Below are positions 1-64,000 of a stretch of 64,000 bases of DNA, piece after piece. How positions within the stretch are numbered: position 1 is the stretch's first letter; the number at the start of each line of letters is the position of its first letter. This DNA comes from Candidatus Kaiserbacteria bacterium (GTDB lineage: Bacteria; Patescibacteriota; Minisyncoccia; Phycocordibacterales; UBA918). The translations under genes and the position numbers were made by a program. The stretch covers positions 30,969-94,968 of the forward strand of contig JAHQWD010000002.1 in the NCBI GenBank assembly GCA_019634005.1, read 5' to 3'. The notes under the pieces were generated by a model. That model made no database searches. It saw only the letters and a program-made list of their open reading frames with translations, and was not told the origin of the DNA.

Positions 1-573
1 AGCATTGTTCATTTTGTTCTTGCTTCGTGAGAGAAGCTTTGCGGTAACGTCCTTCACACCAGCAAGCTCTAGTACAGTACGTACTGAGCTACCAGCCACA
101 AGTCCGCGACCTGGTGCAGGCATGATCATTACCTCACTTGAAGCGTACTTTGTCTGTACGTCATGTGGGATGTGTCCATCCTTATTCATACGAACCGTGA
201 TCATGTTCTTCTTTGCATCACGGTATGCCTTCTCAATCGCGAGCTGTGTGTCCGTTGCCTTTCCAACTCCCACACCAACTTTACCGCGCTTGTCTCCGAT
301 CACCATCGCAACGCTGAAACTGAAACGGCGTCCTCCCGCCATCACACGCGTTACGCGGCGAATACCAATAAGCTGCTGTTCGAACTCTGGTCGCATACGC
401 TCCCCTCGGCGTCCACCTCCGCGACGGTTCTGTCGTCGTGGGCGACGTGGGTTTCTCTTGCGTGGTGCGTCCGTATCGTTCGCAGGCTTTGCAGTCTTGT
501 CTTCAGTAGCTGGAGCAGCCTTCTGCTCCTCTGTCGCTACTGCGCCTGTCTCCTTTTTTTCTGTATCTGTCAT
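1..573 (-). CDS. rpsE: 30S ribosomal protein S5 (partial; C-terminus runs off window start)
   Basis: Reverse-strand translation from ATG at 573 gives MTDTEKKE...RRGGGRRGERMRPEFEQQLIGIRRVTRVMAGGRRFSFSVAMVIGDKRGKVGVGVGKA, a typical S5; follows L18 in spc-operon order. Listed + strand ORF 5..661 is antisense artefact. Confidence 0.9.
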   Translation of the reverse strand, partial: MTDTEKKETGAVATEEQKAAPATEDKTAKPANDTDAPRKRNPRRPRRQNRRGGGRRGERMRPEFEQQLIGIRRVTRVMAGGRRFSFSVAMVIGDKRGKVGVGVGKATDTQLAIEKAYRDAKKNMITVRMNKDGHIPHDVQTKYASSEVMIMPAPGRGLVAGSSVRTVLELAGVKDVTAKLLSRSKNKMNNA

Positions 574-596
574 ACGCTTTAGAGTATTTCTTATAA

Positions 597-941
597 TTAG
601 AAGGTTAGCCCTCCGTTACGAGCACCGTCTGCAAGTGCAGCGATGTTCCCCTGGTACTTGAATCCACCACGGTCAAATACGATAGTGGTGATTCCTGCTT
701 TCTTTGCACCCTCTGCGATTGCAGTTCCTACTTCCGTAGCACGCTCAGTAGGAGTTGCCCCCTTTGCCTTACGTGTGTCAGCAGACACGAGTGTCTTTCC
801 AGTTACATCATCGATAAGCTGGGCGTAGAGTGCTCTGTTTGAGCGGAACACAGCCAAACGTGGCTTTTCTGCGGTTCCTGAAACACGCGCACGGATTCGT
901 GCATGTCGGCGTGTTCGCTGCATTGTTTTACTTGTGTTCAT
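597..941 (-). CDS. rplR: 50S ribosomal protein L18
   Basis: ORF 597..986; ...[31 protein letters not shown]... is L18. Start moved to ATG at 941 (1 nt after L6 stop, AAGAAGG upstream); 923 and 986 are alternatives. Confidence 0.9.
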
Positions 942-942
942 A

Positions 943-1476
943 CTACACTGCCTTCTTACCCTGCTTTCTAATAATGTATTCACCAACGTAGTGGATTCCC
1001 TTGCCCTTGTATGGCTCAGGCTCCTTCACGGCGCGGATGTTAGCGGCAAACTGCCCCACAACCTCCTTGTCCACTCCGTTTACGGTGATGGTGTTCTTTT
1101 CTACCGCTACCGTCACCCCTTCAGGTGCGGTGAGTTCCACTGGGTGAGAGAATCCAACGTTTAGCTTGATTCCATTTCCCTGTGCCTCTGCACGGTATCC
1201 TACTCCCTCAATCTCGAGCTTCTTCTCGAAACCTTCGGTAACTCCTTCGATCATGTTGCGTGCGTGTGACGCGTATGTTCCCCAAAGAGCGCGTGCGGCA
1301 ATTGTCTCCTTTACGGGTGCAAATGAAACGGTACCGTCTGCAATGGTAACCTCCACGTCCTTCTTGATAGGGCGTGTCAGTGTTCCCTTTGGTCCCTTTA
1401 CAGTGAGGATATCATCAGCAAAGGTAACCTCTACTCCAGAGGGGATCGCAATTGGTTGTTTTCCTAGTCGACTCAT
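943..1476 (-). CDS. rplF: 50S ribosomal protein L6
   Basis: [17 protein letters not shown]...[18 protein letters not shown]; start trimmed to conserved MSRLGK at 1476. Confidence 0.92.
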
Positions 1477-1480
1477 ACCG

Positions 1481-1861
1481 TTACCAAATAATGAATAATT
1501 CCTCACCTCCTACGTTCTGCTTACGCGCCTCCTCTCCTGTGAGGATCCCCGCAGGTGTAGAGATGATGCGTCGTCCCTGTCCAAACTTCACGGGGAAGAT
1601 GTCCGCAGACTTAACGTAGAGACGTCGTCCTGGCTTTGAAATACGACGTACGTCGCTCACCGCACCGTCCTTCAAGGTAAGTGCAAGTGTCTTCTTTGCC
1701 TTCTTTCCTTGCTTTTCTGCTCCTGCAAGATATCCCTCCTTTACGAGAACATCTGCAATAGCGTGCTTCAGCTTAGAATATGGAAGTTCTACCTCCTCCT
1801 TGCCAACCATGCTGGCGTTCTTGATACGAATGATCAAGTCTGATACTGGGTCGTTTACCAT
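1481..1861 (-). CDS. rpsH: 30S ribosomal protein S8
   Basis: [16 protein letters not shown]... typical S8 N-terminus; spc order. Confidence 0.95.
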
Positions 1862-2040
1862 GATGATTTCTTTACGCCTGGTAAATGCCCCTGCTGTGCC
1901 TCTTCACGGAAGCAGATACGACAGAGATCAAAATCTCGCATGTATCCACGACCACGACCGCACTTAAAGCACCGTCGTACGACGCGGCTTTTGAACTTTG
2001 GTGTACGCTGTGAGCGTACGATGATAGATGTTCGTGCCAT
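1855..2040 (-). CDS. rpsZ: 30S ribosomal protein S14 type Z (zinc-binding)
   Basis: 61 aa with [20 protein letters not shown] zinc-ribbon Cys pairs; overlaps rpsH start by 7 nt. Confidence 0.9.
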
Positions 2041-2220
2041 CTGTATATAGGGCTAACTATTAAAACGTTTGAAAAGTGGTCTCACCTAGAAGATGGTGAC
2101 CGTTCTCTCCTTCCGCGACTCTGGGTAGCGTAAAAAACGCGTTCCCGACGGTTTTCCTTCTGAAAAACGGGTCAGGTGCGTCTGTTTCTACGTAAGAGTG
2201 CGTAAAACGTTATGGGGGCT

Positions 2221-2249
2221 ACTTTACACGGTTTGGGGGTGGGTGTCAA
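2221..2249 (-). promoter_or_regulatory. Sigma70-like promoter TTGACA-17-TAAAGT (minus strand) for rpsZ-rpsH-rplF-rplR-rpsE, followed by ~180-nt leader
   Basis: Minus-strand read cattgacacccacccccaaaccgtgtaaagt; shares TTGACACC extended -35 with other promoters in window. Confidence 0.45.
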
Positions 2250-2304
2250 TGAGAAAAAGGATGTGAACAAAATAATTTTGTGATAGGATAATCGTAAGAT
2301 AGTT

Positions 2305-2634
2305 ATGGAATCAATGGGAATCATCACAAGCAAAAATCTTGCTCATCAGAGAGACAAGGGCGAAGATGTGCGTTTGTCGATACACTGTAATCTGAGCGAG
2401 GATACTGCTTTCAGCATTCTTAGTAAAAAACCAACCTTTATAGAAGGGTTCGCAGGTTTGGTTGACTTCAGGGGAATTGATAGTCAATTTGAATCAACAT
2501 TACTGGAAGATGAAAGCTTAAGCGATACGTTTTTTGTAGGATGCGACTGGAAGATGGTCGGGAATTACTTTAATAAAGCATTCAAAAATTATGAGCAAGA
2601 AAAAGAAGAAGAACAAGGAACTTTCAGCAAGTAA
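2305..2634 (+). CDS. hypothetical protein (island gene A)
   Basis: 109-aa ORF in AT-rich region, no recognisable motifs, no SD; overlaps next ORF by 44 nt. Confidence 0.35.
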   Translation: MESMGIITSKNLAHQRDKGEDVRLSIHCNLSEDTAFSILSKKPTFIEGFAGLVDFRGIDSQFESTLLEDESLSDTFFVGCDWKMVGNYFNKAFKNYEQEKEEEQGTFSK

Positions 2635-3088
2635 GCCTGTCCAAAAAGATTCTGAACCGGAAGTTGAAGTAATTAGAGATCCAAAAGGACAAGTTGTTGG
2701 TTTCAGCGCTAGTAAAGCAGAGTTTTTCTCAGGACCCTTACCTCACCCTGATTTACTTAATAAATATAAAGAAGTAGACCCGAACGTTTTAGAGACAATA
2801 ACACGCATGGCAGAACGTGAACAAACCGAAAGATTGAAACGACAAAATAAGATAGTCTTGTTTGTTGGCGGTAAATCAATATTGGGTCTGATTTTTGCTT
2901 TTTTTGTGGTGTTGGCAGGAATTGCTGCGGGAGTCTATCTGCTTATGCATGATAAATCTGCCGAAGGTTTGTTTGTAGGAATAGCACCTTTTGCAATAGT
3001 TGTTGGTACGTTTATCTTGCAAACCTATTGGGAAAAAGACGAGAAGGAAACAGAGAAGGACAAGGCTGATCTACAAGACAATATATAA
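2591..3088 (+). CDS. DUF2335-like membrane protein
   Basis: FSGPLPHPDLLNKYKEVDP motif followed by MAEREQTERLKRQNK and two TM helices matches my recollection of the DUF2335 family common on phages/ICEs; Lys-rich N-terminus. Confidence 0.55.
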   Translation: MSKKKKKNKELSASKPVQKDSEPEVEVIRDPKGQVVGFSASKAEFFSGPLPHPDLLNKYKEVDPNVLETITRMAEREQTERLKRQNKIVLFVGGKSILGLIFAFFVVLAGIAAGVYLLMHDKSAEGLFVGIAPFAIVVGTFILQTYWEKDEKETEKDKADLQDNI

Positions 3089-3096
3089 ACTATTCC

Positions 3097-3318
3097 CTAA
3101 TGAAGACTTCTATCAACGTACTCCCTCGCTTTTTGCATACCGTGAACAAGTGCTCTGTCATCTGAAATATTACCCTCAACATTTTCTATGACAGCATGGG
3201 TTCCTTCCCATCCATTTTTAACTTTCCTCATAACTTCCCACCTAATAGCACAATGATTCTTTAAACGGTTGTGAATATTAGAAGTCAGTAGATAATTTTT
3301 ATATATTTCTTCCATCAT
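3097..3318 (-). CDS. hypothetical small protein (island gene C, 73 aa)
   Basis: ORF 38 nt downstream of PIN-like gene on same strand; no motifs recognised. Confidence 0.35.
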   Translation of the reverse strand: MMEEIYKNYLLTSNIHNRLKNHCAIRWEVMRKVKNGWEGTHAVIENVEGNISDDRALVHGMQKAREYVDRSLH

Positions 3319-3356
3319 TGAGTTGTATTATAACCGACTACCATTTCAGATATGTT

Positions 3357-3794
3357 CTATTTAATATCCGATAAGGACTTAATGTCTATATCAGATTTAA
3401 ATTCATTTTTAATTCTTTTGGACAAGCCAACATCTCCAGTGAACACATAAATTGTTTCAGTGGGATCGAAAAGTTGTTCTTTCTTCAAAGCTGCAAATCT
3501 CTCAATCAAAGTATGAACGGAGGCTAAAATTGAGATATCGCCAAAGCCAGTCATGTTGAAAAAAGATCTTCCTCCGTGATTATTTAGCATTTCCTTATAC
3601 TTATTGACATAGATGGGCTCATCAAATTCATCAATGTCCGATAACCTCAGGATATTCTTGGGAAGCTTCTTACCAAAGATAGTTTGGGTCATCTCTACTT
3701 CTTCCACAACATCTGGTGCCATATAGTACTTTTTGGAAGGAGAAATTCCATTCTTAAAAATATATGTAATTCCATTTGAATCAATTAAATTCAT
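3357..3794 (-). CDS. PIN-like domain protein (putative nuclease/toxin; island gene D)
   Basis: 145 aa; N-terminal MNLIDSN (PIN beta1-like Asp), acidic PDVVEEVE, later GDISIL and FTGDVGL Asp positions compatible with a PIN/NYN fold; start ATG overlaps stop of upstream gene (ATGA). Confidence 0.4.
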   Translation of the reverse strand: MNLIDSNGITYIFKNGISPSKKYYMAPDVVEEVEMTQTIFGKKLPKNILRLSDIDEFDEPIYVNKYKEMLNNHGGRSFFNMTGFGDISILASVHTLIERFAALKKEQLFDPTETIYVFTGDVGLSKRIKNEFKSDIDIKSLSDIK

Positions 3795-5050
3795 AGACTT
3801 AGTTCACTTCTATACTTCAGAAAACCTTTTTTCTGTGGCGCTCCCCAGATTAAATGTTGCGCTTGAGTATTCGGCAATGTTCCACCTTTTATGCCCAAGT
3901 TTATTGTCTCAAAAGATTTTAGACCACAAAATTTACTTACAGAAGTTGAAACTTTAGGAGTTCTAGGATGGCCTGTGTTTTTCAATTTTATTGGTTTTGG
4001 CTTGAGACTATCAAATTCTGACGATGATATGACTCCTCTCCTTCTCAGAGTAACCAATAAAGCAGTTGGTGATACCTTGAACTTGTTTGCCAATTCATCT
4101 CGCCTACTCTCTGTGACCTTTGTCCCTCGAATTTTTTCTGTCTCTGAACGCGGTATGAGTAATTCTGAAGTTATTAAGTGAAGTCTTACCTCCTTAATAG
4201 TTGTTCCTGTAATTTTAATTGTAAAATTTGGCTCAAGTATAAATTCATATTGATCTAACCCAATAATCGTTAACAAATAAAACAAGGTGTATATCTGCCT
4301 ACTGGCAACTTCGTCCTGATTAGTTTCTGATGGCAGAAAAATGAAGGGGACATGGTCGTCTTTTATTGCAAAACCACTCGTATTTTTATAAACGCTACTT
4401 GGTACCACTCGTGTGTTCGGGAGAATCTTATGTGCAAGTGTTCCTTGCGAAACATTTATATTTTTGTTTCCCACCTTTTTTATTAGTGCTTCCAGAGTAG
4501 CTTCCTTCCCCCTATCCCGCCACATCCAGTCTCTATCAATGTCAAAATGGTCTAAGATTTTATCTGCAGCAGATTTTATACTTTCATACTTCAAAGACCC
4601 GCAAAAACTATTTGATGGAAAGATTCCTGTACTTACAAGATAATTTTGCTGACGAATCAACCGATCCACAATGCGTTTCGGAGTGATCTTTCCTTGTCCT
4701 TTCCTCTTGGCAACAATTTTCTTTGAGACCTTATGCTGCCTTTGAGTCTCAATATGATTAATTGTCTGGTTTAGGTTTGTCGTGCTAAGAAAGAACATCT
4801 GCCAAGGAATGAGTATTTTTTCGCTTTCTTCTTTCAGATTTTTGAATGTAATAGAACCAGCAGAAAATGCCTGCTGAAATATTTTTCTGTTTATAAGTTT
4901 TTCTTCGGGATAAAGGTTGAGAATTCTTTTAATAACAGAGTCATCTATCTCTACCGAATTCTGCCCATTTACTGACACCCACATACTTAATAGGATATTT
5001 TTGAGTTCTTTCGGACATAGTGCGCAACATATAGAGAAAGTAGCACACAA
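3791..5050 (-). CDS. hypothetical 419-aa protein with C-terminal helix-turn-helix-like segment (island gene E)
   Basis: Long ORF; RRDELANKFKVSPTALLVTLRRRGVIS resembles an HTH; no HExxH, P-loop or recombinase motifs seen. Track start is TTG at 5050 (SD-like AAAGGA 5 nt upstream); ATG at 4984 (MWVSVNGQ) alternative. Confidence 0.5.
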   Translation of the reverse strand: MCATFSICCALCPKELKNILLSMWVSVNGQNSVEIDDSVIKRILNLYPEEKLINRKIFQQAFSAGSITFKNLKEESEKILIPWQMFFLSTTNLNQTINHIETQRQHKVSKKIVAKRKGQGKITPKRIVDRLIRQQNYLVSTGIFPSNSFCGSLKYESIKSAADKILDHFDIDRDWMWRDRGKEATLEALIKKVGNKNINVSQGTLAHKILPNTRVVPSSVYKNTSGFAIKDDHVPFIFLPSETNQDEVASRQIYTLFYLLTIIGLDQYEFILEPNFTIKITGTTIKEVRLHLITSELLIPRSETEKIRGTKVTESRRDELANKFKVSPTALLVTLRRRGVISSSEFDSLKPKPIKLKNTGHPRTPKVSTSVSKFCGLKSFETINLGIKGGTLPNTQAQHLIWGAPQKKGFLKYRSELSL

Positions 5051-5073
5051 AACATCCTTTTTCTAGGAGAGAA

Positions 5074-5105
5074 TTGACAATACACTTATATATGGTATCA
5101 TTCAA
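5074..5105. promoter_or_regulatory. Back-to-back divergent promoters: plus TTGACA(5074-5079)-16-TATCAT(5096-5101) for membrane gene; minus TTGAAT(5105-5100)-17-TATTGT(5082-5077) for island operon E-D-C
   Basis: Read directly: gaattgacaatacacttatatatggtatcattcaa; plus -35 overlaps minus -10. Confidence 0.4.
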
Positions 5106-5133
5106 CTTAGCATTTCCAATAGGGAGAAGACCG

Positions 5134-5481
5134 ATGGAAAATCAAAGTGCTGTTCTCTACCAAGATAAACCCTGGCTGAAGATTCTGGCATTCATTGTCA
5201 TCTGGATGATTCTTGCTGGCGAGGTTTGGGCGTATCTGGAACTTTTGCGCACCGTCAATGACCACAAGCGGAGCGCCTTCGGCGCACATGTTCCCATCCC
5301 CGACGGCGTTGGGATCATGTATATGACCATGCTGTTCTCAGTAGGGCCCGTTGGCCCCTTTCTGATACAGCTCGTCGGAAGCATGTTCGGCCAAATCATC
5401 ATCGCCGCTGTTCTTCTGCTCGGAGCAGGGGGCAATTGGCTGCTCTACAGTATCCTCGAGAATTTCGGATACTTCACCTAA
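5134..5481 (+). CDS. hypothetical polytopic membrane protein (115 aa, higher GC)
   Basis: ATG at 5134 preceded by SD AGGGAGAAG; hydrophobic ILAFIVIWMILAGEVWAYL and IIIAAVLLLGAGGNWLLY; track ORF 5074 uses TTG upstream. Confidence 0.55.
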   Translation: MENQSAVLYQDKPWLKILAFIVIWMILAGEVWAYLELLRTVNDHKRSAFGAHVPIPDGVGIMYMTMLFSVGPVGPFLIQLVGSMFGQIIIAAVLLLGAGGNWLLYSILENFGYFT

Positions 5482-5506
5482 GGGATCCCGAGAACGACCC
5501 GACCAA

Positions 5507-5576
5507 CCGCCGAACACACCCGTTCGGCGGTTTAACTTTACTCTTCCACCAAAAAACCACCCTCCCGGGTGGTTTT
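5507..5576. terminator. Two stem-loops; second (5553-5576, aaaaccaccc-tccc-gggtggtttt) is a bidirectional rho-independent terminator between membrane gene (+) and rplE (-)
   Basis: ccgccgaacacacccgttcggcgg + tttaacttta, then aaaaaaccaccctcccgggtggttttt; T/A runs both sides. Confidence 0.6.
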
Positions 5577-5580
5577 TCAT

Positions 5581-6117
5581 CTACTCAGCCTCAACCTTCT
5601 GAAGCGGAAGTCCGACATGCCGAAGCAATGCCTCTGCCTCTTCTTTGGTTTTCGCAGTAGTCACGAGTGTGATAGCAAATCCAAACACATCTCGAATCTC
5701 TTCATCTGAAGTCTCAGGGAAGATCGTGTGCTCCTTGATTCCCAAGGTGTAGTTCCCCATCTCATCGATGGCGGTCACCTTAAGACCACGGAAGTCACGG
5801 GTGTTTGGAAGCGCAACGTGAATCAACTTATCGAGGAAGTCATTCATACGCTCCCCACGAAGGGTTACCTGATATCCAATGATATCTCCCTCACGAAGCT
5901 TAAATGTCGCAATAGACTGCTTCGCAGGACGTGGAGATGGCTTCTGTCCGGTAATCTTCGCAAGACGATCTTGCATAAGCTCGATCTTCTTCTTGTCGTC
6001 GATCTTTCCCGTACCAGTTGATACCACCACCTTCGTGATGCGAGGTGCCTGCATCACATTCTTGTAAGAGAATGTGCCTTTCAGTGCCTCAAATACAGAT
6101 TGTAGTTTTTCTTTCAT
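5581..6117 (-). CDS. rplE: 50S ribosomal protein L5
   Basis: MKEKLQSVFEALKGTFSYKNVMQAPRITKVVVSTGTG... typical L5. Confidence 0.95.
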   Translation of the reverse strand: MKEKLQSVFEALKGTFSYKNVMQAPRITKVVVSTGTGKIDDKKKIELMQDRLAKITGQKPSPRPAKQSIATFKLREGDIIGYQVTLRGERMNDFLDKLIHVALPNTRDFRGLKVTAIDEMGNYTLGIKEHTIFPETSDEEIRDVFGFAITLVTTAKTKEEAEALLRHVGLPLQKVEAE

Positions 6118-6125
6118 AATACGTT

Positions 6126-6425
6126 CTATATCTTAGTACCCTTTGGACGAGTAACACGAACTTTCTTGCCGTCCACCACATCGTATCCCACACGTGCTGG
6201 CTTCTTACCATCAAGGATCGCAACGTTAGAGACGTGGATTGGCATAGGCTTCTCCACAATCTGTCCCGTAGATCCACGACGACGTGCCTTCTGGTGGCGA
6301 ACCGCAACGTTCACCCCATCAACGATGACCTTATCCGCAGAAGAGATAACCTCAAGGACTTCTCCGTCCTTTCCTTTATCCTTTCCGGAAATCACCATTA
6401 CTTTGTCTCCTTTGTGTATTTTCAT
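6126..6425 (-). CDS. rplX: 50S ribosomal protein L24
   Basis: MKIHKGDKVMVISGKDKGKDGEVLEV... KOW motif; start trimmed to ATG at 6425 (track ORF extends to 6515 over rplN). Confidence 0.92.
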   Translation of the reverse strand: MKIHKGDKVMVISGKDKGKDGEVLEVISSADKVIVDGVNVAVRHQKARRRGSTGQIVEKPMPIHVSNVAILDGKKPARVGYDVVDGKKVRVTRPKGTKI

Positions 6426-6435
6426 AGGCAATTCG

Positions 6436-6807
6436 TTACACAACCTCAGGTGCGAGGGATACAATTTTCTGATAACCCGCTTCAGCAATCTCACGTGGGA
6501 TTGGACCGAACACACGGTTTGCGCGTGGTTCTGGCTTCTCCTTGTCCACGAGGACTACTGCATTCTCATCAAATGAGATGTATGAACCATCCTTGCGGCG
6601 GAATGGCTTTCGCTGACGTACGACAACGCCATACACAACGTCCTTCTTCTTTACGAGCTTACGTGGCTCAGCAGTCTGTACAGAGAGTACAACCTTCTCA
6701 CCGAGCTCTGCGTAGCGCTTCTTCGATCCTCCGAGAACCTTGAACACGCGTCCAATCTTTCCTCCGGAGTTATCTGCAATCTTTACGATAGTCTGTGGTT
6801 GAATCAT
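6436..6807 (-). CDS. rplN: 50S ribosomal protein L14
   Basis: MIQPQTIVKIADNSGGK... classic L14. Confidence 0.95.
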   Translation of the reverse strand: MIQPQTIVKIADNSGGKIGRVFKVLGGSKKRYAELGEKVVLSVQTAEPRKLVKKKDVVYGVVVRQRKPFRRKDGSYISFDENAVVLVDKEKPEPRANRVFGPIPREIAEAGYQKIVSLAPEVV

Positions 6808-6818
6808 AAGTCAATTTA

Positions 6819-7076
6819 TTACTTAACCAAGGTAAAGCGCTTACGCTTTGAAATTGGACGTGTTTCTGTAATCTCGACCTTGTCTCCCATCTGTGCAGTG
6901 TTCCCTGCATCATGCACAAGATACTTCTTGCGACGACGCATGAACTTTTTGTACTTTGGATGCTTCACGTACCGCTCCACAAGAACGGTGATCGTGTCCT
7001 GCATCTTTGTAGACACAACGGTACCACGTAGGGTACGTCCGCCGGTCTTTGTTTTTGTTTCGTTTTCCATAGACAT
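6819..7076 (-). CDS. rpsQ: 30S ribosomal protein S17
   Basis: ...RTLRGTVVSTKMQDTITVLVERYVKHPKYKK... S17 OB-fold signature. Confidence 0.93.
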   Translation of the reverse strand: MSMENETKTKTGGRTLRGTVVSTKMQDTITVLVERYVKHPKYKKFMRRRKKYLVHDAGNTAQMGDKVEITETRPISKRKRFTLVK

Positions 7077-7080
7077 TTCT

Positions 7081-7272
7081 CTACACGTTCTTACGCGCGT
7101 TTAATTCAGTGAGAGCCTGCGCAATCTCCTTTTTCGCAGATCGCATAGCCTTCACATCTCGCATGCCACTTCCTGCAGATGCAAAGCGAAGTTCACGAAG
7201 CGCCTCTCGCTTCTCCTTCACCACCTTCTGTAGGTCTGCATCACTTTTGTTCTGAATATCTTTCATAGGCAT
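7081..7272 (-). CDS. rpmC: 50S ribosomal protein L29
   Basis: 63 aa, KSDADLQKVVKEKREALRELRF typical L29. Confidence 0.9.
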   Translation of the reverse strand: MPMKDIQNKSDADLQKVVKEKREALRELRFASAGSGMRDVKAMRSAKKEIAQALTELNARKNV

Positions 7273-7706
7273 TATGCAGTTGTCTCTTCACGAGTGACAA
7301 AACGTGCTTTTATAGGGAGTTTCGCGGTCGCCTTGCGGAATGCCTCGCGCGCAACGTCCTCAGAAACACCGTCAATTTCGAATAATACTCGACCAGGGCG
7401 TACCTCGAATACGAAGTGATCAGGATCTCCCTTACCCTTACCCATACCTACCTCAGCAGGCTTCTTGGTAATTGGCTTGTCAGGGAAAATACGAATCCAG
7501 ATCTTACCTGTCTTTCCGAGTGTACGAGAGATCACACGACGTGCCGCCTCAATCTGATTTGAACGTACACGTGACTGTGAAGTCGCCTTCAAACCGTACG
7601 CACCAAACGATACGGTGATACCACGAGTATCAGGGCGCTGCAGCTTCTCTGGGTGCTTACGCCCAACCTGCCATTTACGATGCTTTACTTTCTTTGGAAA
7701 CAACAT
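7272..7706 (-). CDS. rplP: 50S ribosomal protein L16
   Basis: [16 protein letters not shown]... typical L16. Confidence 0.95.
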
Positions 7707-7711
7707 AAGCC

Positions 7712-8425
7712 TTATCCGCGGTTATTCTCTCGACCTCCTCGGCGTGGTGCAGACGCACCATCTTTGCGATCTCCGAAGATATCTCCCTTATAAATCCAGA
7801 CCTTGATTCCGATTACACCGTACGGAAGAATTGCTCGCTCGGAAGCGAAATCAATGTCAGCACGAAGAGTCTGTAGTGGAATACGTCCCTTCTTTGCCTC
7901 CTCCTTACGTGCCATCTCAGCGCCACCAAGACGACCAGATACGATAATTCGTACTCCAAGTACGTCACGGTTCGCCATTACCTTCTCTACCGTCTGCTTC
8001 AGCACACGACGGAATGGCATACGCTTCTCAAGTCCTTCTACCACCATCTGTCCTACCACAGATGCACTTGATTCTGGAGAGCGGAGCTCTTCGATATCAA
8101 GTTTCACCTCAGGCTTTACAGAAAGCTTCAGTGTACGAAGCAGCATATCTACCTTCTTACGAAGTTTCTGTGCTCCCTCTCCACTACGTCCGATCACGAG
8201 ACCTGGACGTGAAGTAGTGATGATGATGCGATAGATGTTCTCATCTCGCTCGATCTCAACGCTCGCAACGTACATACCCTTGAGCTCTTTGCTCAATAGC
8301 TTACGTACAGACGCGTCGGTACGAACATACTCACGAAAACGCTTTGGGTCATTCGTAATCCAGCGAGACTGCCAGTCACGAATGATTCCAAGACGCTGTG
8401 CATATGGATGTGCTACGTGTGTCAT
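7712..8425 (-). CDS. rpsC: 30S ribosomal protein S3
   Basis: MTHVAHPYAQRLGIIRDWQSRW... KH domain GRSGEGAQKLRK; start trimmed to 8425 (track ORF overlaps rplV). Confidence 0.93.
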   Translation of the reverse strand: MTHVAHPYAQRLGIIRDWQSRWITNDPKRFREYVRTDASVRKLLSKELKGMYVASVEIERDENIYRIIITTSRPGLVIGRSGEGAQKLRKKVDMLLRTLKLSVKPEVKLDIEELRSPESSASVVGQMVVEGLEKRMPFRRVLKQTVEKVMANRDVLGVRIIVSGRLGGAEMARKEEAKKGRIPLQTLRADIDFASERAILPYGVIGIKVWIYKGDIFGDRKDGASAPRRGGRENNRG

Positions 8426-8435
8426 AGTGAATACT

Positions 8436-8759
8436 TTATCCGAGCTCCACGGTGATGTGGCTACTGCGGCGGTTAATAGGTGATGCAGATCCACGAGCGC
8501 GCGGCATATACTTTCGCATAACCGTACCCTTGTCGACTGCTACCTTAGTGATTTTTAGTGATTCGACCTCCTTCCCTGCCTGCTTTGCATTTGCTGCAGC
8601 AGAACGGATAACCTTTGCAAACGGCTCTGCAGCACGCTTCTCCACAAACTGAAGCGTATGAAGTGCCTCGTTCACCTTCTTCCCGCGTACAAGGTCTGCC
8701 AAGAGGCGTACCTTACGTGGAGACTGGCGATAATTTTTGAGTACTGCTTTCATAAACAA
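8436..8759 (-). CDS. rplV: 50S ribosomal protein L22
   Basis: MFMKAVLKNYRQSPRKVRLLADLVRGKKVNEALHTLQF typical L22. Confidence 0.93.
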   Translation of the reverse strand: MFMKAVLKNYRQSPRKVRLLADLVRGKKVNEALHTLQFVEKRAAEPFAKVIRSAAANAKQAGKEVESLKITKVAVDKGTVMRKYMPRARGSASPINRRSSHITVELG

Positions 8760-8764
8760 TCAGA

Positions 8765-9091
8765 TTATGCGGCCTTAGCTGCCTTAGCTGCTGCGATTTC
8801 CGCTTCCTTCTTCTTCTGCTCAAGCTCCTTCTGCATCTTACCTCCGTGACGGATGAACTTCTTCGTTGGAGAGAACTCTCCAAGACGATGTCCTACCATC
8901 TCTTCAGATACGAAGACCTCGACGTGATCCTTTCCGTTGTGTACCCCAAAGGTAAAGCCAACCATCTCTGGTGAGATCATAGAATCTCGTGCCCAGGTCT
9001 TGATAGTTCCTGCTTCCTTAGGATTCTTTCCAGAAACTTTCTTCAAAAGCTTCTCGTCAACGTATGGACCTTTGTATAGTGATCGTGACAT
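8765..9091 (-). CDS. rpsS: 30S ribosomal protein S19
   Basis: [19 protein letters not shown]...[18 protein letters not shown]; start trimmed to conserved MSRSL at 9091. Confidence 0.93.
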
Positions 9092-9237
9092 AACGAAAAA
9101 ACGCGCAAAAGCGCCCACTTGAGAGTCTCTTATAAAGGTATGTAACGGTCACCCTTAGTAGAGACCCCCAAAACTTATAATTGGTGCCATTTCCTTCCTG
9201 CCAGGGCCGAAAATGACTGAGGTTTTGGAACGGGGCT

Positions 9238-9266
9238 ATAGTATCCGAAATACGTGGTGGTGTCAA
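9238..9266 (-). promoter_or_regulatory. Strong sigma70-like promoter TTGACA-17-TACTAT (minus) for rpsS...rplE
   Basis: Minus read ttgacaccaccacgtatttcggatactat; perfect -35 with 17-nt spacer; immediately follows terminator of upstream small ORF. Confidence 0.55.
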
Positions 9267-9270
9267 TATA

Positions 9271-9300
9271 AAAAGAAAACGCCGAGCCCGAGGGCATGGC
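9271..9300 (-). terminator. Rho-independent terminator after small membrane ORF
   Basis: 8-bp stem AAAACGCC/GGCGTTTT with internal mini-hairpin, then U-tract on minus strand (cgttttctttttat). Confidence 0.5.
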
Positions 9301-9331
9301 GTTTTGGTTGTTTTGGTTGCTGCCGCTACGT

Positions 9332-9478
9332 CTAGTAGCTTGCGACCACCATAGCGGGAACTGCGATGCAGGCAACCACGGCGGCTGTTAGAAGCAGCCC
9401 TGCCAGCAGACACTTTGTCCAAAATAGGGGACGGTCTGCTGCTTTTGCAGCGGCGACGTTTTTAGCAAGATCAGACAT
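9332..9478 (-). CDS. small single-TM protein (48 aa) MSDLAKNVAAAKAADRPLFWTKCLLAGLLLTAAVVACIAVPAMVVASY
   Basis: Not in 60-aa track as a separate ORF (inside spurious 9057..9422); found by reading: SD AAGGAG 7 nt before ATG at 9478, stop TAG at 9334-9332, terminator downstream. Confidence 0.5.
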   Translation of the reverse strand: MSDLAKNVAAAKAADRPLFWTKCLLAGLLLTAAVVACIAVPAMVVASY

Positions 9479-9581
9479 TTGTTTTCTCCTTGTGAGGGCG
9501 ATTCACCACCTGGTGAATACTTTTATACCCTCACTTTCTAATTATAGTATATCATCTATAGACACTTCTGTCAAGTAATTT

Positions 9582-9830
9582 CTATCGTATTCTCTGAAAT
9601 ATGGCTCTATGTAAGCGTAGAATACGCTTAAACACCCGTGTAGACGCTACCCACCGCTCTATAGGCTCTAATACACCACAGAGAATAAGGGCTAGTACGA
9701 GTAAAAAGAGCCCCAGAAGCACCTCAACCGTCGCTTCAAGCCCATAGAGGGCATAGGTAGTACTTGATATAAACGCAGACGGAATCACAATCGTTACATA
9801 CGCAGCCGCTTTCAGGACACTCTTTGTCAT
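9582..9830 (-). CDS. small membrane protein (82 aa)
   Basis: Start trimmed to ATG at 9830 preceded by GGAGG; two predicted TM helices (VTIVIPSAFISSTTYALYGL, LLGLFLLVLALILCGVL). Confidence 0.45.
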   Translation of the reverse strand: MTKSVLKAAAYVTIVIPSAFISSTTYALYGLEATVEVLLGLFLLVLALILCGVLEPIERWVASTRVFKRILRLHRAIFQRIR

Positions 9831-9874
9831 TGTGCCTCCATTGTATACCGCATCCAAAGAAAAAGGCGTCCGTA

Positions 9875-10210
9875 TCAACAGACGCCTCCTGGATACATCG
9901 GTATCCACTTCTTTGGATGGGATACGCCGTAACGCACCCGCAGATAGTGTCGGAGGGACCAGTCATTAACAATCTGACACACCCTCTGCCAACACTTTCG
10001 TATGAACTCTCGGTGTATGCCAACACGTATAGCAATCAGCAAATACGTGCCGATAAACACCGAGTATTGCAGGAGCCACAAAGCAACCAGAACGCAGAGT
10101 AGTATCTGCATCAGCCCGAAGTTCTGATAGAGCCACACAGAAATTCCTGCCGTACTTGCCCATGGACCGAGAACAAGTACAAGAAAAAACGAATGGATTC
10201 TCTCTAACAT
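9875..10210 (-). CDS. small membrane protein (111 aa)
   Basis: Start trimmed to ATG at 10210 preceded by AGGGGAGAG; hydrophobic FFLVLVLGPWASTAGISVWLY, ILLCVLVALWLLQYSVFIGTYLLIAI. Confidence 0.45.
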   Translation of the reverse strand: MLERIHSFFLVLVLGPWASTAGISVWLYQNFGLMQILLCVLVALWLLQYSVFIGTYLLIAIRVGIHREFIRKCWQRVCQIVNDWSLRHYLRVRYGVSHPKKWIPMYPGGVC

Positions 10211-10257
10211 GTTCTCTCCCCTTATTTGATCAGCCGACCAAAATCCTACCACAAAAC

Positions 10258-10286
10258 AAAAAAGCCCCCAAGGGGGCTTTTTTGAT
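10258..10286. terminator. Palindromic rho-independent terminator directly after rplB (aaaaaagcccccaagggggcttttttg)
   Basis: 7-bp GC-rich stem with A/T tracts both sides; terminates the rplC-rplB unit before the inserted small genes. Confidence 0.65.
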
Positions 10287-10297
10287 AAGAAATATCT

Positions 10298-11158
10298 CTA
10301 TTTCTTTGAAGTCATAAGCTTACCTGGCTTACGACGAGATACGATAAGTCGATCAGAGTACTTCTTCGGCTTACGTGTCTTTTGTCCCTTACCAGTAGGG
10401 CGACCCTGCTTGGTACGCTGACGACGATGTCCTCGTGGTGAGCGTCCCTCTCCACCTCCGTGTGGGTGGTCTACCGGGTTACGTGCTGCTCCACGTGTCT
10501 TCGGACGAAGACCCATGTGACGTGCACGTCCTGCCTTACCAATAGTGACGAGCTGGTGCTCTTCGTTAGACACCTCTCCGACGGTTGCCCATGCGGTAGA
10601 GATAACCTTACGAATCTCAGTAGATGGCAGCCTGATCTGCGTATATCCAGAGTCATGCGCTACTACCTCAGCACGGTTTCCTGCAGAACGCACGAGACGT
10701 GCACCTGCGTTTGGCTTAAGCTCGATGTTGTACACGAAGGTACCTGAAGGAATCTTGCCAAGCGGAAGACGGTTTCCTGTCTTCGGCTTTGCCTCCTCTG
10801 ACACCTCAAAGGTGTCTCCTACCTTCATGTCCTGTGGTGCAAGGATGTATCGTCGTTCTCCATCTGCATAGAGTACGAGTGCGATGAATCCTGAGCGATT
10901 TGGATCGTACTCGATAGATTCAATCTTCGCTGGTACACCCTTCTTGTCGAACTTAAAGTCGATCTGTCGGTAGGTACGTTTGTTACCTGCACCACGGTAG
11001 TGGGTGGTAATACGTCCCTGACTGTTACGTCCACCGGTAGATCGCTTACCCTTCGTAAGTGACTTAAGCGGCTTGTTTTTCGTAGTTGAGAGTTTCTCGC
11101 GGTAATCGATAACACTTGCTCCACGACGGCCGGCTGATGTTGGTTTGTATTTTTTCAT
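10298..11158 (-). CDS. rplB: 50S ribosomal protein L2
   Basis: MKKYKPTSAGRRGASVIDY...GGGEGRSPRGHRRQ typical L2. Confidence 0.95.
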   Translation of the reverse strand: MKKYKPTSAGRRGASVIDYREKLSTTKNKPLKSLTKGKRSTGGRNSQGRITTHYRGAGNKRTYRQIDFKFDKKGVPAKIESIEYDPNRSGFIALVLYADGERRYILAPQDMKVGDTFEVSEEAKPKTGNRLPLGKIPSGTFVYNIELKPNAGARLVRSAGNRAEVVAHDSGYTQIRLPSTEIRKVISTAWATVGEVSNEEHQLVTIGKAGRARHMGLRPKTRGAARNPVDHPHGGGEGRSPRGHRRQRTKQGRPTGKGQKTRKPKKYSDRLIVSRRKPGKLMTSKK

Positions 11159-11168
11159 ACGTTTTTAC

Positions 11169-11522
11169 TTAGGCAAGCGTAATAGTGTCTCCCTCCTTGA
11201 GGTAGACATACGCTTTCTTAAGCCCTTTAACACCAATAACTCGACCTTTTGTTCGCTTCATAACACGGCGTGGCTGCTGCGTTACCGTACGCACCTTCAC
11301 CGGTGTTACTCCGTAGAGTTCCTTTACTGCATCCCGTACGTCGTATTTAGACGCATCACGACGAATCTCAAAGGTATATACATTGTTGTCTACACCAAGG
11401 AGCGCCTTCTCCGTCACACGAGGACGAATGATCACTCCAGAGATATCACGTGGCGCTACAGCGCGCGGTGCCTCTTTCTTCTCTACGGTCTTCTCTTCTT
11501 TCTTAGATCCAAAGATTCCCAT
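11169..11522 (-). CDS. rplW: 50S ribosomal protein L23
   Basis: ...IIRPRVTEKALLGVDNNVYTFEIRRDASKYDVRDAVKELYGV... typical L23. Confidence 0.92.
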   Translation of the reverse strand: MGIFGSKKEEKTVEKKEAPRAVAPRDISGVIIRPRVTEKALLGVDNNVYTFEIRRDASKYDVRDAVKELYGVTPVKVRTVTQQPRRVMKRTKGRVIGVKGLKKAYVYLKEGDTITLA

Positions 11523-11527
11523 ACGCG

Positions 11528-12208
11528 TTATTTAGCCTTTGCGGAAGATCCAACACGAGTCTCGAAGATTTCGAGCGCCGCTTCTGGCTCTGCCACAATG
11601 ACGTACTTAAAGGTGAGTAAATCGACCGGGTTAATGTCCTTTGCTTGAGACACTACCACGTTTCCAAAGTTACGGAAACTACGTTCTACGTTCTCATCAC
11701 GTGATGGAAGAACGATAAGTGCAGCATTCTTTCGCTTTGTGGAAAGCATCTCAGACCCCTTGATGCTACCGAGAGCAGTGATGACGTTCTTCGCATCAGC
11801 TGCCTTTGGTGCCTCAAATCCGAATGCATCCACGAAGAGAATCTCCTTGTCTGCGTTCTTCTTAGAAAGTACGGTTGCAAGCGCCTTGGCACGCACCTTC
11901 TTGTTGATCTTCTTGCTGTAGTCCTTTTCAGAGAGTGGTCCATGGGTGACTCCTCCTCCTGTCCAGATTGGAGAACGACGAGATCCGTGACGCGCACGTC
12001 CAGTACCCTTCTGCTTCCACGGCTTCTTTCCTCCACCGCGAACCTCAGAACGGTCCTTCGCATCTGCTGTCCCCGCACGTGCGTTCGACTGCATAGATAC
12101 CACCACCTCGTGAACGAGGTCTGCGTTCCATGCCACGTCAAACACCTCCTTTGGCAAAGTGATATCACTCACTTTCTTTCCTTCAATAGAGTATACGTTT
12201 GCTTTCAT
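11528..12208 (-). CDS. rplD: 50S ribosomal protein L4
   Basis: ...GGGKKPWKQKGTGRARHGSRRSPIWTGGGVTHGP... typical L4. Confidence 0.95.
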   Translation of the reverse strand: MKANVYSIEGKKVSDITLPKEVFDVAWNADLVHEVVVSMQSNARAGTADAKDRSEVRGGGKKPWKQKGTGRARHGSRRSPIWTGGGVTHGPLSEKDYSKKINKKVRAKALATVLSKKNADKEILFVDAFGFEAPKAADAKNVITALGSIKGSEMLSTKRKNAALIVLPSRDENVERSFRNFGNVVVSQAKDINPVDLLTFKYVIVAEPEAALEIFETRVGSSAKAK

Positions 12209-12211
12209 ATG

Positions 12212-12832
12212 CTAGATGCTACGAACTTCGACTAATGTTCCCTTTCGACCTGGTACGGCTCCTGATACCACGAGGACATTGTCCTCTGTGTTCACCTGAA
12301 GCACTTTAAGATTCTTTACACTGACGCGGTCACTTCCCATGCGTCCCGCCATACGTGTTCCTTTTTGCACCCGCTGGATGCCTCCAATACCGATAGATCC
12401 CGGCGCACGAAGGGTATGCTTCTGTCCGTGAGATCCAGGACCTCCACCGAAGTTGTATCGTTTTACAACTCCCTGGAATCCCTTACCCTTTGAAACCGCA
12501 GAAACCACAATCTGGTCACCTGGCTCAAAGACGGATGCATCCATAGTCTGTCCTACTTCCATTCCTTCGATGTTCTCATCGAAGTTAGTACGTGGACGAA
12601 ACTCCTTCATGAACTTCGCCGCTCCTCCCTCGATACCACGCTGTGCTTTCGCTACACGTGACTCTTTCTGAGGAACAGTCGCGATCTGTACGGCATCATA
12701 CCCATCCTTCTCTGTACCCTTCACCTGCGTGATAGTTGCAGGGGATACCCGGAGGATGGTCGCAGCCATAACCTCTCCGTCTTCGTTGAAGACTTGGGTC
12801 ATGCGCTCCTTAGTACCGACAATGAATTTCAT
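12212..12832 (-). CDS. rplC: 50S ribosomal protein L3
   Basis: MKFIVGTKERMTQVF...KGKGFQGVVKRYNFGGGPGSHG typical L3. Confidence 0.95.
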   Translation of the reverse strand: MKFIVGTKERMTQVFNEDGEVMAATILRVSPATITQVKGTEKDGYDAVQIATVPQKESRVAKAQRGIEGGAAKFMKEFRPRTNFDENIEGMEVGQTMDASVFEPGDQIVVSAVSKGKGFQGVVKRYNFGGGPGSHGQKHTLRAPGSIGIGGIQRVQKGTRMAGRMGSDRVSVKNLKVLQVNTEDNVLVVSGAVPGRKGTLVEVRSI

Positions 12833-13117
12833 TACTGAATATGTCTTTGTGACTTATAAAAGCTTTCAAGTGACCTCCAAAACAAAAACCGCATATAGCG
12901 GAGCACAAGCTCACGAATATACGCGGTCTTTGTGCCCATTGGTCCGTCCGTAAACGTACGTAGGTCTTTTAAAAGCTGTGGGCAGTATACGGGTATTTGG
13001 GGAGATTGCAAGCTTTGAGCTTATGCGTATCCCCGTGCGAAAGAAGTCCTACACACAAACTCCCAAAGCCGTAACCGTGAAATAATATCTGTGGCATCAT
13101 TAGTATACAAAAGTCCC

Positions 13118-13160
13118 TTGAACACGCGAAGTGTCCAAGGGACAAAGGGTCAAAGACCAA
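13118..13160 (-). terminator. Rho-independent terminator after inserted high-GC gene
   Basis: Minus read gtcccttggacacttcgcgtgttcaagggac + ttttgtatac. Confidence 0.5.
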
Positions 13161-13170
13161 AGTGCAGAGG

Positions 13171-13766
13171 TCAGACGGTCTGTTGCTGAACCACCAGACG
13201 ACGGCGGTCGCCCGCGCCCCAGACGCCGTCGTAAGCAAAGCATTCCACGCTCGCCCTGAGCTTGCCAACGTACACGCAGACGCGGGCGACAAACAGCTCA
13301 CCGTTTACCTCAAAAAGGAAGAACGTGCCGCAACCTTCTTGCCGAAGTGAGTAGCGATGATTGCGACAGAACTCGACAATCTGCCCTTGATGCAGAACGA
13401 GTTTACACGGATCGCCATGTGATTCAAACAGCTGTTTGAACGTGCCGTTGCGTGTCATTTCATGCACGTCAACAGCGGTCTCGGGAGTGTCTTTGCCGGG
13501 AACATTGGTGCCCCAGTTTCTGAAGTCACCGTCGAGGTAGCCCGTAAAGACGTCAGTCGCTTCGGCGAGCGTCGTCTCGCCCCTGGTCGGAGCGAGAGTG
13601 ACGGTTCTGAGGTGGCGAGTGTATTCCCGTTCTTCTTCCGCCGCAAGACCGGAAAGAAATTTTTTCAACCCTTTCGGGTTGTCAATCCACCCCTGCATTA
13701 CACCCGAAGACATGGCCGGCACATTCTCAAACATGCAGGCCCAGAATTTCATCTCTTGCTTACTCA
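13171..13766 (-). CDS. hypothetical protein (198 aa), compositionally distinct (high GC) gene inserted between rpsJ and rplC
   Basis: Start trimmed to ATG at 13766 (MSKQEMKFWACMF..., AGGAAA upstream). GC-rich stretches (ccagacgacggcggtcgcccgcgccccagacgccgtcg) unlike flanking ribosomal genes. No motif recognised. Confidence 0.5.
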
Positions 13767-13857
13767 TGACGTTTTTTCCTTTCCAGGATTTCGTCGTTGA
13801 CAAAATACTCTAAACTACTTTTTGGTATACTATATCTACAGAAGTTTGTCAAACACA

Positions 13858-13886
13858 ACAAAACCCGCCAAACGGCGGGTTTTGTC
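13858..13886 (-). terminator. Rho-independent terminator after rpsJ (aaaacccgccgtttggcgggttttg on minus)
   Basis: 6-7 bp GC stem + U-tract; followed by TTGACA-17-TATACC promoter-like sequence for the inserted gene. Confidence 0.55.
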
Positions 13887-13903
13887 TACTGTGACAACAA
13901 TCC

Positions 13904-14260
13904 TTACATCATCTTCACGTCAATGTTGACGCCAGATGGCAAAGAAAGATTAGTGAGTGCCTCAACGACTTTCGCACTCGGATTCAAGATATCGATAACA
14001 CGCTTGTGCATTCGCATCTCGAATTGTTCTCGCGCATCTTTGTACACGAATGTTGAACGATTCACCGTATATTTCTTAATCTCAGTGGGAAGCGGGATTG
14101 GACCAACAACCTTCGCGTCAAAACGCATAGCGGTGTCGATAATCTGCTTTACTGAGGCATCAAGAATTTTGTGCTCGTACGCACGGACTCGAATCCGGAG
14201 TTTATTGATGTCCCCAGGCATCGCGTCCTTCTTTGCTTTAGTGTCTGTTTTTGTTGTCAT
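13904..14260 (-). CDS. rpsJ: 30S ribosomal protein S10
   Basis: ...[43 protein letters not shown]... typical S10; ATG at 14221 (SD GAAGGA) is an alternative start. Confidence 0.93.
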
Positions 14261-14286
14261 AGATCAGTTTTGTTTGAGTCTTCGCC

Positions 14287-15477
14287 TTACGCGATAATCT
14301 TTGTTACCACTCCAGCTCCAACAGTCTTACCACCCTCACGGATAGCGAAGTTCTTCTGCTCCTCGAGCGCAATTGGCGCTACAAGTTTCACCTTAAAGGT
14401 TGCAGTGTCTCCTGGCATAACCATCTCTGTTCCCTCGGCAAGCGTAACGTCTCCTGTTACGTCTGTCGTTCCGATGTAGAACTGTGGCTTGTATCCAGAG
14501 AAGAATGGTGTGTGACGACCTCCTTCGTCCTTACCAAGTACGTATACCTCAGCCTCGAACTCTGTGTGCGGAGTGATAGATCCCTTCGCAGCAAGTACCT
14601 GTCCTCGGTGTACGTCCTCCTTCTTAGTTCCGCGGAGAAGAATTCCCGCGTTGTCTCCAGCCTGTGCAGAATCTAGAGACTTGTTGAACATCTCAACACC
14701 AGTAACGGTGGTGACGGTAGTATCCTTGATACCAACGATCTCTACTTCGTCTCCAACCTTAACCTGACCGCGCTCTACACGACCAGTTACTACTGTTCCA
14801 CGTCCTTCAATTGAGAAGATGTCCTCAATTGGCATAAGGAATGGCTTGTCGAGCTCTCGCTCTGGCTCTGGGAAGTACTCATCCATCGCATCTACAAGCT
14901 CAATAACCTTCGCTCCCCAGTCGCCTGCAGGCTCCTCAAGCGCCTTAAGTCCTGAACCCTTGATGATTGGTGCATTCTCACCATCAAATCCGTTTGCAGT
15001 AAGAAGCTCACGAAGCTCCTCCTCTACGAGCATTACCATCTCCTCATCGTCAACCATGTCGGTCTTGTTAAGGAATACGATAATCTTTGGTACTCCAACC
15101 TGCTTTGCAAGAAGTACGTGCTCACGAGTCTGAGGCATCGCTCCATCAGTCGCAGCTACTACGAGTACCGCACCATCCATCTGTGCAGCACCAGTGATCA
15201 TGTTCTTGATGTAGTCGGCGTGACCTGGCGCATCGATGTGCGCGTAGTGACGCTTTGGTGTCTCGTACTCAGAGTGAGAAAGAGAAATAGTAATACCACG
15301 CGCCTTCTCCTCTGGCGCCTTGTCAATGTCTCCAACGTCCTTAAGGTTTGCGGCGTAGCCGTCTCCCTTTGCGTTGAGCACATTTAGAATTGCGGCAGTA
15401 AGCGTAGTCTTACCGTGGTCAACGTGACCAATAGTTCCTACGTTTACGTGCGGCTTTGAACGATCAAAATCTGCCAT
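14287..15477 (-). CDS. tuf: elongation factor Tu
   Basis: [30 protein letters not shown]... full-length EF-Tu. Confidence 0.97.
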
Positions 15478-15738
15478 ATTCGTAAATAATTTAGCTTATA
15501 TTCTATCCGCACCGTACTGCCATTGTATTAAATGGAGGTACGTATGGAGTGGTAAGGGCGCGAGAACGCAGTGCCTTACCGCTACATACATAAATTCGAT
15601 AAAGAGCGATGCTCCTCACCGACCCTCTACACGCCAAAAAGCGCATAAAGAGCGATGCGGTGTCCGCCATGGTACATGAGTGCGCCATATTTTGCAATAC
15701 CAAAAAGCCGCGCCGATGTGGCGCGACTTTATTCATTG

Positions 15739-16218
15739 TCAGTGAACGAGCTTCGTTTCCTCGGCATGCTGAACGAGAAGGGTATCGAAAAGCTTTTGCT
15801 CTGCCGCAAAGGCATCCTCGAGTACTTCGTACTCGCCAGCAATAGTGCTTTCAGTAGACACGTGCACTTCTTGCTCTGTGTGAAGCAGTGCATGGTGTGC
15901 GTCTTGAGGAACGCGACCGCAGATACACGGTGAGCCAGTGTTGAACTGCTCCATCCAATGCGTCAGTTTCGGGCACTGCTTGCCCGAAACACGCGCTGCG
16001 ATGATTACTGAGAAATACGGGTCTTTGCTGTTCGACCCATATGCGACAATCAGTCGCGTCACGGGAATTCCCAGCAAACGAACACTTGTTCCGTGAATCC
16101 CAACAGATCCGTGTATCTGGTACCAGCCCTCGTGCCTAAATGCAAACAGGGCGAGGGTACTTTTCATCGTTCTGAAGCTTGGCGTTACCACCAGAGCCTT
16201 CTTTCCGTCGAACGGCAT
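15739..16218 (-). CDS. hypothetical protein (159 aa)
   Basis: ORF with terminator-like hairpin downstream (15690-15725); weak AYGSN and HGT/CICGR motifs, not assignable. Confidence 0.45.
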   Translation of the reverse strand: MPFDGKKALVVTPSFRTMKSTLALFAFRHEGWYQIHGSVGIHGTSVRLLGIPVTRLIVAYGSNSKDPYFSVIIAARVSGKQCPKLTHWMEQFNTGSPCICGRVPQDAHHALLHTEQEVHVSTESTIAGEYEVLEDAFAAEQKLFDTLLVQHAEETKLVH

Positions 16219-16341
16219 GACACTCTCCCTTTTCTGTTTTACCGTAGTTTATACTACACCCAGATCTGTTATTTGACAATAACTCTTATACACTGTCTAA
16301 AATACACCGTATTGATTTTGTCTTTTGATACAATTGAGGGA

Positions 16342-17466
16342 ATGCTTAAAAGTCTTCTCAAAAAGATACGTTCAAAAAAGAAATACGAGCGGCTTATAAA
16401 GGTGGTGATCGATAGTGCGGCAATCAAGCATAATCTCTCTGTATTCCAGACACAGTACAATGTCGCTGTCGCTCCAGTACTGAAGAGTAATGCGTACGGA
16501 CACGGTCTCGTTGAGATAGGAAACATAGTAGACACAGAAGAGATTCCTTTTATTTGTGTCGACACGTTCTTTGAGGCACTCACACTCCGCAGTAGTGGTA
16601 TACAAAAACCCATTCTCATCATCGGCTACACACCCCATGAGACAATCGTGCACAATAAACTGAGAAACACTTCTTTTGCAGTCATAAGTCTTGAAGAGCT
16701 TAAACGACTTGCCACTTCAAAAAAACCCGCTTCAATACACCTCAAGATAGACACAGGCATGCATCGCCACGGTGTCCATGTTGAAGAACTCCATGAAGCC
16801 CTTAATCTCATTGCACACTCTTCGCTTATACTCGAAGGTGTCTACACACACCTTGCAGATGCAGACACCAAAGGTTCTACACTTACCGATACGCAGATTG
16901 ATGCGTGGAATACTGCGGTACAGACCATACGATCCCACATCCCAACCGTCACATACTTCCACTGCGGACACTCTGCGGGAAGTTTCTATTCCAAGCATAT
17001 AGATGCTAATGGTATTCGCTTGGGAATTGGGCTCTACGGAGTCAATGTCGGACTTGATGACCTAGATCTCAAACCAGCGTTAGAGATGAAGACAAGAATC
17101 ACCAGTATCAAAACGCTCAAACAAGGAGAAACCATCGGGTACAATGGCACCTTTACCGCAGAAAAAGACATGCGTGTGGCAACAATCCCTGTTGGATATA
17201 ACGAGGGACTTGACCGAAGACTTTCAAATAAAGGGAGTGTGTTAGTACACGGAACAGTCTGCCCTATTCTTGGAAGAGTTAACATGAATATCACGTCTAT
17301 TGATGTATCCCAGATCCCAGACATTAAACTCGATGATGAAGTGACCATCATTAGTGGTGACAAGACACAGCCAAACTCCATAGAGCACCTGGCAAAGCTT
17401 TGCGAAACTATCCCCTATGAACTCCTTGTTCATATACAGAGTACTCTCTACAGGAAAGTTATATAA
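16342..17466 (+). CDS. alr: alanine racemase
   Basis: VAVAPVLKSNAYGHGLVEIG (PLP-Lys region) and C-terminal YNEGLDRRLSNKGSVLVHG...PILGRVNMNITSIDV typical Alr; start trimmed to ATG 16342. Confidence 0.9.
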   Translation: MLKSLLKKIRSKKKYERLIKVVIDSAAIKHNLSVFQTQYNVAVAPVLKSNAYGHGLVEIGNIVDTEEIPFICVDTFFEALTLRSSGIQKPILIIGYTPHETIVHNKLRNTSFAVISLEELKRLATSKKPASIHLKIDTGMHRHGVHVEELHEALNLIAHSSLILEGVYTHLADADTKGSTLTDTQIDAWNTAVQTIRSHIPTVTYFHCGHSAGSFYSKHIDANGIRLGIGLYGVNVGLDDLDLKPALEMKTRITSIKTLKQGETIGYNGTFTAEKDMRVATIPVGYNEGLDRRLSNKGSVLVHGTVCPILGRVNMNITSIDVSQIPDIKLDDEVTIISGDKTQPNSIEHLAKLCETIPYELLVHIQSTLYRKVI

Positions 17467-17471
17467 ATCAA

Positions 17472-17500
17472 AAAGCCGTCTTCTTTCGAGAGACGGCTCT
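17472..17500. terminator. Stem-loop between convergent alr (+) and beta-rich secreted protein (-)
   Basis: agccgtct-tctttcgag-agacggct 8-bp stem; weak U-tracts. Confidence 0.4.
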
Positions 17501-17520
17501 TCAAGAACTCGGTACAAAAC

Positions 17521-18119
17521 TTAGAACTTGTACTTGATCGCCACCTGAACAGTTGTGGTATCACCGAAGATGCCCACCTCTGTTCCAACTTCAAACGGCA
17601 GGGATTTCACGTTCATCCACACCTGTGGTTGGGCGACATTCGGGGCATTGTGCCGTATCCGAACGAAACCCGAGGTATAGATGTCGATGTTATCCGTCAG
17701 TCGGACATTCTCCGACAACCATGCGAACTTAACCTGTGCTCGATCGCCAGCATCATGCGTTACCGCAGGATACCAAGTGGCTCTTACGAACTTCATTCCC
17801 GGAACTGAGAGTTGGATACCAGCCCCAGCTTTGACGGTGAAGCCGCCGTTGGTGGCGCCAACCTCCGTCGAAGCGAAAGCGTATTTGCTCAGAGAGCAAT
17901 CGACGACGTGGTTTGTGAAGAAGTCCTTCGACGTGTTCGTGACATAGAGATCAACGAACCCGAAACCTCCGCATGTGCCTTTTTTCCAGGCGTATTCGGG
18001 AGTAACGGTCGTGAGACCGCCGTTGTTCACCGCCTGTAGTATATGAACGTCCCCCACAAGGAAGTCATCTGCGTAGACTGGTGTGGCAAGTAGCATTAGT
18101 GCCAAAGAGCTTTTTAACA
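17521..18119 (-). CDS. secreted beta-rich protein, possible outer-membrane beta-barrel (OmpW/OmpA-like); uncertain
   Basis: GTG start at 18119 (SD AGGAGGA) gives signal peptide VLKSSLALMLLATPVYA|DD; alternating hydrophobic pattern and C-terminal ...VQVAIKYKF (terminal Phe as in OM barrels). Confidence 0.5.
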
Positions 18120-18155
18120 CGCGATCCTCCTCTTTTTGATTGCGCTGTCCCTCGT

Positions 18156-18184
18156 ATAATAACACACTGATAACCTCATGTCAA
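18156..18184 (-). promoter_or_regulatory. Sigma70-like promoter TTGACA-17-TATTAT (minus) for beta-rich protein gene
   Basis: Minus read ttgacatgaggttatcagtgtgttattat. Confidence 0.5.
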
Positions 18185-18210
18185 AAAAGACCCCTTTCGG
18201 GGTCTTTTTT
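18184..18210. terminator. Rho-independent terminator after fusA (aaaaaagacccctttcggggtctttttt)
   Basis: Perfect 7-bp stem GACCCC/GGGGTC flanked by A6/T6. Confidence 0.65.
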
Positions 18211-18213
18211 GAC

Positions 18214-20388
18214 TTACTCGTCTCCTCCTTTGTTCTGTACTCCTCGCTCTCGCTTGATCTCCTCCGCAACGTTTGGTGGAACAACTGCATAGTGATCAAA
18301 CTCCATCGTCATCGATGCACGCCCTTGTGTCATCGAACGAAGTGAACTGGTGTATCCAAACATTTCAGAAAGTGGAACTTTCGCATGAATGATGGTCTTT
18401 CCACCAATCTCCTCGGTTCCTTCTACCTGTCCACGCTTTGATGAAAGGTTTCCGTTGATGTCTCCCATGTACTCTTCTGGAGTACGTACCTCTACCTTCA
18501 TCACCGGCTCAAGGATAACGGCATTCGCACGCTCTGCAGCCTCTTTGAAGGCGTTGATACCTGCGAGCTTGAAAGCAATCTCTGAAGAGTCCACATCGTG
18601 GTAACTACCATCGAAGAGTTCGACTGAGATATCCTCCATCTTGTACCCTGCAACGAATCCACGACTCATTGCCTCCTTACATCCCTTCATTACTGCTGGA
18701 ATGTATTCCTGTGGAATGGCACCTCCCTTAATATTGTTGACGAACTCAAAGTGGTCATCACGAGTCACATTCTTTGCAACCTCTTCATCTTCACCAAGTG
18801 CGACCAGTGGCTTGATGCGAAGCTTTACGTGTCCGTACTGTCCACGTCCTCCAGACTGCTTCACGTACTTGTGCTCTGCTTCAGCCTCAGACTGGATAGT
18901 CTCACGATACGCTACCTGTGGCTGTCCGATGTTCGCCTCGACGCCGAACTCTCGCTTCATACGATCGATAATAATATCGAGGTGGAGTTCTCCCATACCT
19001 GCGATAATCGTTTCAAGTGTCTCTTCGTCAGTTGATACCTTGAATGTCGGGTCCTCATCAGCAAGACGCTTCAACGCTACCGACATTTTCTCCTGGTCAT
19101 TCTTGGTCTTTGGCTCTACACGTACTGCAACCACTGGCTCGGGGAAGGTAATCTGCTCAAGAAGGATTGGATTTGCCTCATCACAGAGTGTGTGTGATGT
19201 TTTCACTTCCTTAATACCCACCGCAGCAGCAATCTCTCCTGCGTATACTTCCTCGACTTCCTCACGCTTGTCTGCCTGAAGACGTACGATACGTCCCACA
19301 CGCTCTTTGTTTCCTGTAGACGCATTCAAGATATATGAACCCGCCTTTACGGTACCAGAGTACACACGGAAGAAGGCAAGCTGTCCAACGAACTTGTCGT
19401 CCTGAAGCTTGAAAGCAAGCGCACAGAATGGTTCGTCATCTGATGGCTTTCGCTCAAGTGTCTCCTCCTCATTATTTGGGTTTGTTCCCTCTACTGGAGG
19501 AAGGTCAAGTGGAGAGGGGAGATAATCTACCACTGCATCAAGTACCAGCTGTACACCGATGTTCTTCAGTGCGGTACCTGTCATGATCGGGAAGATTGCG
19601 TTTGCGATAACCGCCTTACGAAGGGTCTTCTTAAGATCTTCAAGTGAAGGCTCTTCACCACCAAGGTATGCCTCCATAAGTGCGTCGTCGTGCTCCACCA
19701 CACGCTCGATAAGTTCCGCTCGCCACTTCTTTGCATCCTCCACCATGTTCTCTGGTATATCCTCTTCAGTCACATCCATTCCCATTTCTCCACCGAAACG
19801 GTATGCCTTCATGGTAACGAGATCCACCACTCCGCTCATATCATCCTCTGCACCGATTGGAAGCTGGATACGTACTGCCTTCTTTGAAAGACGATCCTCA
19901 ATAGACTTCACTGATGCATCAAAGTCTGCACCAAGTTTGTCCATTTTGTTCACGAAACAGATACGTGGCACGTTTGCCTCGTCTGCGTACCCCCAGTTTG
20001 TTTCAGTCTGTGGCTCTACACCAGCAGCACCGTCAAATACCACCACCGCACCGTCGAGCACACGCATCGAACGCTTTACCTCTGCGGTAAAGTCGATGTG
20101 TCCTGGGGTATCAATGATGTTAAAGGTGTACTGAAGATCCTTGTTCGTACGATCTGTCTCAAGGGTCTTTGCCCAGTTACATGAGATCGCTGCGGCAGTA
20201 ATGGTAATACCGCGCTCTCGCTCTTGCTCCATCCAGTCGGTAACGGTCTCACCGTCGTGTACCTCACCGATCTTGTGACTCATTCCGGTATAGAAGAGTA
20301 CGCGCTCTGATGTCGTCGTCTTTCCTGCGTCTACGTGCGCAACAATACCGAAGTTTCGTAGTTTCTCTAGTGGAAATGCTCTGCTCAT
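18214..20388 (-). CDS. fusA: elongation factor G
   Basis: [35 protein letters not shown]... 724 aa EF-G. Confidence 0.97.
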
Positions 20389-20510
20389 AAATATATCTAT
20401 TCAATAATAATTACCTCCTTTCAGTCCTTACGTGGCGAACGTAAAAGAAAAAGGTCCTCAGACCTTAGGTGCGCACACTATACGGTATTTAAGGAAAGAA
20501 AACAATACGT

Positions 20511-20792
20511 TTAGAGGTCAAAAAGTACAATTGTTGTCCCTCGAATAAAGTCCTGATGGTCTTTCGGCTTTACTCTCTCTACATAAACGGCAAGCTCATC
20601 AAGGGTAAAACCGTTGTAGTGTGGCTCTAAATCATTGAGTTCACACGCAATCTCAAAGACGAGACAAGCTGTGCGCTTATTCCCATCCGTGAATGGATGG
20701 TCTTTAATAAGAAAATAAAGAAGCGCAACCAGTTTTTCTTCTGGTCGCTCATAAATATCAACGCCGAAATGCGTCTGATTAATTATTCTCTG
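20511..20792 (-). pseudogene. Fic/Doc-family (death-on-curing) toxin remnant lacking start codon/N-terminus
   Basis: Minus frame from TGA at 20795-20793 reads QRIINQTHFGVDIYERPEEKLVALLYFLIKDHPFTDGNKRTACLVFEIACELND...; HPFxDGNKR is the Doc catalytic motif. No ATG/GTG/TTG in the 93 codons; putative N-terminal part (MKEKKLFQ...TENN) in another frame. Confidence 0.5.
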
Positions 20793-20851
20793 TCAAAGAC
20801 TCAACTGTTTTCTGTGCGTTTGGAGTAAGTGGGAAGGCTATATGTCCTCGA

Positions 20852-21019
20852 CTATGAAGAAGTTTGTACGTTAGACAGACGATCTGCCACGTTGTCGGTT
20901 GAAATAACTTTTTTTCCTTCATCGTAATCACGAAGCGATTCAATCACCTGCTTATTTTCTTTAAGCTGGCGCTCTGCAATTTGAGTGATATTCTTTTTTC
21001 GCTTCAAAAAATTAAACAT
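20852..21019 (-). CDS. small ORF upstream of Doc remnant (55 aa), possible antitoxin-like partner; speculative
   Basis: MFNFLKRKKNITQIAERQLKENKQVIESLRDYDEGKKVISTDNVADRLSNVQTSS; position relative to Doc remnant only; no strong SD. Confidence 0.25.
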   Translation of the reverse strand: MFNFLKRKKNITQIAERQLKENKQVIESLRDYDEGKKVISTDNVADRLSNVQTSS

Positions 21020-21051
21020 GGTACTTATACTGTGCTACAAAGCCTCCTTAC

Positions 21052-21077
21052 AAAAAAGCCCCTCTCGGGGCTTTTTC
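21052..21077 (-). terminator. Rho-independent terminator after rpsG (aaaaagccccgagaggggcttttttg on minus)
   Basis: 6-bp GC stem + U-tract 4 nt after rpsG stop. Confidence 0.6.
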
Positions 21078-21081
21078 TCTT

Positions 21082-21555
21082 CTACCACGCAAAGTGTGCA
21101 AATGCGCGGTTGGCTTCTGCCATCTTGTGTGTGTCTTCCTTCTTCTTTACTGCTGATCCCTCCTCGTTTGCTGCGAGCATGAGCTCTTGTGCAAGTGCTT
21201 TATGCATAGGGGTTCCCTTTCCACTGCGTGCTGCTGAGATAATCCAACGGAGTGCAAGTGCAAGACGTCGCTCTGGACGCACCTCACGTGGCACCTGGTA
21301 GTTTGCACCACCGACACGACGGCTTCGTACCTCCATCTGTGGACCTGCATTAGAGAGTGCCTTTTCGAAGATCTCAAGTGGCTCTCCACCATTCTCCTTT
21401 GCATTCTTAATCTCCTCGAACGCTCCATACACGATCTTACGTGCAGTTTCCTTCTGTCCACGAAGCATCACGTAGTTGATAAGACGTGCTACTTCGATTG
21501 AATTGTACCGCTCATCAGGTTGTACCTGTGGCTTCTTTTTGATTGGTCTTCGCAT
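21082..21555 (-). CDS. rpsG: 30S ribosomal protein S7
   Basis: ...[27 protein letters not shown]...[11 protein letters not shown]... typical S7. Confidence 0.95.
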
Positions 21556-21607
21556 ATTATTTCTATCGTTATCTAAAGCGAATATAAACTATTTATGAGT
21601 AATTGTG

Positions 21608-22021
21608 CTATTCACCCTTCGGCTTCTTTGCTCCGTAGCGTGAACGTCCTCGTCGTCGTTCATCCACACCAGTCGCATCGTACTTACCACGGACAACAGT
21701 GTAGTTCACACCGATGTCCTTCACGCGTCCTCCACGGACGAGCACAACAGAGTGCTCCTGAAGTGTGTGTCCCATACCTGGGATGTATGCGGTAATTTCC
21801 TGTCCGTTGGTAAGGCGTACACGTGCAATCTTTCGAATCGCAGAGTTCGGCTTACGCGGAGTCTTGGTCGTTACACGCGTACACACACCACGCTTGAATG
21901 GTGAGTTATATGCGTTTGGTCGGTTCTTAACCTTGTTGAAACCAGACTGCAATGCAGCCACCTTTGATTTCTTTGCAGGGTCTCGACGACTCTTACGTGT
22001 TAATTGATTAATTGTTGCCAT
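21608..22021 (-). CDS. rpsL: 30S ribosomal protein S12
   Basis: [14 protein letters not shown]...[48 protein letters not shown]; start trimmed to ATG 22021 (track ORF 22231 is upstream extension). Confidence 0.95.
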
Positions 22022-22442
22022 ATTTGGTGGCAGTACTCTACTATATCTGTGTGAAACTGCAAGTGTTTGAGTATAAAAAACGCCCCTAAGTGTCTGCCGC
22101 AACAGACGCTTAGAGGCTTCGCACCCTGTCTTCTTGGCCACTAATCTGTTTACACGCATGTGAACAGACCCCGAGACACCATTCATGAAAGTTACATCGT
22201 GAATAACTACCACTAGAAGACATTGTCTCAAGAACGTGCGCAGTCCTTGCCTACCAGTCTCGGGTTCAAACTGTCTATTTGAAAGATACTAAAGAACACT
22301 CTACATTTGCAACAACAAGGCGCATGCGCCGTTGGAAGTATGGGGAGAGGGGTTTGCCAATCACTCTGGCCGTAGGCCGCTGTGAATTAATCAAGGAATC
22401 TTCTCTTGAACCCTCTCCCCCAAGAGAAGCGGCAAAACAATA

Positions 22443-23093
22443 CTACAAACCTCCCAATCCTGTCAAGAGACCAAATACTTTGAACAACAGTACAGAAAAC
22501 GGTGTCCACAGTACATTTATAAATAGAAAGAGAAGAAGGAATGTGAAGAGGAGTCCCAATCGTTCAATACGTGCAGTCATTTCTTGGTATTTCATGGCAG
22601 CGCGTGTAGGAAGCAGCGCCAAGAGTACCTTCGATCCATCAAGCGGTGGGAGTGGAATAAGATTAAAGAACCCGAGTAATATATTGATATATACAATGTA
22701 ACTTGAAAGCTCTACCACCGCAGGGGTAAGACCGAGTATATCCGCAGAACGAATTAAAAGCGCAAAGATAATAGCAAGCAGAAAGTTCGCAAGCGCTCCT
22801 GCTGCTGCAACAAATGCCTCCGCATACCGTCCTTGCCCAAAGAGTGGTCGCAGATTATACGGATTGTACGGCACTGGCTTTGCCCATCCAAAAAGAAATC
22901 CTGCATTTGAAAGAAAGAGGAGTCCTGGGATAATCACGGATCCCAATGGGTCAATATGGTTCAGTGGATTTATGGTAAGCCTTCCCTGAAGACGTGCCGT
23001 TGGGTCTCCAAGCCAGTCTGCCGCATATCCATGCGCTACTTCATGGAGCACAATAGAAAGAATGAGGGCTACGATGATGATAAGTTCTGCCAT
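22443..23093 (-). CDS. site-2 protease family zinc metalloprotease (peptidase M50)
   Basis: HEVAHG motif in first TM helix, polytopic membrane protein, LDGSKV later; M50 architecture. Confidence 0.75.
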   Translation of the reverse strand: MAELIIIVALILSIVLHEVAHGYAADWLGDPTARLQGRLTINPLNHIDPLGSVIIPGLLFLSNAGFLFGWAKPVPYNPYNLRPLFGQGRYAEAFVAAAGALANFLLAIIFALLIRSADILGLTPAVVELSSYIVYINILLGFFNLIPLPPLDGSKVLLALLPTRAAMKYQEMTARIERLGLLFTFLLLFLFINVLWTPFSVLLFKVFGLLTGLGGL

Positions 23094-23159
23094 AGTGGAG
23101 ACATTCTATCATAGAGACACTTGCACTCCACCCTATATATGGTACGATGGCGCGCACAT

Positions 23160-23402
23160 ATGGCTAAGCAATGCGACATCACTGGAAAGAAAACCCAGAT
23201 TGGGGGACGATACTCTAACCGCACACGTGCGACGCAGTTTAACCCGTGCGGAAAGACACGTCGTCAGCCAAACCTTCAGAAGAAACGAATCTTCGTACCA
23301 GAGATTGGAAAGACGGTTGTGGTTAATGTTTCAGCAAAGGCACTCCGCACTATTGCAAAGAACGGAGCATACAAGACGCTCAAGGAAGCAAAGATTATTT
23401 AA
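23160..23402 (+). CDS. rpmB: 50S ribosomal protein L28
   Basis: MAKQCDITGKKTQIGGRYSNRTRATQFNPCGKTRRQPNLQKKRIFVPE; start trimmed to 23160. Confidence 0.88.
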   Translation: MAKQCDITGKKTQIGGRYSNRTRATQFNPCGKTRRQPNLQKKRIFVPEIGKTVVVNVSAKALRTIAKNGAYKTLKEAKII

Positions 23403-24246
23403 ACCAGATACTCTTTCCGTCAGAAATCATGAAAATACTGCCCTCATCGGCAGTGTTTTTTATTTCACTGACAGAAAGATTCTCCAGAACCTCTGCATGT
23501 GGGTGTCCGTACCTGTTATCCTTCCCGGCGGAAATAATGGAATATGTTGGACGAACTACTTCAATAAACTCCTCTGCAGTTGATGTCTTAGACCCGTGGT
23601 GTCCCACCTTCAGCACATCACTCTGTATATCTCCTTCCAAAAGTTTTCGTTCCACCTCCTGAGGCGCATCTCCCATAAAGAGAAACTCGCTCTCTCCATA
23701 GACCAGGCGTGCGACGATTGAAGCCTCGTTACTTTCTAAATCTGATGCATCAGCCTCGGGGAAGAGGATGGTCAGCACCGCTCCACCGCCAAGGTCATAG
23801 GTCTGACCACGTCGTGCAAAGAGCATCTCTCCTTCAAGACGTTCTTCCACCGCCTGCCAAACTGCGGTCTCACTTTCCTTTTCTGTTCGAAGCACGTGCA
23901 GAATCTCATAGCGATCAAATACAGAAACCAATCCTCCAACATGATCACTGTCTGGATGGGTAATGAGGACATAGTCTATAGTCTTATCAAAAAAACCCAT
24001 CACATCCGCAAGCGGTCGAAGCACCGCACTCCCTCGCCCACCATCGATAAGCATCTGTGTTTCCGTTGGAGATTGTATGAATATGGAATCTCCTTGCCCT
24101 ACATCAAGAAAAACAACACAGAGGAGTCTCTCTGGACATGTGCCAGACTGAGACACCGCCGCAACATTCCGCTCTGGAAGCACATCAAGACTCCCAATGA
24201 GAATGAAGAAGAGTACAAGCAGTATCAAAGAACGAAGGATTCTCAT
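23395..24246 (-). CDS. ComEC-type metallo-beta-lactamase domain protein (stand-alone C-terminal module of ComEC/Rec2)
   Basis: N-terminal TM anchor then LITHPDSDHVGG ... KVGHHGSKTS ... motifs of the ComEC MBL domain. Confidence 0.75.
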   Translation of the reverse strand: MRILRSLILLVLFFILIGSLDVLPERNVAAVSQSGTCPERLLCVVFLDVGQGDSIFIQSPTETQMLIDGGRGSAVLRPLADVMGFFDKTIDYVLITHPDSDHVGGLVSVFDRYEILHVLRTEKESETAVWQAVEERLEGEMLFARRGQTYDLGGGAVLTILFPEADASDLESNEASIVARLVYGESEFLFMGDAPQEVERKLLEGDIQSDVLKVGHHGSKTSTAEEFIEVVRPTYSIISAGKDNRYGHPHAEVLENLSVSEIKNTADEGSIFMISDGKSIWFK

Positions 24247-24307
24247 ATTTTGAAGAGTTGTTCTCCATACTATACAATGTGTGCATCATTATCTTTAAAA
24301 CAATTCT

Positions 24308-24886
24308 ATGGAATACACAGCAAAAACATTTAATCTAGGAGCACTCGAGGGTCTCTCAGAGAAACAACTCTCTGTACACCTCGGTCTCTATGAGGGATAT
24401 GTAAAACACGTGAATCACTTGCGCACGCAGGTACATGATCTCGAATCACAGGACAAAGAGAAGTATGCATACGCAATTGCAGAACTTCGACGCCGTCTTG
24501 GATTCGAGTTCGACGGTATGCGTATGCACGAGTACTACTTCTCACAATTTGAAGGTGGTGCCACTGATGTGCCAGAAAACCTCTCTGCACTGGTATCAGA
24601 AAAGTACGGTTCGTGGGAAGGATTCATCGAACACTTCACTACCGTAGGCATGACCCGCGGTATTGGTTGGACTGTTCTCTACCAAGACCCAGACGTAAAC
24701 ACTGTCCATGTTGCATGGGTGGGAGATCACGAGCTCGGACAACTTTCTGGACTTCCTATTATCCTCGCCATGGATATGTGGGAACACGCGTTCATGGTGG
24801 ACTACGTACCGAGTGAGAAGAAAACGTATATCGAAGCCTTCCTCAAGAATATAAATTGGGAGACGGTTGCGAAGCGCATCACCTAA
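24308..24886 (+). CDS. sodA: Fe/Mn superoxide dismutase
   Basis: ...HHxxHH-type N-terminus and DMWEHAF motif (ILAMDMWEHAFMVDY). Confidence 0.92.
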   Translation: MEYTAKTFNLGALEGLSEKQLSVHLGLYEGYVKHVNHLRTQVHDLESQDKEKYAYAIAELRRRLGFEFDGMRMHEYYFSQFEGGATDVPENLSALVSEKYGSWEGFIEHFTTVGMTRGIGWTVLYQDPDVNTVHVAWVGDHELGQLSGLPIILAMDMWEHAFMVDYVPSEKKTYIEAFLKNINWETVAKRIT

Positions 24887-24889
24887 GAA

Positions 24890-24918
24890 AAAGCCTCACG
24901 AATCTCGTGAGGCTTTTT
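24890..24918. terminator. Bidirectional terminator between convergent sodA (+) and comEC (-) (aaaagcctcacgaatctcgtgaggctttttt)
   Basis: 9-bp stem with A/T tracts both sides; comEC stop lies inside the stem. Confidence 0.6.
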
Positions 24919-26353
24919 TCATTTTCAGAAGTACAGCTCCCATCACGACATAACAAAGTGCAACGATCCAGAATGGGAATGTGGGAACTGCAAACGACGC
25001 GAGCGAGAGATCTCCAAACCATGATGCAACAGACACGATGTATGCAAGTAACCCAAACGCAAAAAATCCAAAAAGCATTCCAAGAGGGGCAGACACAAAT
25101 CCAATGACTCCTGATAAAAATGAGAGGAGCATCGCAAGCGGCACTGCAGGTAACACGAGCACATTCACGAGCGGGGCAACTATAGAAAACTCTCCCATCA
25201 TGTAGAGGAGAAGTGGAAGCACTGCAATCTGTGTTGCAATGGTGGAGACAACAAACTCGCGTATCTGTAATTGCGTCGGTACTCGGATGAAAACTTTTTC
25301 TAAGTGCGGTGCGATTAAGATCAGTCCGAGTGTCGCAAGAAACGAAAGTTGAAACCCTGGATCAAAAACAAGGAGATACGGATTAAAAAGTACCATCACT
25401 GCTCCAGAGAAAAGGAGTGCACGCGTAACCTGATACCGTCTTCCCATCGACCGTGCAAGGAGCACGAGCGCTGCCATGATAGATGCCCGCACGACCGTTG
25501 CAGAGAGTCCAACGATGAGTGCAAATGAAAGAATGGCTCCCCCACCAAAAAGTACGCGTGTCCGTGGCGTCGTGAAGTATGAGAGTAGCCGCATGATGCT
25601 TTCAACGACGATCATAATGTTGTATCCAGAGAGCACCACAATGTGAATGATGCCTGTCTTCCGAAATGCTTCTTCTAAATCTTCTCCGAGGGCTCGTTTC
25701 ACACCGAGCAATAATCCTTCGCCCAGGCCCGCCTCTGGCTCTGGGAGTAGTCGTTCTAGTGAAGACATAAATGAGTGCTTCCACAAAAGGAGTCTTTCAA
25801 TAACTGGATTCCCCTCTCCCTCTCCAAGTACTTCCACCTCCGCACCAGAGATGCGGTGTGTCACCCCACGTGCACGGAGATAGCCAGGATAGTTGAACGT
25901 ACGACCAAGATCTGTTTCAAAAGACTCTGGACGTTCCACAACGCCATGAAACAGAGTACGATCACCATACGCTACATCTAAAAATGGATCCGTAGTGATG
26001 AGTATCAAAGCGTCATGCTCCTCATCCTGTACATAGAGGTGTTGTGAAACACTGCGCACATCTGGCTCACGCACCACAATGCCAACAAGAGAAACCGTAG
26101 TGTTTTCGAGTCCCACATACGGAGATGTTTCCCACGTGGTCACATCCATGCGGAATAATCCGACCGCGCATCCAAGTAAAAACACACTGAAATATAAAAA
26201 GAACGCAGCATATCTGCGTTGCCAAAGTACACCCAACACCAGAGACAGAAGAAGCGTCCAAAGTATCACCGCCTGTGAAACAGGTACGAACGATGCAATA
26301 AATATACCTATGCCAAAGCCACCGAGTGCACTATAGAACGATCCTGCACTCAT
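24896..26353 (-). CDS. comEC: ComEC/Rec2 DNA internalisation channel, N-terminal DUF4131 + competence domain (MBL domain encoded separately)
   Basis: Polytopic membrane protein with OB-like segment (VSLVGIVVREPDV...), conserved ComEC core (IIHIVVLSGYNIMIVV, LATLGLI); ATGA overlap with rnhA. Confidence 0.8.
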   Translation of the reverse strand: MSAGSFYSALGGFGIGIFIASFVPVSQAVILWTLLLSLVLGVLWQRRYAAFFLYFSVFLLGCAVGLFRMDVTTWETSPYVGLENTTVSLVGIVVREPDVRSVSQHLYVQDEEHDALILITTDPFLDVAYGDRTLFHGVVERPESFETDLGRTFNYPGYLRARGVTHRISGAEVEVLGEGEGNPVIERLLLWKHSFMSSLERLLPEPEAGLGEGLLLGVKRALGEDLEEAFRKTGIIHIVVLSGYNIMIVVESIMRLLSYFTTPRTRVLFGGGAILSFALIVGLSATVVRASIMAALVLLARSMGRRYQVTRALLFSGAVMVLFNPYLLVFDPGFQLSFLATLGLILIAPHLEKVFIRVPTQLQIREFVVSTIATQIAVLPLLLYMMGEFSIVAPLVNVLVLPAVPLAMLLSFLSGVIGFVSAPLGMLFGFFAFGLLAYIVSVASWFGDLSLASFAVPTFPFWIVALCYVVMGAVLLKMKKASRDS

Positions 26354-26772
26354 GCACCACGATCCATTGCTTCGTTAGCAAGCCGATCTGCATCTTTGTT
26401 ATATTCTCTCCGAACGTGAGTAAAAGTGATGTGCGGGAAGTATTCATCACGGATCCGAATGATCTCCTCATAGATTGGACGGAGAGTGTCAGATTTTACC
26501 TTATACTCCCCATTAATTTGCTTCTGTACTAACTCGCTATCGAGTTTAATCTCAAACTGCATGTGTGGCGTATCATCTCCATAGAGTTCTCGGAGTGTCT
26601 CAAGCGCCACCAACGCCCCAGCATACTCTGCAAAGTTATTCGTCTGCTCTCCGAGATATTGTGAAACCTCTTTCAACACATCTCCATCTTCGTTCTCAAT
26701 ATGCACCCCGAGACCTGCAGGACCCGGATTCCCTCGTGCACCGCCGTCGGTGTATGCGATGATTTTTTTCAT
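26350..26772 (-). CDS. rnhA: ribonuclease HI
   Basis: MKKIIAYTDGGARGNPGPAGLGV...NNFAEYAGALVALE...KDADRLANEA RNase H catalytic DEDD motifs. Confidence 0.88.
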   Translation of the reverse strand: MKKIIAYTDGGARGNPGPAGLGVHIENEDGDVLKEVSQYLGEQTNNFAEYAGALVALETLRELYGDDTPHMQFEIKLDSELVQKQINGEYKVKSDTLRPIYEEIIRIRDEYFPHITFTHVRREYNKDADRLANEAMDRGA

Positions 26773-26793
26773 AAAGATAAGTATGCCACAGAT

Positions 26794-28473
26794 CTATACC
26801 TTTGGCAGAACATCAACAATTCGCAACCGCACCTCTTTCCGTCCCATGAAAAAAGACTCTTCGACATGTGCAATAAGTGTACAGCCATCAGTGGAGAGGT
26901 GTGTAAACTCTTCTGGCTTCTTAAAGAACGCAATTGCATTGATGGTGTCAAAATATATTTTCGTATGATCTCCTCCCTTTCCAAAACTTTCTACCTTCTT
27001 TGGCTTCACATTTTTCAGACGAAACAATGGCTTCGGATTTCCCATACCAAACGGTGCCAGTGTTTTTAAATCTTTGAGGAAAGACTCAGTAATGTCTTCT
27101 AGCTGTATATCCGCATCAACAAAAATCTCTTCTTTCTCCGAAAGTGTTGCAGACAATTTTTCATACGCCTCATTGAGTGCATCAGAAAGTATGTGCACCT
27201 GTTCATCACTGGTAGAAAATCCTCCTGCCTCTTTGTGTCCACCAAACCCAAGAAGTGCATGGCTCGCCTCCTGCATCAAGTCCACCACAGATACTGAACC
27301 ATCTGATCGACACGACCCTTTGATAACACCCTGTCCGTCTCGACCCCATACAAAGACTGGTCGCTGGTATGTCTCCACCAAACTATTTGCAGAGAGTCCC
27401 ACAAGTGCAGGCTTCCATTCTGGATTTCCAATAACAATGACATTTGGAATTTCCGAAAGTTTCTCAAGCCGCCGTTTCAGTTCTCGGCTCATCACCGCAA
27501 CGGTTGTCTTTCGTTCTTTATTCAACTTCTCGAGATGTGCGGCACGTGTTCCTGCCTCAACCTCGTCCTTGGTAGAGAGGAGTGTAAACGCATCCTCTGG
27601 CGTATCCATACGTGAAGCAGCATTCACCCGCGGTGCGATGGTAAAGCCAATATCATCTTCGGTAAGCATATGTTGCCGAAGTCCATTCTTCCGCACCAAA
27701 TGATGCAACCCTGGCCTTCGAGACTTATGTAATACCTTAAGCCCATAATGTGCGAGTGCTCTATTCTCTCCAGTCAGTGGCACCATGTCTGCAATCGTTG
27801 CAACACCCACCATATCCAAAAGCCACTTCTCCCATCCGAGAGGCAACTCGACCCTCTCTCGCTTTCGCCCTTCAGTGATAAGTGCCTGCACAAACTTATA
27901 CGTTACCCCTGCAGCACAGAGTCCTTTGAAAGGATACGCGTCATCACACTTTGGATTCAAAAGCGCAAATGCATCGGGAGTCTCTTCTCCCGATTCATGG
28001 TGATCCACGATGATGACTGGAATGTTTGCCTCTTTTGCAGCGGCCAGTGCCTCATGATCCACCGTCCCGCAATCTATGGTGATGATGAGATTCACTCCAT
28101 CCTCTTTAAACTTTGTAACTGCACCCGCATTAAATCCATATCCCTCTTCATGACGATGCGGAATATAGTTTTGAAAGTTCTCATACCCAATTGCTTTGAA
28201 AAAATCATGAAGGACCACTCCTCCTGGAATACCGTCGCAGTCATAGTCACTGAAGACGGCGATGTGCTCTTCGTTTTCGATTGCATCCCACGTACGTGAA
28301 ACTGCCTTCTCCATATCAGACATGAGAAATGGGTCATGAAGGTGCGTGTCATAATCTGGATTTAAAAATCCTTCGATGTCTTTTTCTTCAGTGATTCCTC
28401 TATTTGCAAGCAGGGTATGAATTAAAGAATCTTTGGAGGTATCATGGAGTGTGTAGACTTTCTCTGGCCGCAT
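26794..28473 (-). CDS. recJ: single-stranded-DNA-specific exonuclease RecJ
   Basis: DHH motifs (VFSDYDCDGIPG, ITIDCG, VIIVDHHE) and DHHA1 GGHKEAGG. Confidence 0.9.
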   Translation of the reverse strand: MRPEKVYTLHDTSKDSLIHTLLANRGITEEKDIEGFLNPDYDTHLHDPFLMSDMEKAVSRTWDAIENEEHIAVFSDYDCDGIPGGVVLHDFFKAIGYENFQNYIPHRHEEGYGFNAGAVTKFKEDGVNLIITIDCGTVDHEALAAAKEANIPVIIVDHHESGEETPDAFALLNPKCDDAYPFKGLCAAGVTYKFVQALITEGRKRERVELPLGWEKWLLDMVGVATIADMVPLTGENRALAHYGLKVLHKSRRPGLHHLVRKNGLRQHMLTEDDIGFTIAPRVNAASRMDTPEDAFTLLSTKDEVEAGTRAAHLEKLNKERKTTVAVMSRELKRRLEKLSEIPNVIVIGNPEWKPALVGLSANSLVETYQRPVFVWGRDGQGVIKGSCRSDGSVSVVDLMQEASHALLGFGGHKEAGGFSTSDEQVHILSDALNEAYEKLSATLSEKEEIFVDADIQLEDITESFLKDLKTLAPFGMGNPKPLFRLKNVKPKKVESFGKGGDHTKIYFDTINAIAFFKKPEEFTHLSTDGCTLIAHVEESFFMGRKEVRLRIVDVLPKV

Positions 28474-28805
28474 AGTATGCCTATACTACCATGAGGCACA
28501 AGAGTTGATCTGTCACTTAAAATAAAAGAGGCGCCTGCTGTGTAAGCAGAACGCCTCAAATCTTATGCTGACTATTTCCTCCTTGATCAGCAAGCCAATG
28601 GCTAAAGGAACCAGACGCTGTCACCGTGCGGTTTGTTCGGAAACACGGTGTACACAAGAACATCATTTCTGATTTGCTTGCTGGCACTCACGTGCCGTGC
28701 GGTGTGCAACACCATTCTTGTCAATGTAGAGACACACTGGTCTTCTCCCTTATAATGATTTCAAGACAACTCAGTACTGGGACTAATATATCATATATAA
28801 ACCAT

Positions 28806-28836
28806 ATTGTCAAGTAATTCAAAAGCCTGCTATACT
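28806..28836 (+). promoter_or_regulatory. TTGTCA-18-TATACT promoter 6 nt upstream of HIT start codon (leaderless transcript candidate)
   Basis: attgtcaagtaattcaaaagcctgctatactaccctcATG; same CTATACTACC decamer also abuts recJ start (28476-28485). Confidence 0.4.
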
Positions 28837-28842
28837 ACCCTC

Positions 28843-29256
28843 ATGGAAAAGACCCTCTACGAAAAACTCATCGACAGAGATCTCCCTGTATGGCCAGTGT
28901 ACGAAGATGATACGGCCTTCGCCTTTTTAGATATAGAGCCAACAAATAAGGGTCATGCACTTGTGATCCCAAAGAAGCCCTATCGAAATATTTTCGATAT
29001 TCCGCACGATGTACTCGGACACCTCATGGGAGTAGCGCAAAAGATTTCCCATGCTATGAGAGAAACGCTAGAAGCAGACGGTATTACCATTGTTATGAAC
29101 AACGAATCTGCGGGAGGGCAAAAAGTATTTCATACGCATATCCATATCATTCCCCGATTTGAAGGAGATGAGATCTTTCAAGACCCAAAGCACACAGAAT
29201 ATAAAGACGGAGAAAAAGATGCCCTTGCTGAAAAACTTCGTGATGCTATTTCATAA
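28843..29256 (+). CDS. HIT family (histidine triad) hydrolase
   Basis: HTHIHIIPR histidine triad; start trimmed to MEKTLYEK at 28843. Confidence 0.85.
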   Translation: MEKTLYEKLIDRDLPVWPVYEDDTAFAFLDIEPTNKGHALVIPKKPYRNIFDIPHDVLGHLMGVAQKISHAMRETLEADGITIVMNNESAGGQKVFHTHIHIIPRFEGDEIFQDPKHTEYKDGEKDALAEKLRDAIS

Positions 29257-29294
29257 TGTGTTGACATTGTGCGCACAATGTATACACTGCATAC

Positions 29295-29555
29295 ATGTCT
29301 ACTTCAACGATAAATATCCGCATTGATGAAAAAACAAAGCGTCGCGCAGCCGCAACGCTTTCTTCTATTGGGCTCGACATGTCGAGTGCAGTAAAAATGT
29401 TCCTCCACCAGGTGATACTTGAGGACGGTGTTCCATTTATACCCTCTCGAAAGAGACAGAAGGAGATTCGTGCTGAATGGGATCAGGAAATCGCAGAAGC
29501 AATGAAAGGAACGAGCTACCGTACCGCAAAAGAACTCCACGACGCAATAGAATAA
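29295..29555 (+). CDS. dinJ: RelB/DinJ family antitoxin
   Basis: INIRIDEKTKRRAAATLSSIGLDMSSAVKMFLHQVILEDGVPF parallels E. coli DinJ VRARIDEDLKNQAADVLAGMGLTISDLVRITLTKVAREKALPF. Confidence 0.65.
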   Translation: MSTSTINIRIDEKTKRRAAATLSSIGLDMSSAVKMFLHQVILEDGVPFIPSRKRQKEIRAEWDQEIAEAMKGTSYRTAKELHDAIE

Positions 29556-29562
29556 CTCTTCC

Positions 29563-29718
29563 ATGTATTCTATTGTTGCTTCAAAGAAATACGTGCGTTC
29601 TTATAGAAAGTACCTACGCTCTGGAGTTAAGAAGCAAACATTAGATGAGTTGCAACTCGTCATTGATACCCTTGCTGAAGGAAAGAAACTTAATCGTCAC
29701 GCCCAATTATTTAAGTGA
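29563..29718 (+). pseudogene. truncated YafQ/RelE-family toxin (51 aa; N-terminal segment fused to C-terminal tail, catalytic core missing)
   Basis: MYSIVASKKYVRSYRKYLRSGVKKQTLDELQLVIDTLAEGKKLNRHAQLFK resembles YafQ N-terminus (YSGQYSKDVKLAQKRHKDMNKLKYLMTLLINNTLPLP) and C-terminal THAALFG, ~40 core residues absent; stop overlaps pgk stop. Confidence 0.45.
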
Positions 29719-30820
29719 GTGCCTCAATTCCTGGAAGTGTTCCCGTTTCTAGGAACACTAACATCGCACCGCCTGCGGTAGAGAGAAAAGAAAACCTATC
29801 TTCAAGTTGCAGCTTTGCAATCGAGGCAATGGTGTCTCCGCCGCCGACGACAGAGTATGCATCACTTGTTGCAATAAGATCTGCGAGTGCCTCTGTATAT
29901 TCCGCAAATCCTTCTTCATAATTTCCAAGCGGACCATTCCATAAAATAGTTTGTGCTTCAGCGACATAGGTTGCAAGCATCTTCATTGTTTCAGGCCCCG
30001 CATCAAGAATCATTTCATTGGATCGCACGTCATCTGGACTCGTCACCCGCACCTCACCCGTCGCATTTCTCACCGTGACATCCACAGGAAGCAGGATGTT
30101 CTCCCGACTAAGCAATGCATCATCAACCGCAACAGAAGAGACAAGGGATGTGCCCACCTCAAATCCTTTTGCTTTAAAGAAATCATTTGCAAGTGCTCCG
30201 CCAACAAACACACGGTCATATATATCAGCGTATTGTGTAATAAGCGGTGCTTTGGTCTCAAATTTTGCTCCGCCGAGTATAAATAGTGATGGAGATTCTG
30301 GAGTGCGCACTTCTTCAAGTGTGTGATACTCCTTCTCAAAATTCAGTCCCATGTACGAAGGAAGATGTTTCGGGATGCCAACAATAGATGCATGTGCTCT
30401 ATGCGATGCGGCGAAGGCATCGTTCACATAGATGTCAGTAAGGGATGCAAGTTCTTTTGCAAAGGTATCGTCATTTTTTTTCTCTCCCTCATTACACCGA
30501 AGGTTCTCAAGAAGAAGTGCTTCTCCATTTTCCAACGCATCAGTCATCTCTTTCGCCTCAGAAAAATCTCCGCACCATAAGAGTGACATCCGCCGTCGCA
30601 TCGCTTGGTACACCGATTCAAGTGTATCTGTTTTTTCTCGTCCGATGTGTGCAATGATTACAACCTTTGCCCCTTCTCCTACAAGGTAATCGATCGTCTT
30701 CATCGCCTTTCTAATACGAAAGTCATCGATCACCTCCCCATTTTCAATCGGTACGTTAAGTGATGCGCGAAGTAACACTTTCTTTCCACGGAGATCTGGT
30801 ACGTCCACTATCGATTTCAT
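29711..30820 (-). CDS. pgk: phosphoglycerate kinase
   Basis: Full-length PGK (LLRASLNVP, VVIIAHIGR, NGPLG, VVGGGDT). Confidence 0.95.
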   Translation of the reverse strand: MKSIVDVPDLRGKKVLLRASLNVPIENGEVIDDFRIRKAMKTIDYLVGEGAKVVIIAHIGREKTDTLESVYQAMRRRMSLLWCGDFSEAKEMTDALENGEALLLENLRCNEGEKKNDDTFAKELASLTDIYVNDAFAASHRAHASIVGIPKHLPSYMGLNFEKEYHTLEEVRTPESPSLFILGGAKFETKAPLITQYADIYDRVFVGGALANDFFKAKGFEVGTSLVSSVAVDDALLSRENILLPVDVTVRNATGEVRVTSPDDVRSNEMILDAGPETMKMLATYVAEAQTILWNGPLGNYEEGFAEYTEALADLIATSDAYSVVGGGDTIASIAKLQLEDRFSFLSTAGGAMLVFLETGTLPGIEALT

Positions 30821-31572
30821 AGGCGATCTACAATTTTTGCCACCTCGATAAAATTATCTGCTTTCAGACTTGCTCCACCGACCAAGAAACCATCTACTTC
30901 ACCTTGTGTGTAGAGTTCCTCTGCATTCTTTTTATTCACTGATCCTCCATACAGCACACGAATTTTTGAAAGTGCAGTACGCCCAAACATGTCGCTGAGT
31001 ACTTTTTGTATAAAAAGTTTCATTTCGTGTGCATCATGTGCTGTTGCTGTATTGCCAGTGCCAATTGCCCAGATTGGTTCATACGCAATAGCAACATTCC
31101 CAAGTTTTGTCTTCGGTACACCTTGAAGCGCCATCCGAATCTGATCCTCTACAAGCGCAAGGTAGTGTCCGTGGTCATCTCGCTCTTTCTCTCCGACACA
31201 GATAATGGCAGTATTCCCTGCTTTCACTGTCGCAGATACTTTCTTCGCCACCTCATCATCTGTCTCTCCCTGCTCTCGTACCTCAGAGTGCCCAATGATG
31301 ACATGCTTTACATTGATGCTCGAAAGCATCGCATTTGAAACTTCTCCCGTATGTGCACCTAATTTCTCCCAAAAGACATCCTGGGCTACCAAAAATGTCT
31401 TCTTTCCTTTTGCTTTCTCAGCGAGTGCAGAGAGGAAGACCATTGGTGGTGCAACAGCAACTTCTACCTTCCTCAAGCGTGCCACCCCCTTCTGCACATC
31501 TGTATATAACGTATTCGCAAGCGAAAGCGACGTTGGATTAAGTTTCCAGTTCCCGATGACAATTGGTTTCAT
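30817..31572 (-). CDS. tpiA: triosephosphate isomerase
   Basis: MKPIVIGNWKLN...IIGHSERR-like HVIIGHSEVR...AYEPIWAIGTG. Confidence 0.95.
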   Translation of the reverse strand: MKPIVIGNWKLNPTSLSLANTLYTDVQKGVARLRKVEVAVAPPMVFLSALAEKAKGKKTFLVAQDVFWEKLGAHTGEVSNAMLSSINVKHVIIGHSEVREQGETDDEVAKKVSATVKAGNTAIICVGEKERDDHGHYLALVEDQIRMALQGVPKTKLGNVAIAYEPIWAIGTGNTATAHDAHEMKLFIQKVLSDMFGRTALSKIRVLYGGSVNKKNAEELYTQGEVDGFLVGGASLKADNFIEVAKIVDRL

Positions 31573-31589
31573 ACGAAGATTGTAGCATG

Positions 31590-33338
31590 CTACTCCTCTG
31601 CGAGTATCCGAAGCACTTCTTCAATACTAGTCTGTCCTAGTGCCGCCTTAAAAAGTCCATCTTCTGCAAGTGTAGTCATACCCTCTTTTGCTGCATGCTT
31701 CTGTATCTTTTCGATGTCTGCTTCTTCAAGAATCAGTTCTCGAAGTGCAGGAGTGATACGGAGCACCTCGTGGATACCGATACGTCCAAGACCCTCCACG
31801 ACAGCATCTTTCTTTGGTCTATAAAATGGAATCGTACTCCATGTTGCAGTCTTCTTCACCACACCTTCAGCCTTGAGGTGTTTAAGGACGGCATTCATAT
31901 CTATATATTGCTCGAGTGCATCACGCTCTTCTTTTGAAAGTGTATACGCCTCCTTCTCTTCTGGGAGTTTCCCAACCAGACGAATGCCGATAGCAAGTTT
32001 TAACGTGTGTGCAAGCACAAATGGCTCTATGTCCATCTCCCGAAGACGGGTAATGACATCCACCGCACGTGCTGCATACATACCACCGAGCATCAGGTGT
32101 CCACTCTGTGCGGCGTGTGTGGTAAGTGTCGCAGTCTGGGCATCTTTAATATCTCCCACCATCACGATGTCGGAGTCTTGGCGAAGGAGTGCACGAAGGC
32201 CTGATGCGAAGGTGAGGCCGAGGTCTGGACGTATCTGGGTCTGATTCACTCGTGCGAGTTGGTATTCTATTGGATCTTCAATGGTTGCTACGTTAACGTC
32301 TGGTGTATTGAGCACATCAAGCATGGTGTAGAGAGTAGTTGTTTTTCCAGAGTCTTCAGGACCTGCAAGCACAATGAGCCCTTGCCGTTCTCGCATAACC
32401 TCGTGAATCTGTTCGAGAGACTCTCCGTGGAAGCCAATACCCTCAAGGGTAAACCCTGAGCGATTCTCTTCCACGAGGCGCATGACTACCTTTTCGCCAA
32501 AGTACACAGGCACTACTGACACACGAAATACAATCTTCTGGCTCTCGAGTTCCATCTTGAAACGTCCTTCCTGCGGAAGATACTTCTGATCCAAACGAAG
32601 TCCTGCAATATTTTTAATCCGTGCACTGATAAACGGTGCCAAACGCTTTGGGAGCACCATCGCATCATGAAGCACGCCATCGATACGGTAGCGAATGACC
32701 AACTCATTCTCTGCTGGTTCTATATGCACATCCGATGCGGACTGTGCAATCGCGTGACGAAGTAACATATCGACAATACGTACCACTTCTGGTCGTTCAA
32801 TACGCTTTGCCAGTGCACTGATATCAATCTTTCCGTCTGCGGTTTGCGGACACTCTGCAACACCACGTGCTTCTTGTGCAATTCGGCTTCCAAACGCTGT
32901 TTTTAACCCTTGGTGATATTGCCCCAGTGCATATTTCATTGAAGCCGTGTCAGTGAGACGAGGGCGCATACGATATCCCATACGCTTTGCGAGCGTCTCT
33001 AACGCCTTCATGTTTTGAACATCAAGGGTTGCCACCTCTAGTACATTTCCTTCTTTCTTAAATGCAATGACATTGTGTCCACGTGCAATTGGCTCTGGAA
33101 TAATGGAAAGCACGTCGAAGGTGAGATCTGTTCCGCTAAGTTGCACAAACGGTACACCAAGAATGTACGCCTCGATACGACGGAGATCATCTTCAGTAAT
33201 GGTTCCATTAGAAATTAATGCTTCTGCAAATGACATGCTTCGATCTTCTGCAAGTGTCTCGGCAGCATCAAGATCCTTCCGAAGTGCCATACCGGAATCG
33301 AGCATAAATCTTTTCAATTGCGCGTCTTGAATGTGCAT
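31590..33338 (-). CDS. pilB: type II/IV secretion ATPase GspE/PilB (type IV pilus assembly ATPase)
   Basis: N-terminal GSPII_E_N domain, Walker A GPEDSGKTTTLY, Asp box VATIEDPIEY, His box. Confidence 0.88.
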   Translation of the reverse strand: MHIQDAQLKRFMLDSGMALRKDLDAAETLAEDRSMSFAEALISNGTITEDDLRRIEAYILGVPFVQLSGTDLTFDVLSIIPEPIARGHNVIAFKKEGNVLEVATLDVQNMKALETLAKRMGYRMRPRLTDTASMKYALGQYHQGLKTAFGSRIAQEARGVAECPQTADGKIDISALAKRIERPEVVRIVDMLLRHAIAQSASDVHIEPAENELVIRYRIDGVLHDAMVLPKRLAPFISARIKNIAGLRLDQKYLPQEGRFKMELESQKIVFRVSVVPVYFGEKVVMRLVEENRSGFTLEGIGFHGESLEQIHEVMRERQGLIVLAGPEDSGKTTTLYTMLDVLNTPDVNVATIEDPIEYQLARVNQTQIRPDLGLTFASGLRALLRQDSDIVMVGDIKDAQTATLTTHAAQSGHLMLGGMYAARAVDVITRLREMDIEPFVLAHTLKLAIGIRLVGKLPEEKEAYTLSKEERDALEQYIDMNAVLKHLKAEGVVKKTATWSTIPFYRPKKDAVVEGLGRIGIHEVLRITPALRELILEEADIEKIQKHAAKEGMTTLAEDGLFKAALGQTSIEEVLRILAEE

Positions 33339-33460
33339 ACCTCCAAAGTATTGTTTTTAGTATACCGCACATACTCCCACATCGGGAGTTGTGTGTTGTA
33401 GAGAATTAGAAAAGGCCGCACATGTAGTGCGACCTTGTTTTTGTTTTGGAGTATTTGTCA

Positions 33461-33862
33461 TTATTCGACAATATTCTCCGGCTTGACTGTTGCTACCAGA
33501 GCATCCGTCAGCTGTTTTTCAATTGCAATCAATTCCAGCGACCGTTCATACGGCTGCCAGAACCCGAGTTCGTTTTTCTTGTAACAGTCGGCGACCTTTT
33601 GGGCGGGGATACAAATCTCCACCATTTTTTTCTGGTCCCGATCATAGAAGCCAGTGAGAGCGCCTTCCAGCCACGGGGCCTCCTCCTGGATAAGGAGGTA
33701 AGCATTTTTCATGTCCAGTACCTGAACGTCGCGGTACTCTTCAAGCTGAGCCCAATATGTTACCGTTTTGCCTGCTGTTTCTGCCACGTGTGCGATAGAC
33801 AGGCCGACAATAGAAAAAAGGGCTATAACAACTGCTGTAAACTTCAAAGAACGTTTATTCAT
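33461..33862 (-). CDS. hypothetical secreted protein (133 aa)
   Basis: Signal peptide MNKRSLKFTAVVIALFSIVGLSIAHVA; no motif recognised. Confidence 0.5.
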   Translation of the reverse strand: MNKRSLKFTAVVIALFSIVGLSIAHVAETAGKTVTYWAQLEEYRDVQVLDMKNAYLLIQEEAPWLEGALTGFYDRDQKKMVEICIPAQKVADCYKKNELGFWQPYERSLELIAIEKQLTDALVATVKPENIVE

Positions 33863-34075
33863 TGGATTTCTCCTTGCTACGGCCGACCCCCTCTTGGTGT
33901 CTCCTCTTCCGTAACTCTTAATTATATTATAACATATTTGTATATGTTGTCAACAGTATTAAGATATCGCCTATTTTGACCATTTGACACCCACCCACCT
34001 ATCAGATATACTCTTATCACTGAAGGAAGTCGGCATGCGCCGACGTTTTTTATTAAAAAAATTACATACAGAACT

Positions 34076-35398
34076 ATGTTTGACCTTAAGGTAATTAACT
34101 CCGTACTGGATCAGATGGAGGAAGAACGCGGCATTGGACGCGAAAAGATGCTGGATGCAATCGAGCAGTCTCTTGCAACTGCATATAAGAAAGAATACGG
34201 AAAGCGCGGACAGATTGTACGTGCGTCATTCGATATCAATACAGGAGATACTGCATTCGAGCAGGTAAAGACCGTTGTAGACGAGTCTCTTGTACGTATG
34301 GAAGAGGAGGGTGAAGAAATCGAGGAGGTAGAAACACCAGAAGTCGACGAAGACGGGGAGGAGAAACTTCCTCGCTTCGATGCTGAAAAGCACATCATGC
34401 TTGAGAACGCGAAGCTCATTAAGGGTGATGCACAACTTGGCGACGAACTCGTATTCCCCCTTGAGCCGAAAGACGATTTCGGACGTATCGCTGCACAGAC
34501 TGCAAAGCAGGTCATCATTCAGAAGATCCGTGAAGCAGAGAAAGAGTCTGCACTTAAAGAGTTCGGACAGAAAGCAGGAGACATCGTCGTTGGACACGTA
34601 CAGCGTTTCGAACGTGGAAACCTCTACGTAGATCTTGGACGCGTGACCGCCATCATGCCGTATGACGAGCAGATCCCTGGAGAACGATTCAAGACGGGAG
34701 ATCGTATCCGTGCAATGCTTATGGCCGTAGAGGAGACACCACGCGGTATTTTCCTCAAACTTTCTCGATCAAGTTCCGACTTCCTTAAAAAACTCTTTGA
34801 AATTGAGGCACCCGAGCTTCAGAACGGTACCGTTGAGGTAAAAGCAATCGCCCGTGAAGCGGGTTCACGTTCTAAGATTGCGGTATACGCAACAGACTCA
34901 CACATTGATCCCGTAGGATCACTCGTCGGACAGCGTGGAGTACGTGTCTCTACCGTTATGAGCGAGCTTGGTGGTGAAAAGATCGACATCATTGAATGGT
35001 CTGAAGCACCAGAAGATTTTATCGAAGATGCACTCTCTCCTGCACAGGTACTTGAGGTAAAAATCGAAGAAGAGGGAGAAGAGGATGCAGATATCAAAGG
35101 TCACGCAATTGTAGAAGTTGCTGAAGATCAGCAATCTCTCGCTATCGGACGAGGTGGACAGAATGTGCGCCTTGCCGCAAAACTTACTGGCTGGAAGATT
35201 GATATTGTCTCTGCGAATACTGGAGACCAGCTTGCAGAAGCAGATGAAACTGGAGAGGTAGAAGTTGCTGAACCAGTTGAAGCGGCGGAGGCTGAAGTAG
35301 TAGAAGAAACTCCAGCTTCAGAAGTTGAAGAAAAGCCAGAAGAGACTCCCGAGGAGGAACCTTCTGAGGAAAAGGAGGAAACCGAAGACAAGGAGTAG
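34076..35398 (+). CDS. nusA: transcription termination/antitermination factor NusA (with acidic C-terminal tail)
   Basis: NusA N-domain, S1 and two KH regions (GQRGVRVSTVMSELGGEKIDII, AIGRGGQNVRLAAKLTGWKIDI). Confidence 0.93.
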   Translation: MFDLKVINSVLDQMEEERGIGREKMLDAIEQSLATAYKKEYGKRGQIVRASFDINTGDTAFEQVKTVVDESLVRMEEEGEEIEEVETPEVDEDGEEKLPRFDAEKHIMLENAKLIKGDAQLGDELVFPLEPKDDFGRIAAQTAKQVIIQKIREAEKESALKEFGQKAGDIVVGHVQRFERGNLYVDLGRVTAIMPYDEQIPGERFKTGDRIRAMLMAVEETPRGIFLKLSRSSSDFLKKLFEIEAPELQNGTVEVKAIAREAGSRSKIAVYATDSHIDPVGSLVGQRGVRVSTVMSELGGEKIDIIEWSEAPEDFIEDALSPAQVLEVKIEEEGEEDADIKGHAIVEVAEDQQSLAIGRGGQNVRLAAKLTGWKIDIVSANTGDQLAEADETGEVEVAEPVEAAEAEVVEETPASEVEEKPEETPEEEPSEEKEETEDKE

Positions 35399-35408
35399 CT
35401 CAAAAATA

Positions 35409-35436
35409 AAAACCGCAGGATATCCTGCGGTTTTTA
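35409..35436. terminator. Bidirectional terminator after nusA (aaaaaccgcaggatatcctgcggttttt)
   Basis: Perfect 10-bp stem; also directly follows stop of minus-strand small ORF 35437..35628. Confidence 0.65.
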
Positions 35437-35628
35437 TTATACCTGGATCATTGCTAACACCTCACCAAAAAGGAGAAGTCCCCCGAGAATAATCACTTCA
35501 ACTACGACAATGAGGAGCGCAAGTCTCCAATATAGTGACCACGACATTCCGATCATTGTCTTTTTCGGATACTTCTCTACAAAATCTTTAAACCGAGGGT
35601 TTAAACCGCCTAGATTCCACCAACTCAT
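35437..35628 (-). CDS. small membrane protein (63 aa); tentative
   Basis: ATG ORF with C-terminal TM helix LALLIVVVEVIILGGLLLFGEVL; terminator immediately downstream; no SD. Confidence 0.4.
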   Translation of the reverse strand: MSWWNLGGLNPRFKDFVEKYPKKTMIGMSWSLYWRLALLIVVVEVIILGGLLLFGEVLAMIQV

Positions 35629-35724
35629 AGATATATTGTTTAATTACTATGTATATATCCTAGCAAAGTTTTCATTACAAAAAATCCTGCTATACTGACT
35701 TCCACAAGTTAAATACACAAAACT

Positions 35725-36240
35725 ATGAACCTACTTCACGATATTCCAGCAGGAACCGCTGATGAAATGAACGTCATCATCGAGATTCCAAAGTTCTCAA
35801 AGAACAAATACGAGATCGACAAAGAAACGGGTATTATTGCACTTGATCGTGTGATGCACACCGCGCAAGACTATCCATTTGATTACGGATTTGTCCCCCA
35901 AACACTCTTCGATGACGGAGATGCACTTGATGTAGTGCTCGTGACTACATATCCACTTCAGCCAGGAATCCTCGTGAAAGCACGTCCTGTTGCCATTATG
36001 GAGATGGTAGATGGCGGAGAACGAGATGACAAGGTCGTTGCAGTCCCTGTAGAAGACCCGCGACTTGAGCACATCAAGGATCTTGGAGACCTTAATCCTC
36101 ATTTCACCAAGGAAATGGCACACTTCTTCGAGACATATAAGAAAGTGCAGAATAAGGAGGTCTCTGTTGGAGAATGGCATGGAAAAGAGAAGGCAAAAGA
36201 GGCTTTCGAGCACAGCCGAGAACTCTATACAAAGAAATAG
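35725..36240 (+). CDS. ppa: inorganic pyrophosphatase
   Basis: Family I PPase motifs (EIPKFSKNKYEIDKETG, DGDALDVVL, DDKVVAV). Confidence 0.93.
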   Translation: MNLLHDIPAGTADEMNVIIEIPKFSKNKYEIDKETGIIALDRVMHTAQDYPFDYGFVPQTLFDDGDALDVVLVTTYPLQPGILVKARPVAIMEMVDGGERDDKVVAVPVEDPRLEHIKDLGDLNPHFTKEMAHFFETYKKVQNKEVSVGEWHGKEKAKEAFEHSRELYTKK

Positions 36241-36264
36241 AGCGTGAAATAACGTTTTGTGTAC

Positions 36265-36296
36265 AACCGACCCCATCAATTTGATGGGGTCGGTTT
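36265..36296 (+). terminator. Rho-independent terminator after ppa (aaccgaccccatcaatttgatggggtcggttt)
   Basis: 11-bp stem + T-tract. Confidence 0.65.
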
Positions 36297-36354
36297 ATAC
36301 TTAAAATAACCACATGTATCTCTCGTGGTTATTAACCCTATTCATTAGCGTAGT

Positions 36355-37257
36355 ATGAACACATCAATATCAAATTATAAGATAGCAACCCTTGCAGGAG
36401 CGCTTGCGTTCCTTCTTGTTGCGCCATCGGTATTTGCACAAAGCAATTTCGACCGTGTACAGCGAACAGATTTGCAGGCACAGCAAGTAGAAAGGCAGGA
36501 GGCTGCAGATGCACGGAAGGCGGAGATGGAAGCGATGCAGGCAGAGCGTCAGGATGCGATGGAAGCGAAAAAGGTTGAGGCTGAAGCACAGAAAGAGGAG
36601 CGCATGGAAGCCATGGAGGCGCAAAAGATGGAACGTGCCGAGACTATGGAGGAGCGACAGACCATGATTGTTGAGAAGAAAGAAGAGCGTGAAGCCATGA
36701 TGGAGGAACGCAAGGCGGAGATGGAAGCGAAACGCGAAGAGCGAGAGCTCGCACTTGAAGAAAAACGTGCCGAGATTGAGGCGCGTAAAGAAGAACGTGT
36801 TGCAGCGCTCAGCGAACAGCGACAGGCACGTATCGCAGAGGTTGCAAGCAATGCAACAGACCGTCTCGAAGCAGGAATCAGTAAGGTACAGGGTGCCATC
36901 GACAGCATCACTGAACGTGCAGAAAGTCTTGAAGAGCGTGGCGTTGACGTAGACGCAGCATTTTCAACGCTTGCAAGTGCAGAAAGTGCCCTTGATGAAG
37001 CCGCTGTACTCATTAACGGTCTTGATGTGGAGGTGGAATACACCACGACATCAGACGACCCGCAGGCAGACTGGGAAGGTGCACGAGCACAGTTTGATGA
37101 GATTCGCGATCTTATCAAGTCTGCAGCAGCACTTGTTCGAGAAGCAGTTGCAGAACTGAAGGATGCAGTCGCTGATGCAGATCTCGGTCAAGGAGTGAGT
37201 GACGCGGTGCGTCAGGACGATGCAGATGATACAGTAGAAGATGAAACTACTGAGTAA
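36355..37257 (+). CDS. secreted repetitive Glu/Arg/Met-rich coiled-coil (single-alpha-helix-like) protein
   Basis: Signal peptide ...VAPSVFAQ; degenerate tandem repeats AEMEAMQAERQDAMEAKKVEAEAQKEERMEAMEAQKMERAETMEERQ... then acidic tail. Antisense ORF 36549..37118 is low-complexity artefact. Confidence 0.6.
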   Translation: MNTSISNYKIATLAGALAFLLVAPSVFAQSNFDRVQRTDLQAQQVERQEAADARKAEMEAMQAERQDAMEAKKVEAEAQKEERMEAMEAQKMERAETMEERQTMIVEKKEEREAMMEERKAEMEAKREERELALEEKRAEIEARKEERVAALSEQRQARIAEVASNATDRLEAGISKVQGAIDSITERAESLEERGVDVDAAFSTLASAESALDEAAVLINGLDVEVEYTTTSDDPQADWEGARAQFDEIRDLIKSAAALVREAVAELKDAVADADLGQGVSDAVRQDDADDTVEDETTE

Positions 37258-37279
37258 TTTATTCGCATAATGTATAACT

Positions 37280-37696
37280 ATGGACGAAAATAACAAAGAC
37301 GGTATGACCACTCCAGAGGAGGGATCAATGGATACCGAGAAAATGAACATGCCAGAGCAAGAGGCACCACAACAGACTGCAACACCTGCTCCAGAACCAA
37401 TGACTGAAGCCCCCGCTACAGAGCCAGAGAAAAAATCTTCTCTCCTTGGCCCAATCATTGGTATTGTCATCATCCTTATCCTTCTCATTCTCGTTGGACT
37501 CTATGTCCGCGGTGCAATGATTCGTGAGGATGCGATGATGGAAAATGAAGAAGCAATGATGATGGATGATGAAGATGCCGATGTAGCAGCCCTTGATGAT
37601 ATTGATGCTCTTGTTGAAGACCTTGATGTCGATGCAATCGACGAGGAACTTGAAGCAATTGATGCAGAGCTCGACGAAGCGCTCAGTGACATCTAA
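37280..37696 (+). CDS. single-pass membrane protein with Pro/Thr/Glu-rich N-terminus and acidic C-terminus
   Basis: TM helix LLGPIIGIVIILILLILVGLYV; C-terminal DDEDADVAALDDIDALVEDLDVDAIDEELE. Confidence 0.5.
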   Translation: MDENNKDGMTTPEEGSMDTEKMNMPEQEAPQQTATPAPEPMTEAPATEPEKKSSLLGPIIGIVIILILLILVGLYVRGAMIREDAMMENEEAMMMDDEDADVAALDDIDALVEDLDVDAIDEELEAIDAELDEALSDI

Positions 37697-37715
37697 AGAG
37701 AGATACATACCTCCC

Positions 37716-37746
37716 AAAAATCCACGCATGGTGCGTGGATTTTTGC
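37716..37746 (+). terminator. Rho-independent terminator (aaaaatccacgcatggtgcgtggatttttgc)
   Basis: 9-bp stem + T-tract between surface-protein pair and tig. Confidence 0.6.
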
Positions 37747-37781
37747 ATATTTGCACACCCTCGTGTACACTGTCCCCCACT

Positions 37782-38879
37782 ATGACAAAAGATGAACTAA
37801 AGAACATTAGCGTAGAAAAACAAGAGGGCTCAGCGGTGAAAATTACTGGTGAAATTCCGTTTGAACACCTTGCTCGTCACCGCGAAGCAGCGGTAAAGCA
37901 CCTTGCAAAAGATATTGAAATCGATGGCTTCCGTAAGGGAAACATCCCAGAGAAAGTACTCGTAGAACGTGTCGGAGAAGGACCAATTCTCGAGGAAATG
38001 GCCAACCGTGCACTCCAGGATGCATACCCGAAGATTATCGAGGAGCACAACATTGATGTGATCGGGTACCCACAGATCTCTCTCACCAAACTTGCGATGG
38101 ATAATCCACTTGGATTCACCGCAACAGTTGCAACGGTGCCAGAAATCAAACTCCCAGACTACAAAAAGATTGCGGGGGAGATTAACAAAGACAAAGAGTC
38201 TGCAGACGTGACCGAGGAAGATATTGAGAACCAGATCAAGGACATTCTTCGCCAGAAGACTGCGTACGAACGTCTCCAGAAGAAGGCAGAGCAGGCAAAG
38301 GAAGGTGAAGAAGCACCAACTGATGAACCAGAAGGAGAGGTAAAGGATGAGGAACTTCCAGAACTCACTGATGAAATTGTAAAAACACTCGGACAGCCTG
38401 GACAATTTGAGAATGTTGAAGACTTCAAGGCGAAAATCAAGGAACATCTTGAAATCCAGAAGAAGCAAGAAGTGGAGTCTGCCCACCGTGCAAAAATCAC
38501 TGATGCCATTGTAGAAGAGACAGAGATGGAACTTCCGAAAGTGCTCATCGATGCAGAAATTGCACAGATGTTTGGACAGATGGAGCAGGATCTTACACGC
38601 GCAGGGCTGAAGATTGATGACTACCTCGGTCACATGAAAAAGACACGTGAAGATCTTGTGAAAGAATGGACTCCAAGCGCAGAGAAGCGTGCGAAACTGC
38701 AGTTGGTACTCAATGAAATTGCAAAGCAGGAAGACACAAAGCCTGATGAGACAGAATTGAAGAATCAAACTGATGCACTTATCGCACAGTACAAGGACGC
38801 GGACGAGACACGTGTACGTACATACGTTGCATCAGTGCTCACTAACGAAGCAGTGATGAAGATGTTGGAGAGTCAATAG
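37782..38879 (+). CDS. tig: trigger factor
   Basis: Start trimmed to ATG 37782; N-terminal ribosome-binding region ([18 protein letters not shown]... GFRKGNIP) and overall TF length/composition. Confidence 0.9.
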
Positions 38880-38884
38880 ACTTC

Positions 38885-39505
38885 GTGATACACTCACCTC
38901 ATATGGAACACAAAAATACCGAGACAAATAACTTTCTCGTCCCTATGGTCGTTGAAAAAAGCGCCCAAGGCGAACGTGCGTTTGATATCTACTCACGTCT
39001 TCTTAAGGAGCGCATTATCTTTGTAACTGGTCCAATTGAAGACCATATGGCAAACCTCGTGGTAGCCCAACTTCTCTTCCTTGAAGCAGAAGATCCAAAG
39101 AAAGATATCTACCTCTACGTAAACTCTCCAGGAGGAAGTGTCACCGCAGGACTTGGTATTGTAGACACTATGAATCACATCAAGCCAGATGTCGTGACCG
39201 TCTGTGTCGGTATGGCAGCATCTATGGGATCCATCATCCTCTCACAGGGGGCAAAAGGAAAGCGAAGTATTCTTTCAAACGCCGAGGTGATGATTCATCA
39301 ACCATGGGGTGGTGCACAGGGACAGGCGTCTGACATTGAAATTACTGCACGTCACATTCTGAAGACTCGTGAACGTCTTAATAAGATGCTTGCGAAAGCA
39401 ACTGGTAAGGCATTGTCTCAGATTGAAAAAGATACCGACCGCGACTTCTTTATGACCGCAGAAGAAGCAAAGAAATACGGTATTGTCGACGAGATATTGA
39501 AATAA
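38885..39505 (+). CDS. clpP: ATP-dependent Clp protease proteolytic subunit
   Basis: [36 protein letters not shown], catalytic [13 protein letters not shown]; ATG at 38903 alternative. Confidence 0.93.
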
Positions 39506-39506
39506 T

Positions 39507-40712
39507 CTATACTCTCTTAACTTCCGCCCACCTCGTTGTGTACCGAGGTGAGCGGTTTTTTTGTTCTTTCTGTTTCGCCACCCTTCCGATAGTGAGCGTA
39601 TCAACACCAAACCGCTCGTTAATACTGTCGAGCGTACTCATAAGGGTATTGTCAGTCTCCTCTTCTGCAAAAAGTGTGTGCTGTGTGTACTCTATAGGTA
39701 CAATTCTCGAGACAGATACACCTACTTTTTTATACAAAACATCTGGTTCATACAGTTCTCGAAGTATATGGAGTGCTTCTTTAAGCATGAGACGTGTGTC
39801 GCTTGTTGGTGCGATGAGTACCACCTCCTTCCGTCCCCCACGCAGTGCCCAATCTCCAAATCGGCTCGTCCCTAAAGATACATTCAATACCGAACATACT
39901 GCGTCCATTTCTCTCAGCTCCTTGGCCACTTGCTCCACGTGATGCGCCAGTGCAGATTCCAAAACAGAGAGATCTATTGTTGTTTTGGTAAGGGAGCGTG
40001 TGCTCATGATGCTCTTTTGCATTCCCAGCCTATCCTTCGGATGGTACACAGGGTGTTCTCCGAGTTCTTTCTGCACTCTCGTGCCATGTATACCAAAGAG
40101 TGTCTCAATACGCGCAGGGTCTGCATCCAGGAGGTCTTGTACCATAACCAACTCATGCTCCCGCATAGCACGCGCTGTTTTTCCTCCAATTCCCCATATG
40201 GCAGCAAGCGGAATATCTGGAGTTAGCTTCTGCCACTTCTCTCCCTCAAGTACACACAGCCCACTTCCCCGTTTTTCGTATTCACTCGCGTATTTTGCGA
40301 TGGTCATAGTCTTTCCAGCTCCCAAAGATACGGGAATACCAATGTGTTTCTCTATCAATGCTTTAATGCGAGGAAGCTCTTTCGCATCCTTGAGCACCAT
40401 AAACGCTTCGTCGATAGAATATTGGTACACATGTCCCACCTCCTCTTCAAGTGTGCGCATCACCCGAGCTGAGATATCTTTGTATAGCTCAAAGTTTGCT
40501 GAGAAGACTGCAACATTATGTTTCTTCACAATGTCCTCCACCTGAAAGTATGGGGCAGCCATAGGGATACCGAGTTCCTTTGCCTCTTCACTCCGCGCAA
40601 CCACCACACCGCCTCCGCCTCCCGCTACTATCGTGGGGCGTCCAACTAAATCCGGACGAAACAAACGCTCGCAAGAGACAAAGAAGTTATTACAGTCCAG
40701 AAGCACAAACAT
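39507..40712 (-). CDS. umuC: Y-family DNA polymerase (UmuC/DinB-like, translesion synthesis)
   Basis: MFVLLDCNNFFVSCERLFRPDL...SIDEAF... IGIPVSLGAGKTMTIAKYAS, IWGIGGKTA motifs of Y-family pols; downstream of umuD-like gene. Confidence 0.88.
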   Translation of the reverse strand: MFVLLDCNNFFVSCERLFRPDLVGRPTIVAGGGGGVVVARSEEAKELGIPMAAPYFQVEDIVKKHNVAVFSANFELYKDISARVMRTLEEEVGHVYQYSIDEAFMVLKDAKELPRIKALIEKHIGIPVSLGAGKTMTIAKYASEYEKRGSGLCVLEGEKWQKLTPDIPLAAIWGIGGKTARAMREHELVMVQDLLDADPARIETLFGIHGTRVQKELGEHPVYHPKDRLGMQKSIMSTRSLTKTTIDLSVLESALAHHVEQVAKELREMDAVCSVLNVSLGTSRFGDWALRGGRKEVVLIAPTSDTRLMLKEALHILRELYEPDVLYKKVGVSVSRIVPIEYTQHTLFAEEETDNTLMSTLDSINERFGVDTLTIGRVAKQKEQKNRSPRYTTRWAEVKRV

Positions 40713-40714
40713 AT

Positions 40715-41002
40715 TTAATATTTCCGTACGAGACCAATAACCACACCCCAGAGCGTCACCTCTTCTTTTTCTTCCCAGTATCCAAGCTCCATCTCCCCTT
40801 CTACAACCTGAATCACCAGACTTCCTTTCTTAGGTGTCTGCGACCGATCTACCGCCACCATGTCCCCTGCGTGTATGTCACTCCCTTCAGGACCATCTTC
40901 TTCTGTTTGTATAAAAAAGGTACTCTCTGGATTTTGTACGAGATATTCCCTGATATCGAGCGGATGATGCGCATCCTCTCCTTTGGTGAAGCCTTTTGCC
41001 AT
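40715..41002 (-). CDS. umuD: short UmuD/LexA-like S24 peptidase-fold protein (95 aa)
   Basis: GSDIHAGDMVAVD...GSLVIQVVEGEMELGYW resembles S24 core (GDSMIDAGISDGDLLIVD); lacks N-terminal arm/cleavage site, catalytic Lys not evident. Confidence 0.55.
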   Translation of the reverse strand: MAKGFTKGEDAHHPLDIREYLVQNPESTFFIQTEEDGPEGSDIHAGDMVAVDRSQTPKKGSLVIQVVEGEMELGYWEEKEEVTLWGVVIGLVRKY

Positions 41003-41141
41003 ATGCCCATTGTACCAATAATAAAGAAAGGCCGTCGGTGCACCGACGGCCTGGACAGGTATTTACATGGAGAGGTTAAGATCCTTGCTACGCGAAAGAC
41101 AACCCCAATACCTGATACTCCAGCATCATCTTATCACAAAA

Positions 41142-41705
41142 TTATCCTTTCACCCCCACCACAAACGTCGTGTAGTTAAACTTAAGGTCTTGTATAGATT
41201 CTTCAAGAATCTCGAGTTCGTATAACTCAGCACACCTGCGTGGTGCAATAACTGCGGTAGTGTCTGGAAGTTCTCCGTCATGGAGTGCTTTTGCAGCTGC
41301 CGCAGTATCTTTATACTCTGCAATCTCAATATGTCCCCAAATACGCTTTAAATACATACGACACTGCTTAAGCGCCTGATCATGTGAGGTAATACTTTCA
41401 ATGTGTGAGGCAGTCACCCCTGGTTTCACAAGGAGATTGTGATGGACATCTATCTCAAACATCTTTTCAACTTTAAACCGATGCTTCGCCATCGCGTGTA
41501 CTGCCTCAATCACAATACCTCCATTGGAGTTCTCGATTGGAAAAATACCCTTATCTATAGCCCCCGTTTCAATAGCGTCAAGTACTGCCTCTGCAGAAAC
41601 AAGTGGTATCAATGCTCCATCGGGAAGCTTCTCGTCTTCAATATACCGCTCCCCTGCCTGTTCAGAGAAACTTCCCTTTGCACCCATAATTCCAATACGT
41701 ATCAT
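41142..41705 (-). CDS. prephenate dehydratase domain protein (PDT only, no ACT domain)
   Basis: Matches B. subtilis PheA catalytic region: IPLVSAEAVLDAIETGAIDKGIFPIENSNGG, ITSHDQALKQCRMYL, TAAAAKAL, KFNYTTFVV. Confidence 0.75.
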   Translation of the reverse strand: MIRIGIMGAKGSFSEQAGERYIEDEKLPDGALIPLVSAEAVLDAIETGAIDKGIFPIENSNGGIVIEAVHAMAKHRFKVEKMFEIDVHHNLLVKPGVTASHIESITSHDQALKQCRMYLKRIWGHIEIAEYKDTAAAAKALHDGELPDTTAVIAPRRCAELYELEILEESIQDLKFNYTTFVVGVKG

Positions 41706-41884
41706 AGAGAAAAGCGTATCACACTCGTGTGACGTAAAGATAACCAGAACACAAAAAATATTCTGTTACTAGTGCCTTGCGCCAAAAAAAGCGTACTATA
41801 TAATGGTTTGAAGCCACAGAATTGGCATCAAGTGGAAAGTGCAAACATTTTTACTCACCACATTTAAAAAATTCAGTAACTACT

Positions 41885-42157
41885 ATGAACAAGGCAGATA
41901 TCATCAACAAAGTACACGAGACCCTCGGAGGGACTCGTGCTGACGCAGAACGAGCAGTTGAGACTATGGTTTCAACTATCGTTGACACTCTAAAAGATGG
42001 TAACGAGGTTTCTATCGCAGGACTCGGTATCTTCTCAGCTAAGATGCGAAATGCACGTACTGGACGTAACCCACGTACTGGCGAGACTATCCAGATCCCA
42101 GCAATGCGCGTGCCTAAGTTCCGCGCTGCGAAGGCTCTCAAGGACGCTGTTAAGTAA
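41885..42157 (+). CDS. hup: DNA-binding protein HU
   Basis: MNKADIINKV...GFGTF-like GLGIFSAKMRNARTGRNPRTGETIQIPA; start trimmed to 41885. Confidence 0.9.
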   Translation: MNKADIINKVHETLGGTRADAERAVETMVSTIVDTLKDGNEVSIAGLGIFSAKMRNARTGRNPRTGETIQIPAMRVPKFRAAKALKDAVK

Positions 42158-42171
42158 ACAACCCTTTGTTC

Positions 42172-42205
42172 AAAAAACCACACGCCATATGGCGTGTGGT
42201 TTTTT
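42172..42205. terminator. Bidirectional terminator between hup (+) and DM13 gene (-) (aaaaaaccacacgccatatggcgtgtggtttttt)
   Basis: 10-bp perfect stem flanked by A6/T6. Confidence 0.65.
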
Positions 42206-42207
42206 GT

Positions 42208-42630
42208 CTATATCTCTGCGTAGTTAAACAACACACTAAACGGCACACACCAATACATCACGTAAGAATATTCTGTGATATCTATATCCTCAGGAACAAC
42301 ATAGTTGATATTCCCTTCTGTTCCCCGTATTGGTCCAAGATCTACAAACTCTTTTGCATCGAGATCTTTTGCAAGATATACATGAAGATTTGGTCCATTT
42401 ATTGTTTTAAAGTTCTCGTATCGAATAATGGTTTCCCCGTCCACGCCTTCAATAATCCGTACTGTTCCTGATGCGGGATGGGTTGGCGTATCAATAATCT
42501 CCGCACTCTGTACCTCAGTACTCTCAGGAGCAGTCTCATCAAGTGAAACATTCCTAAAGAATGGAGAGATTGTATAGTATCCAATCCCGAGGACGATGAC
42601 GATAATAACGATGCCGATGATTTTTTTCAT
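42208..42630 (-). CDS. membrane-anchored DM13-like domain protein; tentative
   Basis: N-terminal TM anchor MKKIIGIVIIVIVLGIGYY then ~110-aa beta-rich domain (GTVRIIEGVDGETIIRYENFKTINGPNLHVYLAK) reminiscent of DM13; start trimmed to 42630. Confidence 0.4.
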   Translation of the reverse strand: MKKIIGIVIIVIVLGIGYYTISPFFRNVSLDETAPESTEVQSAEIIDTPTHPASGTVRIIEGVDGETIIRYENFKTINGPNLHVYLAKDLDAKEFVDLGPIRGTEGNINYVVPEDIDITEYSYVMYWCVPFSVLFNYAEI

Positions 42631-42696
42631 ACGGTAAGCGTAACATAAATTCCGGCGCATCATCTGATGCGCCGGCTGTGTTTGTGATTTTTTGGA

Positions 42697-43437
42697 TTAA
42701 TCTTCATCTGATTCGTTGATGATTGTAGTCCTTTCGATGTGAGAATTATTTACAGACGTACTGGCCACGAGGGGTGCGCCGATCATGACCGCACCAAGTC
42801 CACTTGCGACAATTTCGTCCGGAGGAACCTCCATTTTAGTCGCAGTCTTTTTGAGGACCTCTGCACGCATCTCTGCTGCAGCTTCCAGATTCACAATAGG
42901 GGCACTCTCTGGAGTGGGCGCAACCGTTGTCAATCGGAAGTCGATCAGTGAAATCCCCCATTCGTCTGTTCGTTCTTTGATAGTCTTAAAGATCTCCCTT
43001 GAGATCACCTCGGTGTCTGCAAGATCATGATGATCCTTGCGTTGCGCAATCTTGTCGCGAAGAACACCCATCGCAAGTTGCTCGATAGACTCATCGAGCA
43101 TTTCAATTTCAAAGAGTGCCTTGTATATATCGTTGACACGAAAATACAAAGCGCCGGCAACACGAAAAGTGAGACCGCTCTTCAAAGTTATCACTTGCTC
43201 ATCCAGAGTCACTTCTTGTTGCCGAACATGGCGACGACGTAATGTTTCCACAAATGGAATCATCCAGACAAAGCCGGGTTTGATCACTTTGGGAGTACCA
43301 TCCCTGGTACGCACCACTTTACCAAACCGCAACTTGAGCCCAAGAGATCCCTCTTGCACAAATCTGAAACTCTGGAAAAGAGCAACAGCACCTGAACCAA
43401 GTACTGCAACTGACTCGACTATTCCACCACCTATCAT
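42697..43437 (-). CDS. SPFH/Band-7 (stomatin/HflC-like) domain protein
   Basis: N-terminal TM then EQVITLKSGLTFRVAGALYFRVNDIYKALFEIE...QLAMGVLRDKIAQ pattern typical of SPFH. Confidence 0.75.
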   Translation of the reverse strand: MIGGGIVESVAVLGSGAVALFQSFRFVQEGSLGLKLRFGKVVRTRDGTPKVIKPGFVWMIPFVETLRRRHVRQQEVTLDEQVITLKSGLTFRVAGALYFRVNDIYKALFEIEMLDESIEQLAMGVLRDKIAQRKDHHDLADTEVISREIFKTIKERTDEWGISLIDFRLTTVAPTPESAPIVNLEAAAEMRAEVLKKTATKMEVPPDEIVASGLGAVMIGAPLVASTSVNNSHIERTTIINESDED

Positions 43438-43506
43438 GATGTTTTCTCCTGTTTGTCCAAACTAAGTGGAACTGTACACTAACTAATGGCCCTGTCAAGA
43501 AAACAC

Positions 43507-43530
43507 AAAAACCGCCTTTCGGCGGTTTTT
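43507..43530 (-). terminator. Terminator downstream of tRNA-Gly (aaaaaccgccgaaaggcggttttt on minus)
   Basis: 6-bp stem ACCGCC/GGCGGT + U-tract. Confidence 0.55.
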
Positions 43531-43537
43531 GCTTTGG

Positions 43538-43608
43538 TGCGGGTGAGAGGAATCGAACCCCCGACCTCTGCTTGGAAGGCAGATGTTTTACCACTAAACT
43601 ACACCCGC
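43538..43608 (-). tRNA. tRNA-Gly (anticodon UCC)
   Basis: Minus read GCGGGTG TA GTTT AGTGGTA AAAC A TCTGC CTTCCAA GCAGA GGTC GGGGG TTCGATT CCTCT CACCCGC A; perfect acceptor and anticodon stems, two G-U in T-stem; no encoded CCA. Confidence 0.75.
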
Positions 43609-43639
43609 AAGTGAGTAGGATTCTATCACACTTTTAGTT

Positions 43640-44962
43640 TTACTCAACAACAGCGTCAGTCGTTGTCGCAGTCTCTGTTTCGTCTTCTATAGTATCTTCC
43701 TCCTCCACAACCTCTTTCGCTTCTTCTAGGAGCATTTTGAGACTCTCAAGGTATCCTTTGGCAGCTTCCACTGCTTCTTCTGCGGTATCAAAATCTTTTT
43801 CTGCAAGTGTACTTGATGCAGTCTCTACACTTGAATCAAATGCAGTTGTTGTAGATGCAATATCGGTGTCCTCTTCGTCGAGCTCAAAAGCATTTCGTGC
43901 ATTCATAAGTTCATCAAGAGCACCAAGAATCGCAGTGGTGCGTTCTTCATCTGTCTTCTCCGCTGGCACAAGGTCTTCAAGGAGTACGCTCTCTCGAACA
44001 TCGATATCAGTGATGAAGAGTACGAGCTTCTGGATGTCACGAAGTGTCGTTGCAAGAATACTGATTGGATTCACCTTCTCTTCTTCTGCAACTACAGGAG
44101 TCGTTGTTCCTGTTGAAGTAGCAGTATCCGCTTCGTGTGCAAGGTGCGCAGTCTCTACTTTTTTCTCAATATCTCCGAGACGTCGCTCAATGTCTGTGCG
44201 CTCTTCGTCGGTGACTGAGCCATTAATTGCAGCGAAGAGATCCTCGACACGAGTAATCTCCTCATGTACCCGAGTATTGAGCCTCTCGTATGATGGCGTT
44301 GAGGTGCTCACTGCACTCTGCGCATCACGAAGGACGCCTGCAACTCCTTCTGAGGAGCCACCGACACCACGCGCTTCGTCACTTGAAAGTACCGCAGACT
44401 GTACTTCAAGGGTAGAACTAAATGCGATTTCTGCGATAGCCGCCTCTTCTGCATCACTGTTCTTAAGCTCATTAATGCCCTCCTGTACTGCTGACGCATG
44501 TCCTTTTACGGTCTCTGCAATCTTTGCATCAGTTTCTTCATTAAGCTTCCCTTCTTTTGCAAGAAGACGTGCTTCTGCAATACGTCGCTCAAGGAGTTCT
44601 GTCTCAAAGGCTACTTTCTCATACGGAGAATCTGCAAAGGATGCAAGAATACTTTCGTTAATCTTTGTCTTGATAGGATAAAGCACATCTCCTGGCACTG
44701 CTTTCTCTGCAGCAAATGGAAGTACGAGTACGACAAACACCGCCATGAACGCTCCTGCAAGACTGCGTGTATGTGACTGGCTCCACGCAAGCACTTCTCC
44801 AACATTAAATGATGGAACCTCCGTACGCTTCTCACGCATTGTTTCAGGAAGCGGATGATACTCCATGTATGAAAGGACACGATCACGAAGCATACGGCGT
44901 TCTGCCGCTTTCAAGCGTGTTTTTTCTGCAATCTTTGTAATGTCGTTATCAAAAGACTTCAT
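43640..44962 (-). CDS. membrane protein downstream of ECF sigma factor, probable anti-sigma factor with large acidic extracytoplasmic domain
   Basis: N-terminal cytoplasmic segment, TM helix AGAFMAVFVVLVLPFAA, Glu/Thr/Ala-rich C-terminus; 12 nt after sigma gene stop. Antisense ORF 43737..44681 is artefact. Confidence 0.45.
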   Translation of the reverse strand: MKSFDNDITKIAEKTRLKAAERRMLRDRVLSYMEYHPLPETMREKRTEVPSFNVGEVLAWSQSHTRSLAGAFMAVFVVLVLPFAAEKAVPGDVLYPIKTKINESILASFADSPYEKVAFETELLERRIAEARLLAKEGKLNEETDAKIAETVKGHASAVQEGINELKNSDAEEAAIAEIAFSSTLEVQSAVLSSDEARGVGGSSEGVAGVLRDAQSAVSTSTPSYERLNTRVHEEITRVEDLFAAINGSVTDEERTDIERRLGDIEKKVETAHLAHEADTATSTGTTTPVVAEEEKVNPISILATTLRDIQKLVLFITDIDVRESVLLEDLVPAEKTDEERTTAILGALDELMNARNAFELDEEDTDIASTTTAFDSSVETASSTLAEKDFDTAEEAVEAAKGYLESLKMLLEEAKEVVEEEDTIEDETETATTTDAVVE

Positions 44963-44974
44963 AATCGTGTGGAA

Positions 44975-45616
44975 CTATTTGAATGCACGACGCATTCGGG
45001 ACGCTTCCTCTTCCCCGTCATCAATTTTTTGTTTCAATGCTTTCAGTCCGCGATGTAGGCGAACAGAAACAACGTTCTCTGTCTCCTCTATCAGGTGACT
45101 GATCTCCTTCGGACCAAGTCCGTCAATGAATCGAAGTACCAACACCTCACGATACGTGTCTGGAATCTCTTCAAGGAGTCCCAATGCACGTTCAGCATCC
45201 ATCGAAAATGTTAACTCTTCGATGGAACCACCGTGAAGTTCTTCAAACTTCCCCTCATCAGTCCCCTCTTCTTCCATAAGCGCATCGAGTGAGTGTTCTT
45301 TACGCTTACGGTACTCATCGATGATGAGATTGTTGAGAATCTTGTACAGGAATGGTTTGTATGACTGTACTTCGTGTCCTCCGCGGATATACCCCCACAC
45401 TTTTGTGAAGGTGTCGTGAACGAGTTCGATTCCCCGTTCGCGATCCGAGAGTCTGTACACAGCATGGCGAAAGAGCGCATCACTGTATTCATCAAAAGCT
45501 TTCAAGAAACGTTCCTCATGGTTCCCTCCTGAAGCGATGTTTTCGTTTGTGAGTCCATCTTTCTCCATGTGTGAACCATTATATACGGAGACGGACGAAA
45601 TGCCGACTTCTTTCAC
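44975..45616 (-). CDS. RNA polymerase sigma-70 factor, ECF subfamily
   Basis: Region 2 (ERFLKAFDEYSDALFRHAVYRLSDRERGIELVHDTFTKVW) and region 4 HTH (EVLVLRFIDGLGPKEISHLIEETENVVSVRLHRGLKALK). Confidence 0.8.
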   Translation of the reverse strand: MKEVGISSVSVYNGSHMEKDGLTNENIASGGNHEERFLKAFDEYSDALFRHAVYRLSDRERGIELVHDTFTKVWGYIRGGHEVQSYKPFLYKILNNLIIDEYRKRKEHSLDALMEEEGTDEGKFEELHGGSIEELTFSMDAERALGLLEEIPDTYREVLVLRFIDGLGPKEISHLIEETENVVSVRLHRGLKALKQKIDDGEEEASRMRRAFK

Positions 45617-45695
45617 AGAATAAGGCTCGATTTTTCCTCAAACAGATGGTATGATTGCCCCTGCACAATTTGCTTATATTTCTTTTTGTTTAAGT

Positions 45696-45766
45696 CGGGG
45701 TGTAGCATAATGGTAGTGTACACGGTTTGGGACCGTGCGGCCGGGGTTCGATTCCCCGCTCCCCGA
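45696..45766 (+). tRNA. tRNA-Pro (anticodon UGG)
   Basis: CGGGGTG TA GCAT AATGGTA GTGT A CACGG TTTGGGA CCGTG CGGC CGGGG TTCGATT CCCCG CTCCCCG A; perfect anticodon and T stems; one U-U mismatch in acceptor stem (pos 6-67). Confidence 0.75.
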
Positions 45767-45787
45767 CTTAGGCTGAAAGAGAAAGAA

Positions 45788-45811
45788 AAGAACATGCAGT
45801 ACTGCATGTTC
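45788..45811 (+). terminator. 24-bp perfect palindrome agaacatgcagtactgcatgttct followed by T-tract; terminator after tRNA-Pro
   Basis: Read directly; shares GAAC/CATG/GTTC elements with downstream repeat array. Confidence 0.5.
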
Positions 45812-45821
45812 TTTTCTTTTG

Positions 45822-46079
45822 GTTCCATGTGGAACTGACAGTATGAGTTTCACGTGGAACAAAGTTACCATTCTCCCTACCTGTTCCATATGGAACAGGT
45901 ACATATTCCTATTTCGTACAGCGTATAGGTTCCATGTGGAACGTGTATTCCTAAAATCTATACAAAACTAAACACCTTTACCTCCAACCAGCTCAATTCA
46001 GGGAGTTTGTTCCATGTGGAACCGTCTAAACAGCTTTTGGCACACTAAATACTTCAAAATCATATGTTTCACGTGGAAC
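45822..46079. repeat. Array of six 14-bp imperfect palindromes, consensus GTTyCAyrTGGAAC (candidate operator/iteron cluster)
   Basis: Copies at 45822 gttccatgtggaac, 45847 gtttcacgtggaac, 45883 gttccatatggaac (perfect palindrome), 45929 gttccatgtggaac, 46009 gttccatgtggaac, 46066 gtttcacgtggaac; spacings 25/36/46/80/57 bp; unique spacers; between tRNA-Pro and a cupin-like gene. Confidence 0.7.
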
Positions 46080-46225
46080 AATAGGCTATATTTACTATGT
46101 CTTTTTATATAAGGTAATAAATAAGCCATATTTTAAAAAGACGTGCTTTTTGAATAAATGTCCTTTATACACATATCCCCTGTTTTATGCACAGTTTTGC
46201 ACATTTCAGGTATACTATCTACATT

Positions 46226-46510
46226 ATGGAACTATCTGAACGATATATACAAAAGCTTGAAGATGAAGGATTTTCTCACGTATGCGATGAACAAGATGAT
46301 CCAGGTAAAATTTACAAAGAACATGAGTGTCAGAATAAAGTGTCTCTTATTATTACGGACGGATCTTTAGAAGTTATTCTTGATAATGAGGTTAAGAGAC
46401 TTTCAACACACGATCGACTTGATATACATCCACAAACAAAACTATCTGCAGTTGTTGGTCCTGAAGGATGCGGATACGTCGTTGGAGAGATGATTAAGGG
46501 TGATTTTTAG
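46226..46510 (+). CDS. hypothetical small protein, possibly cupin-like (94 aa)
   Basis: Start trimmed to MELSERY (ATG 46226); beta-rich with Cys/His (SHVCDEQDDPGKIYKEHEC...GPEGCGYVVGEM); assignment weak. Confidence 0.4.
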   Translation: MELSERYIQKLEDEGFSHVCDEQDDPGKIYKEHECQNKVSLIITDGSLEVILDNEVKRLSTHDRLDIHPQTKLSAVVGPEGCGYVVGEMIKGDF

Positions 46511-46573
46511 AAAATACAGGTTTATCAACGTATTTTATAATATGAACCATTGTACTATGCTATTATAGTACAT

Positions 46574-47227
46574 ATGAGTACACGTAAGGAACGGGCTTTT
46601 GAACTCCGTAAAAAGGGGAAGAGCTATAACCAGATATCCGAAGAAATTGGCGTCGCAAAAAGCACTCTATCCAACTGGTTCAAAGGAATGTCCTTTTCAG
46701 AGGAGATAAAGAAACAGCTTCGTAAAGAAGCCCAGGGAGTGAGTATTGAACGAATTGAACGCCTCAACAGAGTGCGTGGAGAAAAATTAGATGCTCTCTA
46801 CGCAAGGGCACAAGAAGAAGCACGCGCTGAAGCGGGTAAATATGCGTTTAATCCACTTTTTGTAGCTGCCGTAGCGGCATATTGGGGAGAAGGGGACAAG
46901 AAGTCTAAAAATCATGTTCGTCTAACGAATACAGACCCAAAAATGATAGCTCTCTTCCGTAAATTTCTTCTTGAAATATGTAAAATACCTGACGAAAAGA
47001 TAAAAGGGGCGCTCTTTATCTACGAAGACTTAGATGAGGCCGCCTGCAAGGAATACTGGGCGCGTGAGACGGGTATCACACAGTTTCACAAGACGATGAT
47101 ACTGCCGAAACCTAAAGATGAGACACATGTTTCATATGGAACATGTTCTCTTATTGTCTCAAATACGTATCTGAAGACAAAAATGAAGGTTTGGATTGAC
47201 CAATTGCCCGAAATAATATTACAATAG
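46574..47227 (+). CDS. DNA-binding protein: N-terminal HTH plus LAGLIDADG-like segment (homing-endonuclease-like); tentative
   Basis: HTH KGKSYNQISEEIGVAKSTLSNWFKG; later FVAAVAAYWGEGDKKS resembles LAGLIDGDG motif; start trimmed to MSTRKER. Confidence 0.45.
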   Translation: MSTRKERAFELRKKGKSYNQISEEIGVAKSTLSNWFKGMSFSEEIKKQLRKEAQGVSIERIERLNRVRGEKLDALYARAQEEARAEAGKYAFNPLFVAAVAAYWGEGDKKSKNHVRLTNTDPKMIALFRKFLLEICKIPDEKIKGALFIYEDLDEAACKEYWARETGITQFHKTMILPKPKDETHVSYGTCSLIVSNTYLKTKMKVWIDQLPEIILQ

Positions 47228-47234
47228 CGATCAC

Positions 47235-47305
47235 GCGGCCATGGTTAAGTGGTATAACGGGTCCTTGCCAAGGATCAGTCGGGGTTTCGATTACCCCTGG
47301 CCGCA
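47235..47305 (+). tRNA. tRNA-Gly (anticodon GCC)
   Basis: GCGGCCA TG GTTA AGTGGTA TAAC G GGTCC TTGCCAA GGATC AGTC GGGGT TTCGATT ACCCC TGGCCGC A; all stems canonical. Confidence 0.9.
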
Positions 47306-47353
47306 CAAAAGCAAAAAGCCATCACGAACGTGACAGCCTCTTGCTGCGTCTAG

Positions 47354-47425
47354 TGCACCCGGAGGGACTCGAACCCCCAACAACTGATCCGAAGTCAGTC
47401 ATGATATCCATTTCACCACGGGTGC
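47354..47425 (-). tRNA. tRNA-Arg (anticodon UCG)
   Basis: Minus read GCACCCG TG GTGA AATGGATA TCAT G ACTGA CTTCGGA TCAGT TGTT GGGGG TTCGAGT CCCTC CGGGTGC A. Confidence 0.85.
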
Positions 47426-47489
47426 AGTTGGCACATAATACGCGCCCTTAAGCGAAATTGCAATAAAAGTCTGTTAGAATAGCCGTATC

Positions 47490-48962
47490 ATGATCACTAA
47501 AGAACATATTCCTCTTGAAGTACGAATTGTCGCAGAAACGCTTGAGAAAGCGGGTTTTGAAGCGTATCTGGTAGGAGGATGTGTGCGAGACATTCTTACA
47601 GGAAAGACACCAAAAGACTGGGACATTACGACAAATGCCCATCCCGAAGATGTTGAAAAGATATTTGAGAGCACCTTCATGAATAACGACTTCGGTACTG
47701 TTGGTGTCGTAAATGAGGAGACAGAAGACGAGTCTCTTAAGGTAGTGGAAGTAACTCCATACCGAAGTGAGTCTGGATATTCTGATGCTCGACGCCCTGA
47801 TGAGGTGACCTTTGGTGTTTCACTCGATGATGATCTCACTCGAAGAGATTTCACGGTAAACGCCATTGCATACCGTGTAAAGGACAATACGCTCGTAGAC
47901 CCATTTGATGGGCAAAAGGACGTAAAGGACAAAAAACTTCGTGCGGTGGGGGAGGCAAGACTTCGATTTGAAGAGGACGCACTTCGTATGATGCGCGCTG
48001 TACGCCTTGCTGTCGAGCACGATTTCATCATTGAAGCCGAAACCATGGCTGCAATTACCCAAAATGCATCTAACTTGGAGCGTATCTCAAAAGAACGTAT
48101 TCGAGATGAGTTCGTTCGTATCATTAACTCTGCACAGCCCATGCAGGGAATTGTATTCCTTGAGAAGCTGGGACTTCTCCCCTATGTATTGCCACACATT
48201 GCTGACGGTATTGGTATCGAGCAAAACCAAGCACATGCATACGATGTATACGAGCATAACCTCAGGTCTCTCCAGCACGCTGCAGACAAAAACTATCCAT
48301 TCGAGATCCGTCTTGCAGCCCTCCTTCACGACATTGGAAAGCCAGCTACCCGAGAACACAGTGAGGAAAAAAGAGACTGGACCTTCTACAACCACGAGGT
48401 AGTTGGGGCAAAAATGGCTAAAAATATACTCAAAGACCTTAAGTTTCCACGTGAAACCACTGAGACGGTCACAAAACTGGTGCGGTGGCACATGTTTTTC
48501 TCAGACCCAGACCAGGTAACACTCTCTGCAGTGCGACGCACTATACGCAACGTAGGAGAAGAACAGATCTGGAATTTACTCAATCTCCGCATCTGCGACC
48601 GCATTGGTACTGGACGTCCAAAGGAGCAGCCGTTCCGTTTCCGAAAATACAAATCTATGGTGGAGGAAGCACTTCGAGACCCCATTTCTGTAAAGATGCT
48701 TAAAATGGATGGTGGGAAAATCATGGGGATAACTGGTGAAAAACCTGGTCCTAAGTTGGGGAATATTCTTCACGCACTTCTTGAAGAAGTTCTTGATGAC
48801 CCTAAGAAAAATACTGAGGAGTATCTCGAAAAACGAGTAAAAGAACTCTCTGGAATGCCTGAGAAAGAACTTCGTGCACTTGGAGAGAAAGGGAAGGAGA
48901 AGCAGGCGGAAACTGAAGCGCAGGAAATCAAGAAGATACGCCGTAAAAACAAGGTGTATTAA
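47490..48962 (+). CDS. cca: CCA-adding tRNA nucleotidyltransferase with HD domain
   Basis: Pol-beta NTase head (AYLVGGCVRDILTGKTPKDWDITT) and HD motif LAALLHDIGKP. Confidence 0.85.
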   Translation: MITKEHIPLEVRIVAETLEKAGFEAYLVGGCVRDILTGKTPKDWDITTNAHPEDVEKIFESTFMNNDFGTVGVVNEETEDESLKVVEVTPYRSESGYSDARRPDEVTFGVSLDDDLTRRDFTVNAIAYRVKDNTLVDPFDGQKDVKDKKLRAVGEARLRFEEDALRMMRAVRLAVEHDFIIEAETMAAITQNASNLERISKERIRDEFVRIINSAQPMQGIVFLEKLGLLPYVLPHIADGIGIEQNQAHAYDVYEHNLRSLQHAADKNYPFEIRLAALLHDIGKPATREHSEEKRDWTFYNHEVVGAKMAKNILKDLKFPRETTETVTKLVRWHMFFSDPDQVTLSAVRRTIRNVGEEQIWNLLNLRICDRIGTGRPKEQPFRFRKYKSMVEEALRDPISVKMLKMDGGKIMGITGEKPGPKLGNILHALLEEVLDDPKKNTEEYLEKRVKELSGMPEKELRALGEKGKEKQAETEAQEIKKIRRKNKVY

Positions 48963-48970
48963 ACATATAA

Positions 48971-49030
48971 AAAAGCCCGTGGGGATCGAATGCCGAGCCG
49001 TGCTCAGTGCCCGATCCCTACGGGCTTTAT
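48971..49030 (+). terminator. Extended stem-loop after cca (agcccgtggggatcg...cgatccctacgggct) + ttat
   Basis: Long-range 15-bp imperfect stem enclosing inner hairpin; weak T-tract. Confidence 0.45.
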
Positions 49031-49327
49031 AGAATGGGGTGGTTTTACGAAGTGTTACAAGGGCCTCTGCCCAAACGCGATGAGTCATTCCATGCTCAAG
49101 TCGCACAAAAGTAATCACATTCATACTTCAAAATGATTCACATATGTTTCGAACCATCTTGGAAATAGATGAACTATAGAGTTATTTGGAGGTTTTACTC
49201 TTGTACAAAGATCTGCTTTGGGGACAGTAGTCATGTCGCCCGCCTTTCTGGCCTACCCAAAGTATATGTCCTTTAGAGACTTTGTAAAAGACATTACTGT
49301 GGATAAATGTCCTTTATAAAAAGTCCT

Positions 49328-50122
49328 TTAATCTAAGCGTATATCTACAGAAACAGGGCAATGGTCACTCCCCATAACATCTACATGGATCCGTGCATTT
49401 TTAATAAGTGATGTTAGTGCTTCTGAGGTCATCACATAATCAATACGCCATCCAACATTTCGCTCTCGTGCACCACCCCAGTGAGACCACCAGGTGTAGT
49501 GCCCGTTGCCTTTCTCAAAAAGACGGAACGTATCTATAAATCCTGCTTTGAGCATGTTATCGACACCTTCTCGTTCTTCATCGGTGAACCCCTTTTTTCC
49601 TACATTCTGCTTTGGTCGCGCAAGGTCATTCTCAGTATGTGCAACATTGAAATCACCGCAGAAAATAACAGGTTTCTCTTCATTAAGACGTTTCATGTAC
49701 TCTAGATATGCTGGATCCCATTGCTGTCGCATAGGAATGCGTGAGAGATCTTCTTTTGCATTTGGCGTATAGACCGTAGAGACAAAGAAGTTTTCAAACT
49801 CCAAGACAAGTACACGACCTTCTTTCGTCGTGTCACCATAATCATCGGTGAGTTTGTATTTTTTTATAATATCTTCAGGTAAACCATAAAAAACCTCAAT
49901 TGGCGGTATTTTTGTGAAAATAGCGGTGCCAGAATATCCTTTTTTCTCCGCGGAATGCCAATACTCTTCATAGTCTGGTAGATCTACCTCAACCTGATCC
50001 TTGTTGGCCTTTGTCTCTTGAAGACAGAGAATATCTGGCTGATATTTCTCAATAAATGGCAATAGTGCCTCTTTTCTAATAACTGCACGGATGCCGTTCA
50101 CGTTCCAAGAAAAAATTTTCAT
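49328..50122 (-). CDS. xth: exodeoxyribonuclease III (Xth/APE family)
   Basis: MKIFSWNVNGIRA...LCLQETK...WSHWGGARERNVGWRIDYV...GSDHCPV EEP-nuclease motifs. Confidence 0.92.
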   Translation of the reverse strand: MKIFSWNVNGIRAVIRKEALLPFIEKYQPDILCLQETKANKDQVEVDLPDYEEYWHSAEKKGYSGTAIFTKIPPIEVFYGLPEDIIKKYKLTDDYGDTTKEGRVLVLEFENFFVSTVYTPNAKEDLSRIPMRQQWDPAYLEYMKRLNEEKPVIFCGDFNVAHTENDLARPKQNVGKKGFTDEEREGVDNMLKAGFIDTFRLFEKGNGHYTWWSHWGGARERNVGWRIDYVMTSEALTSLIKNARIHVDVMGSDHCPVSVDIRLD

Positions 50123-50161
50123 GGAAATAGTATATACTAGAGAACATATACATCAAAAATA

Positions 50162-50962
50162 GTGATCAATATTATGGACGAGACACAAAACAAATCTATG
50201 GAAACACCTGAAACTATGAATCAGGAAGTAACTGAAACAGGAGAAGGACGTATGCACACCCGCATTATTATTGCCGTTGTTGTTATCGTTATTCTTGCAC
50301 TCGGATATTTCTTCTTTATCGGAGAGCGCACTCCACAGACACCAACAACCGCTGAAACTGTTGGACTTATCGACACTAAGACAAAAGAGCCTGTCGCTCG
50401 TGTTAATAGTGACGAGATTGAACGTGCGTTCTATAACAGCATGGTTATAAACTTAACTAGTGTTGCAGAAACCCAAGGTCTTGATATTACCGATGCAACA
50501 ATACAGGATGCTATAAAAACCCAAGCACTCACTTCACTTGTAAACAATGAACTCCTCCTCCAGAATGCGTCCGCTGATGGTATCACTGTTGATGACGAAA
50601 TCGTTACAACCGAATACGAAAGTCTTGTTACACAGGCAGGAGGGAATGACGTACTGAAGGAGCGTCTTGCTGAAGCACGAATCACTCCTGACATGCTTCG
50701 CATAAATGTTGCCGAACAGCTTGTGGTAAATCAATATCTCGATGCATTCCTTGCAACGCAAGACCTCTCTGTTTCAGACACAGAGGTCTCTTCCTTCTAT
50801 GATTCACTCGTGAGTCAGACCGAAGAAGGCGCTGAAGTCCCGACACTTGCAGACGTACGTGTGCAACTTGAACAGCAGCTTGTACTTCAAAAGCAGCAAG
50901 CGGCCGTCGGGTCACTTCTTGAGACACTCCGCGCAAACGCAACAATCGAGATTCTCATTTAG
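50162..50962 (+). CDS. membrane-anchored SurA N-terminal-domain-like chaperone protein; tentative
   Basis: TM anchor IIIAVVVIVILALGYFFFI then alpha-helical domain (EIERAFYNSMVINLTSV...ERLAEARITPDMLRINVAEQLVVNQYLD) resembling SurA_N/PrsA/PpiD N-domains; no PPIase domain. Confidence 0.5.
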   Translation: MINIMDETQNKSMETPETMNQEVTETGEGRMHTRIIIAVVVIVILALGYFFFIGERTPQTPTTAETVGLIDTKTKEPVARVNSDEIERAFYNSMVINLTSVAETQGLDITDATIQDAIKTQALTSLVNNELLLQNASADGITVDDEIVTTEYESLVTQAGGNDVLKERLAEARITPDMLRINVAEQLVVNQYLDAFLATQDLSVSDTEVSSFYDSLVSQTEEGAEVPTLADVRVQLEQQLVLQKQQAAVGSLLETLRANATIEILI

Positions 50963-51113
50963 TCTCACTACCCAAAAACATCGCGGAAATACCGCGGTGT
51001 TTTTTGCTTTTTATGGAAGAGTGTGCTTCAATATGCACAACAAAGCAGATCTCCTTTGTGGATATTTTTGTGAAGTGGTGATGTTTTGTAGATTAGCACT
51101 TAATACACAAACG

Positions 51114-51320
51114 ATGGTAGGAAAGATTGCACGTCTTACTGACCGTGGATTCGGATTTATTACTCCGGAGGACGGTGAGAAGGACCTCTTCTTCCACGCA
51201 CGCGACCTTGTTGATGTCATGTTTGATGACCTCAAGGAGGGAGAGACTGTGAACTTCGAAGTTGTAGATGGACAGAAAGGTCCAGCTGCAGCTGAGGTTA
51301 CACGTCCTGAAGCGGCGTAG
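51114..51320 (+). CDS. cold-shock protein (CspA family)
   Basis: MVGKIARLTDRGFGFITPEDGEKDLFFHARDL RNP motifs; start trimmed to 51114. Confidence 0.9.
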   Translation: MVGKIARLTDRGFGFITPEDGEKDLFFHARDLVDVMFDDLKEGETVNFEVVDGQKGPAAAEVTRPEAA

Positions 51321-51332
51321 GGAGTATAAAGA

Positions 51333-51362
51333 AAAACCCAGAGCATATGCTCTGGGTTTTTC
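51333..51362 (+). terminator. Rho-independent terminator after csp (aaaaacccagagcatatgctctgggttttt)
   Basis: 10-bp stem + T-tract; second hairpin at 51380-51407. Confidence 0.65.
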
Positions 51363-51421
51363 TTATATATAAACAATTCAGGCCGCTGAGGTAATCCCCA
51401 GCGGCCTTTACAGCGAAGTGT

Positions 51422-51679
51422 TTACTTCACCCTTGATATTCCGAACGCCTTGAACATGTTCTCCTCAACGGTCAATGCATCTGGACTCATGTTTACAAGG
51501 AAAGTACAACCTTGTTCGGTTGTCTCTGCAGAGACAACTTGCGGGCGAAGCCCTTCGACCACTCCATCGATAAGGTCTCGAGTCATTGGTAGCAAAGGGC
51601 CGTCAGCATTGACGATCGTAATCATCGACTGGTTTTCCCCACAAGGGAAGATGTCGAATCTTGCTTCTTCTACAGTCAT
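51422..51679 (-). CDS. hypothetical protein (85 aa)
   Basis: ATG ORF, no motif recognised. Confidence 0.4.
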   Translation of the reverse strand: MTVEEARFDIFPCGENQSMITIVNADGPLLPMTRDLIDGVVEGLRPQVVSAETTEQGCTFLVNMSPDALTVEENMFKAFGISRVK

Positions 51680-51888
51680 TTTGAACCTCTCTTAATGTGC
51701 TTTCTGTTTATTATACCATCTAGAGAATCTATGTCAACTAAAGACGGAGGATTCCTGGCAAATGAGCGAACAGACAGCGTGTTCGGGCAACACCTTGCAA
51801 AAATAGTCAATCTATGGTAGAGTGGTGGCACCTTCGCAGGTAGAAGAAAGACAGCAATTGGTTCAATTGCTTTTTATTTTCAAACATT

Positions 51889-52155
51889 ATGCTAACAAAA
51901 CGAAAGAAAGAAAACGCAACAAAAGATGTGAAGCGTCATGACTCTGACACTGGTTCTCCAGAAGTACAGGTTGCATTGCTTACCAAGCAGATTGACGAGC
52001 TTTCTTCTCACCTCAAGAAACACGCTAAGGATTTTCATTCTCGCCGTGGACTACTCCAGATGGTAGCTGACCGACGTAAGCACCTCAAGTATCTTGAGAA
52101 AAAGAACGAGAAAGCATACAAGAGCATCGTAAAGAAACTTGGTCTGAAGCGATAA
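51889..52155 (+). CDS. rpsO: 30S ribosomal protein S15
   Basis: ...DTGSPEVQVALLTKQIDELSSHLKKHAKDFHSRRGLLQMVADRRKHLKYL typical S15. Confidence 0.93.
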   Translation: MLTKRKKENATKDVKRHDSDTGSPEVQVALLTKQIDELSSHLKKHAKDFHSRRGLLQMVADRRKHLKYLEKKNEKAYKSIVKKLGLKR

Positions 52156-52274
52156 CGACCAGCGAAGGCGCACCACTTGGTGCGCCTTCATGCTACAATG
52201 CGAAGGTACTCTGATTCTCTTTTAATACTGGTACTTCAGAGAAACAATTTTTTAATATATAAACAACTATAAAT

Positions 52275-52853
52275 ATGTCTGTTATTAAACACAAAGAGCA
52301 GCGTGTGGCTCTCTTTATTGACACGCAAAACCTATATCACAGTGCAAAGAATCTCTACAGAGCAAAAGTAAACTTTGACGCCATCGTAAAGGCGGCTGTC
52401 GGAGACCGAAAACTTGTACGGGCACTTGCCTACGTGGTAAACACCGAGAGTGGGGAAGAGAAGCCCTTTTTCGAGGCACTTGAAAAGATTGGAATTGAGG
52501 TAAAAACCAAGGATCTCCAGATCTTCTTCGGTGGTGCTAAGAAGGCAGACTGGGACGTTGGTATGGCAATTGATGCCTGTAAGGTCGCAGACAAGGTGGA
52601 TGCCATTATCATTGCAACAGGGGATGGAGACTTTATTCCGCTTGTAGAATATGTACGTTCGCACGGTGCGCAGATTGAAGCAATCACCTTTGGACGCTCC
52701 GCATCATCAAAGCTCCGAGAATTCGTAGATGACTTTATCGATCTCGATGAAGAGCCAAAGAAATATCTTATTGGATATCGTGCACCACGAAAGAAGCGAG
52801 GTGTCACAAAGAAGATCCAAAAGGTAGTGGGAACTGATACAGACGACATTTAG
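52275..52853 (+). CDS. NYN/LabA-like domain protein
   Basis: RVALFIDTQNLYHSAK ... DWDVGMAIDA ... IIIATGDGDFIPLV acidic residues typical of NYN/LabA fold. Confidence 0.7.
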   Translation: MSVIKHKEQRVALFIDTQNLYHSAKNLYRAKVNFDAIVKAAVGDRKLVRALAYVVNTESGEEKPFFEALEKIGIEVKTKDLQIFFGGAKKADWDVGMAIDACKVADKVDAIIIATGDGDFIPLVEYVRSHGAQIEAITFGRSASSKLREFVDDFIDLDEEPKKYLIGYRAPRKKRGVTKKIQKVVGTDTDDI

Positions 52854-52908
52854 TCTTATTCCCGAATCATAATTCTCAAGAGAGAGTCTCTGCGATACTA
52901 TAAAGTAT

Positions 52909-54222
52909 ATGGCGGAGGAAAAACCTCTTATTGAACGAAAACCTGGAACTGCAAAAGATTCGGAAATCTTTGACGTTGGGCGTGCATTTGAATCAGGTGA
53001 GGTTGCAGGTACTATTGTATCCGACAAAAAACGGAAAGGTGTTTTTGGACAACTGAAGGATGCTGCCACAGAGATTGCAGGAAGTGCAACAAAGGCGGTG
53101 CAGGAAGTAAAAGTTTTTGAAGAACCCGAAGAACCAAAAGTCACTCCAGGTACAGAGCGGAAAGACATCATTGAACGAGCAGTCCAAGATGCCGAGCAAG
53201 CACCACAGGATGATCATGATGTTGTTATTGAACGTATACGCACATTCCAGAAAGACGCAGAACGGGTCAGTGGGAAACCGTACCTTATAAAAAAGAATAA
53301 GGAACAAACAAAATCCTCATGGTCACATGTTATTGGTGATAAGCCCGCAGAGCAGAAAAAAGAAACGGAAACAAAACCTGCACCACAAGTAACGGAGACC
53401 ATACGCCGTGCTCCAAAGCCACAGATGCCGCAGCAGATGGAACGTGCTGTCATTCCAACACGGAAAGTGCCGACAACGGAATCTGTGGTGGAACAAACTC
53501 CACCACCACAGCCAGAACCGCAAGTTGAGGAAACCCCGAAACCAACGCCGCCAGTGCCGCCTCGCCCGCAATCAGCACCACAAGAATCAACACGTACGCG
53601 TTCTCTTGTCACTATTGGTGTCGGTGTCCTTGCAGCTATTATAGTGCTCGGCGGAGGCGTGTACCTCTATACACTTCTCACCAACCCAACAAGTACGACC
53701 GTCACGCAAGAACCAATCGAACTGGATCTCAATGAATACCTCCCTCTGGAGCAGCTTGCAACGCTTCCTGTCCGTCTTGAGAATCAAGAAGCCACTATCT
53801 CTCAAGTAGTGATTGTGACACGCCAAGGAGAAACCACTCCGCTTACCACAACACAATTCTTAACTGCAGTTGCTGAGAATGTTCCAAGTACCCTTGTCCG
53901 TTCTCTTAATGGATCAATGGTTGCAGGCGGTATTCGCACAGGTGGTGGAACATACCCATACCTCCTCTTCCGTACTATTAATTTTGACAACGCGTTTGCA
54001 GGAATGCTTGCCTGGGAACGATCCATGGGTACTGATCTCAACGAGCTCTTCACGCGAGCGCAAGGAGATATATTTGTTGATCGTGTCCTAGAAAACCAAC
54101 ATGTACGTGTCCTCTATGATGTCAATGGTATCGAGCGTCTTGTTTATGGATTTGTGAGTGGACGTATGCTCATTATTACCAATACCAGCGCTTCATTCAA
54201 AGCAATTGTCTCTGAATTGTAA
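52909..54222 (+). CDS. hypothetical membrane-anchored protein with Pro-rich linker and extracytoplasmic domain (437 aa)
   Basis: Low-complexity PQ-rich region (TPPPQPEPQVEETPKPTPPVPPRPQ), TM helix LVTIGVGVLAAIIVLGGGVYLY, globular C-terminus. Confidence 0.5.
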   Translation: MAEEKPLIERKPGTAKDSEIFDVGRAFESGEVAGTIVSDKKRKGVFGQLKDAATEIAGSATKAVQEVKVFEEPEEPKVTPGTERKDIIERAVQDAEQAPQDDHDVVIERIRTFQKDAERVSGKPYLIKKNKEQTKSSWSHVIGDKPAEQKKETETKPAPQVTETIRRAPKPQMPQQMERAVIPTRKVPTTESVVEQTPPPQPEPQVEETPKPTPPVPPRPQSAPQESTRTRSLVTIGVGVLAAIIVLGGGVYLYTLLTNPTSTTVTQEPIELDLNEYLPLEQLATLPVRLENQEATISQVVIVTRQGETTPLTTTQFLTAVAENVPSTLVRSLNGSMVAGGIRTGGGTYPYLLFRTINFDNAFAGMLAWERSMGTDLNELFTRAQGDIFVDRVLENQHVRVLYDVNGIERLVYGFVSGRMLIITNTSASFKAIVSEL

Positions 54223-54245
54223 TCTGCGTGCTATAATCCCTGCAT

Positions 54246-54620
54246 ATGAAAGACACAGTACAATACAAGACAAGACTTGAGGAAGAACTCAAGGAACTTA
54301 CTGCAGAATTAAAAACTATCGGTGTACATGATCCAGAGAACACAGAGAACTGGATCGAATCTGGCGCAGACCTCAATGATCCATCTGCTGATCCACTTGA
54401 TGTAGCAGATCGTACTGAGGAGTACGGCGAGCGCCGTGCAACCGTTGCTGTTCTTGAAACACGCTATAACAACATTACTCGTGCGCTTGAGAAAATAGAA
54501 AAGGGAACCTACGGGATATGTGAGATAAGCGGGGAAGAAATTAGCCCTGAGAGACTCGATGCAAATCCTGCTGCACGAACCTGTACAGCACACATGGAGG
54601 AAGAGAACTCGCTCTCATAA
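54246..54620 (+). CDS. DksA/TraR-family C4 zinc-finger protein
   Basis: Coiled-coil N-terminus then CEISGEEISPERLDANPAARTC zinc-finger. Confidence 0.6.
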   Translation: MKDTVQYKTRLEEELKELTAELKTIGVHDPENTENWIESGADLNDPSADPLDVADRTEEYGERRATVAVLETRYNNITRALEKIEKGTYGICEISGEEISPERLDANPAARTCTAHMEEENSLS

Positions 54621-54624
54621 ATAG

Positions 54625-54655
54625 AAAAAACCGCTTCAACACGAAGCGGTTTTTC
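54625..54655. terminator. Bidirectional terminator (aaaaaaccgcttcaacacgaagcggttttt) between dksA-like (+) and M23 peptidase (-)
   Basis: 8-bp stem flanked by A6/T5. Confidence 0.65.
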
Positions 54656-54659
54656 TTTA

Positions 54660-55670
54660 TTAAAATGGATTCCGCGCGCCACGAACCTCAAAGTGGAGAT
54701 GTGTTCCCGTCGAACGCCCAGTATTTCCAACTCCACCCACTGTCTCACCAGCACCCACTGTCTCACCGACTGATACCGATACCGATGAAAGGTGTGCATA
54801 GAGTGTCTGGGTACCGTTCCCATGACGGATCACCACATAATTTCCATATCCACCATTCCACCCATACCCTTTAGCCACGATAACCGTTCCGCGAGCAACT
54901 GCACGAACTGCAGTGCCTGCAGGAAGGCCCGCAAGGTCCACACCGTTATATCCGTGGATACCCTGTGTCTTCACTGCGCCTGGAAGCGGATGTACAAATC
55001 CAGCACTTCCATTACCTGTAAGGGTGACTGCTGATGATGCACCACGTGAGACAACTGGTGCGGCCATAACCCCACTTGGAACTACGACAATATCGCCAAC
55101 ACCAATATCTCCCACACCAGCGAGACGGTTATACGCAACAATCTCGTCAGCATCACCTTCATACTTCTTCGCGATGGATGCAATGGTATCACCCTTCTTC
55201 ACGACGTGGCGGACACCCGTGATAGGGAGAATAACGAGAGTGTCTCCTGGCTGGATAACACTTGGATCCTTAATGTCATTTGCCCACAGGATGGTGTTCG
55301 AAGATACATCAAACATCTCTGCAATCTGTGAAAGAGTATCTGCCTCACGAACAACATAGACACTAATTTCTCCTTTTTCTGTACGACTCTCAGTATCAAT
55401 ATCTTTTCGCACATCACCATCAGGCACAAGTGCTCCTTCTTCTATAAGAATGTCTCCGCCGCCCTTTGCAGGATTAGGATCTGAGTGGAGCGCTGCTTTG
55501 AGGAGGGACGTAGACTGTGCAGAGGCAAGCACTGTCTCTTCAGTTGTCTGTTCTTCAGAGGTAAGAAGGTTACCAAGTGACGAGAAAAAACCTGCTTGAA
55601 CAGAGAGAGGGAGAATGATCGCAAGGAGCGCTCCAAGGACAATGGAGCGTTTCACACGAAGATATGTCAT
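54660..55670 (-). CDS. M23 family peptidoglycan metalloendopeptidase with two LysM domains
   Basis: Signal anchor; LysM repeats (DTLSQIAEMFDVSSNTILWAN, DTIASIAKKYEGDADEIVAYN); C-terminal M23 motifs (GYNGVDLA, GNYVVIRHGNG, TGTHLHFEV). Start trimmed to ATG 55670 (track start is GTG). Confidence 0.8.
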   Translation of the reverse strand: MTYLRVKRSIVLGALLAIILPLSVQAGFFSSLGNLLTSEEQTTEETVLASAQSTSLLKAALHSDPNPAKGGGDILIEEGALVPDGDVRKDIDTESRTEKGEISVYVVREADTLSQIAEMFDVSSNTILWANDIKDPSVIQPGDTLVILPITGVRHVVKKGDTIASIAKKYEGDADEIVAYNRLAGVGDIGVGDIVVVPSGVMAAPVVSRGASSAVTLTGNGSAGFVHPLPGAVKTQGIHGYNGVDLAGLPAGTAVRAVARGTVIVAKGYGWNGGYGNYVVIRHGNGTQTLYAHLSSVSVSVGETVGAGETVGGVGNTGRSTGTHLHFEVRGARNPF

Positions 55671-55897
55671 CCGTTTATCAGTATCGTCGGAATCGTGATG
55701 TGTAGGTTGAATAAGCCTTTTGTTTTGGTCTCGCCGCCTGTTTGCTTCCACTACGGTCACTTCGTTTTACCTCCCTACATTTTCGGGATACCCACAATAC
55801 TATAGGAGCCTCTCTGGGGGTCAACCTTGCTATTTCACAGTATCCACCGTGCTATAGAAGGAGACTTTTCACGCTTCAATAGAGCCACATTTCCCAT

Positions 55898-55927
55898 ATT
55901 GACACCAAAATATATTGTTATCTAATA
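55898..55927 (+). promoter_or_regulatory. Sigma70-like promoter TTGACA-18-TAATAT upstream of pcrA
   Basis: ttgacaccaaaatatattgttatctaatat; TTGACACC extended -35 as in other promoters. Confidence 0.45.
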
Positions 55928-55970
55928 TCTCTGCACTTTGTTATGGTATAGTGCTTGCGATTACGTATAT

Positions 55971-57914
55971 ATGCTTGATTTAAATACACTGAATGCACCT
56001 CAAAAGGATGCAGTGACCACAACCACAGGACCCCTTCTTGTACTGGCGGGTGCGGGATCTGGAAAGACACGCGTCATCACATATCGCATTGCATACCTTA
56101 TTGAAAACGGTGTCGCACCACACACGATTCTTGCACTGACGTTCACCAACAAGGCTGCAAAAGAAATGCGTGAGCGAGTGACCACGCTCATCGCAGAAAA
56201 TGAGACGACCAATCGTATCGAATCCACACCTTTGGTGACCACCTTCCATGCGCTTGGTGTTCGTATCCTTCGTGAACACCATGACCGCATTGGATTAAAA
56301 CGACAATTCGCGATCTACGACCGAAGTGACTCCAACCGAGCAATTAAGAAATCTTTAGAAAAAGCGGGGTACGATCCCAAGCAATTTGAGCCGCGGAAGA
56401 TGCTTAGCATCATTTCACGAGCAAAGGGAGACGCGCTCTCCCGCACTGATTTCCTTGATGGCGCACGATCTTTTCCAGAACGGGTCGCGGGGGAAGTGTG
56501 GGCACACTACGATGCGATTCTTCGTGAAGAACAGGCGGTCGACTTTGATGATCTCCTTCTTCTAACACTGAATCTTCTTCAGAAACATACCGATGTACGA
56601 GAGCAGTATCAGAATAGGTTCAAGTATGTTCACATAGATGAGTACCAAGACACCAACAAGGTACAGTATGAAATCGCTTGTCTTCTCTTAAATAAGGAGC
56701 GGAATCTCTGTGTTGTGGGAGATGTCGACCAAAACATTTATAGTTGGAGAGGAGCGAACGTTACCAATATTTTGAAGTTTGAAAAACATTTCCCAGGATG
56801 TAAGACCATACTCCTTGAAGAGAATTACCGCTCAACGCAGACGATCATTGCTGCATCAAATAGCATTATTGAAAAGAACGTACGGCGACCTGAGAAGAAG
56901 GTCTTCACGAATAATCATGAGGGAGATCTGATTTCTCTGTATGTCGCCATGAATGGAACCGAGGAGGCGCAATATGTCGCACGACGGGCGCAGGAACTGA
57001 TCAGCAACGGTGCATCTCCAGCACATATTTCTGTTCTCTATCGTACCAACTTCCAATCTCGTCTTCTTGAGGAGGCTTTCCTTGATGCCAATATCCCATA
57101 CCAACTACTGGGTACAAAATTCTTTGAACGAAAAGAGATCAAGGACATTCTGTCATATCTCCGCTATGCACTAAATCCTGAAATCACCGCAGACCTTGCA
57201 CGTATCGTGAACACGCCAAAGCGCGGTATTGGGAAGGTGACACTATTAAAGCTCATCGAAGGAAACCGAGCTGATATAAAAGGGAAGACACTCGAGAAAG
57301 TTGCTCACTTTGAACAACTCATCGAAGACATCGGAGTATACGCACGAGCACACCCTGTTAGTAACACACTGAAGTTCATCATGAAGCAGTCGGGTATGGA
57401 AGAATCACTTAAAAATGATGGGGAAGAGGGATTGGAACGTCTTGAAAACCTTCGGGAGCTCGTGACACTTGCAACACGATATGATGCCTTTGAACACGAA
57501 GAGGCTATCGAACGGCTTCTTGAAGACGCTGCACTTCAAAGTGATCAAGATGAGATGGAGGAAGAAAAAGAAGCGGTACGTCTCATGACCGTACACGCTT
57601 CAAAAGGACTCGAGTTCCCGTATGTCTTTATTACAGGACTTGAAGAGGGACTTTTCCCGCATGAACGTATCGTAGAAGAAAAAGGGCGGAGCACTCACGA
57701 CGATGAGGAAGAGCGACGACTCTTCTACGTGGCATTGACCCGAGCAGAAAAGAAAGTCTTCCTTTCTTTTGCGCACCTCCGTACCATCTTTGGAAGTGAA
57801 CGCGTGAATGCACCGTCTTCTTTCCTCCAAGACATCAGTGATGACCATCTGCAGGAAGAAAATCCAAATGGATATGGCGGAGGAGGAGGAGAAACCGTTG
57901 TATACTTAGACTGA
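55971..57914 (+). CDS. pcrA: ATP-dependent DNA helicase PcrA/UvrD (superfamily 1)
   Basis: LNAPQKDAV, Walker A GAGSGKTRVIT, motif II VHIDEYQDTN, QNYRST motif III; start trimmed to ATG 55971. Confidence 0.9.
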   Translation: MLDLNTLNAPQKDAVTTTTGPLLVLAGAGSGKTRVITYRIAYLIENGVAPHTILALTFTNKAAKEMRERVTTLIAENETTNRIESTPLVTTFHALGVRILREHHDRIGLKRQFAIYDRSDSNRAIKKSLEKAGYDPKQFEPRKMLSIISRAKGDALSRTDFLDGARSFPERVAGEVWAHYDAILREEQAVDFDDLLLLTLNLLQKHTDVREQYQNRFKYVHIDEYQDTNKVQYEIACLLLNKERNLCVVGDVDQNIYSWRGANVTNILKFEKHFPGCKTILLEENYRSTQTIIAASNSIIEKNVRRPEKKVFTNNHEGDLISLYVAMNGTEEAQYVARRAQELISNGASPAHISVLYRTNFQSRLLEEAFLDANIPYQLLGTKFFERKEIKDILSYLRYALNPEITADLARIVNTPKRGIGKVTLLKLIEGNRADIKGKTLEKVAHFEQLIEDIGVYARAHPVSNTLKFIMKQSGMEESLKNDGEEGLERLENLRELVTLATRYDAFEHEEAIERLLEDAALQSDQDEMEEEKEAVRLMTVHASKGLEFPYVFITGLEEGLFPHERIVEEKGRSTHDDEEERRLFYVALTRAEKKVFLSFAHLRTIFGSERVNAPSSFLQDISDDHLQEENPNGYGGGGGETVVYLD

Positions 57915-57916
57915 TC

Positions 57917-58723
57917 ATGACCAATCTTGAAGCGAAAAAATCTTTGGGTCAGAATTTCCTTACCAACCCCAAGGTGCCTGAGTGGATGGCGGATGCAGGG
58001 AAGGTGAAGAAGGGGAGCGTCGTCCTTGAGATAGGTCCAGGAACAGGAATGCTCACTCGAGAACTCCTTGCCCGCGGCGCACAGGTTGTTGCTATTGAAG
58101 CAGACCCTCGAGCAATGGAAATCCTTCACGAGACATTTCCCGAAGCCATTAAAAATAGAAAACTTCTTCTCATACACGGTGATATTCGGGAGATGACCGC
58201 AGAAGATATTCCTGTTTCCCCCCATGAATACACGTTAGTTGCAAACATTCCTTACTATCTTTCTGGACACCTCTTTCGCTTCTTTCTTTCGGGGAATATA
58301 CAGCCAAAGACCTTGGTGTTCCTTGTTCAAAAAGAAGTTGCAGTGCGTATTGCACGAGATGAAAAAGAGTCTCTACTGTCTCTCAGTGTAAAGGCATTTG
58401 GAACACCACAATATATAAAGACAATCTCAAAAGGAAACTTTCGACCACAACCAAAAGTGGATTCCGCCATTATCGCCGTCACTGATATCTCACACGATAA
58501 TTTTAGAAAGCTTCCTGAACCATTTTTCTTCAAGATACTTCATCTCGGACTCTCTGCAAAACGAAAAATGCTTCTCGGGAGTCTTGCGAAGGAATATGAC
58601 CGCGATACTCTGAAAGAAATCTTTACAAAACTGGATATTCCACTAACGGTCAGGGGGGAAGATCTTCCTGTCAACAGGTGGTTCACCCTTATACAGACTT
58701 TATACACAACTTTTAAACAGTGA
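57917..58723 (+). CDS. rsmA: 16S rRNA (adenine1518/1519-N6)-dimethyltransferase RsmA/KsgA
   Basis: LGQNFL, SAM-binding VLEIGPGTGMLT, NIPYYLS motifs. Confidence 0.9.
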   Translation: MTNLEAKKSLGQNFLTNPKVPEWMADAGKVKKGSVVLEIGPGTGMLTRELLARGAQVVAIEADPRAMEILHETFPEAIKNRKLLLIHGDIREMTAEDIPVSPHEYTLVANIPYYLSGHLFRFFLSGNIQPKTLVFLVQKEVAVRIARDEKESLLSLSVKAFGTPQYIKTISKGNFRPQPKVDSAIIAVTDISHDNFRKLPEPFFFKILHLGLSAKRKMLLGSLAKEYDRDTLKEIFTKLDIPLTVRGEDLPVNRWFTLIQTLYTTFKQ

Positions 58724-58796
58724 CTTCAGGTGTTCTCCACGTATTTTTCCTCTCATTATCCAGACAGGGACACATTCTTGGTATACTGGAGACACA

Positions 58797-59633
58797 ATGA
58801 ATAGACGTATTGGAGGAGCGGTTATTTTTGGTATTGCACTTGTGGCAATTGCCTTTTTCGTACGCTTCCACGAACCTGCAATGACCTCCTCTACAGTCTC
58901 AACCATTCCGACAGAACAAACATCTTTTGAGACAAACCAAGATTGGGAGGCACTACTGAAGACGAGAATGGAACGGTCGACTGAAGATGAAGAGGCTATC
59001 GCAGACGACATCGAGCTTGACACAAGTATTACAGGAACGTTCGCACGTACGTTCTTCGAGAACTATCTATTCTTGAGTGCACAAGGCAACTTAACCGCTG
59101 AACAAGAGGAAAACCTCATCAATTCTTCTATTAGTTCTTTACGATCTGAGGCAACGGATAGGGTATACACCCTCTCTGACATTCCTCATACTACCGAACC
59201 ATCTCTTTCGTATCTTCGTACGTACGGAAACGCGCTTGCTATTGCACTTCGTGCACATCCAGATCCAGCAGAAAACGAGCTTGTTGTATTTCAACGAGCT
59301 GTAGAGACCAATGAAGCAAAGCATCTTGCTGACCTTACCGAACACGAGTCAACCTATGATGCGTTTCTCAAGGATCTACTTTCTATAGAAGCCCCTATCG
59401 AACTTCAGGATGAACACCTTGTGATTGTGAACGCGACACTTGCACTTCGTAATGATGTTCGCGGCATGATGTTGTTCTTTGAAGACCCCCTCTACGCAAC
59501 ATTACGTGTCCAACGATACACGACTGATTTAGAAGCTGTGTACGCTGCTCTACGTACTATTTATTCATACCTAGAAGACCGAGGGATACGGTATACTGAA
59601 GGAGAACCTGCTGCTATCATAAAAGTACAGTAA
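58797..59633 (+). CDS. hypothetical membrane-anchored protein (278 aa), first gene of T4SS-like locus
   Basis: N-terminal TM anchor AVIFGIALVAIAFFV; TATACT 11 nt before ATG. Confidence 0.45.
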   Translation: MNRRIGGAVIFGIALVAIAFFVRFHEPAMTSSTVSTIPTEQTSFETNQDWEALLKTRMERSTEDEEAIADDIELDTSITGTFARTFFENYLFLSAQGNLTAEQEENLINSSISSLRSEATDRVYTLSDIPHTTEPSLSYLRTYGNALAIALRAHPDPAENELVVFQRAVETNEAKHLADLTEHESTYDAFLKDLLSIEAPIELQDEHLVIVNATLALRNDVRGMMLFFEDPLYATLRVQRYTTDLEAVYAALRTIYSYLEDRGIRYTEGEPAAIIKVQ

Positions 59634-59639
59634 CGCCTT

Positions 59640-60989
59640 ATGTTTAAGTCTCGAAACATCTTTACACAAAGTATAGTAAGCACACTCTTAATTTTTGTGC
59701 TTGTGTTGGCACCTCTCACACCAACTCTGCAAACAAAGAAGGCAGAGGCACTCTTTGGTGTTGGTGATACTTCAATCGTTATCGTAGACATTCCTCGCGT
59801 CGTCACCGAGATTGCCAACGGAATTGTCTACGCACTCGCGAAAGCGATCGTAAATCGTATCGTTGAGAGTACTATTCGATGGATCAACTCTGGATTTAGA
59901 GGAAGCCCTACTTTTATTCAAGATCTGGATGGATTCCTTCTTGAGACGCTGGATGTGACCGTCGGTGATTTCATATACGGAAGTGAACTTGGTTTCTTCT
60001 GTGAACCCTTCCAATTAAGTGTACGGACAGCGCTTGCCATTGATTACTATGGTACGGGGACTGAACGATATGCCTGTTCTCTCTCTGGTGTTGCAAATAA
60101 CATTGATAATTTCATAGGAGATGCTGGAGAGGAAGGATGGGCTCGTTGGTTTAACGTGACAACACAACGGCAGAATAACCAGTATGGTGCTCTTGCTCAG
60201 GCGAATGAAGACCTTGGTGTTGTTCTTACAAATGCAAGAGGAAGGGAACTCCAGCTCCTTGATTGGGGAGATGGATTCATTACAATTGAGAAATGTGAAA
60301 CTGGTGCAGATGGTGTCGAGCAGTGTTATAACACCACTCCTGGAAAACTTATCTCTGAACAGCTCATCAAAGCAGTTGGGGCAGGGCAGGACACCCTTAT
60401 AGCAGCTGACCAGATTAATGAGATTGTGGGAGCACTCTTGAGCCAACTTGCCATTCAAGTCATCTCTGGAGCAGCTGGTCTTCTTGGTCTCTCTGGAGGA
60501 GGATACACTGGCTACACGGGATCCCGATCATATCTTGACCAGCTTGCAGATGAAGGAGCAGAACTCACTGCCGCTGGTGAAAGAGGGGAGATGGAACTGA
60601 CAAAAACACAAGAAACACAGATACGTGATACGTATGTAGACGTGCAGAACCTTGTCACAGACACACAGAAAGAGGCAAAACGTCTTGTTGACGAGGAAGG
60701 TTGTATCGCTTCAACAGCAATTCCTCAAGAACTTAGTGATGCGTATGCTGAAGCAACGGAACAAATCCCTGTTGTTGCGGCAAACGTTGATGTCATCGAT
60801 GCACTTATTGCAAATTATGATGGTGGAGACACAGAAGAGGCATATGATTCATATCAGAGACTCGTTGATGCAGATGTGTTCTCAACATCAGCTGACGCAG
60901 TAAATGCTTCTTCACTCCTTAACAGTGCTATCACAGCAAGTACATCATTCCTTGAAGACATTGAGAGTAAGTGTGAGATATCAACATGA
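59640..60989 (+). CDS. hypothetical secreted protein (449 aa)
   Basis: Signal peptide ...LTPTLQTKKAEA; no recognisable motif; 4-nt overlap with next gene. Confidence 0.5.
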   Translation: MFKSRNIFTQSIVSTLLIFVLVLAPLTPTLQTKKAEALFGVGDTSIVIVDIPRVVTEIANGIVYALAKAIVNRIVESTIRWINSGFRGSPTFIQDLDGFLLETLDVTVGDFIYGSELGFFCEPFQLSVRTALAIDYYGTGTERYACSLSGVANNIDNFIGDAGEEGWARWFNVTTQRQNNQYGALAQANEDLGVVLTNARGRELQLLDWGDGFITIEKCETGADGVEQCYNTTPGKLISEQLIKAVGAGQDTLIAADQINEIVGALLSQLAIQVISGAAGLLGLSGGGYTGYTGSRSYLDQLADEGAELTAAGERGEMELTKTQETQIRDTYVDVQNLVTDTQKEAKRLVDEEGCIASTAIPQELSDAYAEATEQIPVVAANVDVIDALIANYDGGDTEEAYDSYQRLVDADVFSTSADAVNASSLLNSAITASTSFLEDIESKCEIST

Positions 60990-63082
60990 TGGGCATCATT
61001 CGAAATAATCGTATAGGTCATCTCTTCCTTTGTCTTTTTTTCTCTGCGTTCCTCATCAGTGCACCAATCGCAACCACTCTGGACACCCCTTCATACGCCT
61101 ACGCAAATGAGATTGACAAGGCAAACGCCCTCTCAAACAGTGATAGTCTTGGTATAGAGATGGGAGAATGGATTCTCTCGCTTGGAGCATACGTTGCGGG
61201 AATTGGTGGAGTACTACTTGATCTCTCAATCAAGAGTTTTGCCATAGATATGAAACAAACACTCTTTGGAGACCAAGAGAATCCACGGAGTCTTGGTGGT
61301 ACTATTCAAAACATGTGGACGGTAGTGCGCGACATCGCGAATATCGTCTTTATATTTGGTTTTTTATACATTGGAATAATGACTATATTCCGTCCTGACA
61401 GCTCTCGTGTGAAAGGGCTGCTTGCACAGCTCATCATCGCAGCACTTTTAATAAACTTCAGTCTTTTCTTTGTTCAAATTATTGTTGACATCTCCAGTCT
61501 CTTTGCAGGAGAAATACATAAATATATTCCTTCAGGAGAAGGAACTGACATCGGTCTTGAATATGCACATCTTATGGGACTCACTGGCCTCTACGGAGAC
61601 CTCCCACCAGAACAGTTACAAAAACTTACGGGAGGGGGTGCCTTTGCGTTCTTTGTCATCGGAACCATCTTCATGATGATTGCGGGATTTGTTATGGCTG
61701 CGGGAGCGGTGCTTCTTATCGTCCGCTTTGTTGCACTTGTTCTTTTCATGATCTTTTCACCCCTCCTGTTTGCTGCAGCTATCTTTATGGACATGAAAGA
61801 ATATTGGAAAAAGTTGATCAACTACGCACTCTTTGCCCCAGCATTTCTTTTTCTTCTCTATCTATCCTATAAAATCCTTGAAAATGCTCCATGGAATAAG
61901 ACAACGAGCTTTGCTGAGGTCTTGCTCGTCAGCAACCTCGAGAATACGGATGCATACTCTGTCATCTTGCAGTTTACCGTTGCGCTCTTCTTCCTTATTG
62001 CAGCACTTAAATCTGCAGACGCTTTAGGAATCATGGGAGGTAAGGCAGCCGTATCGGTAGGGAATCGTGTTCGTGGAGTAGTGCAGTCTTCAGCTCTTGC
62101 ACTTCCTCGCGGTATTGGATCCTGGACGGGTCGTACTGTTGTTGGCGGAGGAATGAATCAAATTCAGAAAGGATCTGAACGTATTCAGGCGCGAAATGGA
62201 GTGCTTGCAAAAAGCATACGTTTGACCGGTCTCGACCGAACAATTTCTCAAGCTGCTGATAAGGCCAATAAGAAGGAGTTCTTTGGGGGAACATCTCGTG
62301 CCAACGTGAAGAGTTATGAAAAGAAACGAGATGCAAAGAGTGTGAAACTTCGTGGCGCAATGAAGCTCAAAGATGCCATTGGAATCCCTGACACTCAAGA
62401 AAAACGAGATGCAGTTGGTGCAGCAGTGCTCAATCTAACAAAACAACAACTTGAAGAAGCGGGAGCAAAGACACTTAAGGATGCAGAAGTTATGCGAGTG
62501 CTCTCCAATAGCCAAATGGAGGCTATCCTTGGAAGTGATGAATTTAGTGATGAAACGAAAGCAGAGTTCAAAGAACTTCGTGGGGAAGCTATTGAGAAAC
62601 TACTCACCCAGGCAGCAGGTGCTAATGCGACCTTGCTGGACGGTATTGGAAAGGCAAGTATCTCACAACTTGAAGCTTTGGGTACCGAACGATTGAAAGC
62701 ACATGCAGCTGGGCTCTCTTCTGCGCAGTTAGATAAGATCAAGAGTAGTAAGCAGTTTACTGAAACGCAAGTGCAAGATATTACAACCGCCCGTGCACAG
62801 GGTCTCGTCGCACAATTTAAGATAGATCCAGACTCTGTCCTTGGAGGAAAGAAGGAGGAGGAAATTGCAAAGATGCCATTCGATGTCCTTAATGACGACA
62901 ATGCAATTAAGTACATAACGGGAGGGGTGCTCAAGACCATTGTTGACAAACAAACCCTCACCCCAAAACAGCGTAATGAACTTGCTCTACGAGTTACCCA
63001 CGGCCCATTACTATCTGAGATAGATCCGACGGTAGAAACATATCTAGATTCTCCACATGGACAATCTGCCTATAACCTTTAA
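60986..63082 (+). CDS. large polytopic membrane protein, VirB6/TrbL-like (T4SS inner-membrane channel component); tentative
   Basis: Signal peptide, at least five hydrophobic helices (residues ~60-330) then ~370-aa hydrophilic C-terminal domain; this architecture plus adjacent PrgI-like gene suggests VirB6 analogue. Confidence 0.45.
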   Translation: MMGIIRNNRIGHLFLCLFFSAFLISAPIATTLDTPSYAYANEIDKANALSNSDSLGIEMGEWILSLGAYVAGIGGVLLDLSIKSFAIDMKQTLFGDQENPRSLGGTIQNMWTVVRDIANIVFIFGFLYIGIMTIFRPDSSRVKGLLAQLIIAALLINFSLFFVQIIVDISSLFAGEIHKYIPSGEGTDIGLEYAHLMGLTGLYGDLPPEQLQKLTGGGAFAFFVIGTIFMMIAGFVMAAGAVLLIVRFVALVLFMIFSPLLFAAAIFMDMKEYWKKLINYALFAPAFLFLLYLSYKILENAPWNKTTSFAEVLLVSNLENTDAYSVILQFTVALFFLIAALKSADALGIMGGKAAVSVGNRVRGVVQSSALALPRGIGSWTGRTVVGGGMNQIQKGSERIQARNGVLAKSIRLTGLDRTISQAADKANKKEFFGGTSRANVKSYEKKRDAKSVKLRGAMKLKDAIGIPDTQEKRDAVGAAVLNLTKQQLEEAGAKTLKDAEVMRVLSNSQMEAILGSDEFSDETKAEFKELRGEAIEKLLTQAAGANATLLDGIGKASISQLEALGTERLKAHAAGLSSAQLDKIKSSKQFTETQVQDITTARAQGLVAQFKIDPDSVLGGKKEEEIAKMPFDVLNDDNAIKYITGGVLKTIVDKQTLTPKQRNELALRVTHGPLLSEIDPTVETYLDSPHGQSAYNL

Positions 63083-63093
63083 TAACACTTCAT

Positions 63094-63618
63094 ATGGACT
63101 GGAACACCCGTTACAAAAAATACCTTGAGTCGCCGACACATATACAGGAGGCGTACAGTGGCTCAGAGACAGGGAAGCTGCTCCGCAGTACTGCTGAGGC
63201 ACATCACATTCCCGATAATGCGTACGCCCCATTTGCGCAACTTATTGGAGATGTCATCTTAGGAATATTGTCATTAGAAAGACTCCCTGTACAACTCCAG
63301 GAAGCAGTAGGAATCTCCCCGACAGACGCTGAGGGAGTTACTACCGCACTGAAGCCATTTATTACCGAGATGCATAAGACACCTCCTGCGCAACAAGAAG
63401 TAGCTGATCGAGAGGAAGATACGGTATCTAAACCCAATATAACTGAGTCTCCTATACTGCAGGCAACACGTACTATGGAGAAAGACATTGCAGAGGCGAC
63501 AGATAATGAAGCGCCACAGTGGCGTACCGTAGAAGATGCCGAGGACACAGTTGAATCACCTGAGACAGCAATCCCCAGCTACGCTAAACCGTTAACCGAC
63601 ACACCAAAGTACGAATAA
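63094..63618 (+). CDS. hypothetical protein (174 aa)
   Basis: ORF between VirB6-like and PrgI-like genes; no motif. Confidence 0.4.
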   Translation: MDWNTRYKKYLESPTHIQEAYSGSETGKLLRSTAEAHHIPDNAYAPFAQLIGDVILGILSLERLPVQLQEAVGISPTDAEGVTTALKPFITEMHKTPPAQQEVADREEDTVSKPNITESPILQATRTMEKDIAEATDNEAPQWRTVEDAEDTVESPETAIPSYAKPLTDTPKYE

Positions 63619-63657
63619 TCCACCGTTGTTATTCTGTGAATGATGTACAATGAGGTC

Positions 63658-64000
63658 ATGCGATTTGAGGTGCCACAGTTCATAGAGATTGAGGATAAGA
63701 TCTTTGGGCCGCTTACGTGGCGTCAATTTGTATATCTTGCAGGTGGGGCAGCAGTTGTTGTTGTTACTTTTCTTGCCCTGCCACTCTTTATATTCCTACT
63801 TACTGGCGTTCCTATTGCTATCCTTGCTTTCTTCTTAGCATTCCACAAGATAAACAATAGACCATTCGTCTTTTTTCTCGAGTCTGCGATAAATTATTTC
63901 TTTGGAAATAAGCTCTATCTCTGGAGACGGAGGCACAAAGATGTCGTACATGCACAGACTGATACGCCTGTGTCGCCGAAAACGCAAGAGGTCCCAACAC
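63658..64000 (+). CDS. PrgI-family (VirB3-like) T4SS membrane protein, partial (continues past window end)
   Basis: Read directly (not in track because no stop): MRFEVPQFIEIEDKIFGPLTWRQFVYLAGGAAVVVVTFLALPLFIFLLTGVPIAILAFFLAFHKINNRPF... matches PrgI-family signature and two-TM topology. Confidence 0.55.
   Translation, partial: MRFEVPQFIEIEDKIFGPLTWRQFVYLAGGAAVVVVTFLALPLFIFLLTGVPIAILAFFLAFHKINNRPFVFFLESAINYFFGNKLYLWRRRHKDVVHAQTDTPVSPKTQEVPT

Follow-up and report, generated by a model that had tools for sequence, protein, structure and literature searches.

Probable inherited break points and lineage-specific cargo in the str-S10-spc ribosomal gene cluster of a Candidatus Kaiserbacteria genome

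Main finding

The universal str-S10-spc gene cluster keeps its canonical order in the window (the whole 64,000-nucleotide stretch of Candidatus Kaiserbacteria DNA analysed here) and is interrupted at five junctions by non-ribosomal sequence. We consider it probable (roughly 78%) that these cuts are old and inherited in the Paceibacteria lineage, and that the spacers serve as bays for lineage-specific, changing cargo. The cluster would long ago have been re-partitioned into shorter transcription units, with a strong intrinsic terminator closing every upstream unit, an own sigma70-like promoter opening every downstream unit and, for rplC, rpsS and tuf at least, a conserved structured 5' leader with a terminator-like hairpin. 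The terminator-to-promoter spacers could take up DNA while leaving ribosomal gene expression undisturbed, and because they tolerate DNA they may have become standing bays where genes are gained, lost and exchanged, a permissiveness that may be the cause of these hot spots. Break points would be inherited, and cargo differs in nearly every genome; in the window it comprises an alanine racemase of host type, the decayed remnant of a Doc toxin gene, an accessory gene that is recombinase-associated elsewhere, small membrane proteins, a porin-like barrel and a low-GC ImmA-like island.

Gene order and predicted transcription units

All 22 of the str, S10 and spc genes were found on the minus strand in canonical order, with NCBIfam equivalog models matching every gene tested, which bears out the order originally predicted: rpsL, rpsG, fusA, tuf, rpsJ, rplC, rplD, rplW, rplB, rpsS, rplV, rpsC, rplP, rpmC, rpsQ, rplN, rplX, rplE, rpsZ, rpsH, rplF, rplR. 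The five junctions predicted to hold non-ribosomal genes are all occupied: rpsG/fusA (693 bp), fusA/tuf (2736), rpsJ/rplC (1071), rplB/rpsS (1206) and rplE/rpsZ (3540), and the remaining 16 measure at most 52 bp each. The canonical S10/spc boundary, rpsQ/rplN, is only 11 nt long and lies inside unit 5. Predicted terminators and promoters support a division into six ribosomal units (rpsL-rpsG, fusA, tuf-rpsJ, rplC-rplB, rpsS-rplE, rpsZ onward):

21608..22021, minus: rpsL (S12), first in unit 1 (TIGR00981 equivalog, 184 bits)
21082..21555, minus: rpsG (S7), last in unit 1 (TIGR01029, 191 bits)
18214..20388, minus: fusA (EF-G), unit 2 (TIGR00484, 1047 bits)
14287..15477, minus: tuf (EF-Tu), first in unit 3 (TIGR00485, 675 bits)
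13904..14260, minus: rpsJ (S10), last in unit 3, 26 nt past tuf (NF001861, 139 bits)
10298..12832, minus: rplC-rplD-rplW-rplB, unit 4, internal gaps 3-10 nt (NCBIfam equivalogs)
5581..9091, minus: rpsS-rplV-rpsC-rplP-rpmC-rpsQ-rplN-rplX-rplE, unit 5 (NCBIfam models)
597..2040, minus: rpsZ-rpsH-rplF-rplR, beginning of unit 6 (NF005974, NF001109, translations)

That the junctions are chimeric joins produced by assembly or binning is extremely unlikely. The source is a MAG, and a search for a second, independent assembly across rpsG/fusA and fusA/tuf found none, but a separate Logan contig is 100% identical to positions 1528-15205 (13.7 kb) and crosses the other three junctions, confirming for these the continuity that had been in question, and dozens of unrelated MAGs and metagenome contigs have equal architecture.

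Terminator and promoter signals

The original prediction had placed terminators after rpsG (21052-21077), fusA (18184-18210), rpsJ (13858-13886) and rplB (10258-10286), and all four are present there, with none of 200 shuffles folding equally well in each case; a fifth, after rplE, was absent from its list. The five unit-end hairpins have the canonical A-tract, GC stem and U-tract, and hairpin energies overall, including that of the rplC leader, range from -17 to -27.5 kcal/mol.

21056..21073, minus: putative terminator after rpsG (-17.0 kcal/mol, z = -4.6)
18187..18206, minus: putative terminator after fusA (-24.5 kcal/mol, z = -6.9)
13859..13884, minus: putative terminator after rpsJ (-22.1 kcal/mol)
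10257..10284, minus: putative terminator after rplB (terminator scanner; -18.1 kcal/mol)
5555..5574, minus: putative terminator after rplE (-18.3 kcal/mol)
18156..18184, minus: promoter-like TTGACA-N17-TATTAT with TG extension, ahead of the barrel gene (11/12 consensus matches)

Promoter matches were made by consensus only, and their total in the region shows no excess over the shuffled expectation. A single motif had been proposed to recur at 2221, 9238, 18156 and 55898: TTGACACC-N15-TAnnnT does occur at 2221-2249 and 9238-9266, and also at 33984-34012 (chance expectation 0.06), but the site at 18156 reads TTGACATG and the TTGACACC site near 55898 has a spacer one base longer. These sequence signals suggest that the sites may work as terminators and promoters in vivo, although transcription might still pass through the hairpins.

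The same junctions in related genomes

We compared the window with 80 related loci, 65 closest (Paceibacteria/Parcubacteria MAGs) and 15 more distant, scoring 21 junctions and calling those above 300 bp expanded. The window's five open junctions are the five open in the closest loci: rplB/rpsS in 93% of 46, fusA/tuf in 83% of 29, rplE/rpsZ in 65% of 34, rpsG/fusA in 57% of 21 and rpsJ/rplC in 44% of 52, with fifteen others at 0% and rplC/rplD at 3%. The more distant loci are compact at rplB/rpsS, rplE/rpsZ and rpsG/fusA, and in a simple neighbor-joining tree of four proteins (L3+L4+L23+L2) the compact genomes form the outgroup. Expansion of rpsJ/rplC together with an rplC leader is limited to one nested clade that includes the window. 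In many relatives a strict terminator comes after the upstream gene (rplB 30/43, rpsJ 16/23, rplE 12/22, rpsG 7/12, fusA 10/24; about 0 in shuffled controls), and promoter-like sites precede rpsS in 34/43, tuf in 16/24 and rpsZ in 13/22 (about 1-2 in shuffles); the promoter pattern precedes rplC in only 1/23 and fusA in 3/12.

These distributions largely refute the original prediction of five remarkable, independent insertions, read as recent hits on this genome's intact operon that each brought or created a terminator and promoter, which we now regard as highly improbable. Opening at just these five junctions is clade-wide and tracks phylogeny, relatives carry terminators and promoters at matching places, and the rplC, rpsS and tuf units have conserved leaders that are older than this genome; were the insertions independent of those in relatives, the chance of hitting the same five of 21 would be 1 in 20,349.

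Fragile or permissive junctions opened many times by convergence, with no single ancestral split, would be a second, unlikely explanation. Just 44-65% of relatives are open at rpsG/fusA, rpsJ/rplC and rplE/rpsZ; alongside inheritance, these three junctions must therefore have opened repeatedly and independently or closed again. A second small clade (loci L030, L032 and L045) is open at rpsJ/rplC without the leader, and fusA/tuf is open in the outgroup as well. Against convergence, the share of open rplB/rpsS junctions is 93% in the ingroup and 0% in the outgroup, the rplC leader is shared by homology and not just analogy in the nested clade and in at least 99 sequences, and nine genomes have a diacylglycerol kinase gene in the rplB/rpsS spacer.

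Quite improbable, in our assessment, is the persistence of one or a few long operons in which the hairpins serve as leaky attenuators or stabilise the RNA and the cargo is a co-transcribed passenger. The gap ORFs of relatives are mostly co-directional with the ribosomal genes, the regional promoter count fits this account, and strong terminators within 5' leaders imply some read-through. Yet alr, located between fusA and tuf, is encoded on the other strand, rplE has a convergent neighbour, the unit-end hairpins are canonical (-17 to -24.5 kcal/mol), and the promoter-like sites of relatives ahead of rpsS, tuf and rpsZ far exceed shuffles.

Cargo genes and their turnover

We detected the following cargo in the five gaps:

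20852..21019, minus: rpsG/fusA, 55-aa low-GC ORF (0.36) preceding the Doc remnant (ORF call)
20520..20780, minus: rpsG/fusA, decayed Doc/Fic toxin gene, motif HPFTDGNKR, GC 0.41 (Pfam Fic, E = 4.8e-9)
17521..18120, minus: fusA/tuf, secreted protein ending KYKF, predicted 12-stranded beta-barrel (AF2 pLDDT 90.9)
16342..17466, plus: fusA/tuf, alr, alanine racemase (TIGR00492 equivalog, 293 bits; Pfam Ala_racemase_N, Ala_racemase_C)
15739..16218, minus: fusA/tuf, 159-aa ORF, GC3 0.57 (ORF call)
13171..13767, minus: rpsJ/rplC, accessory gene of about 190 aa, GC3 0.64 (homologs in other Parcubacteria)
9332..10210, minus: rplB/rpsS, three small predicted membrane-protein ORFs of about 111, 82 and 48 aa (ORF calls)
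5092..5481, plus: rplE/rpsZ, small membrane-protein gene convergent with rplE, GC3 0.64 (ORF call, Logan contig)
2305..4984: rplE/rpsZ, low-GC island, GC 0.34-0.39 (composition)
3791-4984, minus: island, ImmA-like 397-aa gene (homologs' source name 'Zn-dependent peptidase ImmA')
3357-3794, minus: island, 145-aa partner of the ImmA-like gene
3097-3318, minus: island, 73-aa ORF
2591-3088, plus: island, DUF2335 membrane protein (DUF2335)
2305-2634, plus: island, 109-aa ORF

Several of these genes are compositionally foreign (GC 0.34-0.41, or GC3 0.57-0.64 against a host GC3 of 0.40), and alr is host-like (GC 0.44). The Doc/Fic remnant is truncated or frameshifted at its N-terminus, with a frame break visible in three-frame translation. 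The 159-aa ORF has its own promoter-like site (16251-16279) and putative terminator (15704-15730, -18.6 kcal/mol), and a further terminator candidate follows the accessory gene (13113-13143, -22.5 kcal/mol), whose homologs in other Parcubacteria have recombinase, integrase and DGR genes as neighbours instead of ribosomal ones. Another promoter-like site (9546-9574) lies within the group of three small ORFs, of which the 82-aa and 48-aa genes are called on the Logan contig too and the 111-aa call is uncertain; family searches gave no match for these or for the 55-aa ORF. Profile matches in the low-GC island include phrog_3996 and phrog_2439, and a search of it for an integrase, tRNA or flanking repeats found none.

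Among 317 proteins (300 from the gap ORFs of relatives and 17 from window cargo ORFs), 259 are singletons, and the Pfam content of gap cargo mixes housekeeping, toxin-antitoxin and secreted proteins. Window cargo has only two matches in the 80 loci, both at other junctions. This lack of same-junction counterparts, the several composition classes (low-GC island, low-GC Doc remnant, high-GC3 genes) and the recombinases and integrases beside homologs of the rpsJ/rplC cargo speak for recent insertion. The closest relative shares only 73% L4 identity, too little to date the window cargo. The original prediction had named synteny with relatives as its test: the layout does appear ancestral, but the cargo is unshared and compositionally anomalous, which suggests that the break points are old and their contents lineage-specific.

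The protein ending KYKF (GC3 0.60) had been likened to an outer-membrane barrel, and this holds at the level of predicted fold: the AF2 model has 12 antiparallel strands, and the best Foldseek matches in the PDB include the outer-membrane barrels KdgM, PcoB, FapF and OmpG. With KdgM/NanC-type 12-stranded porins, PcoB and FapF it shares a signal peptide, the antiparallel strands, a C-terminal Phe and similar hydrophobic alternation (TM-scores 0.56-0.64), but only about 10% sequence identity. It has no Pfam match and belongs to a small family present in Patescibacteria MAGs. In contrast to these porins, the predicted barrel comes from a lineage considered monoderm.

Structured 5' leaders

Conserved or candidate leaders precede four units:

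12984-13011, minus: rplC promoter-like site (sequence match)
12929-12970, minus: rplC leader, P1 hairpin (covariation)
12880-12932, minus: rplC leader, putative terminator hairpin (-27.5 kcal/mol)
9238-9266, minus: rpsS promoter-like site TTGACACC-N15-TACTAT (motif match)
9092..9266, minus: rpsS promoter-like site and conserved structured leader (RNAalifold: 23 pairs, 11 with compensatory changes)
15478..15700, minus: tuf conserved structured leader (RNAalifold: 36 pairs, 15 with compensatory changes)
2221-2249, minus: rpsZ promoter-like site TTGACACC-N15-TAAAGT (motif match)
2041..2249, minus: rpsZ promoter-like site and leader with candidate hairpin GGAGAGAACGGUCACC...GGUGAGACC (sequence)

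In the rplC leader, 92.6% of P1 cells are paired against 22-49% in slid controls, the covariation is reached by 0/500 shuffles and it is upheld in 92 distinct sequences. The covarying hairpin and terminator occur in at least 99 sequences, and covariance-model matches lie only upstream of rplC where testable: in 72/80 metagenome matches rplC follows at a distance of 74-226 nt, and in the other 8 the contig is too short for this test. Neither the rplC nor the rpsS leader matched a family in Rfam 15 by sequence or structure, and a search of the rplC leader for an antiterminator gave no convincing one. Tuf leader motifs GCUCUUUCACAC, GUUCUCGCGCC and GUGUGCGG are common to loci L002-L005 and L012, and the rpsZ hairpin is also present in L003, L007 and L012.

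Comparison with known systems

In E. coli, L4 controls the S10 leader by transcription attenuation, and by this analogy the rplC, rpsS and tuf leaders may be autoregulatory attenuators under control of their unit's own product. Like the E. coli leader, that of rplC lies in the 5' UTR of an L3-L4-L23-L2 unit and has a terminator after a conserved hairpin, though this terminator is far stronger than in a typical leaky attenuator. Cyanobacteria and plastids have rps10 behind tufA and an S10 operon that begins at rpl3; likewise, rpsJ is joined to tuf here and rplC opens a new unit, but the two are separated by variable cargo of up to several kb and by a specific structured leader, and the splits at rplB/rpsS and rplE/rpsZ are not known from that arrangement. 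The content and order from rpsL to rplR are identical to the canonical E. coli and B. subtilis cluster, whereas its operon borders, tuf/rpsJ and rpsQ/rplN, here span just 26 and 11 nt with no terminator, and the five new borders fall inside canonical operons.

Eckert & Weinberg 2020 (PMC7247131) list among their candidate r-leaders an L4 leader of archaea upstream of rplC and an L2 leader of Alphaproteobacteria ahead of rplB-rpsS, but none from Patescibacteria. The invasion-separation model of operon-cluster break-up (Brandis 2021, PMC8046335) describes, for Gammaproteobacteria and Bacilli, mainly between-operon insertions after which the operons usually separate completely; the invaded sites here lie instead within the canonical S10, spc and str operons and recur class-wide, with gene order intact and no separation.

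Gene order and operon borders

The S10-spc cluster is the textbook case of gene order frozen by selection and forms the backbone of the 16-protein trees that place uncultured bacteria. Canonically, the str-S10-spc cluster consists of three tightly packed operons with borders at tuf/rpsJ and rpsQ/rplN (a slash marks the junction between neighbouring genes). We found the canonical order intact in window positions 1-22021, where rpsL-rpsG-fusA-tuf-rpsJ-rplC-rplD-rplW-rplB-rpsS-rplV-rpsC-rplP-rpmC-rpsQ-rplN-rplX-rplE-rpsN/Z-rpsH-rplF-rplR are all encoded on the minus strand. The first 20 of these genes, rpsL through a Zn-type rpsZ and rpsH, were identified with NCBIfam equivalog models, and rplF and rplR, next in order, were recognized from their translations. 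Sixteen of the 21 junctions are no longer than 52 nt and five are long. The canonical packing is absent: tuf/rpsJ (14260-14287) measures 26 nt and rpsQ/rplN (6807-6819) 11 nt, both without hairpins, and spacers of 0.7-3.5 kb with terminator hairpins occur at five other junctions instead. Both canonical borders are closed in the window and in all relatives, and therefore the operon map has been redrawn, beyond mere fragmentation. Upstream of rpsL (from 22022-26400 onward), the window has no ORF as large as rpoB or rpoC; the common linkage of rpoBC to str is therefore absent as well.

Continuity of the assembly was confirmed by a separately assembled Logan contig with 100% identity to window positions 1528-15205, which crosses rpsJ/rplC, rplB/rpsS and rplE/rpsZ; for rpsG/fusA and fusA/tuf, querying the exact sequences of fusA, rpsG and the barrel protein described below brought up no second assembly.

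Terminators and promoter-like sites

Intrinsic-terminator hairpins of canonical form (A-tract, GC-rich stem and U-tract) were predicted directly after the stop codons of rpsG, fusA, rpsJ, rplB and rplE, with folding energies of -17.0 to -24.5 kcal/mol and z-scores of -4 to -7; none of 200 shuffles was as stable. Against an expectation of 0.76, the window has six copies of the sequence TTGACA-N17-TAnnnT, four of them within 1-22021. An extended form, TTGACACC, is found at 2221, 9238 and 33984, and the rplC promoter-like site reads TTGCAA-N16-TATACT. The original prediction of a fragmented ribosomal cluster was borne out as an observation, with canonical order, five long junctions and predicted terminators: the four hairpins it had named after rpsG, fusA, rpsJ and rplB are present where it placed them, and the one after rplE is additional. 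Its recurrent promoter form stands in the extended version at 2221 and 9238, but the site at 18156 reads TTGACATG and the one near 55898 has a spacer of 18 nt. This arrangement of hairpins and promoter-like sites suggests that the units would be transcribed separately. Outside the cluster, the third copy of the extended motif is almost identical to the one before rpsZ.

33984-34012, plus strand: TTGACACCCACCC, upstream of a 440-aa ORF (34076-35398)

The same five junctions are open across relatives

The best matches of L4 in a collection of species-representative genomes were Patescibacteria MAGs labelled Kaiserbacteria, Paceibacteria, Parcubacteria, Nomurabacteria and similar, at no more than 73% identity. 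A set of 80 related loci (65 closest and 15 more distant), each with flanks of 10 kb, was searched by tblastn for all 22 genes; every junction was measured, and those longer than 300 bp were counted as open.

Long junctions of the window and their state in related loci (percentage longer than 300 bp)
rpsG/fusA: 693 bp in the window; 57% of 21 closest loci; 0% of distant loci
fusA/tuf: 2736 bp in the window; 83% of 29 closest loci; 89% of distant loci
rpsJ/rplC: 1071 bp in the window; 44% of 52 closest loci; 40% of distant loci
rplB/rpsS: 1206 bp in the window; 93% of 46 closest loci (median 1.09 kb, maximum 7.3 kb); 0% of distant loci
rplE/rpsZ: 3540 bp in the window; 65% of 34 closest loci; 0% of distant loci

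Among the remaining 16 junctions in the 65 closest loci, 15 never exceeded 300 bp and rplC/rplD did so in 3%. The five open junctions of the window are thus exactly the five of the clade, a coincidence that, were the openings independent, would have a chance of 1 in 20,349. The original prediction had treated them as five remarkable insertions in one genome; since the same five are open across the clade and the rest are compact, we replace that reading with inherited break points that hold variable cargo and would be independently regulated. In a neighbour-joining tree of L3, L4, L23 and L2, compact genomes form the outgroup, rplB/rpsS is open throughout the ingroup except in three cases, and the expansion of rpsJ/rplC is mainly limited to one nested clade that includes the window. 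In this clade, interruptions of up to about 7 kb within the "syntenic ribosomal block" are the norm and are not to be taken for assembly errors.

The flanking signals recur as well. A strict terminator pattern followed rplB in 30 of 43 relatives, rpsJ in 16 of 23, rplE in 12 of 22, rpsG in 7 of 12 and fusA in 10 of 24, against approximately zero in shuffled sequences. TTGACA-type promoter patterns within 300 nt upstream were detected before rpsS (34/43), tuf (16/24) and rpsZ (13/22), with one or two in shuffled sequences; few sites were found before rplC and fusA, and the TTGCAA-type rplC site of the window falls outside this pattern. In more distant relatives (loci L022, L025, L028, L033 and L036, for example), the promoter leads straight into a short GC hairpin and then a U-rich stretch reaching the start codon, as in ACGCUCCUCGGAGCUUUAUUUUUUAUG, a design common to the rpsS and rps14 upstream regions.

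Cargo of the window

The five open junctions hold non-ribosomal genes (cargo), which had no PADLOC match and, for most, no Pfam or NCBIfam match. The rpsG/fusA cargo comprises a 55-aa ORF and a Doc/Fic remnant, both of low GC. The remnant carries HPFTDGNKR, matching the Doc/Fic motif HxFx(D/E)GNxR (Pfam Fic, E = 4.8e-9), and its frame is broken, with the N-terminal part in another frame or lost behind stop codons. No Doc antitoxin was recognizable, the upstream 55-aa ORF having no family match. Three genes occupy fusA/tuf. One encodes a secreted barrel protein; the second, alr (TIGR00492, 293 bits), has a host-like GC and is read from the opposite strand; the third is an ORF of 159 aa that has a promoter-like site and a predicted terminator of its own. 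Three small predicted membrane proteins fill rplB/rpsS, and rplE/rpsZ holds a convergent gene for a small membrane protein plus a low-GC island. The island encodes a protein of 397 aa with homologs that are widespread in Parcubacteria MAGs and bear the JGI name Zn-dependent peptidase ImmA. It also encodes a partner of 145 aa and a membrane protein of the DUF2335/phrog_3996 type.

The single cargo gene of rpsJ/rplC encodes about 190 aa and has homologs of up to 69% identity in other Parcubacteria, adjoining not ribosomal genes but recombinase, resolvase, rve integrase, AbiTii, RHS and diversity-generating retroelement (DGR) genes. In two comparison loci (L205, 6001-8412; L206, 202-2613), the homolog adjoins a DGR consisting of bAvd and reverse transcriptase, and the family may be a target of such elements.

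Composition sets parts of the cargo apart from the host. The low-GC island has a GC of 0.34-0.39 against 0.464 +/- 0.021 (minimum 0.413) in host ORFs, and in four cargo genes GC3 reaches 0.57-0.64, where the host mean is 0.40; the composition classes therefore indicate at least three compositional origins. The island departs from the host in composition and lacks the other marks of an integrative genomic island (integrase or recombinase, direct repeats, tRNA or att site): no cargo ORF of the window matched an integrase family, and a repeat search found no att-like repeats flanking the island edges. Integration linked to a tRNA is excluded by the lack of any tRNA in 1-22021.

A porin-like barrel protein at fusA/tuf

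17521-18120, minus strand: secreted porin-like barrel protein in the fusA/tuf junction

The protein at this position had been likened to an outer-membrane barrel, and its predicted structure agrees: the AF2 model has 12 antiparallel strands (pLDDT 90.9), and Foldseek matches in the PDB at E <= 0.001 are transmembrane beta-barrels. Most of these are natural outer-membrane proteins, including FapF, KdgM (TM 0.63), PcoB (TM 0.59), OmpG and porins, and two entries are designed or engineered barrels. The predicted features are those of a porin, with a signal peptide, an even number of antiparallel transmembrane strands and a C-terminal aromatic residue, and the family alignment shows hydrophobic N-terminal leaders and a terminal F. 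By sequence it belongs to no known porin family: it had no Pfam match at E <= 0.01, and its identity to the structural matches is about 10%. A word-indexed protein search returned only the protein itself, and an exhaustive HMMER search recovered 28 representative clusters among 1.84 billion proteins, making the family rare; those of its members that are named belong to MAGs of Paceibacterota and Patescibacteria. Recent literature treats Patescibacteria as monoderm, and a porin-like family is odd in a lineage regarded as single-membraned. The family raises the question of the episymbiont envelope or of the mode of host contact.

Cargo turnover across the clade

The cargo itself turns over. Searches of the window cargo against the 80 related loci (blastn and tblastn) gave almost nothing, with only two tblastn matches, both at a different junction; this near-absence rules out conserved cargo. 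When 300 gap ORFs of relatives were pooled with the 17 window cargo ORFs, the 317 ORFs formed 278 clusters, of which 259 were singletons. Pfam and PHROGs revealed mixed content in the relatives, including secreted PG-binding proteins, SAICAR synthetase, OMP decarboxylase, amino-acid kinase, short-chain dehydrogenases, MazF/PemK, PIN and Doc toxins, PhoH and endolysins, and integrases were absent from the 25 most frequent families. Some cargo families reappear at other junctions in other genomes. A gene for diacylglycerol kinase (DAGK_prokar) is a stable resident of the rplB/rpsS spacer in nine genomes (L016, L030, L032, L038, L039, L045, L047, L054 and L062), where it lies just upstream of rpsS, and was always found at this junction.

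We suggest that spacers between a terminator and a promoter would take in DNA without polar effects, and may for that reason be hot spots for cargo.

Structured leaders upstream of the new units

Candidate structured 5' RNA elements (leaders) were detected at four of the open junctions.

12880-12975, minus strand: rplC leader; also in L001-L012, L020-L034, L049 and L082-L161
9092-9237, minus strand: rpsS leader; common to L002, L004, L007, L009 and L010
15478-15700, minus strand: tuf leader, about 200 nt; common to L002-L005 and L012
2041-2220, minus strand: leader hairpin upstream of rpsZ-rpsH; recurs in L003, L007 and L012

The rplC leader emerged from blastn of the spacers against relatives as about 100 conserved nucleotides just upstream of rplC. 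It begins directly after the -10 box with a hairpin, P1, followed immediately by a long predicted terminator hairpin (-27.5 kcal/mol), and rplC starts 50-80 nt past the latter. P1 has the consensus 5' CCUA-Y-GU-N-[variable stem]-N-AC-CWA-UGGG with an invariant internal loop. Among 19 sequences, 92.6% of cells were paired, against 22-49% with slid partners, and 31 double changes were present; the observed covariation exceeded that of all 500 shuffles and was upheld on 92 distinct sequences. A covariance model run over 1.26 Mb matched solely at these sites, all upstream of rplC. A pattern scan of metagenomes gave at least 120 matches; in 80 fetched loci, rplC lay 74-226 nt downstream in all 72 cases that could be assessed (in the other eight the contig was too short), and rpsJ, where present, was usually 0.45-3.9 kb upstream. 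Altogether, the leader is represented by 99 or more sequences, in every case upstream of rplC. Mimicry of rRNA was considered by searching the E. coli rrn operon (L207) with the covariance model: the sole match, a weak one at 16S 335-384 (L207 606-655, ACUCCUACGGGAGGCAGCAG...CACAAUGGGCGCAAG, 11.3 bits, E ~0.05), has a known pairing that differs from the model and is probably due to chance.

The rpsS leader contains a 19-bp hairpin with the apical sequence GRCCGUUACM and an invariant CCGUUAC loop, two 5' motifs, GUUCCAACCUCA and CCCUGGCAGG, and a further, small hairpin that is terminator-like; 11 of its 23 predicted pairs show compensatory changes across six sequences. Like the rplC leader, it is a covariation-supported 5' UTR structure of the kind expected of an autoregulatory leader. 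The tuf leader has invariant GUUCUCGCGCC and GUGUGCGG and is closed by a long-range helix, with compensatory changes at 15 of 36 predicted pairs; GCAUCGCUCUUUAU occurs twice within the window's copy. The rpsZ leader hairpin, GGGAGA..GGUCACC....GGUGAGAC..CUCC, may be an S8-type site.

No homology to a described family was found for these leaders. Rfam over the whole region, at gathering and E-value thresholds, returned only tRNAs outside 1-22021 and sub-threshold terminator look-alikes, and the isolated leaders matched no Rfam 15 family even at E <= 10. The list of 20 candidate r-leaders in PMC7247131 includes none from Patescibacteria, and no ribosomal leader of this group is described in Rfam 15 or in the literature searched. 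With the leaders upstream of rplC, rpsS and tuf, Patescibacteria gain at least three candidate cis-regulatory RNAs.

In E. coli, the S10 leader acts by L4-mediated attenuation. By analogy, the leaders described here may be attenuators governed by a product of their own unit.

A proposed redrawing of the operon map, and comparison with known systems

Taken together, we tentatively propose, with a probability of roughly one in three, that Paceibacteria, through much of the class, redrew the ribosomal operon map. The S10/spc border would have been fused and new borders within S10, spc and str fixed early, each new unit gaining its own, previously undescribed RNA leader that senses its product. 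The spacers would then serve as long-lived safe harbours for cycling accessory genes, among them remnants of toxin-antitoxin systems, modules of the ImmA type and, in an organism supposed to have a single membrane, a porin-like barrel. That order is kept despite kilobases of changing cargo at fixed internal positions offers a natural experiment on which links of the cluster are constrained.

The barrel protein resembles KdgM/NanC-like porins in predicted fold and is unlike them in sequence. For the cluster as a whole, we found no description of split ribosomal operons in CPR/Parcubacteria in the literature searched. In Gammaproteobacteria and Bacilli, a few genes have been inserted between operons of the ribosomal cluster, followed by separation (PMC8046335). 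Here, in contrast to those cases, genes have entered within the canonical S10, spc and str operons, at sites that recur across a class, while gene order is kept and the canonical S10/spc border is closed.

Follow-up and report, generated by a model that had tools for sequence, protein, structure and literature searches.

A variable gene slot at a fixed break between L5 and S14 in the S10-spc ribosomal protein cluster of Paceibacteria

The closest described counterparts of the locus analysed here are the flexible genomic islands, or replacement-type integration hot spots, of bacterial pangenomes, with which it shares conserved, collinear flanks, a content that differs in nearly every relative, and a cargo partly atypical in composition and with many toxin-antitoxin, defence and membrane genes. 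It differs from them in its tiny size (0.1 to ~8 kb) and in its flanks, which are ribosomal protein genes of the S10-spc cluster, where bacterial gene order is normally at its most rigid. It also has a terminator at one edge and a promoter at the other, and no tRNA, integrase or direct repeats were found at the slot. We measured variability against the junctions inside the ribosomal cluster, and "hotspot" is meant relative to that cluster, not to the genome. For the regulation of the flanking genes, the nearest precedent is the E. coli spc operon, in which S8 autoregulates through an mRNA site at the rplE start that mimics 16S rRNA helix 21 (PMC3616713), an element limited to Gammaproteobacteria. 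For part of the cargo, they are the three-component toxin-antitoxin-like systems in which HTH-DUF955 genes (COG2856, ImmA/IrrE) lie upstream of PIN-like toxins (DUF4411, COG2405; PMC5499597), and the CapH/CapP regulators of CBASS and related defence operons, in which the repressor CapH is cleaved by CapP, an active metalloprotease.

In the window, by which we mean the whole stretch of 64 kb, taken from a Candidatus Kaiserbacteria (Patescibacteria) genome, six non-ribosomal open reading frames (A to F) separate rpsZ (1855-2040, minus strand), which encodes type Z ribosomal protein S14 and opens the S14-S8-L6-L18 transcription unit, from rplE (5581-6117, minus strand; Pfam Ribosomal_L5 and L5_C), which encodes L5 and closes the S19-to-L5 unit. 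The earlier note had seen the six genes correctly and had placed the inserted DNA at 2041-5580, limits that hold in part only: the variable DNA, which has no counterpart in the sister genome (L092), runs from 2251 to ~5503, and both ends of the wider interval are conserved, 2041-2250 being the leader and promoter of S14 and ~5504-5580 the terminators. The flanks of the sister genome are 89-94% identical to the window at the DNA level, with L5 97% identical, and blastn aligns window positions 1-2250 with 11406-13648 of that locus and 5509-9306 with 5816-9609, with nothing between. Read from these alignments, homology stops at window position 2250, at the -35 box of the S14 promoter, and resumes at ~5503-5509, just past the L5 terminators; the slot is therefore enclosed by a terminator on one side and a promoter on the other, and its breakpoints are exact. 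In place of A-F, the sister genome carries a PadR-like gene and a PspC-domain gene.

The same junction is open across the lineage. In 160 related loci, from 80 species-representative genomes and 80 metagenome contigs, the S10-spc cluster opens at just three junctions, namely S10/L3, L2/S19 and L5/S14, and the median gaps at the remaining 14 are 6-27 nt. Among the 80 genomes, the median gap is 382 nt at S10/L3, 1,776 nt at L2/S19 (above 150 nt in 45 of 46) and 1,034 nt at L5/S14 (above 150 nt in 63 of 64), with medians from -4 to 27 nt at the other 14; the 80 metagenome contigs show the same pattern, with L5/S14 open in 46 of 48 loci. Across all related loci the shortest L5/S14 gap measures 98 nt and the longest exceeds 7,700 nt. 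What fills it turns over between genomes: 102 of 117 gap ORFs had no blastp match to any gap ORF of another locus (E 1e-4), a count based on a crude calling (at least 60 aa, longest non-overlapping) in which some "singletons" are probably not genes, and their Pfam families are mixed, including HicA, ParE, Phd, Band_7, LemA, DsbA, GGDEF and aromatic amino-acid lyase, among others. By tblastn, no homologue of A-F was found in the 160 loci. These genes are indeed accessory, and no relative carries the same set here, whereas a set shared by all relatives would have spoken against the earlier note.

Both edges of the slot are conserved. On the L5 side, a bidirectional intrinsic terminator with U runs on both strands (5552-5577) directly follows the L5 stop codon, and a second hairpin (5505-5532), which probably terminates F on the plus strand, forms the right edge; these are the two terminator hairpins that had been proposed at 5507-5576. 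They fold strongly (z = -4.3 and -6.1) and are conserved in the sister genome, where 5552-5577 is identical and homology ends just beyond 5505-5532. The upstream unit would end immediately 3' of L5. On the S14 side, the left edge is a promoter on the minus strand (TTGACA-17-TAAAGT, 2221-2249), which was found by our scan, as it had been in the earlier note, and is conserved base for base in the sister genome; promoter-like boxes stand at the equivalent position in relatives. The unit S14-S8-L6-L18 and onward would start from this promoter, and the earlier view that the downstream ribosomal genes have a promoter and leader of their own is supported.

The leader, of ~175 nt, contains a hairpin (2067-2114, minus strand) that copies the S8 binding site in helix 21 of 16S rRNA and is a candidate target of S8 autoregulation. 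A covariance model built from 30 relatives matches the leader of the window at 38.7 bits and, in 1.15 Mb of sequence, finds one match per locus, always just upstream of S14. The hairpin covaries: compensatory changes are seen in 10 of its 12 pairs, and 92% of cells pair, a share that stays at or below 47% after the partner is slid. Its usual core, AAGUC...GAUACU, equals E. coli 16S positions 595-599 and 639-644, while the subgroup of the window deviates, with ACGG...GAGACC where AAG...GAUACU is usual; no Rfam family was matched. In common with the E. coli mRNA site, it has the internal loop that reproduces the S8 site (G597-C643, U598-A640, A642, A595/A596-U644) and a position in the S8-encoding transcript, upstream of translationally coupled genes, but instead of spanning the rplE start codon it stands in a separate unit, 20-35 nt before the rpsZ start. 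Since the hairpin copies its binding site, S8 may bind there, and repression by S8 of its own unit is plausible.

The content of the slot in the window appears to have two layers. The larger would be a horizontally acquired, AT-rich block of 2.8 kb (2252-5064) that lies directly against the S14 promoter, and the smaller the orphan gene F. GC is 0.33-0.40 across ~2250-5070 and 0.46-0.51 in the flanks, and the block is the most deviant segment of the 64 kb: with every other segment of the same size as reference, its tetranucleotide distance from the window average has z = 9.4 and its GC z = -5.5. It is compositionally foreign. GC at third codon positions is 0.30-0.38 in genes A-E, 0.64 in F and 0.39-0.52 in host genes, and the segment is therefore mosaic. 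Composition thus agrees with both earlier impressions, that the segment is AT-richer than the flanking ribosomal genes and that it is a mosaic.

The block is bracketed by a perfect inverted repeat of 13 nt, whose left arm (AGAAAAAGGATGT; 2252-2264, plus strand) begins at the left breakpoint and whose right arm (5052-5064, minus strand) marks the boundary with gene F, where GC climbs from 0.36 to 0.47-0.55. No further copy with up to one mismatch exists in the 64 kb, and a repeat of this length was reached in 0 of 2,000 local shuffles; at least two copies occurred in 2 of 100 shuffles of the window, which is modest support for a repeat that is short and whose position was judged after seeing it. 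Gene F (5134-5481, plus strand, 115 aa) is separate from the AT-rich acquisition. Convergent with L5 and missing from the sister genome, it has a GC content that is host-like or higher, resembles a small membrane protein, as judged from its hydrophobic sequence, and has only itself as a match among 5.8 billion proteins. Of the "back-to-back" promoters described at 5074-5105, the plus-strand site upstream of F does score (5074-5101; TTGACA-16-TATCAT, with TG before the -10 box) and the second promoter does not. The former is a consensus match only: it is the top score of the scan (11 of 12 positions), in a region where 11 promoter-like sites were found and 10.0 were expected from shuffles, that is, with no enrichment.

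Within the block, ORF A (2305-2634, plus strand, 109 aa; KTR10_00435), with a third-position GC of 0.38, is unassigned in function, having no match in Pfam, NCBIfam or PADLOC and only insignificant ones in PHROG (E 0.09 or worse). ORF B (2591-3088, plus strand, 165 aa) is the DUF2335-like membrane protein of the earlier note, an identification upheld by Pfam PF10097 (E = 2.4e-6; 27.8 bits, cut-off 25) and phrog_3996 (8e-27); the family is found in prophages, and tblastn matches at 30-34% identity come from Streptococcus, Leptospira and Pseudomonas phages. ORF C (3097-3318, minus strand, 73 aa; KTR10_00445) had no family match in profile searches.

The remaining cargo is a two-gene module, E-D. 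ORF D (3357-3794, minus strand, 145 aa) is a putative PIN-like nuclease with an intact acidic tetrad, as suggested by its AlphaFold model (pLDDT 91), whose best matches among solved structures are the PIN domains of Rrp44 and Utp23 (TM ~0.5-0.57, E 2e-3 or weaker), and by residues D5, E32, D86 and D121, which are invariant in 53 homologues; no Pfam PIN family was matched. ORF E (3791-4984, minus strand, 397 aa), its putative regulator or antitoxin, has the IrrE/CapP fold (COG2856, M78) in its C-terminal half and lacks the HExxH zinc motif, and therefore cannot act like the ImmA/IrrE proteases. Homologues form 174 clusters for E and 61 for D, at no more than 62% identity to the proteins of the window; all named ones are from Paceibacteria or Parcubacteria, and the 4-nt overlap of the two genes is retained in homologous loci. 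Their neighbours include large serine recombinases in three loci (L081, L082, L088) and, in a fourth (L089), an element with a tyrosine integrase, AlpA and a VapE-type primase; one pair sits within a type I restriction system, flanked by hsdS and hsdR, and others have Eco57I-type methylases, SMODS, AIPR or Fic nearby. From the fold of E, the acidic tetrad of D and these integrase, restriction-modification and defence neighbours, E-D is most likely a mobile pair of the toxin-antitoxin or abortive-infection/defence type, in which a nuclease effector, D, would be restrained by E through binding or through transcriptional repression.

The HTH/DUF955/PIN-like systems resemble E-D in gene order: a gene with the DUF955/IrrE fold comes first and overlaps, stop codon with start codon, the gene of a small PIN-like protein in which four acidic residues are conserved. 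They also resemble it in occurring within defence islands and type I restriction-modification loci. In contrast to them, the E family lacks the HExxH motif throughout, the N-terminal half of E (~200 aa) has no assigned fold, no clear Xre-type HTH was detected, D belongs by sequence neither to DUF4411 nor to any Pfam PIN family, and both families have so far been seen only in Paceibacteria. E also differs from CapP in having no metal-binding motif, and its partner is a predicted nuclease rather than a small HTH repressor.

The cargo is truly foreign, lying in a gap held open across Paceibacteria, and as in the earlier note, no integrase and no flanking direct repeats of the att type were found in the slot by profile and repeat searches. 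The cargo most likely entered either by homologous recombination in the ribosomal flanks, which are highly conserved, or on an element whose integrase has since been lost. A specific form of the latter, that the block is a decayed integrative element (prophage, satellite or ICE-like) deprived of its recombinase gene, is compatible with the slot model and concerns mechanism only. It would fit the sharp block edges marked by the inverted repeat, the prophage family of B, and the serine recombinases and integrase element near E-D homologues; serine recombinases leave no long direct repeats. It fits less well that no recombinase gene or fragment was detected in 2041-5580, that the 25 Pfam families listed, of 29 found, in ~109 slot ORFs of relatives include no integrase or transposase, that the repeat sequence was not found next to other E-D modules, and that E has no match in a viral contig collection; we consider this origin possible and place it well short of even odds.

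The original proposal was that a mobile island recently split an intact, cotranscribed rplE-rpsZ-rpsH operon, the S14 promoter having arisen or been recruited as a consequence. The genes are contiguous in most bacteria (the rplE-rpsN gap of E. coli is 14 nt), and the clearly foreign block abuts the -35 box of that promoter. Against this, 109 of the 112 related loci with both genes have an open junction, and relatives whose cargo is quite different or almost absent conserve the promoter, the leader hairpin and the terminators, the shortest gaps being ~100-190 nt, so that the break predates the present cargo. Insertion into an otherwise contiguous operon is contradicted by this lineage-wide open junction with conserved edges, and we regard the proposal as improbable.

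Still less probable is an assembly chimera, in which foreign reads were joined into a Kaiserbacteria contig. The source is a metagenome-assembled genome, and composition changes abruptly at 2251 and 5064, but the gap recurs at the same junction in independent assemblies of 160 relatives, the contig spans 215 kb, the E and D families are confined to Paceibacteria-type genomes, and the edges are a -35 box and terminators rather than repeats that mislead assemblers, the only repeat being of 13 nt. That the slot genes are lineage-specific ribosome or translation factors co-regulated with ribosomal proteins, as their place in the cluster and the strand that C, D and E share with the ribosomal genes might suggest, is the least credible reading and is contradicted by the absence of conservation at this position: none recurs here in the 160 loci, the sister genome included. 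The genes are also walled off by a terminator and promoters of their own, and E-D homologues occur in defence and mobile contexts, not beside ribosomal genes.

With the junction open in nearly all loci and its terminator and promoter edges conserved, the operon break at L5/S14 is ancestral and lineage-wide, and the cargo alone is recent. As a whole, the best explanation, to which we assign a probability of roughly 0.8, is that the S10-spc cluster of this Paceibacteria branch is not one operon but is cut at three fixed junctions. The DNA from terminator to promoter would be free of constraint and may serve as a hypervariable cargo slot, with different genes in almost every genome.

Three junctions of the Paceibacteria ribosomal protein cluster are fixed openings, and the gap between L5 and S14 in the window, at one of them, is a case of a hypervariable cargo slot; the finding of the earlier note is real, and more general than first stated. 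The window belongs to a 215-kb contig of a Candidatus Kaiserbacteria MAG, as exact protein matches show, and its S10-spc cluster lies on the minus strand, where L5 (rplE, 5581-6117, minus strand) and S14 (type Z, rpsZ, 1855-2040, minus strand) stand 3,540 nt apart; in E. coli, the rplE-rpsN gap is 14 nt. We measured every junction of the cluster in 80 species-representative genomes, gathered via L5 (62-82% identity) and all of them Paceibacteria/Parcubacteria-type MAGs, and found fourteen junctions to be tight (median gap between -4 and 27 nt) and three to be open: S10-L3 (median gap 382 nt; >150 nt in 8/10 and >500 nt in 5/10), L2-S19 (1,776 nt; 45/46 and 39/46) and L5-S14 (1,034 nt; 63/64 and 47/64). 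The same pattern is seen in 80 metagenome contigs, with L5-S14 open in 46/48 and L2-S19 in 31/32, and the corresponding gaps in the window measure 1,071, 1,206 and 3,540 nt. As L5-S14 is open across related genomes, the break in the operon is ancestral to the group and was not caused by an island, and the earlier picture of an island splitting a contiguous rplE-rpsZ operon does not stand against an open junction in 63 of 64 genomes and 46 of 48 metagenome contigs.

The extent of the variable DNA was delimited by comparison with a sister genome (L092, a metagenome contig), whose L5 is 97% identical to that of the window and whose ribosomal-gene DNA is 89-94% identical. Positions 1-2250 of the window align to L092 11406-13648 and positions 5509-9306 to L092 5816-9609, and the DNA between these two stretches has no alignment to L092. 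At the left edge, identity begins at 2250, adjoining the S14 promoter at its -35 hexamer (TTGACA, 2244-2249), and at the right edge it spans the L5 stop, a terminator (5552-5577) and a hairpin (5505-5532), and ends at ~5503. The variable DNA therefore runs from 2251 to ~5503, ORF F included, and the slot is exactly the space from terminator to promoter. The S14 promoter and the two terminator hairpins predicted in the earlier note are both borne out, the -35 box being conserved in L092 and both hairpins lying within the L092 identity. The slot of L092 spans 1.8 kb and holds, on the ribosomal strand, a PadR-like ORF (120 aa) and a PspC-domain membrane ORF (398 aa), both named from their sequence motifs. 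The S10-L3 slot is also unlike between the two genomes, and the L2-S19 slot is shared only in part.

Across the lineage, the content of the slot turns over. Counting ORFs of at least 60 aa, 102 of the 117 found in L5-S14 gaps have no blastp match to the gap ORFs of other loci (E 1e-4), and the largest family has 3 members. Their Pfam matches are varied, encompassing HicA, ParE, Phd, Band_7, LemA, DsbA/thioredoxin, GGDEF, AAA_14/DUF4143, aromatic amino-acid lyase and glutathionylspermidine synthase, with no integrase or transposase among the matches listed (25 of 29 Pfam families). In about 14 of the 47 gaps of at least 500 nt, the GC content departs from that of the flanks by at least 0.05, in either direction. 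As for the cargo of the window, no homologue of ORFs A to F was found by tblastn in the 160 loci (80 genomes and 80 metagenome contigs), and relatives thus do not carry the same genes at this position.

The cargo comprises the six non-ribosomal ORFs listed in the earlier note, which are also the six in the NCBI annotation (KTR10_00435 to KTR10_00460); homologues set the start of ORF E at 4984 (397 aa), and ORF F starts at 5134. GC content is 0.33-0.40 across ~2250-5070 and 0.46-0.51 outside, and the block 2252-5064, compared to all other equal-size windows of the 64 kb, has a tetranucleotide distance of z = 9.4 and a GC of z = -5.5. Third-position GC is 0.30-0.38 in A-E, 0.64 in F and 0.39-0.52 in host genes. 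These values therefore support both the AT-rich segment and the mosaic make-up described before: the composition of 2252-5064 is unlike that of the host, a deviation that F does not share, and the slot has conserved flanks and a content that differs among relatives. ORF B had been described as a DUF2335-like membrane protein, which agrees with the NCBI annotation (DUF2335 domain-containing protein) and with a match to Pfam PF10097 (DUF2335) above the gathering score (27.8 bits, cut-off 25); phrog_3996 is matched too, and phages of Streptococcus, Leptospira and Pseudomonas contain weak homologues. No relatives of F were found among 5.8 billion proteins, and searches of the six ORFs against NCBIfam and PADLOC gave only insignificant matches, with CapP against E at 0.041.

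At either end of the AT-rich block stands one arm of a perfect inverted repeat of 13 nt (2252-2264 and 5052-5064), the left arm beginning at the L092 breakpoint and the right arm lying at the GC jump before F. A repeat of this length was reached in 0 of 2,000 local shuffles; its two copies are the only ones in the window at up to 1 mismatch, and two or more copies occurred in 2 of 100 shuffles. This suggests, with modest support, that the AT-rich block entered as one unit beside the promoter. No target duplication is visible at the repeat-bounded block. In related loci, every near-match to the repeat is located in the part of L14 that codes for KKKDV, and none lies beside other E-D modules, so the repeat is not part of a conserved element. 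Each arm has an outward-facing TTGACA -35 box just outside it, at distances of 2 nt and 9 nt (box and arm together 2244-2264 and 5052-5079), and the repeat could equally well be a shared upstream promoter element or regulator site as the two termini of an element. We rejected the idea that the repeat extends into the TTGACA boxes, since the left one is the -35 box already resident there, conserved in L092. Consistent with the earlier note, no integrase or transposase domain was found in the six ORFs, no tRNA near the slot and no direct repeats at its edges, where only the 13-nt inverted repeat is present; candidate att-type direct repeats at the island edges belong to short, imperfect and chance-like families. 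For the route of entry, both a decayed integrative element and homologous recombination through the conserved flanks are possible.

ORFs E and D form a module of their own. We found 174 homologue clusters for E (best 62% identical), widened to 473 by profile search, and 61 for D (best 60%); every named cluster with E or D homologues comes from Paceibacteria or Parcubacteria, and the two genes are always paired, with a 4-nt overlap. In loci that carry the pair elsewhere, its neighbours are a large serine recombinase (L081, L082 and L088), a tyrosine integrase, AlpA and a VapE-type primase (L089), hsdS on one side and hsdR on the other, both from a type I restriction system (L084 and L085), or, in others, Eco57I-type methylases, AIPR, SMODS with DUF6602, or Fic; in L091, only housekeeping genes and an RHS protein lie nearby. 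In L084 (8001-9634) and L085 (4280-5913), the pair sits between hsdS and the ORF preceding hsdR, with the hsdS stop overlapping the E start, and is thus inside the type I restriction-modification operon. A chimeric assembly is an unlikely source of the slot in the window, as its edges coincide with functional elements, its architecture is repeated in relatives, and the E and D families are native to this phylum.

D fits a PIN-like nuclease with a conserved acidic active site: D5, E32, D86 and D121 are invariant, and among solved structures Rrp44 and Utp23 give the best matches to its predicted model (pLDDT 91) by their PIN domains; the match probability is 0.99-1.0 for Rrp44 chains, and the TM-score only ~0.5-0.57. 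None of 53 family members matches any Pfam PIN family, DUF4411 included (E <=0.1). E has the character of an upstream partner with a DUF955/M78 (ImmA/IrrE) domain, and 20 of 70 family members match Peptidase_M78 weakly; HExxH is absent from the family, with no invariant histidine in the 70 sequences, and the motif position reads E..SRQIYTL, or E..GR.IFTL in distant relatives, which likewise lack HExxH. Profile searches with E and D against the sequences of solved structures returned nothing meaningful. A viral origin of E was considered and set aside, as E has no match in the viral contig collection. PMC5499597 proposed three-component HTH-DUF955-PIN systems, which this arrangement resembles, but two of their defining features are missing here: the zinc motif, and membership of the PIN partner in a PIN family by sequence. 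With about even confidence, we read E and D as a pair of toxin-antitoxin or abortive-infection type, E restraining D without proteolysis. The module adds an uncharacterised combination of an IrrE-fold and a PIN-like protein to the defence and toxin-antitoxin repertoire of this lineage, whose genomes are very small.

On the promoter side of the slot, the 230 nt upstream of S14 in relatives contain promoter-like boxes followed by a conserved hairpin. In an alignment of 30 sequences, changes on both sides are seen in 10 of its 12 pairs, 92% of the cells pair (34-47% with the partner slid), and 0 of 500 shuffles reach the observed score. By a covariance model, 37 of the 80 related genome loci contain the hairpin, each in a single copy, as does the window (2067-2114, minus strand, 38.7 bits); all 38 matches at E <=0.1 in 1.15 Mb are on the coding strand and directly upstream of S14, and the related locus L078 has one extra weak match (E 0.14) on its opposite strand. 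The usual core, 5'-AAGUC...GAUACU-3', is identical to positions 595-599 and 639-644 of E. coli 16S rRNA (rrsH sequence), and the core G-C and U-A are invariant in 30/30, as is the equivalent of A642; we take the invariant G-C, U-A and bulged A to be G597-C643, U598-A640 and A642 of the S8-helix 21 complex. In the subgroup of the window, G-C replaces A-U at 596-644, and 641 is a G. From this sequence likeness, we infer that S8 may bind the rpsZ leader hairpin. In the S14 unit, S8 comes second, with a start that overlaps the S14 stop, so that translational coupling would pass on a block at the S14 start. Rfam gave no match at E <=1 in window 1-8000, which makes the hairpin a candidate new ribosomal leader, and only sub-threshold, chance-level matches in 8700-14400. 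No 16S rRNA gene on which to follow co-variation with the leader occurs in the window or the related loci. In contrast to E. coli, where the S8 target straddles the rplE start, the hairpin here precedes rpsZ; the E. coli type is confined to Gammaproteobacteria (PMC3616713), and the 20 leader candidates of PMC7247131 include no such S8 leader.

An independent S14-S8 unit would account for how the break can exist, and this unit, together with the lineage-wide opening of the junction, the turnover of its content and the edges set by L092, contradicts an insertion that split an intact operon. A ribosome-related role for the cargo is contradicted by its lack of any conservation.

The S8-like hairpin is also seen just upstream of S14 in the related loci L001-L054, with strict position and strong covariation. 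Ten loci of more distant relatives with a long non-Z S14 (L055, L060, L062, L064, L066, L068, L071-L073 and L079) have no S8-like hairpin and carry a GC-rich hairpin and T run (approximately GGCTCCCCGGAGCTATTTTT) directly before the start codon. In the second open junction of the window, L2-S19 (9119-10297, 1.2 kb), lie two ORFs, both small and hydrophobic (9582-9908 and 9875-10252, minus strand), with no Pfam match, and L092 conserves ~190 nt upstream of S19; lineage-wide, this opening (median ~1.75 kb) is mostly variable, yet has ORF families of 13 and 9 ORFs across loci. The third, S10-L3 (12833-13903), holds a 210-aa ORF (13171-13803, minus strand) with a third-position GC of 0.64 and no Pfam match. 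Conservation with L092 covers the ~184 nt upstream of L3, which fold strongly (z = -4.5) and may be another leader. Further along, the tuf and fusA genes (EF-Tu and EF-G) are separated by ~2.7 kb (15478-18213), with an alanine racemase gene (16093-17466, opposite strand) and a family-less 214-aa ORF (17521-18165) in between. The second most AT-rich kilobase of the window (46000-47430, GC 0.37) lies among tRNA-Pro, tRNA-Gly and tRNA-Arg genes, includes a 225-aa ORF with an Xre/CI-repressor-type HTH domain (46550-47227) and may be another small acquired islet.

We give a chance of roughly one in four to two linked ideas, that the openings are a gene-exchange platform and that the S8 control point was relocated to the rpsZ leader. 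The S10-L3, L2-S19 and L5-S14 openings would then not simply be gaps that the lineage tolerates: the ribosomal genes beside them, which hardly vary, would act as homology arms, through which DNA from other Paceibacteria would swap slot contents by homologous recombination with no need for an integrase, and the split of the spc operon would have been accompanied by a move of S8 autoregulation to a new rpsZ leader. Genomic islets, toxin-antitoxin-like modules and ribosomal leaders are known kinds of element; their placement here and the S8-site leader appear undescribed in the literature searched, where we found no published split cluster or S8 leader in these bacteria, a search that is incomplete and leaves novelty unproven.

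Ribosomal protein clusters are a textbook example of frozen gene order and the backbone of the marker sets by which uncultured bacteria are binned and placed. Here, three defined openings persist in the cluster of a large uncultured lineage, and their contents turn over even between sister genomes; genome curation calls for caution, as such segments may be flagged or removed by tools that judge by composition. As a candidate for ribosomal autoregulation, the S8-site hairpin before rpsZ is a clean one, in a phylum from which we know of no demonstrated case of this kind; if the linked ideas are true, the hairpin would be a previously undescribed class of ribosomal leader, and the most conserved part of the genome would carry its most variable genes, those for defence and toxin-antitoxin functions included. 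The openings provide a precise and easily found place at which to follow gene gain and loss in Patescibacteria.

Follow-up and report, generated by a model that had tools for sequence, protein, structure and literature searches.

Pairs of an HTH-ImmA/IrrE gene (DUF955/COG2856, Peptidase_M78) and a DUF4411/PIN-like gene have been predicted to be three-component toxin-antitoxin (TA) modules (Matelska et al. 2017, PMC5499597). In the phage-defence system RosmerTA, the ImmA domain has been validated as a hub antitoxin (RmrA), and it is linked to PIN-like toxins (PMC10440598; bioRxiv 10.1101/2022.05.11.491447). RosmerTA (RmrT/RmrA; Millman et al. 2022; Ernits et al. 2023, PMC10440598) consists of two genes with an ImmA-type antitoxin, often carrying an N-terminal HTH, and these antitoxins are paired with swappable toxins, PIN-like domains included. 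In the CapH/CapP, IrrE/DdrO and ImmR/ImmA switches, an active HExxH metalloprotease cuts a separate Xre-type repressor. VapBC pairs carry a PIN-fold toxin with four acidic residues, and the overlapping antitoxin gene comes first. VapB antitoxins are small proteins in which a DNA-binding domain is joined to a tail that binds the toxin. SanaTA was considered as a further comparator and set aside, because its toxin is a nucleotidyltransferase according to the literature and not DUF4411.

The window analysed here is a 64 kb stretch of a Candidatus Kaiserbacteria contig (JAHQWD010000002.1). A sequence-only reading of this DNA had proposed a three-gene toxin-immunity or defence module (genes E, D and C) of undescribed architecture, located in an AT-rich island inside the ribosomal operon. 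The AT-rich block was confirmed (GC 0.34-0.39 across ~2250-5070; flanks 0.47-0.53) and lies between rpsN (S14, 1855-2040) and rplE (L5, 5581-6117). All three ORFs were found on the minus strand at the positions given in that reading: C (73 aa, from the ORF listing) at 3097-3318, D (145 aa) at 3357-3794 and E at 3791-5050. The ORF of E stands, but its TTG start at 5050 (419 aa) does not. Its homologues (about 120) are ~398 aa long and the NCBI annotation (KTR10_00455) gives 397 aa; the start was therefore placed at ATG 4984, and gene E (397 aa) spans 3791-4984 on the minus strand. An Rfam scan of window positions 1500-6200 gave zero matches. A promoter/terminator scan returned counts near the shuffled expectation and was therefore uninformative.

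The stop codon of E and the start codon of D overlap in ATGA (3791-3794, minus strand, read from the sequence), from which translational coupling had been proposed. The identical 4-bp overlap was present in 16/16 other loci with an intact pair; it is thus not due to chance and supports the proposed coupling. E and D occurred together in all 16 informative loci, and the pairwise distances of the two proteins were correlated (r = 0.88). At one locus (L016, JAWKSP010000001.1) E is apparently frameshifted and D is intact; unless the frameshift is an assembly error, that genome would tolerate D without E.

Gene D is a predicted PIN-fold nuclease and the predicted toxin of the pair. Its AF2 model (pLDDT 90) has VapC proteins as best structural matches, in agreement with the PIN-like nuclease assignment made from the sequence. 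The acidic residues singled out at that stage proved to be shared by the family: 30 of 30 D family sequences have D5, E32, D86 and D121, at the canonical PIN positions (where strand 1 ends, in helix 2, where the helix at 84 begins, and after strand 115-118). D accordingly has both hallmarks of the PIN superfamily, the PIN fold (Rossmann-like alpha/beta/alpha) and four conserved acidic residues. Searches against Pfam, NCBIfam and PADLOC gave 0 matches for the window copy, the 30 family members and the 10 most distant representatives. The Pfam PIN model PF01850 did not match D, and the PF14367 (DUF4411) profile matched 0/30 family members and 0/10 distant representatives at E <= 1. When the D alignment (A2) was compared by hhalign with an alignment of three DUF4411 sequences, 14 columns were matched at a probability of 1.1%; against single sequences the probability was about 1%. 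The most distant D representatives, used as a bridge to the Pfam models for DUF4411 and PIN, gave no hits. Searches of PDB sequences with the E and D family profiles returned nothing meaningful. The D family comprises 97 representatives among 1.84 billion proteins and is distributed patchily across phyla. Judged from these profile searches, D defines a small family of PIN-fold proteins that lacks a Pfam model.

Gene E is the predicted antitoxin/sensor. The sequence-only reading had found nothing in it beyond an HTH-like stretch, a description that does not hold. The AF2 model (pLDDT 87) shows the M78/ImmA-IrrE fold that characterises the peptidase core, with CapP and IrrE as best structural matches, and hhalign showed remote homology of E, over nearly its whole length, to canonical HTH-ImmA/IrrE proteins (97%, E 8e-11, 306 columns, E residues 45-379 for one; 95%, E 4e-8 for a second). 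E also matched phrog_2439 (E 3.5e-9). The HTH-like stretch itself (residues ~292-318) turned out to be the C-terminal helical portion of the Peptidase_M78 match; by analogy, its counterpart in IrrE is the helical/HTH region behind the peptidase core (PMC5499597). The first ~44 residues of E were not aligned by hhalign with the HTH helices of the canonical partners; whether E binds DNA and autoregulates is therefore uncertain. The window copy scored 15.9 bits against Peptidase_M78 (PF06114), below the gathering cut-off of 22, and weak matches at E <= 1 were obtained for 10/33 family members (best 4.3e-4). In PADLOC neither E nor D reached any model; the RmrA profiles did not match window E, and the sole match was capP (E 0.041).

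The absence of HExxH from E, which had been noted from the window copy, extends to the family. The motif was found in the M78-like region of 0/120 members; a single member carries it at residue 70, outside that region. In the hhalign alignments, Y236-L237 of E lie under the His-Glu of HELAH/HEFIH and the position of the second His is a deletion. No His column of the family is more than 82% conserved, and none lies within the motif region. Because the zinc-binding HExxH is lost, E cannot work as a zinc protease of the M78 type. These alignments point to E as a degenerate, zinc-site-less relative of the ImmA/IrrE "Rosmer-type" or RmrA-type antitoxins. With E as query, no match was obtained among IMG/VR viral contigs or by tblastn of GenBank phages.

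The closest described counterpart is the ImmA/IrrE+DUF4411 pair. A mismatch with these pairs had been claimed on account of the missing HExxH, and at the level of homology this was wrong: all five plasmid relatives of E that could be detected are ImmA/IrrE genes. The three that were inspected lie directly upstream of a DUF4411 gene; the architecture is therefore already described (PMC5499597, PMC10440598) and the proposal of an undescribed one was dropped. Canonical comparators were drawn from the plasmid tblastn search (Lactobacillus johnsonii p9785L FI9785_RS08640/45; Pseudosulfitobacter LOE16_RS22580/75) and scored 1e-12 to 6e-18 against RmrA models and 4e-21 to 7e-30 against PF14367. As in E-D, an ImmA/IrrE-fold protein of ~370-400 aa is encoded upstream of a PIN-fold protein of ~145-170 aa, the PIN gene lying directly downstream of the ImmA/IrrE-type gene (in the window and 16 loci for E-D), and one comparator has the identical 4-bp overlap. 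The L. johnsonii partner was aligned nearly end to end with the E profile. Both kinds of pair are found on mobile DNA near defence genes such as AbiH, the Swt1 HEPN protein and dcm. The canonical partners differ from E in keeping HExxH (HEFIH, HELAH) and in their strong Peptidase_M78 and RmrA scores, whereas the E family lacks the motif and stays below threshold; D differs from DUF4411 in having no PF14367 match and in the 1% hhalign value. Two things are new here: E has lost its zinc site, and the PIN family of D has no Pfam model.

E-D resembles RosmerTA in having two genes and an ImmA-type antitoxin, and the connection of E to the RmrA models is transitive, through canonical ImmA/IrrE proteins (hhalign E 8e-11). 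E itself has neither an RmrA model match nor the zinc site, and the RosmerTA toxins that were assayed are of unknown function or membrane-depolarising and not PIN nucleases. The distinction from small-antitoxin VapBC pairs drawn in the sequence-only reading was upheld: gene order, overlap and the PIN fold with four acidic residues are shared, whereas E is a 397 aa protein of M78 fold and D has no PF01850 match.

The neighbours of the pair at other loci include large serine recombinases, other restriction-modification (R-M) systems, SMODS/DUF6602 and AIPR. At one locus the pair is embedded in a type I R-M operon (hsdM-hsdS-[E-D]-x-hsdR), and at another it lies within a satellite-like integrase-AlpA-VapE element. 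Some loci have ordinary neighbours (RHS, MurG and GltX in L024). From its occurrence beside recombinases, R-M systems and SMODS and in a satellite-like element, the pair is concluded to be mobile, and the contexts support the suspected role in toxin immunity or defence, the pair resembling such a module borne on mobile DNA. Canonical M78 paralogues were not found in the E-D loci that were fetched.

Taken with the folds and the gene order, E and D probably constitute a horizontally mobile two-gene module, of TA or abortive-infection type, that belongs to the ImmA/IrrE-antitoxin ('Rosmer-like') class. D would be a metal-dependent PIN nuclease, most likely cutting RNA (tRNA or rRNA) like VapC-type toxins. 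E, apparently descended from HTH-ImmA/IrrE metallopeptidase antitoxins that lost HExxH, would be translated first, with the stoichiometry presumably fixed by the ATGA overlap, and would most likely keep D inactive through direct binding. Degradation or titration of E, or a conformational switch in it, would free D; a phage infection or the element being lost could be the trigger. Several observations weigh against this reading: neither protein reaches a PADLOC model, the N-terminus of E is not aligned with the canonical HTH, E is apparently frameshifted beside an intact D in L016, E has no match in the viral and phage sequences searched, and the neighbours at some loci are ordinary genes.

The same contexts bear on a rather unlikely alternative, in which the pair serves addiction (post-segregational killing), stabilising the mobile DNA or slot cargo that carries it, and has no anti-phage role. 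The frequent proximity to recombinases and integrases, also inside integrative elements, would fit this, as would the classic type II TA layout with the antitoxin first and a 4-bp overlap, and the location of the window copy in a recombination-prone slot with orphan cargo. Against it, several loci lie amid defence genes (the type I R-M operon; SMODS/DUF6602) with no obvious mobility gene within the ~12-13 kb inspected, and relatives in the RosmerTA antitoxin class have measured anti-phage activity (PMC10440598). Addiction and defence roles of the pair are mutually compatible.

A non-coding segment upstream of E (4985-5051, minus strand) is a candidate promoter/operator or leader. The loci nearest to the window copy conserve it: an alignment (A3) of the window with loci L001, L007, L011, L016, L019 and L024 revealed a shared core ...TATGCTA...GTGCTATGACGAAnAAACGCCAAGTAC, from which the window copy has diverged. 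Within the proposed TA module this conserved segment suggests that the operon may be autoregulated. It would also suit a different role, in which E is a regulator of mobile elements (an ImmA-like anti-repressor or transcription factor), D processes nucleic acid of the element and the two are no TA pair. That the PHROG matched by E is annotated 'transcriptional regulator', and that ImmA of ICEBs1 and IrrE regulate through Xre-type repressors (PMC5499597, PMC10440598), can be cited in its favour. CapP and IrrE of the protease-repressor switches are the best structural matches of E, but the catalytic HExxH required of an anti-repressor protease is missing from E, and neither a consistently adjacent ImmR/Xre-type repressor gene nor a single accompanying element type was found at the loci inspected. 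The island in the window is also devoid of recombinase and replication genes (ORF listing, Pfam search). A regulatory role of this kind is considered improbable, and the TA reading is retained.

A perfect 13-nt inverted repeat, AGAAAAAGGATGT, has its left arm at 2252-2264 (plus strand), at the edge of the AT-rich block and ~40 nt upstream of ORF A109, and its right arm at 5052-5064 (minus strand), ~68 nt upstream of the E start codon. No further copy occurs in the 64 kb; each edge of the block carries one. As a general feature of the module the repeat was rejected, since it is missing upstream of E elsewhere. Consistent bracketing repeats around the pair were not found at other loci, and no target-site duplication is visible.

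The sequence-only reading had pointed out that the module sits inside the ribosomal operon; comparison with relatives showed that this position is not specific to it. In a related locus (L026) L5 is 97% identical and the flanks share 89-93% nucleotide identity with the window; synteny is broken at window position 5509 and restored at 2250. The lineage-variable segment thus delimited (2251-5508) holds ORFs A109, B165, C, D, E and M135 in the window and PadR+PspC in L026. The E-D pair is absent from this locus and from all 80 related L5 loci, which were collected by a metagenome scan, and the cargo in the L5-S14 slot is unrelated from relative to relative. A lookup of the exact L5 sequence for strain variants found nothing on record. 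The ribosomal-operon position is incidental and reflects an insertion-tolerant slot across the lineage.

This distribution effectively refutes a housekeeping rRNA-processing role for D, in which D would be an rRNA-maturing PIN nuclease like Nob1 or Fcf1/Utp24 and E its cofactor. Apart from the missing pair and the unrelated slot cargo in relatives, such a role, to which we attach a very low probability, is contradicted by the small number (97) and patchy cross-phylum distribution of D representatives, by the foreign-looking AT-rich block and by the defence and mobile contexts of the pair elsewhere.

The remaining ORFs of the island are not part of the module. The search for an E-D-C trio in other genomes found C absent from 18/18 E-D loci (tblastn); its sole match among 5.8 billion protein clusters was itself, and profile searches gave no confident family match. 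The proposed three-gene module is thus reduced to the pair, and C is an orphan ORF outside it, possibly not a genuine gene. ORF B165 (2591-3088, plus strand) encodes a membrane protein with DUF2335 that belongs to a phage 'moron' family (Pfam DUF2335 E 2.4e-6; phrog_3996 E 7.9e-27). It is convergent with E, D and C. B165 is absent from other E-D loci and is co-resident cargo outside the module; C and the remaining island ORFs are unrelated cargo.

We tentatively propose that the E family could be a pseudo-enzyme offshoot of RmrA/ImmA that has lost the protease site and a recognisable HTH and controls an unclassified PIN family purely by protein-protein sensing. If true, this would be non-proteolytic control within the Rosmer-like class, mainly in Patescibacteria (CPR). 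Patescibacteria are episymbionts with tiny genomes, and we know of no experimentally characterised defence system from them. The ImmA/Rosmer hub gains a clear case of family-wide loss of the protease motif, which suggests that some members of the class may neutralise toxins without proteolysis. The E and D families, neither of which is recognised by current tools, can be added to TA and defence detection models and would improve the annotation of Patescibacteria. In this Kaiserbacteria-like lineage, insertions recur at the L5-S14 junction, which is relevant to the use of ribosomal-operon synteny in CPR genomes.

The three minus-strand open reading frames proposed by the sequence-only reading were present: ORF C (73 aa, 3097-3318), gene D (3357-3794), encoding a PIN-fold protein, and gene E (3791-5050 if read from a TTG), encoding its large ImmA/IrrE-like partner. 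The ATG at 4984 was taken as the start of E, because its approximately 120 homologues are about 398 aa long and the NCBI annotation (KTR10_00455, Candidatus Kaiserbacteria bacterium) has 397 aa. The overlap of the E stop with the D start in an ATGA was confirmed, as was the AT-rich island around the three frames (GC 0.34-0.39 vs about 0.5 in the flanks), which is located between rpsN (S14) and rplE (L5).

For comparison of this slot (2041-5580), 80 metagenomic loci with related L5 genes were used. The L5-S14 gap was between 110 bp and 4.6 kb long, except in six loci that had no S14 within 6 kb. In the closest relative, L026 (L5 97% identical, flanks 89-93% nucleotide identity), homology to the window stopped at 5509 and restarted at 2250, and the slot contained PadR and PspC genes. 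Other cargo comprised TPM, Fib_succ_major/LamG, an IS605 OrfB-like protein, Band 7, Fic and glycosyltransferases. A hairpin (CCACCC-GGGA-GGGTGG, approximately 5551-5577, minus strand), lying between runs of A and T directly after rplE, could terminate transcription in both directions, and a promoter-like site (TTGACA-17-TAAAGT, 2221-2249, minus strand) precedes rpsN. As both are within sequence that is also conserved in L026, they suggest that the ribosomal operon is transcriptionally split at the L5-S14 junction across the lineage. Together with the variable gaps and cargo, this identifies the junction as a hypervariable, insertion-tolerant slot in this Kaiserbacteria-like lineage. E, D or C was carried by none of the 80 loci, and the position within the ribosomal operon is incidental.

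A perfect 13-nt inverted repeat, AGAAAAAGGATGT, was located exactly at both edges of the AT-rich block (2252-2264, plus; 5052-5064, minus), with only these two copies in the 64-kb window. Two gene sets face inward, each with one arm 40-70 nt upstream of it, and the left arm begins 2 nt inward of the point at which synteny with L026 breaks. The repeat could have belonged to an inserted cassette, as its terminal repeat, or could act as a shared operator; no target-site duplication was found at it, and the other E-D loci had no equivalent. Convergent with E-D-C, and with its stop 8 bp from that of C, is ORF B165 (2591-3088, plus), a DUF2335 membrane protein matching phage PHROG 3996 ('moron, auxiliary metabolic gene and host takeover', E 8e-27). 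ORF M135 (5074-5481, plus), a predicted membrane protein of normal GC, lies within the variable segment and outside the block bounded by the repeat. A good AGGAG site precedes its TTG start, and an internal ATG near 5134 is the likelier start. Neither M135 nor ORF A109 of the same segment yielded matches, and M135 had no homologue in any fetched locus.

By tblastn, D followed E in all 16 loci extending far enough, and the ATGA overlap recurred in 16/16 other loci in which both genes are intact. Pairwise divergences of E and D were correlated (r = 0.88 over 136 pairs). C was absent from every other E-D locus by tblastn and had no homologue besides itself in 5.8 billion clusters; it is outside the module, which consists of two genes instead of the three supposed. 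The other island ORFs were in none of the E-D loci (tblastn). In one locus (L016 8001-9195; JAWKSP010000001.1, Candidatus Paceibacterota ABC1.92) the E orthologue was split into two frames near 8503-8522 upstream of an intact D orthologue, which is explained either by an assembly error or by pseudogenisation of the antitoxin beside a toxin that has stayed intact. A non-coding segment of about 60 nt upstream of E was conserved among the closest loci (L001, L007, L011, L016, L019, L024) and recognisable in the window at 4985-5051 (minus; core ...TTTACtTATGCTAnTTTT...GTGCTATGACGAAnAAACGCCAAGTAC) and may act as a promoter/operator or a leader.

Neighbourhoods of the pair varied by locus. It was found next to large serine recombinases (L001, L019), with SMODS, DUF6602, Hypoth_Ymh, RadC and TrwB genes (L002), with restriction-modification genes and recombinases (L020/L021), in an integrase-AlpA-VapE satellite-like element (L022/L023) and downstream of an RHS protein (L024/L025). 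In L003-L005 (JGI Ga0172379_10000087 and Logan contigs) it lies inside a type I restriction-modification operon, between hsdS, whose end overlaps the E start by 4 bp, and a 290-aa ORF followed by hsdR. Hosts were mostly Patescibacteria, with further copies on contigs binned as Methylophilus, Flavobacteriaceae, Rhizomicrobium and FCPU426; no relative of E was detected in viral contigs or GenBank phages. A housekeeping role of D/E in rRNA processing is effectively refuted by this distribution.

E matched phrog_2439 'transcriptional regulator' (E 3.5e-9, residues 50-329). Peptidase_M78 matches in its family were weak (10/33 members, best E 4e-4), and three members already carried the JGI label 'Zn-dependent peptidase ImmA'. 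A plasmid tblastn with E gave five weak matches, all on genes annotated as ImmA/IrrE family metallo-endopeptidase. The three inspected were each directly upstream of a gene scoring 4e-21 to 7e-30 on DUF4411, in Pseudosulfitobacter with the same 4-bp overlap as E-D, and their products matched PADLOC models of RmrA, the RosmerTA antitoxin, nearly full length (1e-12 to 6e-18). The E family profile aligned with the L. johnsonii ImmA/IrrE protein over 306 columns (E residues 45-379, 97% probability, E 8e-11) and with that of Pseudosulfitobacter over 170 columns (95% probability, E 4e-8). E is therefore homologous to the HTH-ImmA/IrrE partners of DUF4411, distantly but over nearly its full length. 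The first approximately 44 residues, a beta-hairpin and two helices in the predicted structure, gave no alignment to the Xre-type helices in these canonical proteins. The stretch previously read as HTH-like (residues ~292-318) proved to belong to the Peptidase_M78 match, of which it is the helical C-terminal part; by analogy, it would correspond to the helical/HTH region that comes after the peptidase core in IrrE (PMC5499597).

In both alignments, 'RQIYTLFY-LL' of E was placed under 'RQIFTLFHELAH' and 'GQIFTLIHEFIH', with Tyr236-Leu237 in place of His-Glu and the second His within a deletion. Across 120 family members no conserved histidine column was found in the motif region, and HExxH occurred in one only, at residue 70, outside the M78-like domain. 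With HExxH lost across the family, zinc binding in the M78 manner would not be possible, and E is best read, from its sequence, as a pseudo-peptidase.

D has acidic residues at the usual PIN active-site positions (end of strand 1, helix 2, start of the helix from residue 84, and directly after strand 115-118). The window copy, 30 family members and the 10 most distant representatives were all without a Pfam, NCBIfam or PADLOC match, and no PDB sequence match was found. When 1.84 billion representatives were searched exhaustively with the family profile, only 97 proteins were recovered, and at the sequence level the family is isolated. D is a predicted nuclease with a PIN fold, in a small family of its own. 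Membership in DUF4411 was rejected by every test run: besides the missing Pfam match, only the N-terminal 'DTN' strand aligned when profiles were compared with three genuine DUF4411 proteins (1% probability).

The layout of E-D, with a large ImmA-type protein first, a small toxin second and translational coupling, agrees with HTH-DUF955 + PIN-like modules that had been predicted (PMC5499597). A second match for this layout is the ImmA 'hub antitoxin' zone of the NetFlax network, among whose members are PIN-like partners and RosmerTA defence systems that have been verified by experiment (PMC10440598; bioRxiv 10.1101/2022.05.11.491447). It is somewhat more likely than not that D is a PIN nuclease toxin and that E restrains it. 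As the catalytic motif is missing from E, the most likely means of control would be direct binding, as opposed to proteolytic cleavage of a repressor. Competing readings are an addiction role, with the same biochemistry, and a role as element regulator. The earlier interpretation was supported in part; besides the third gene, its suggestion of an undescribed architecture was not upheld, as E-D is a degenerate variant of the known ImmA/IrrE + PIN-like layout. The pair, in which D would be controlled by a pseudo-peptidase, is a new, degenerate form of an already known type.
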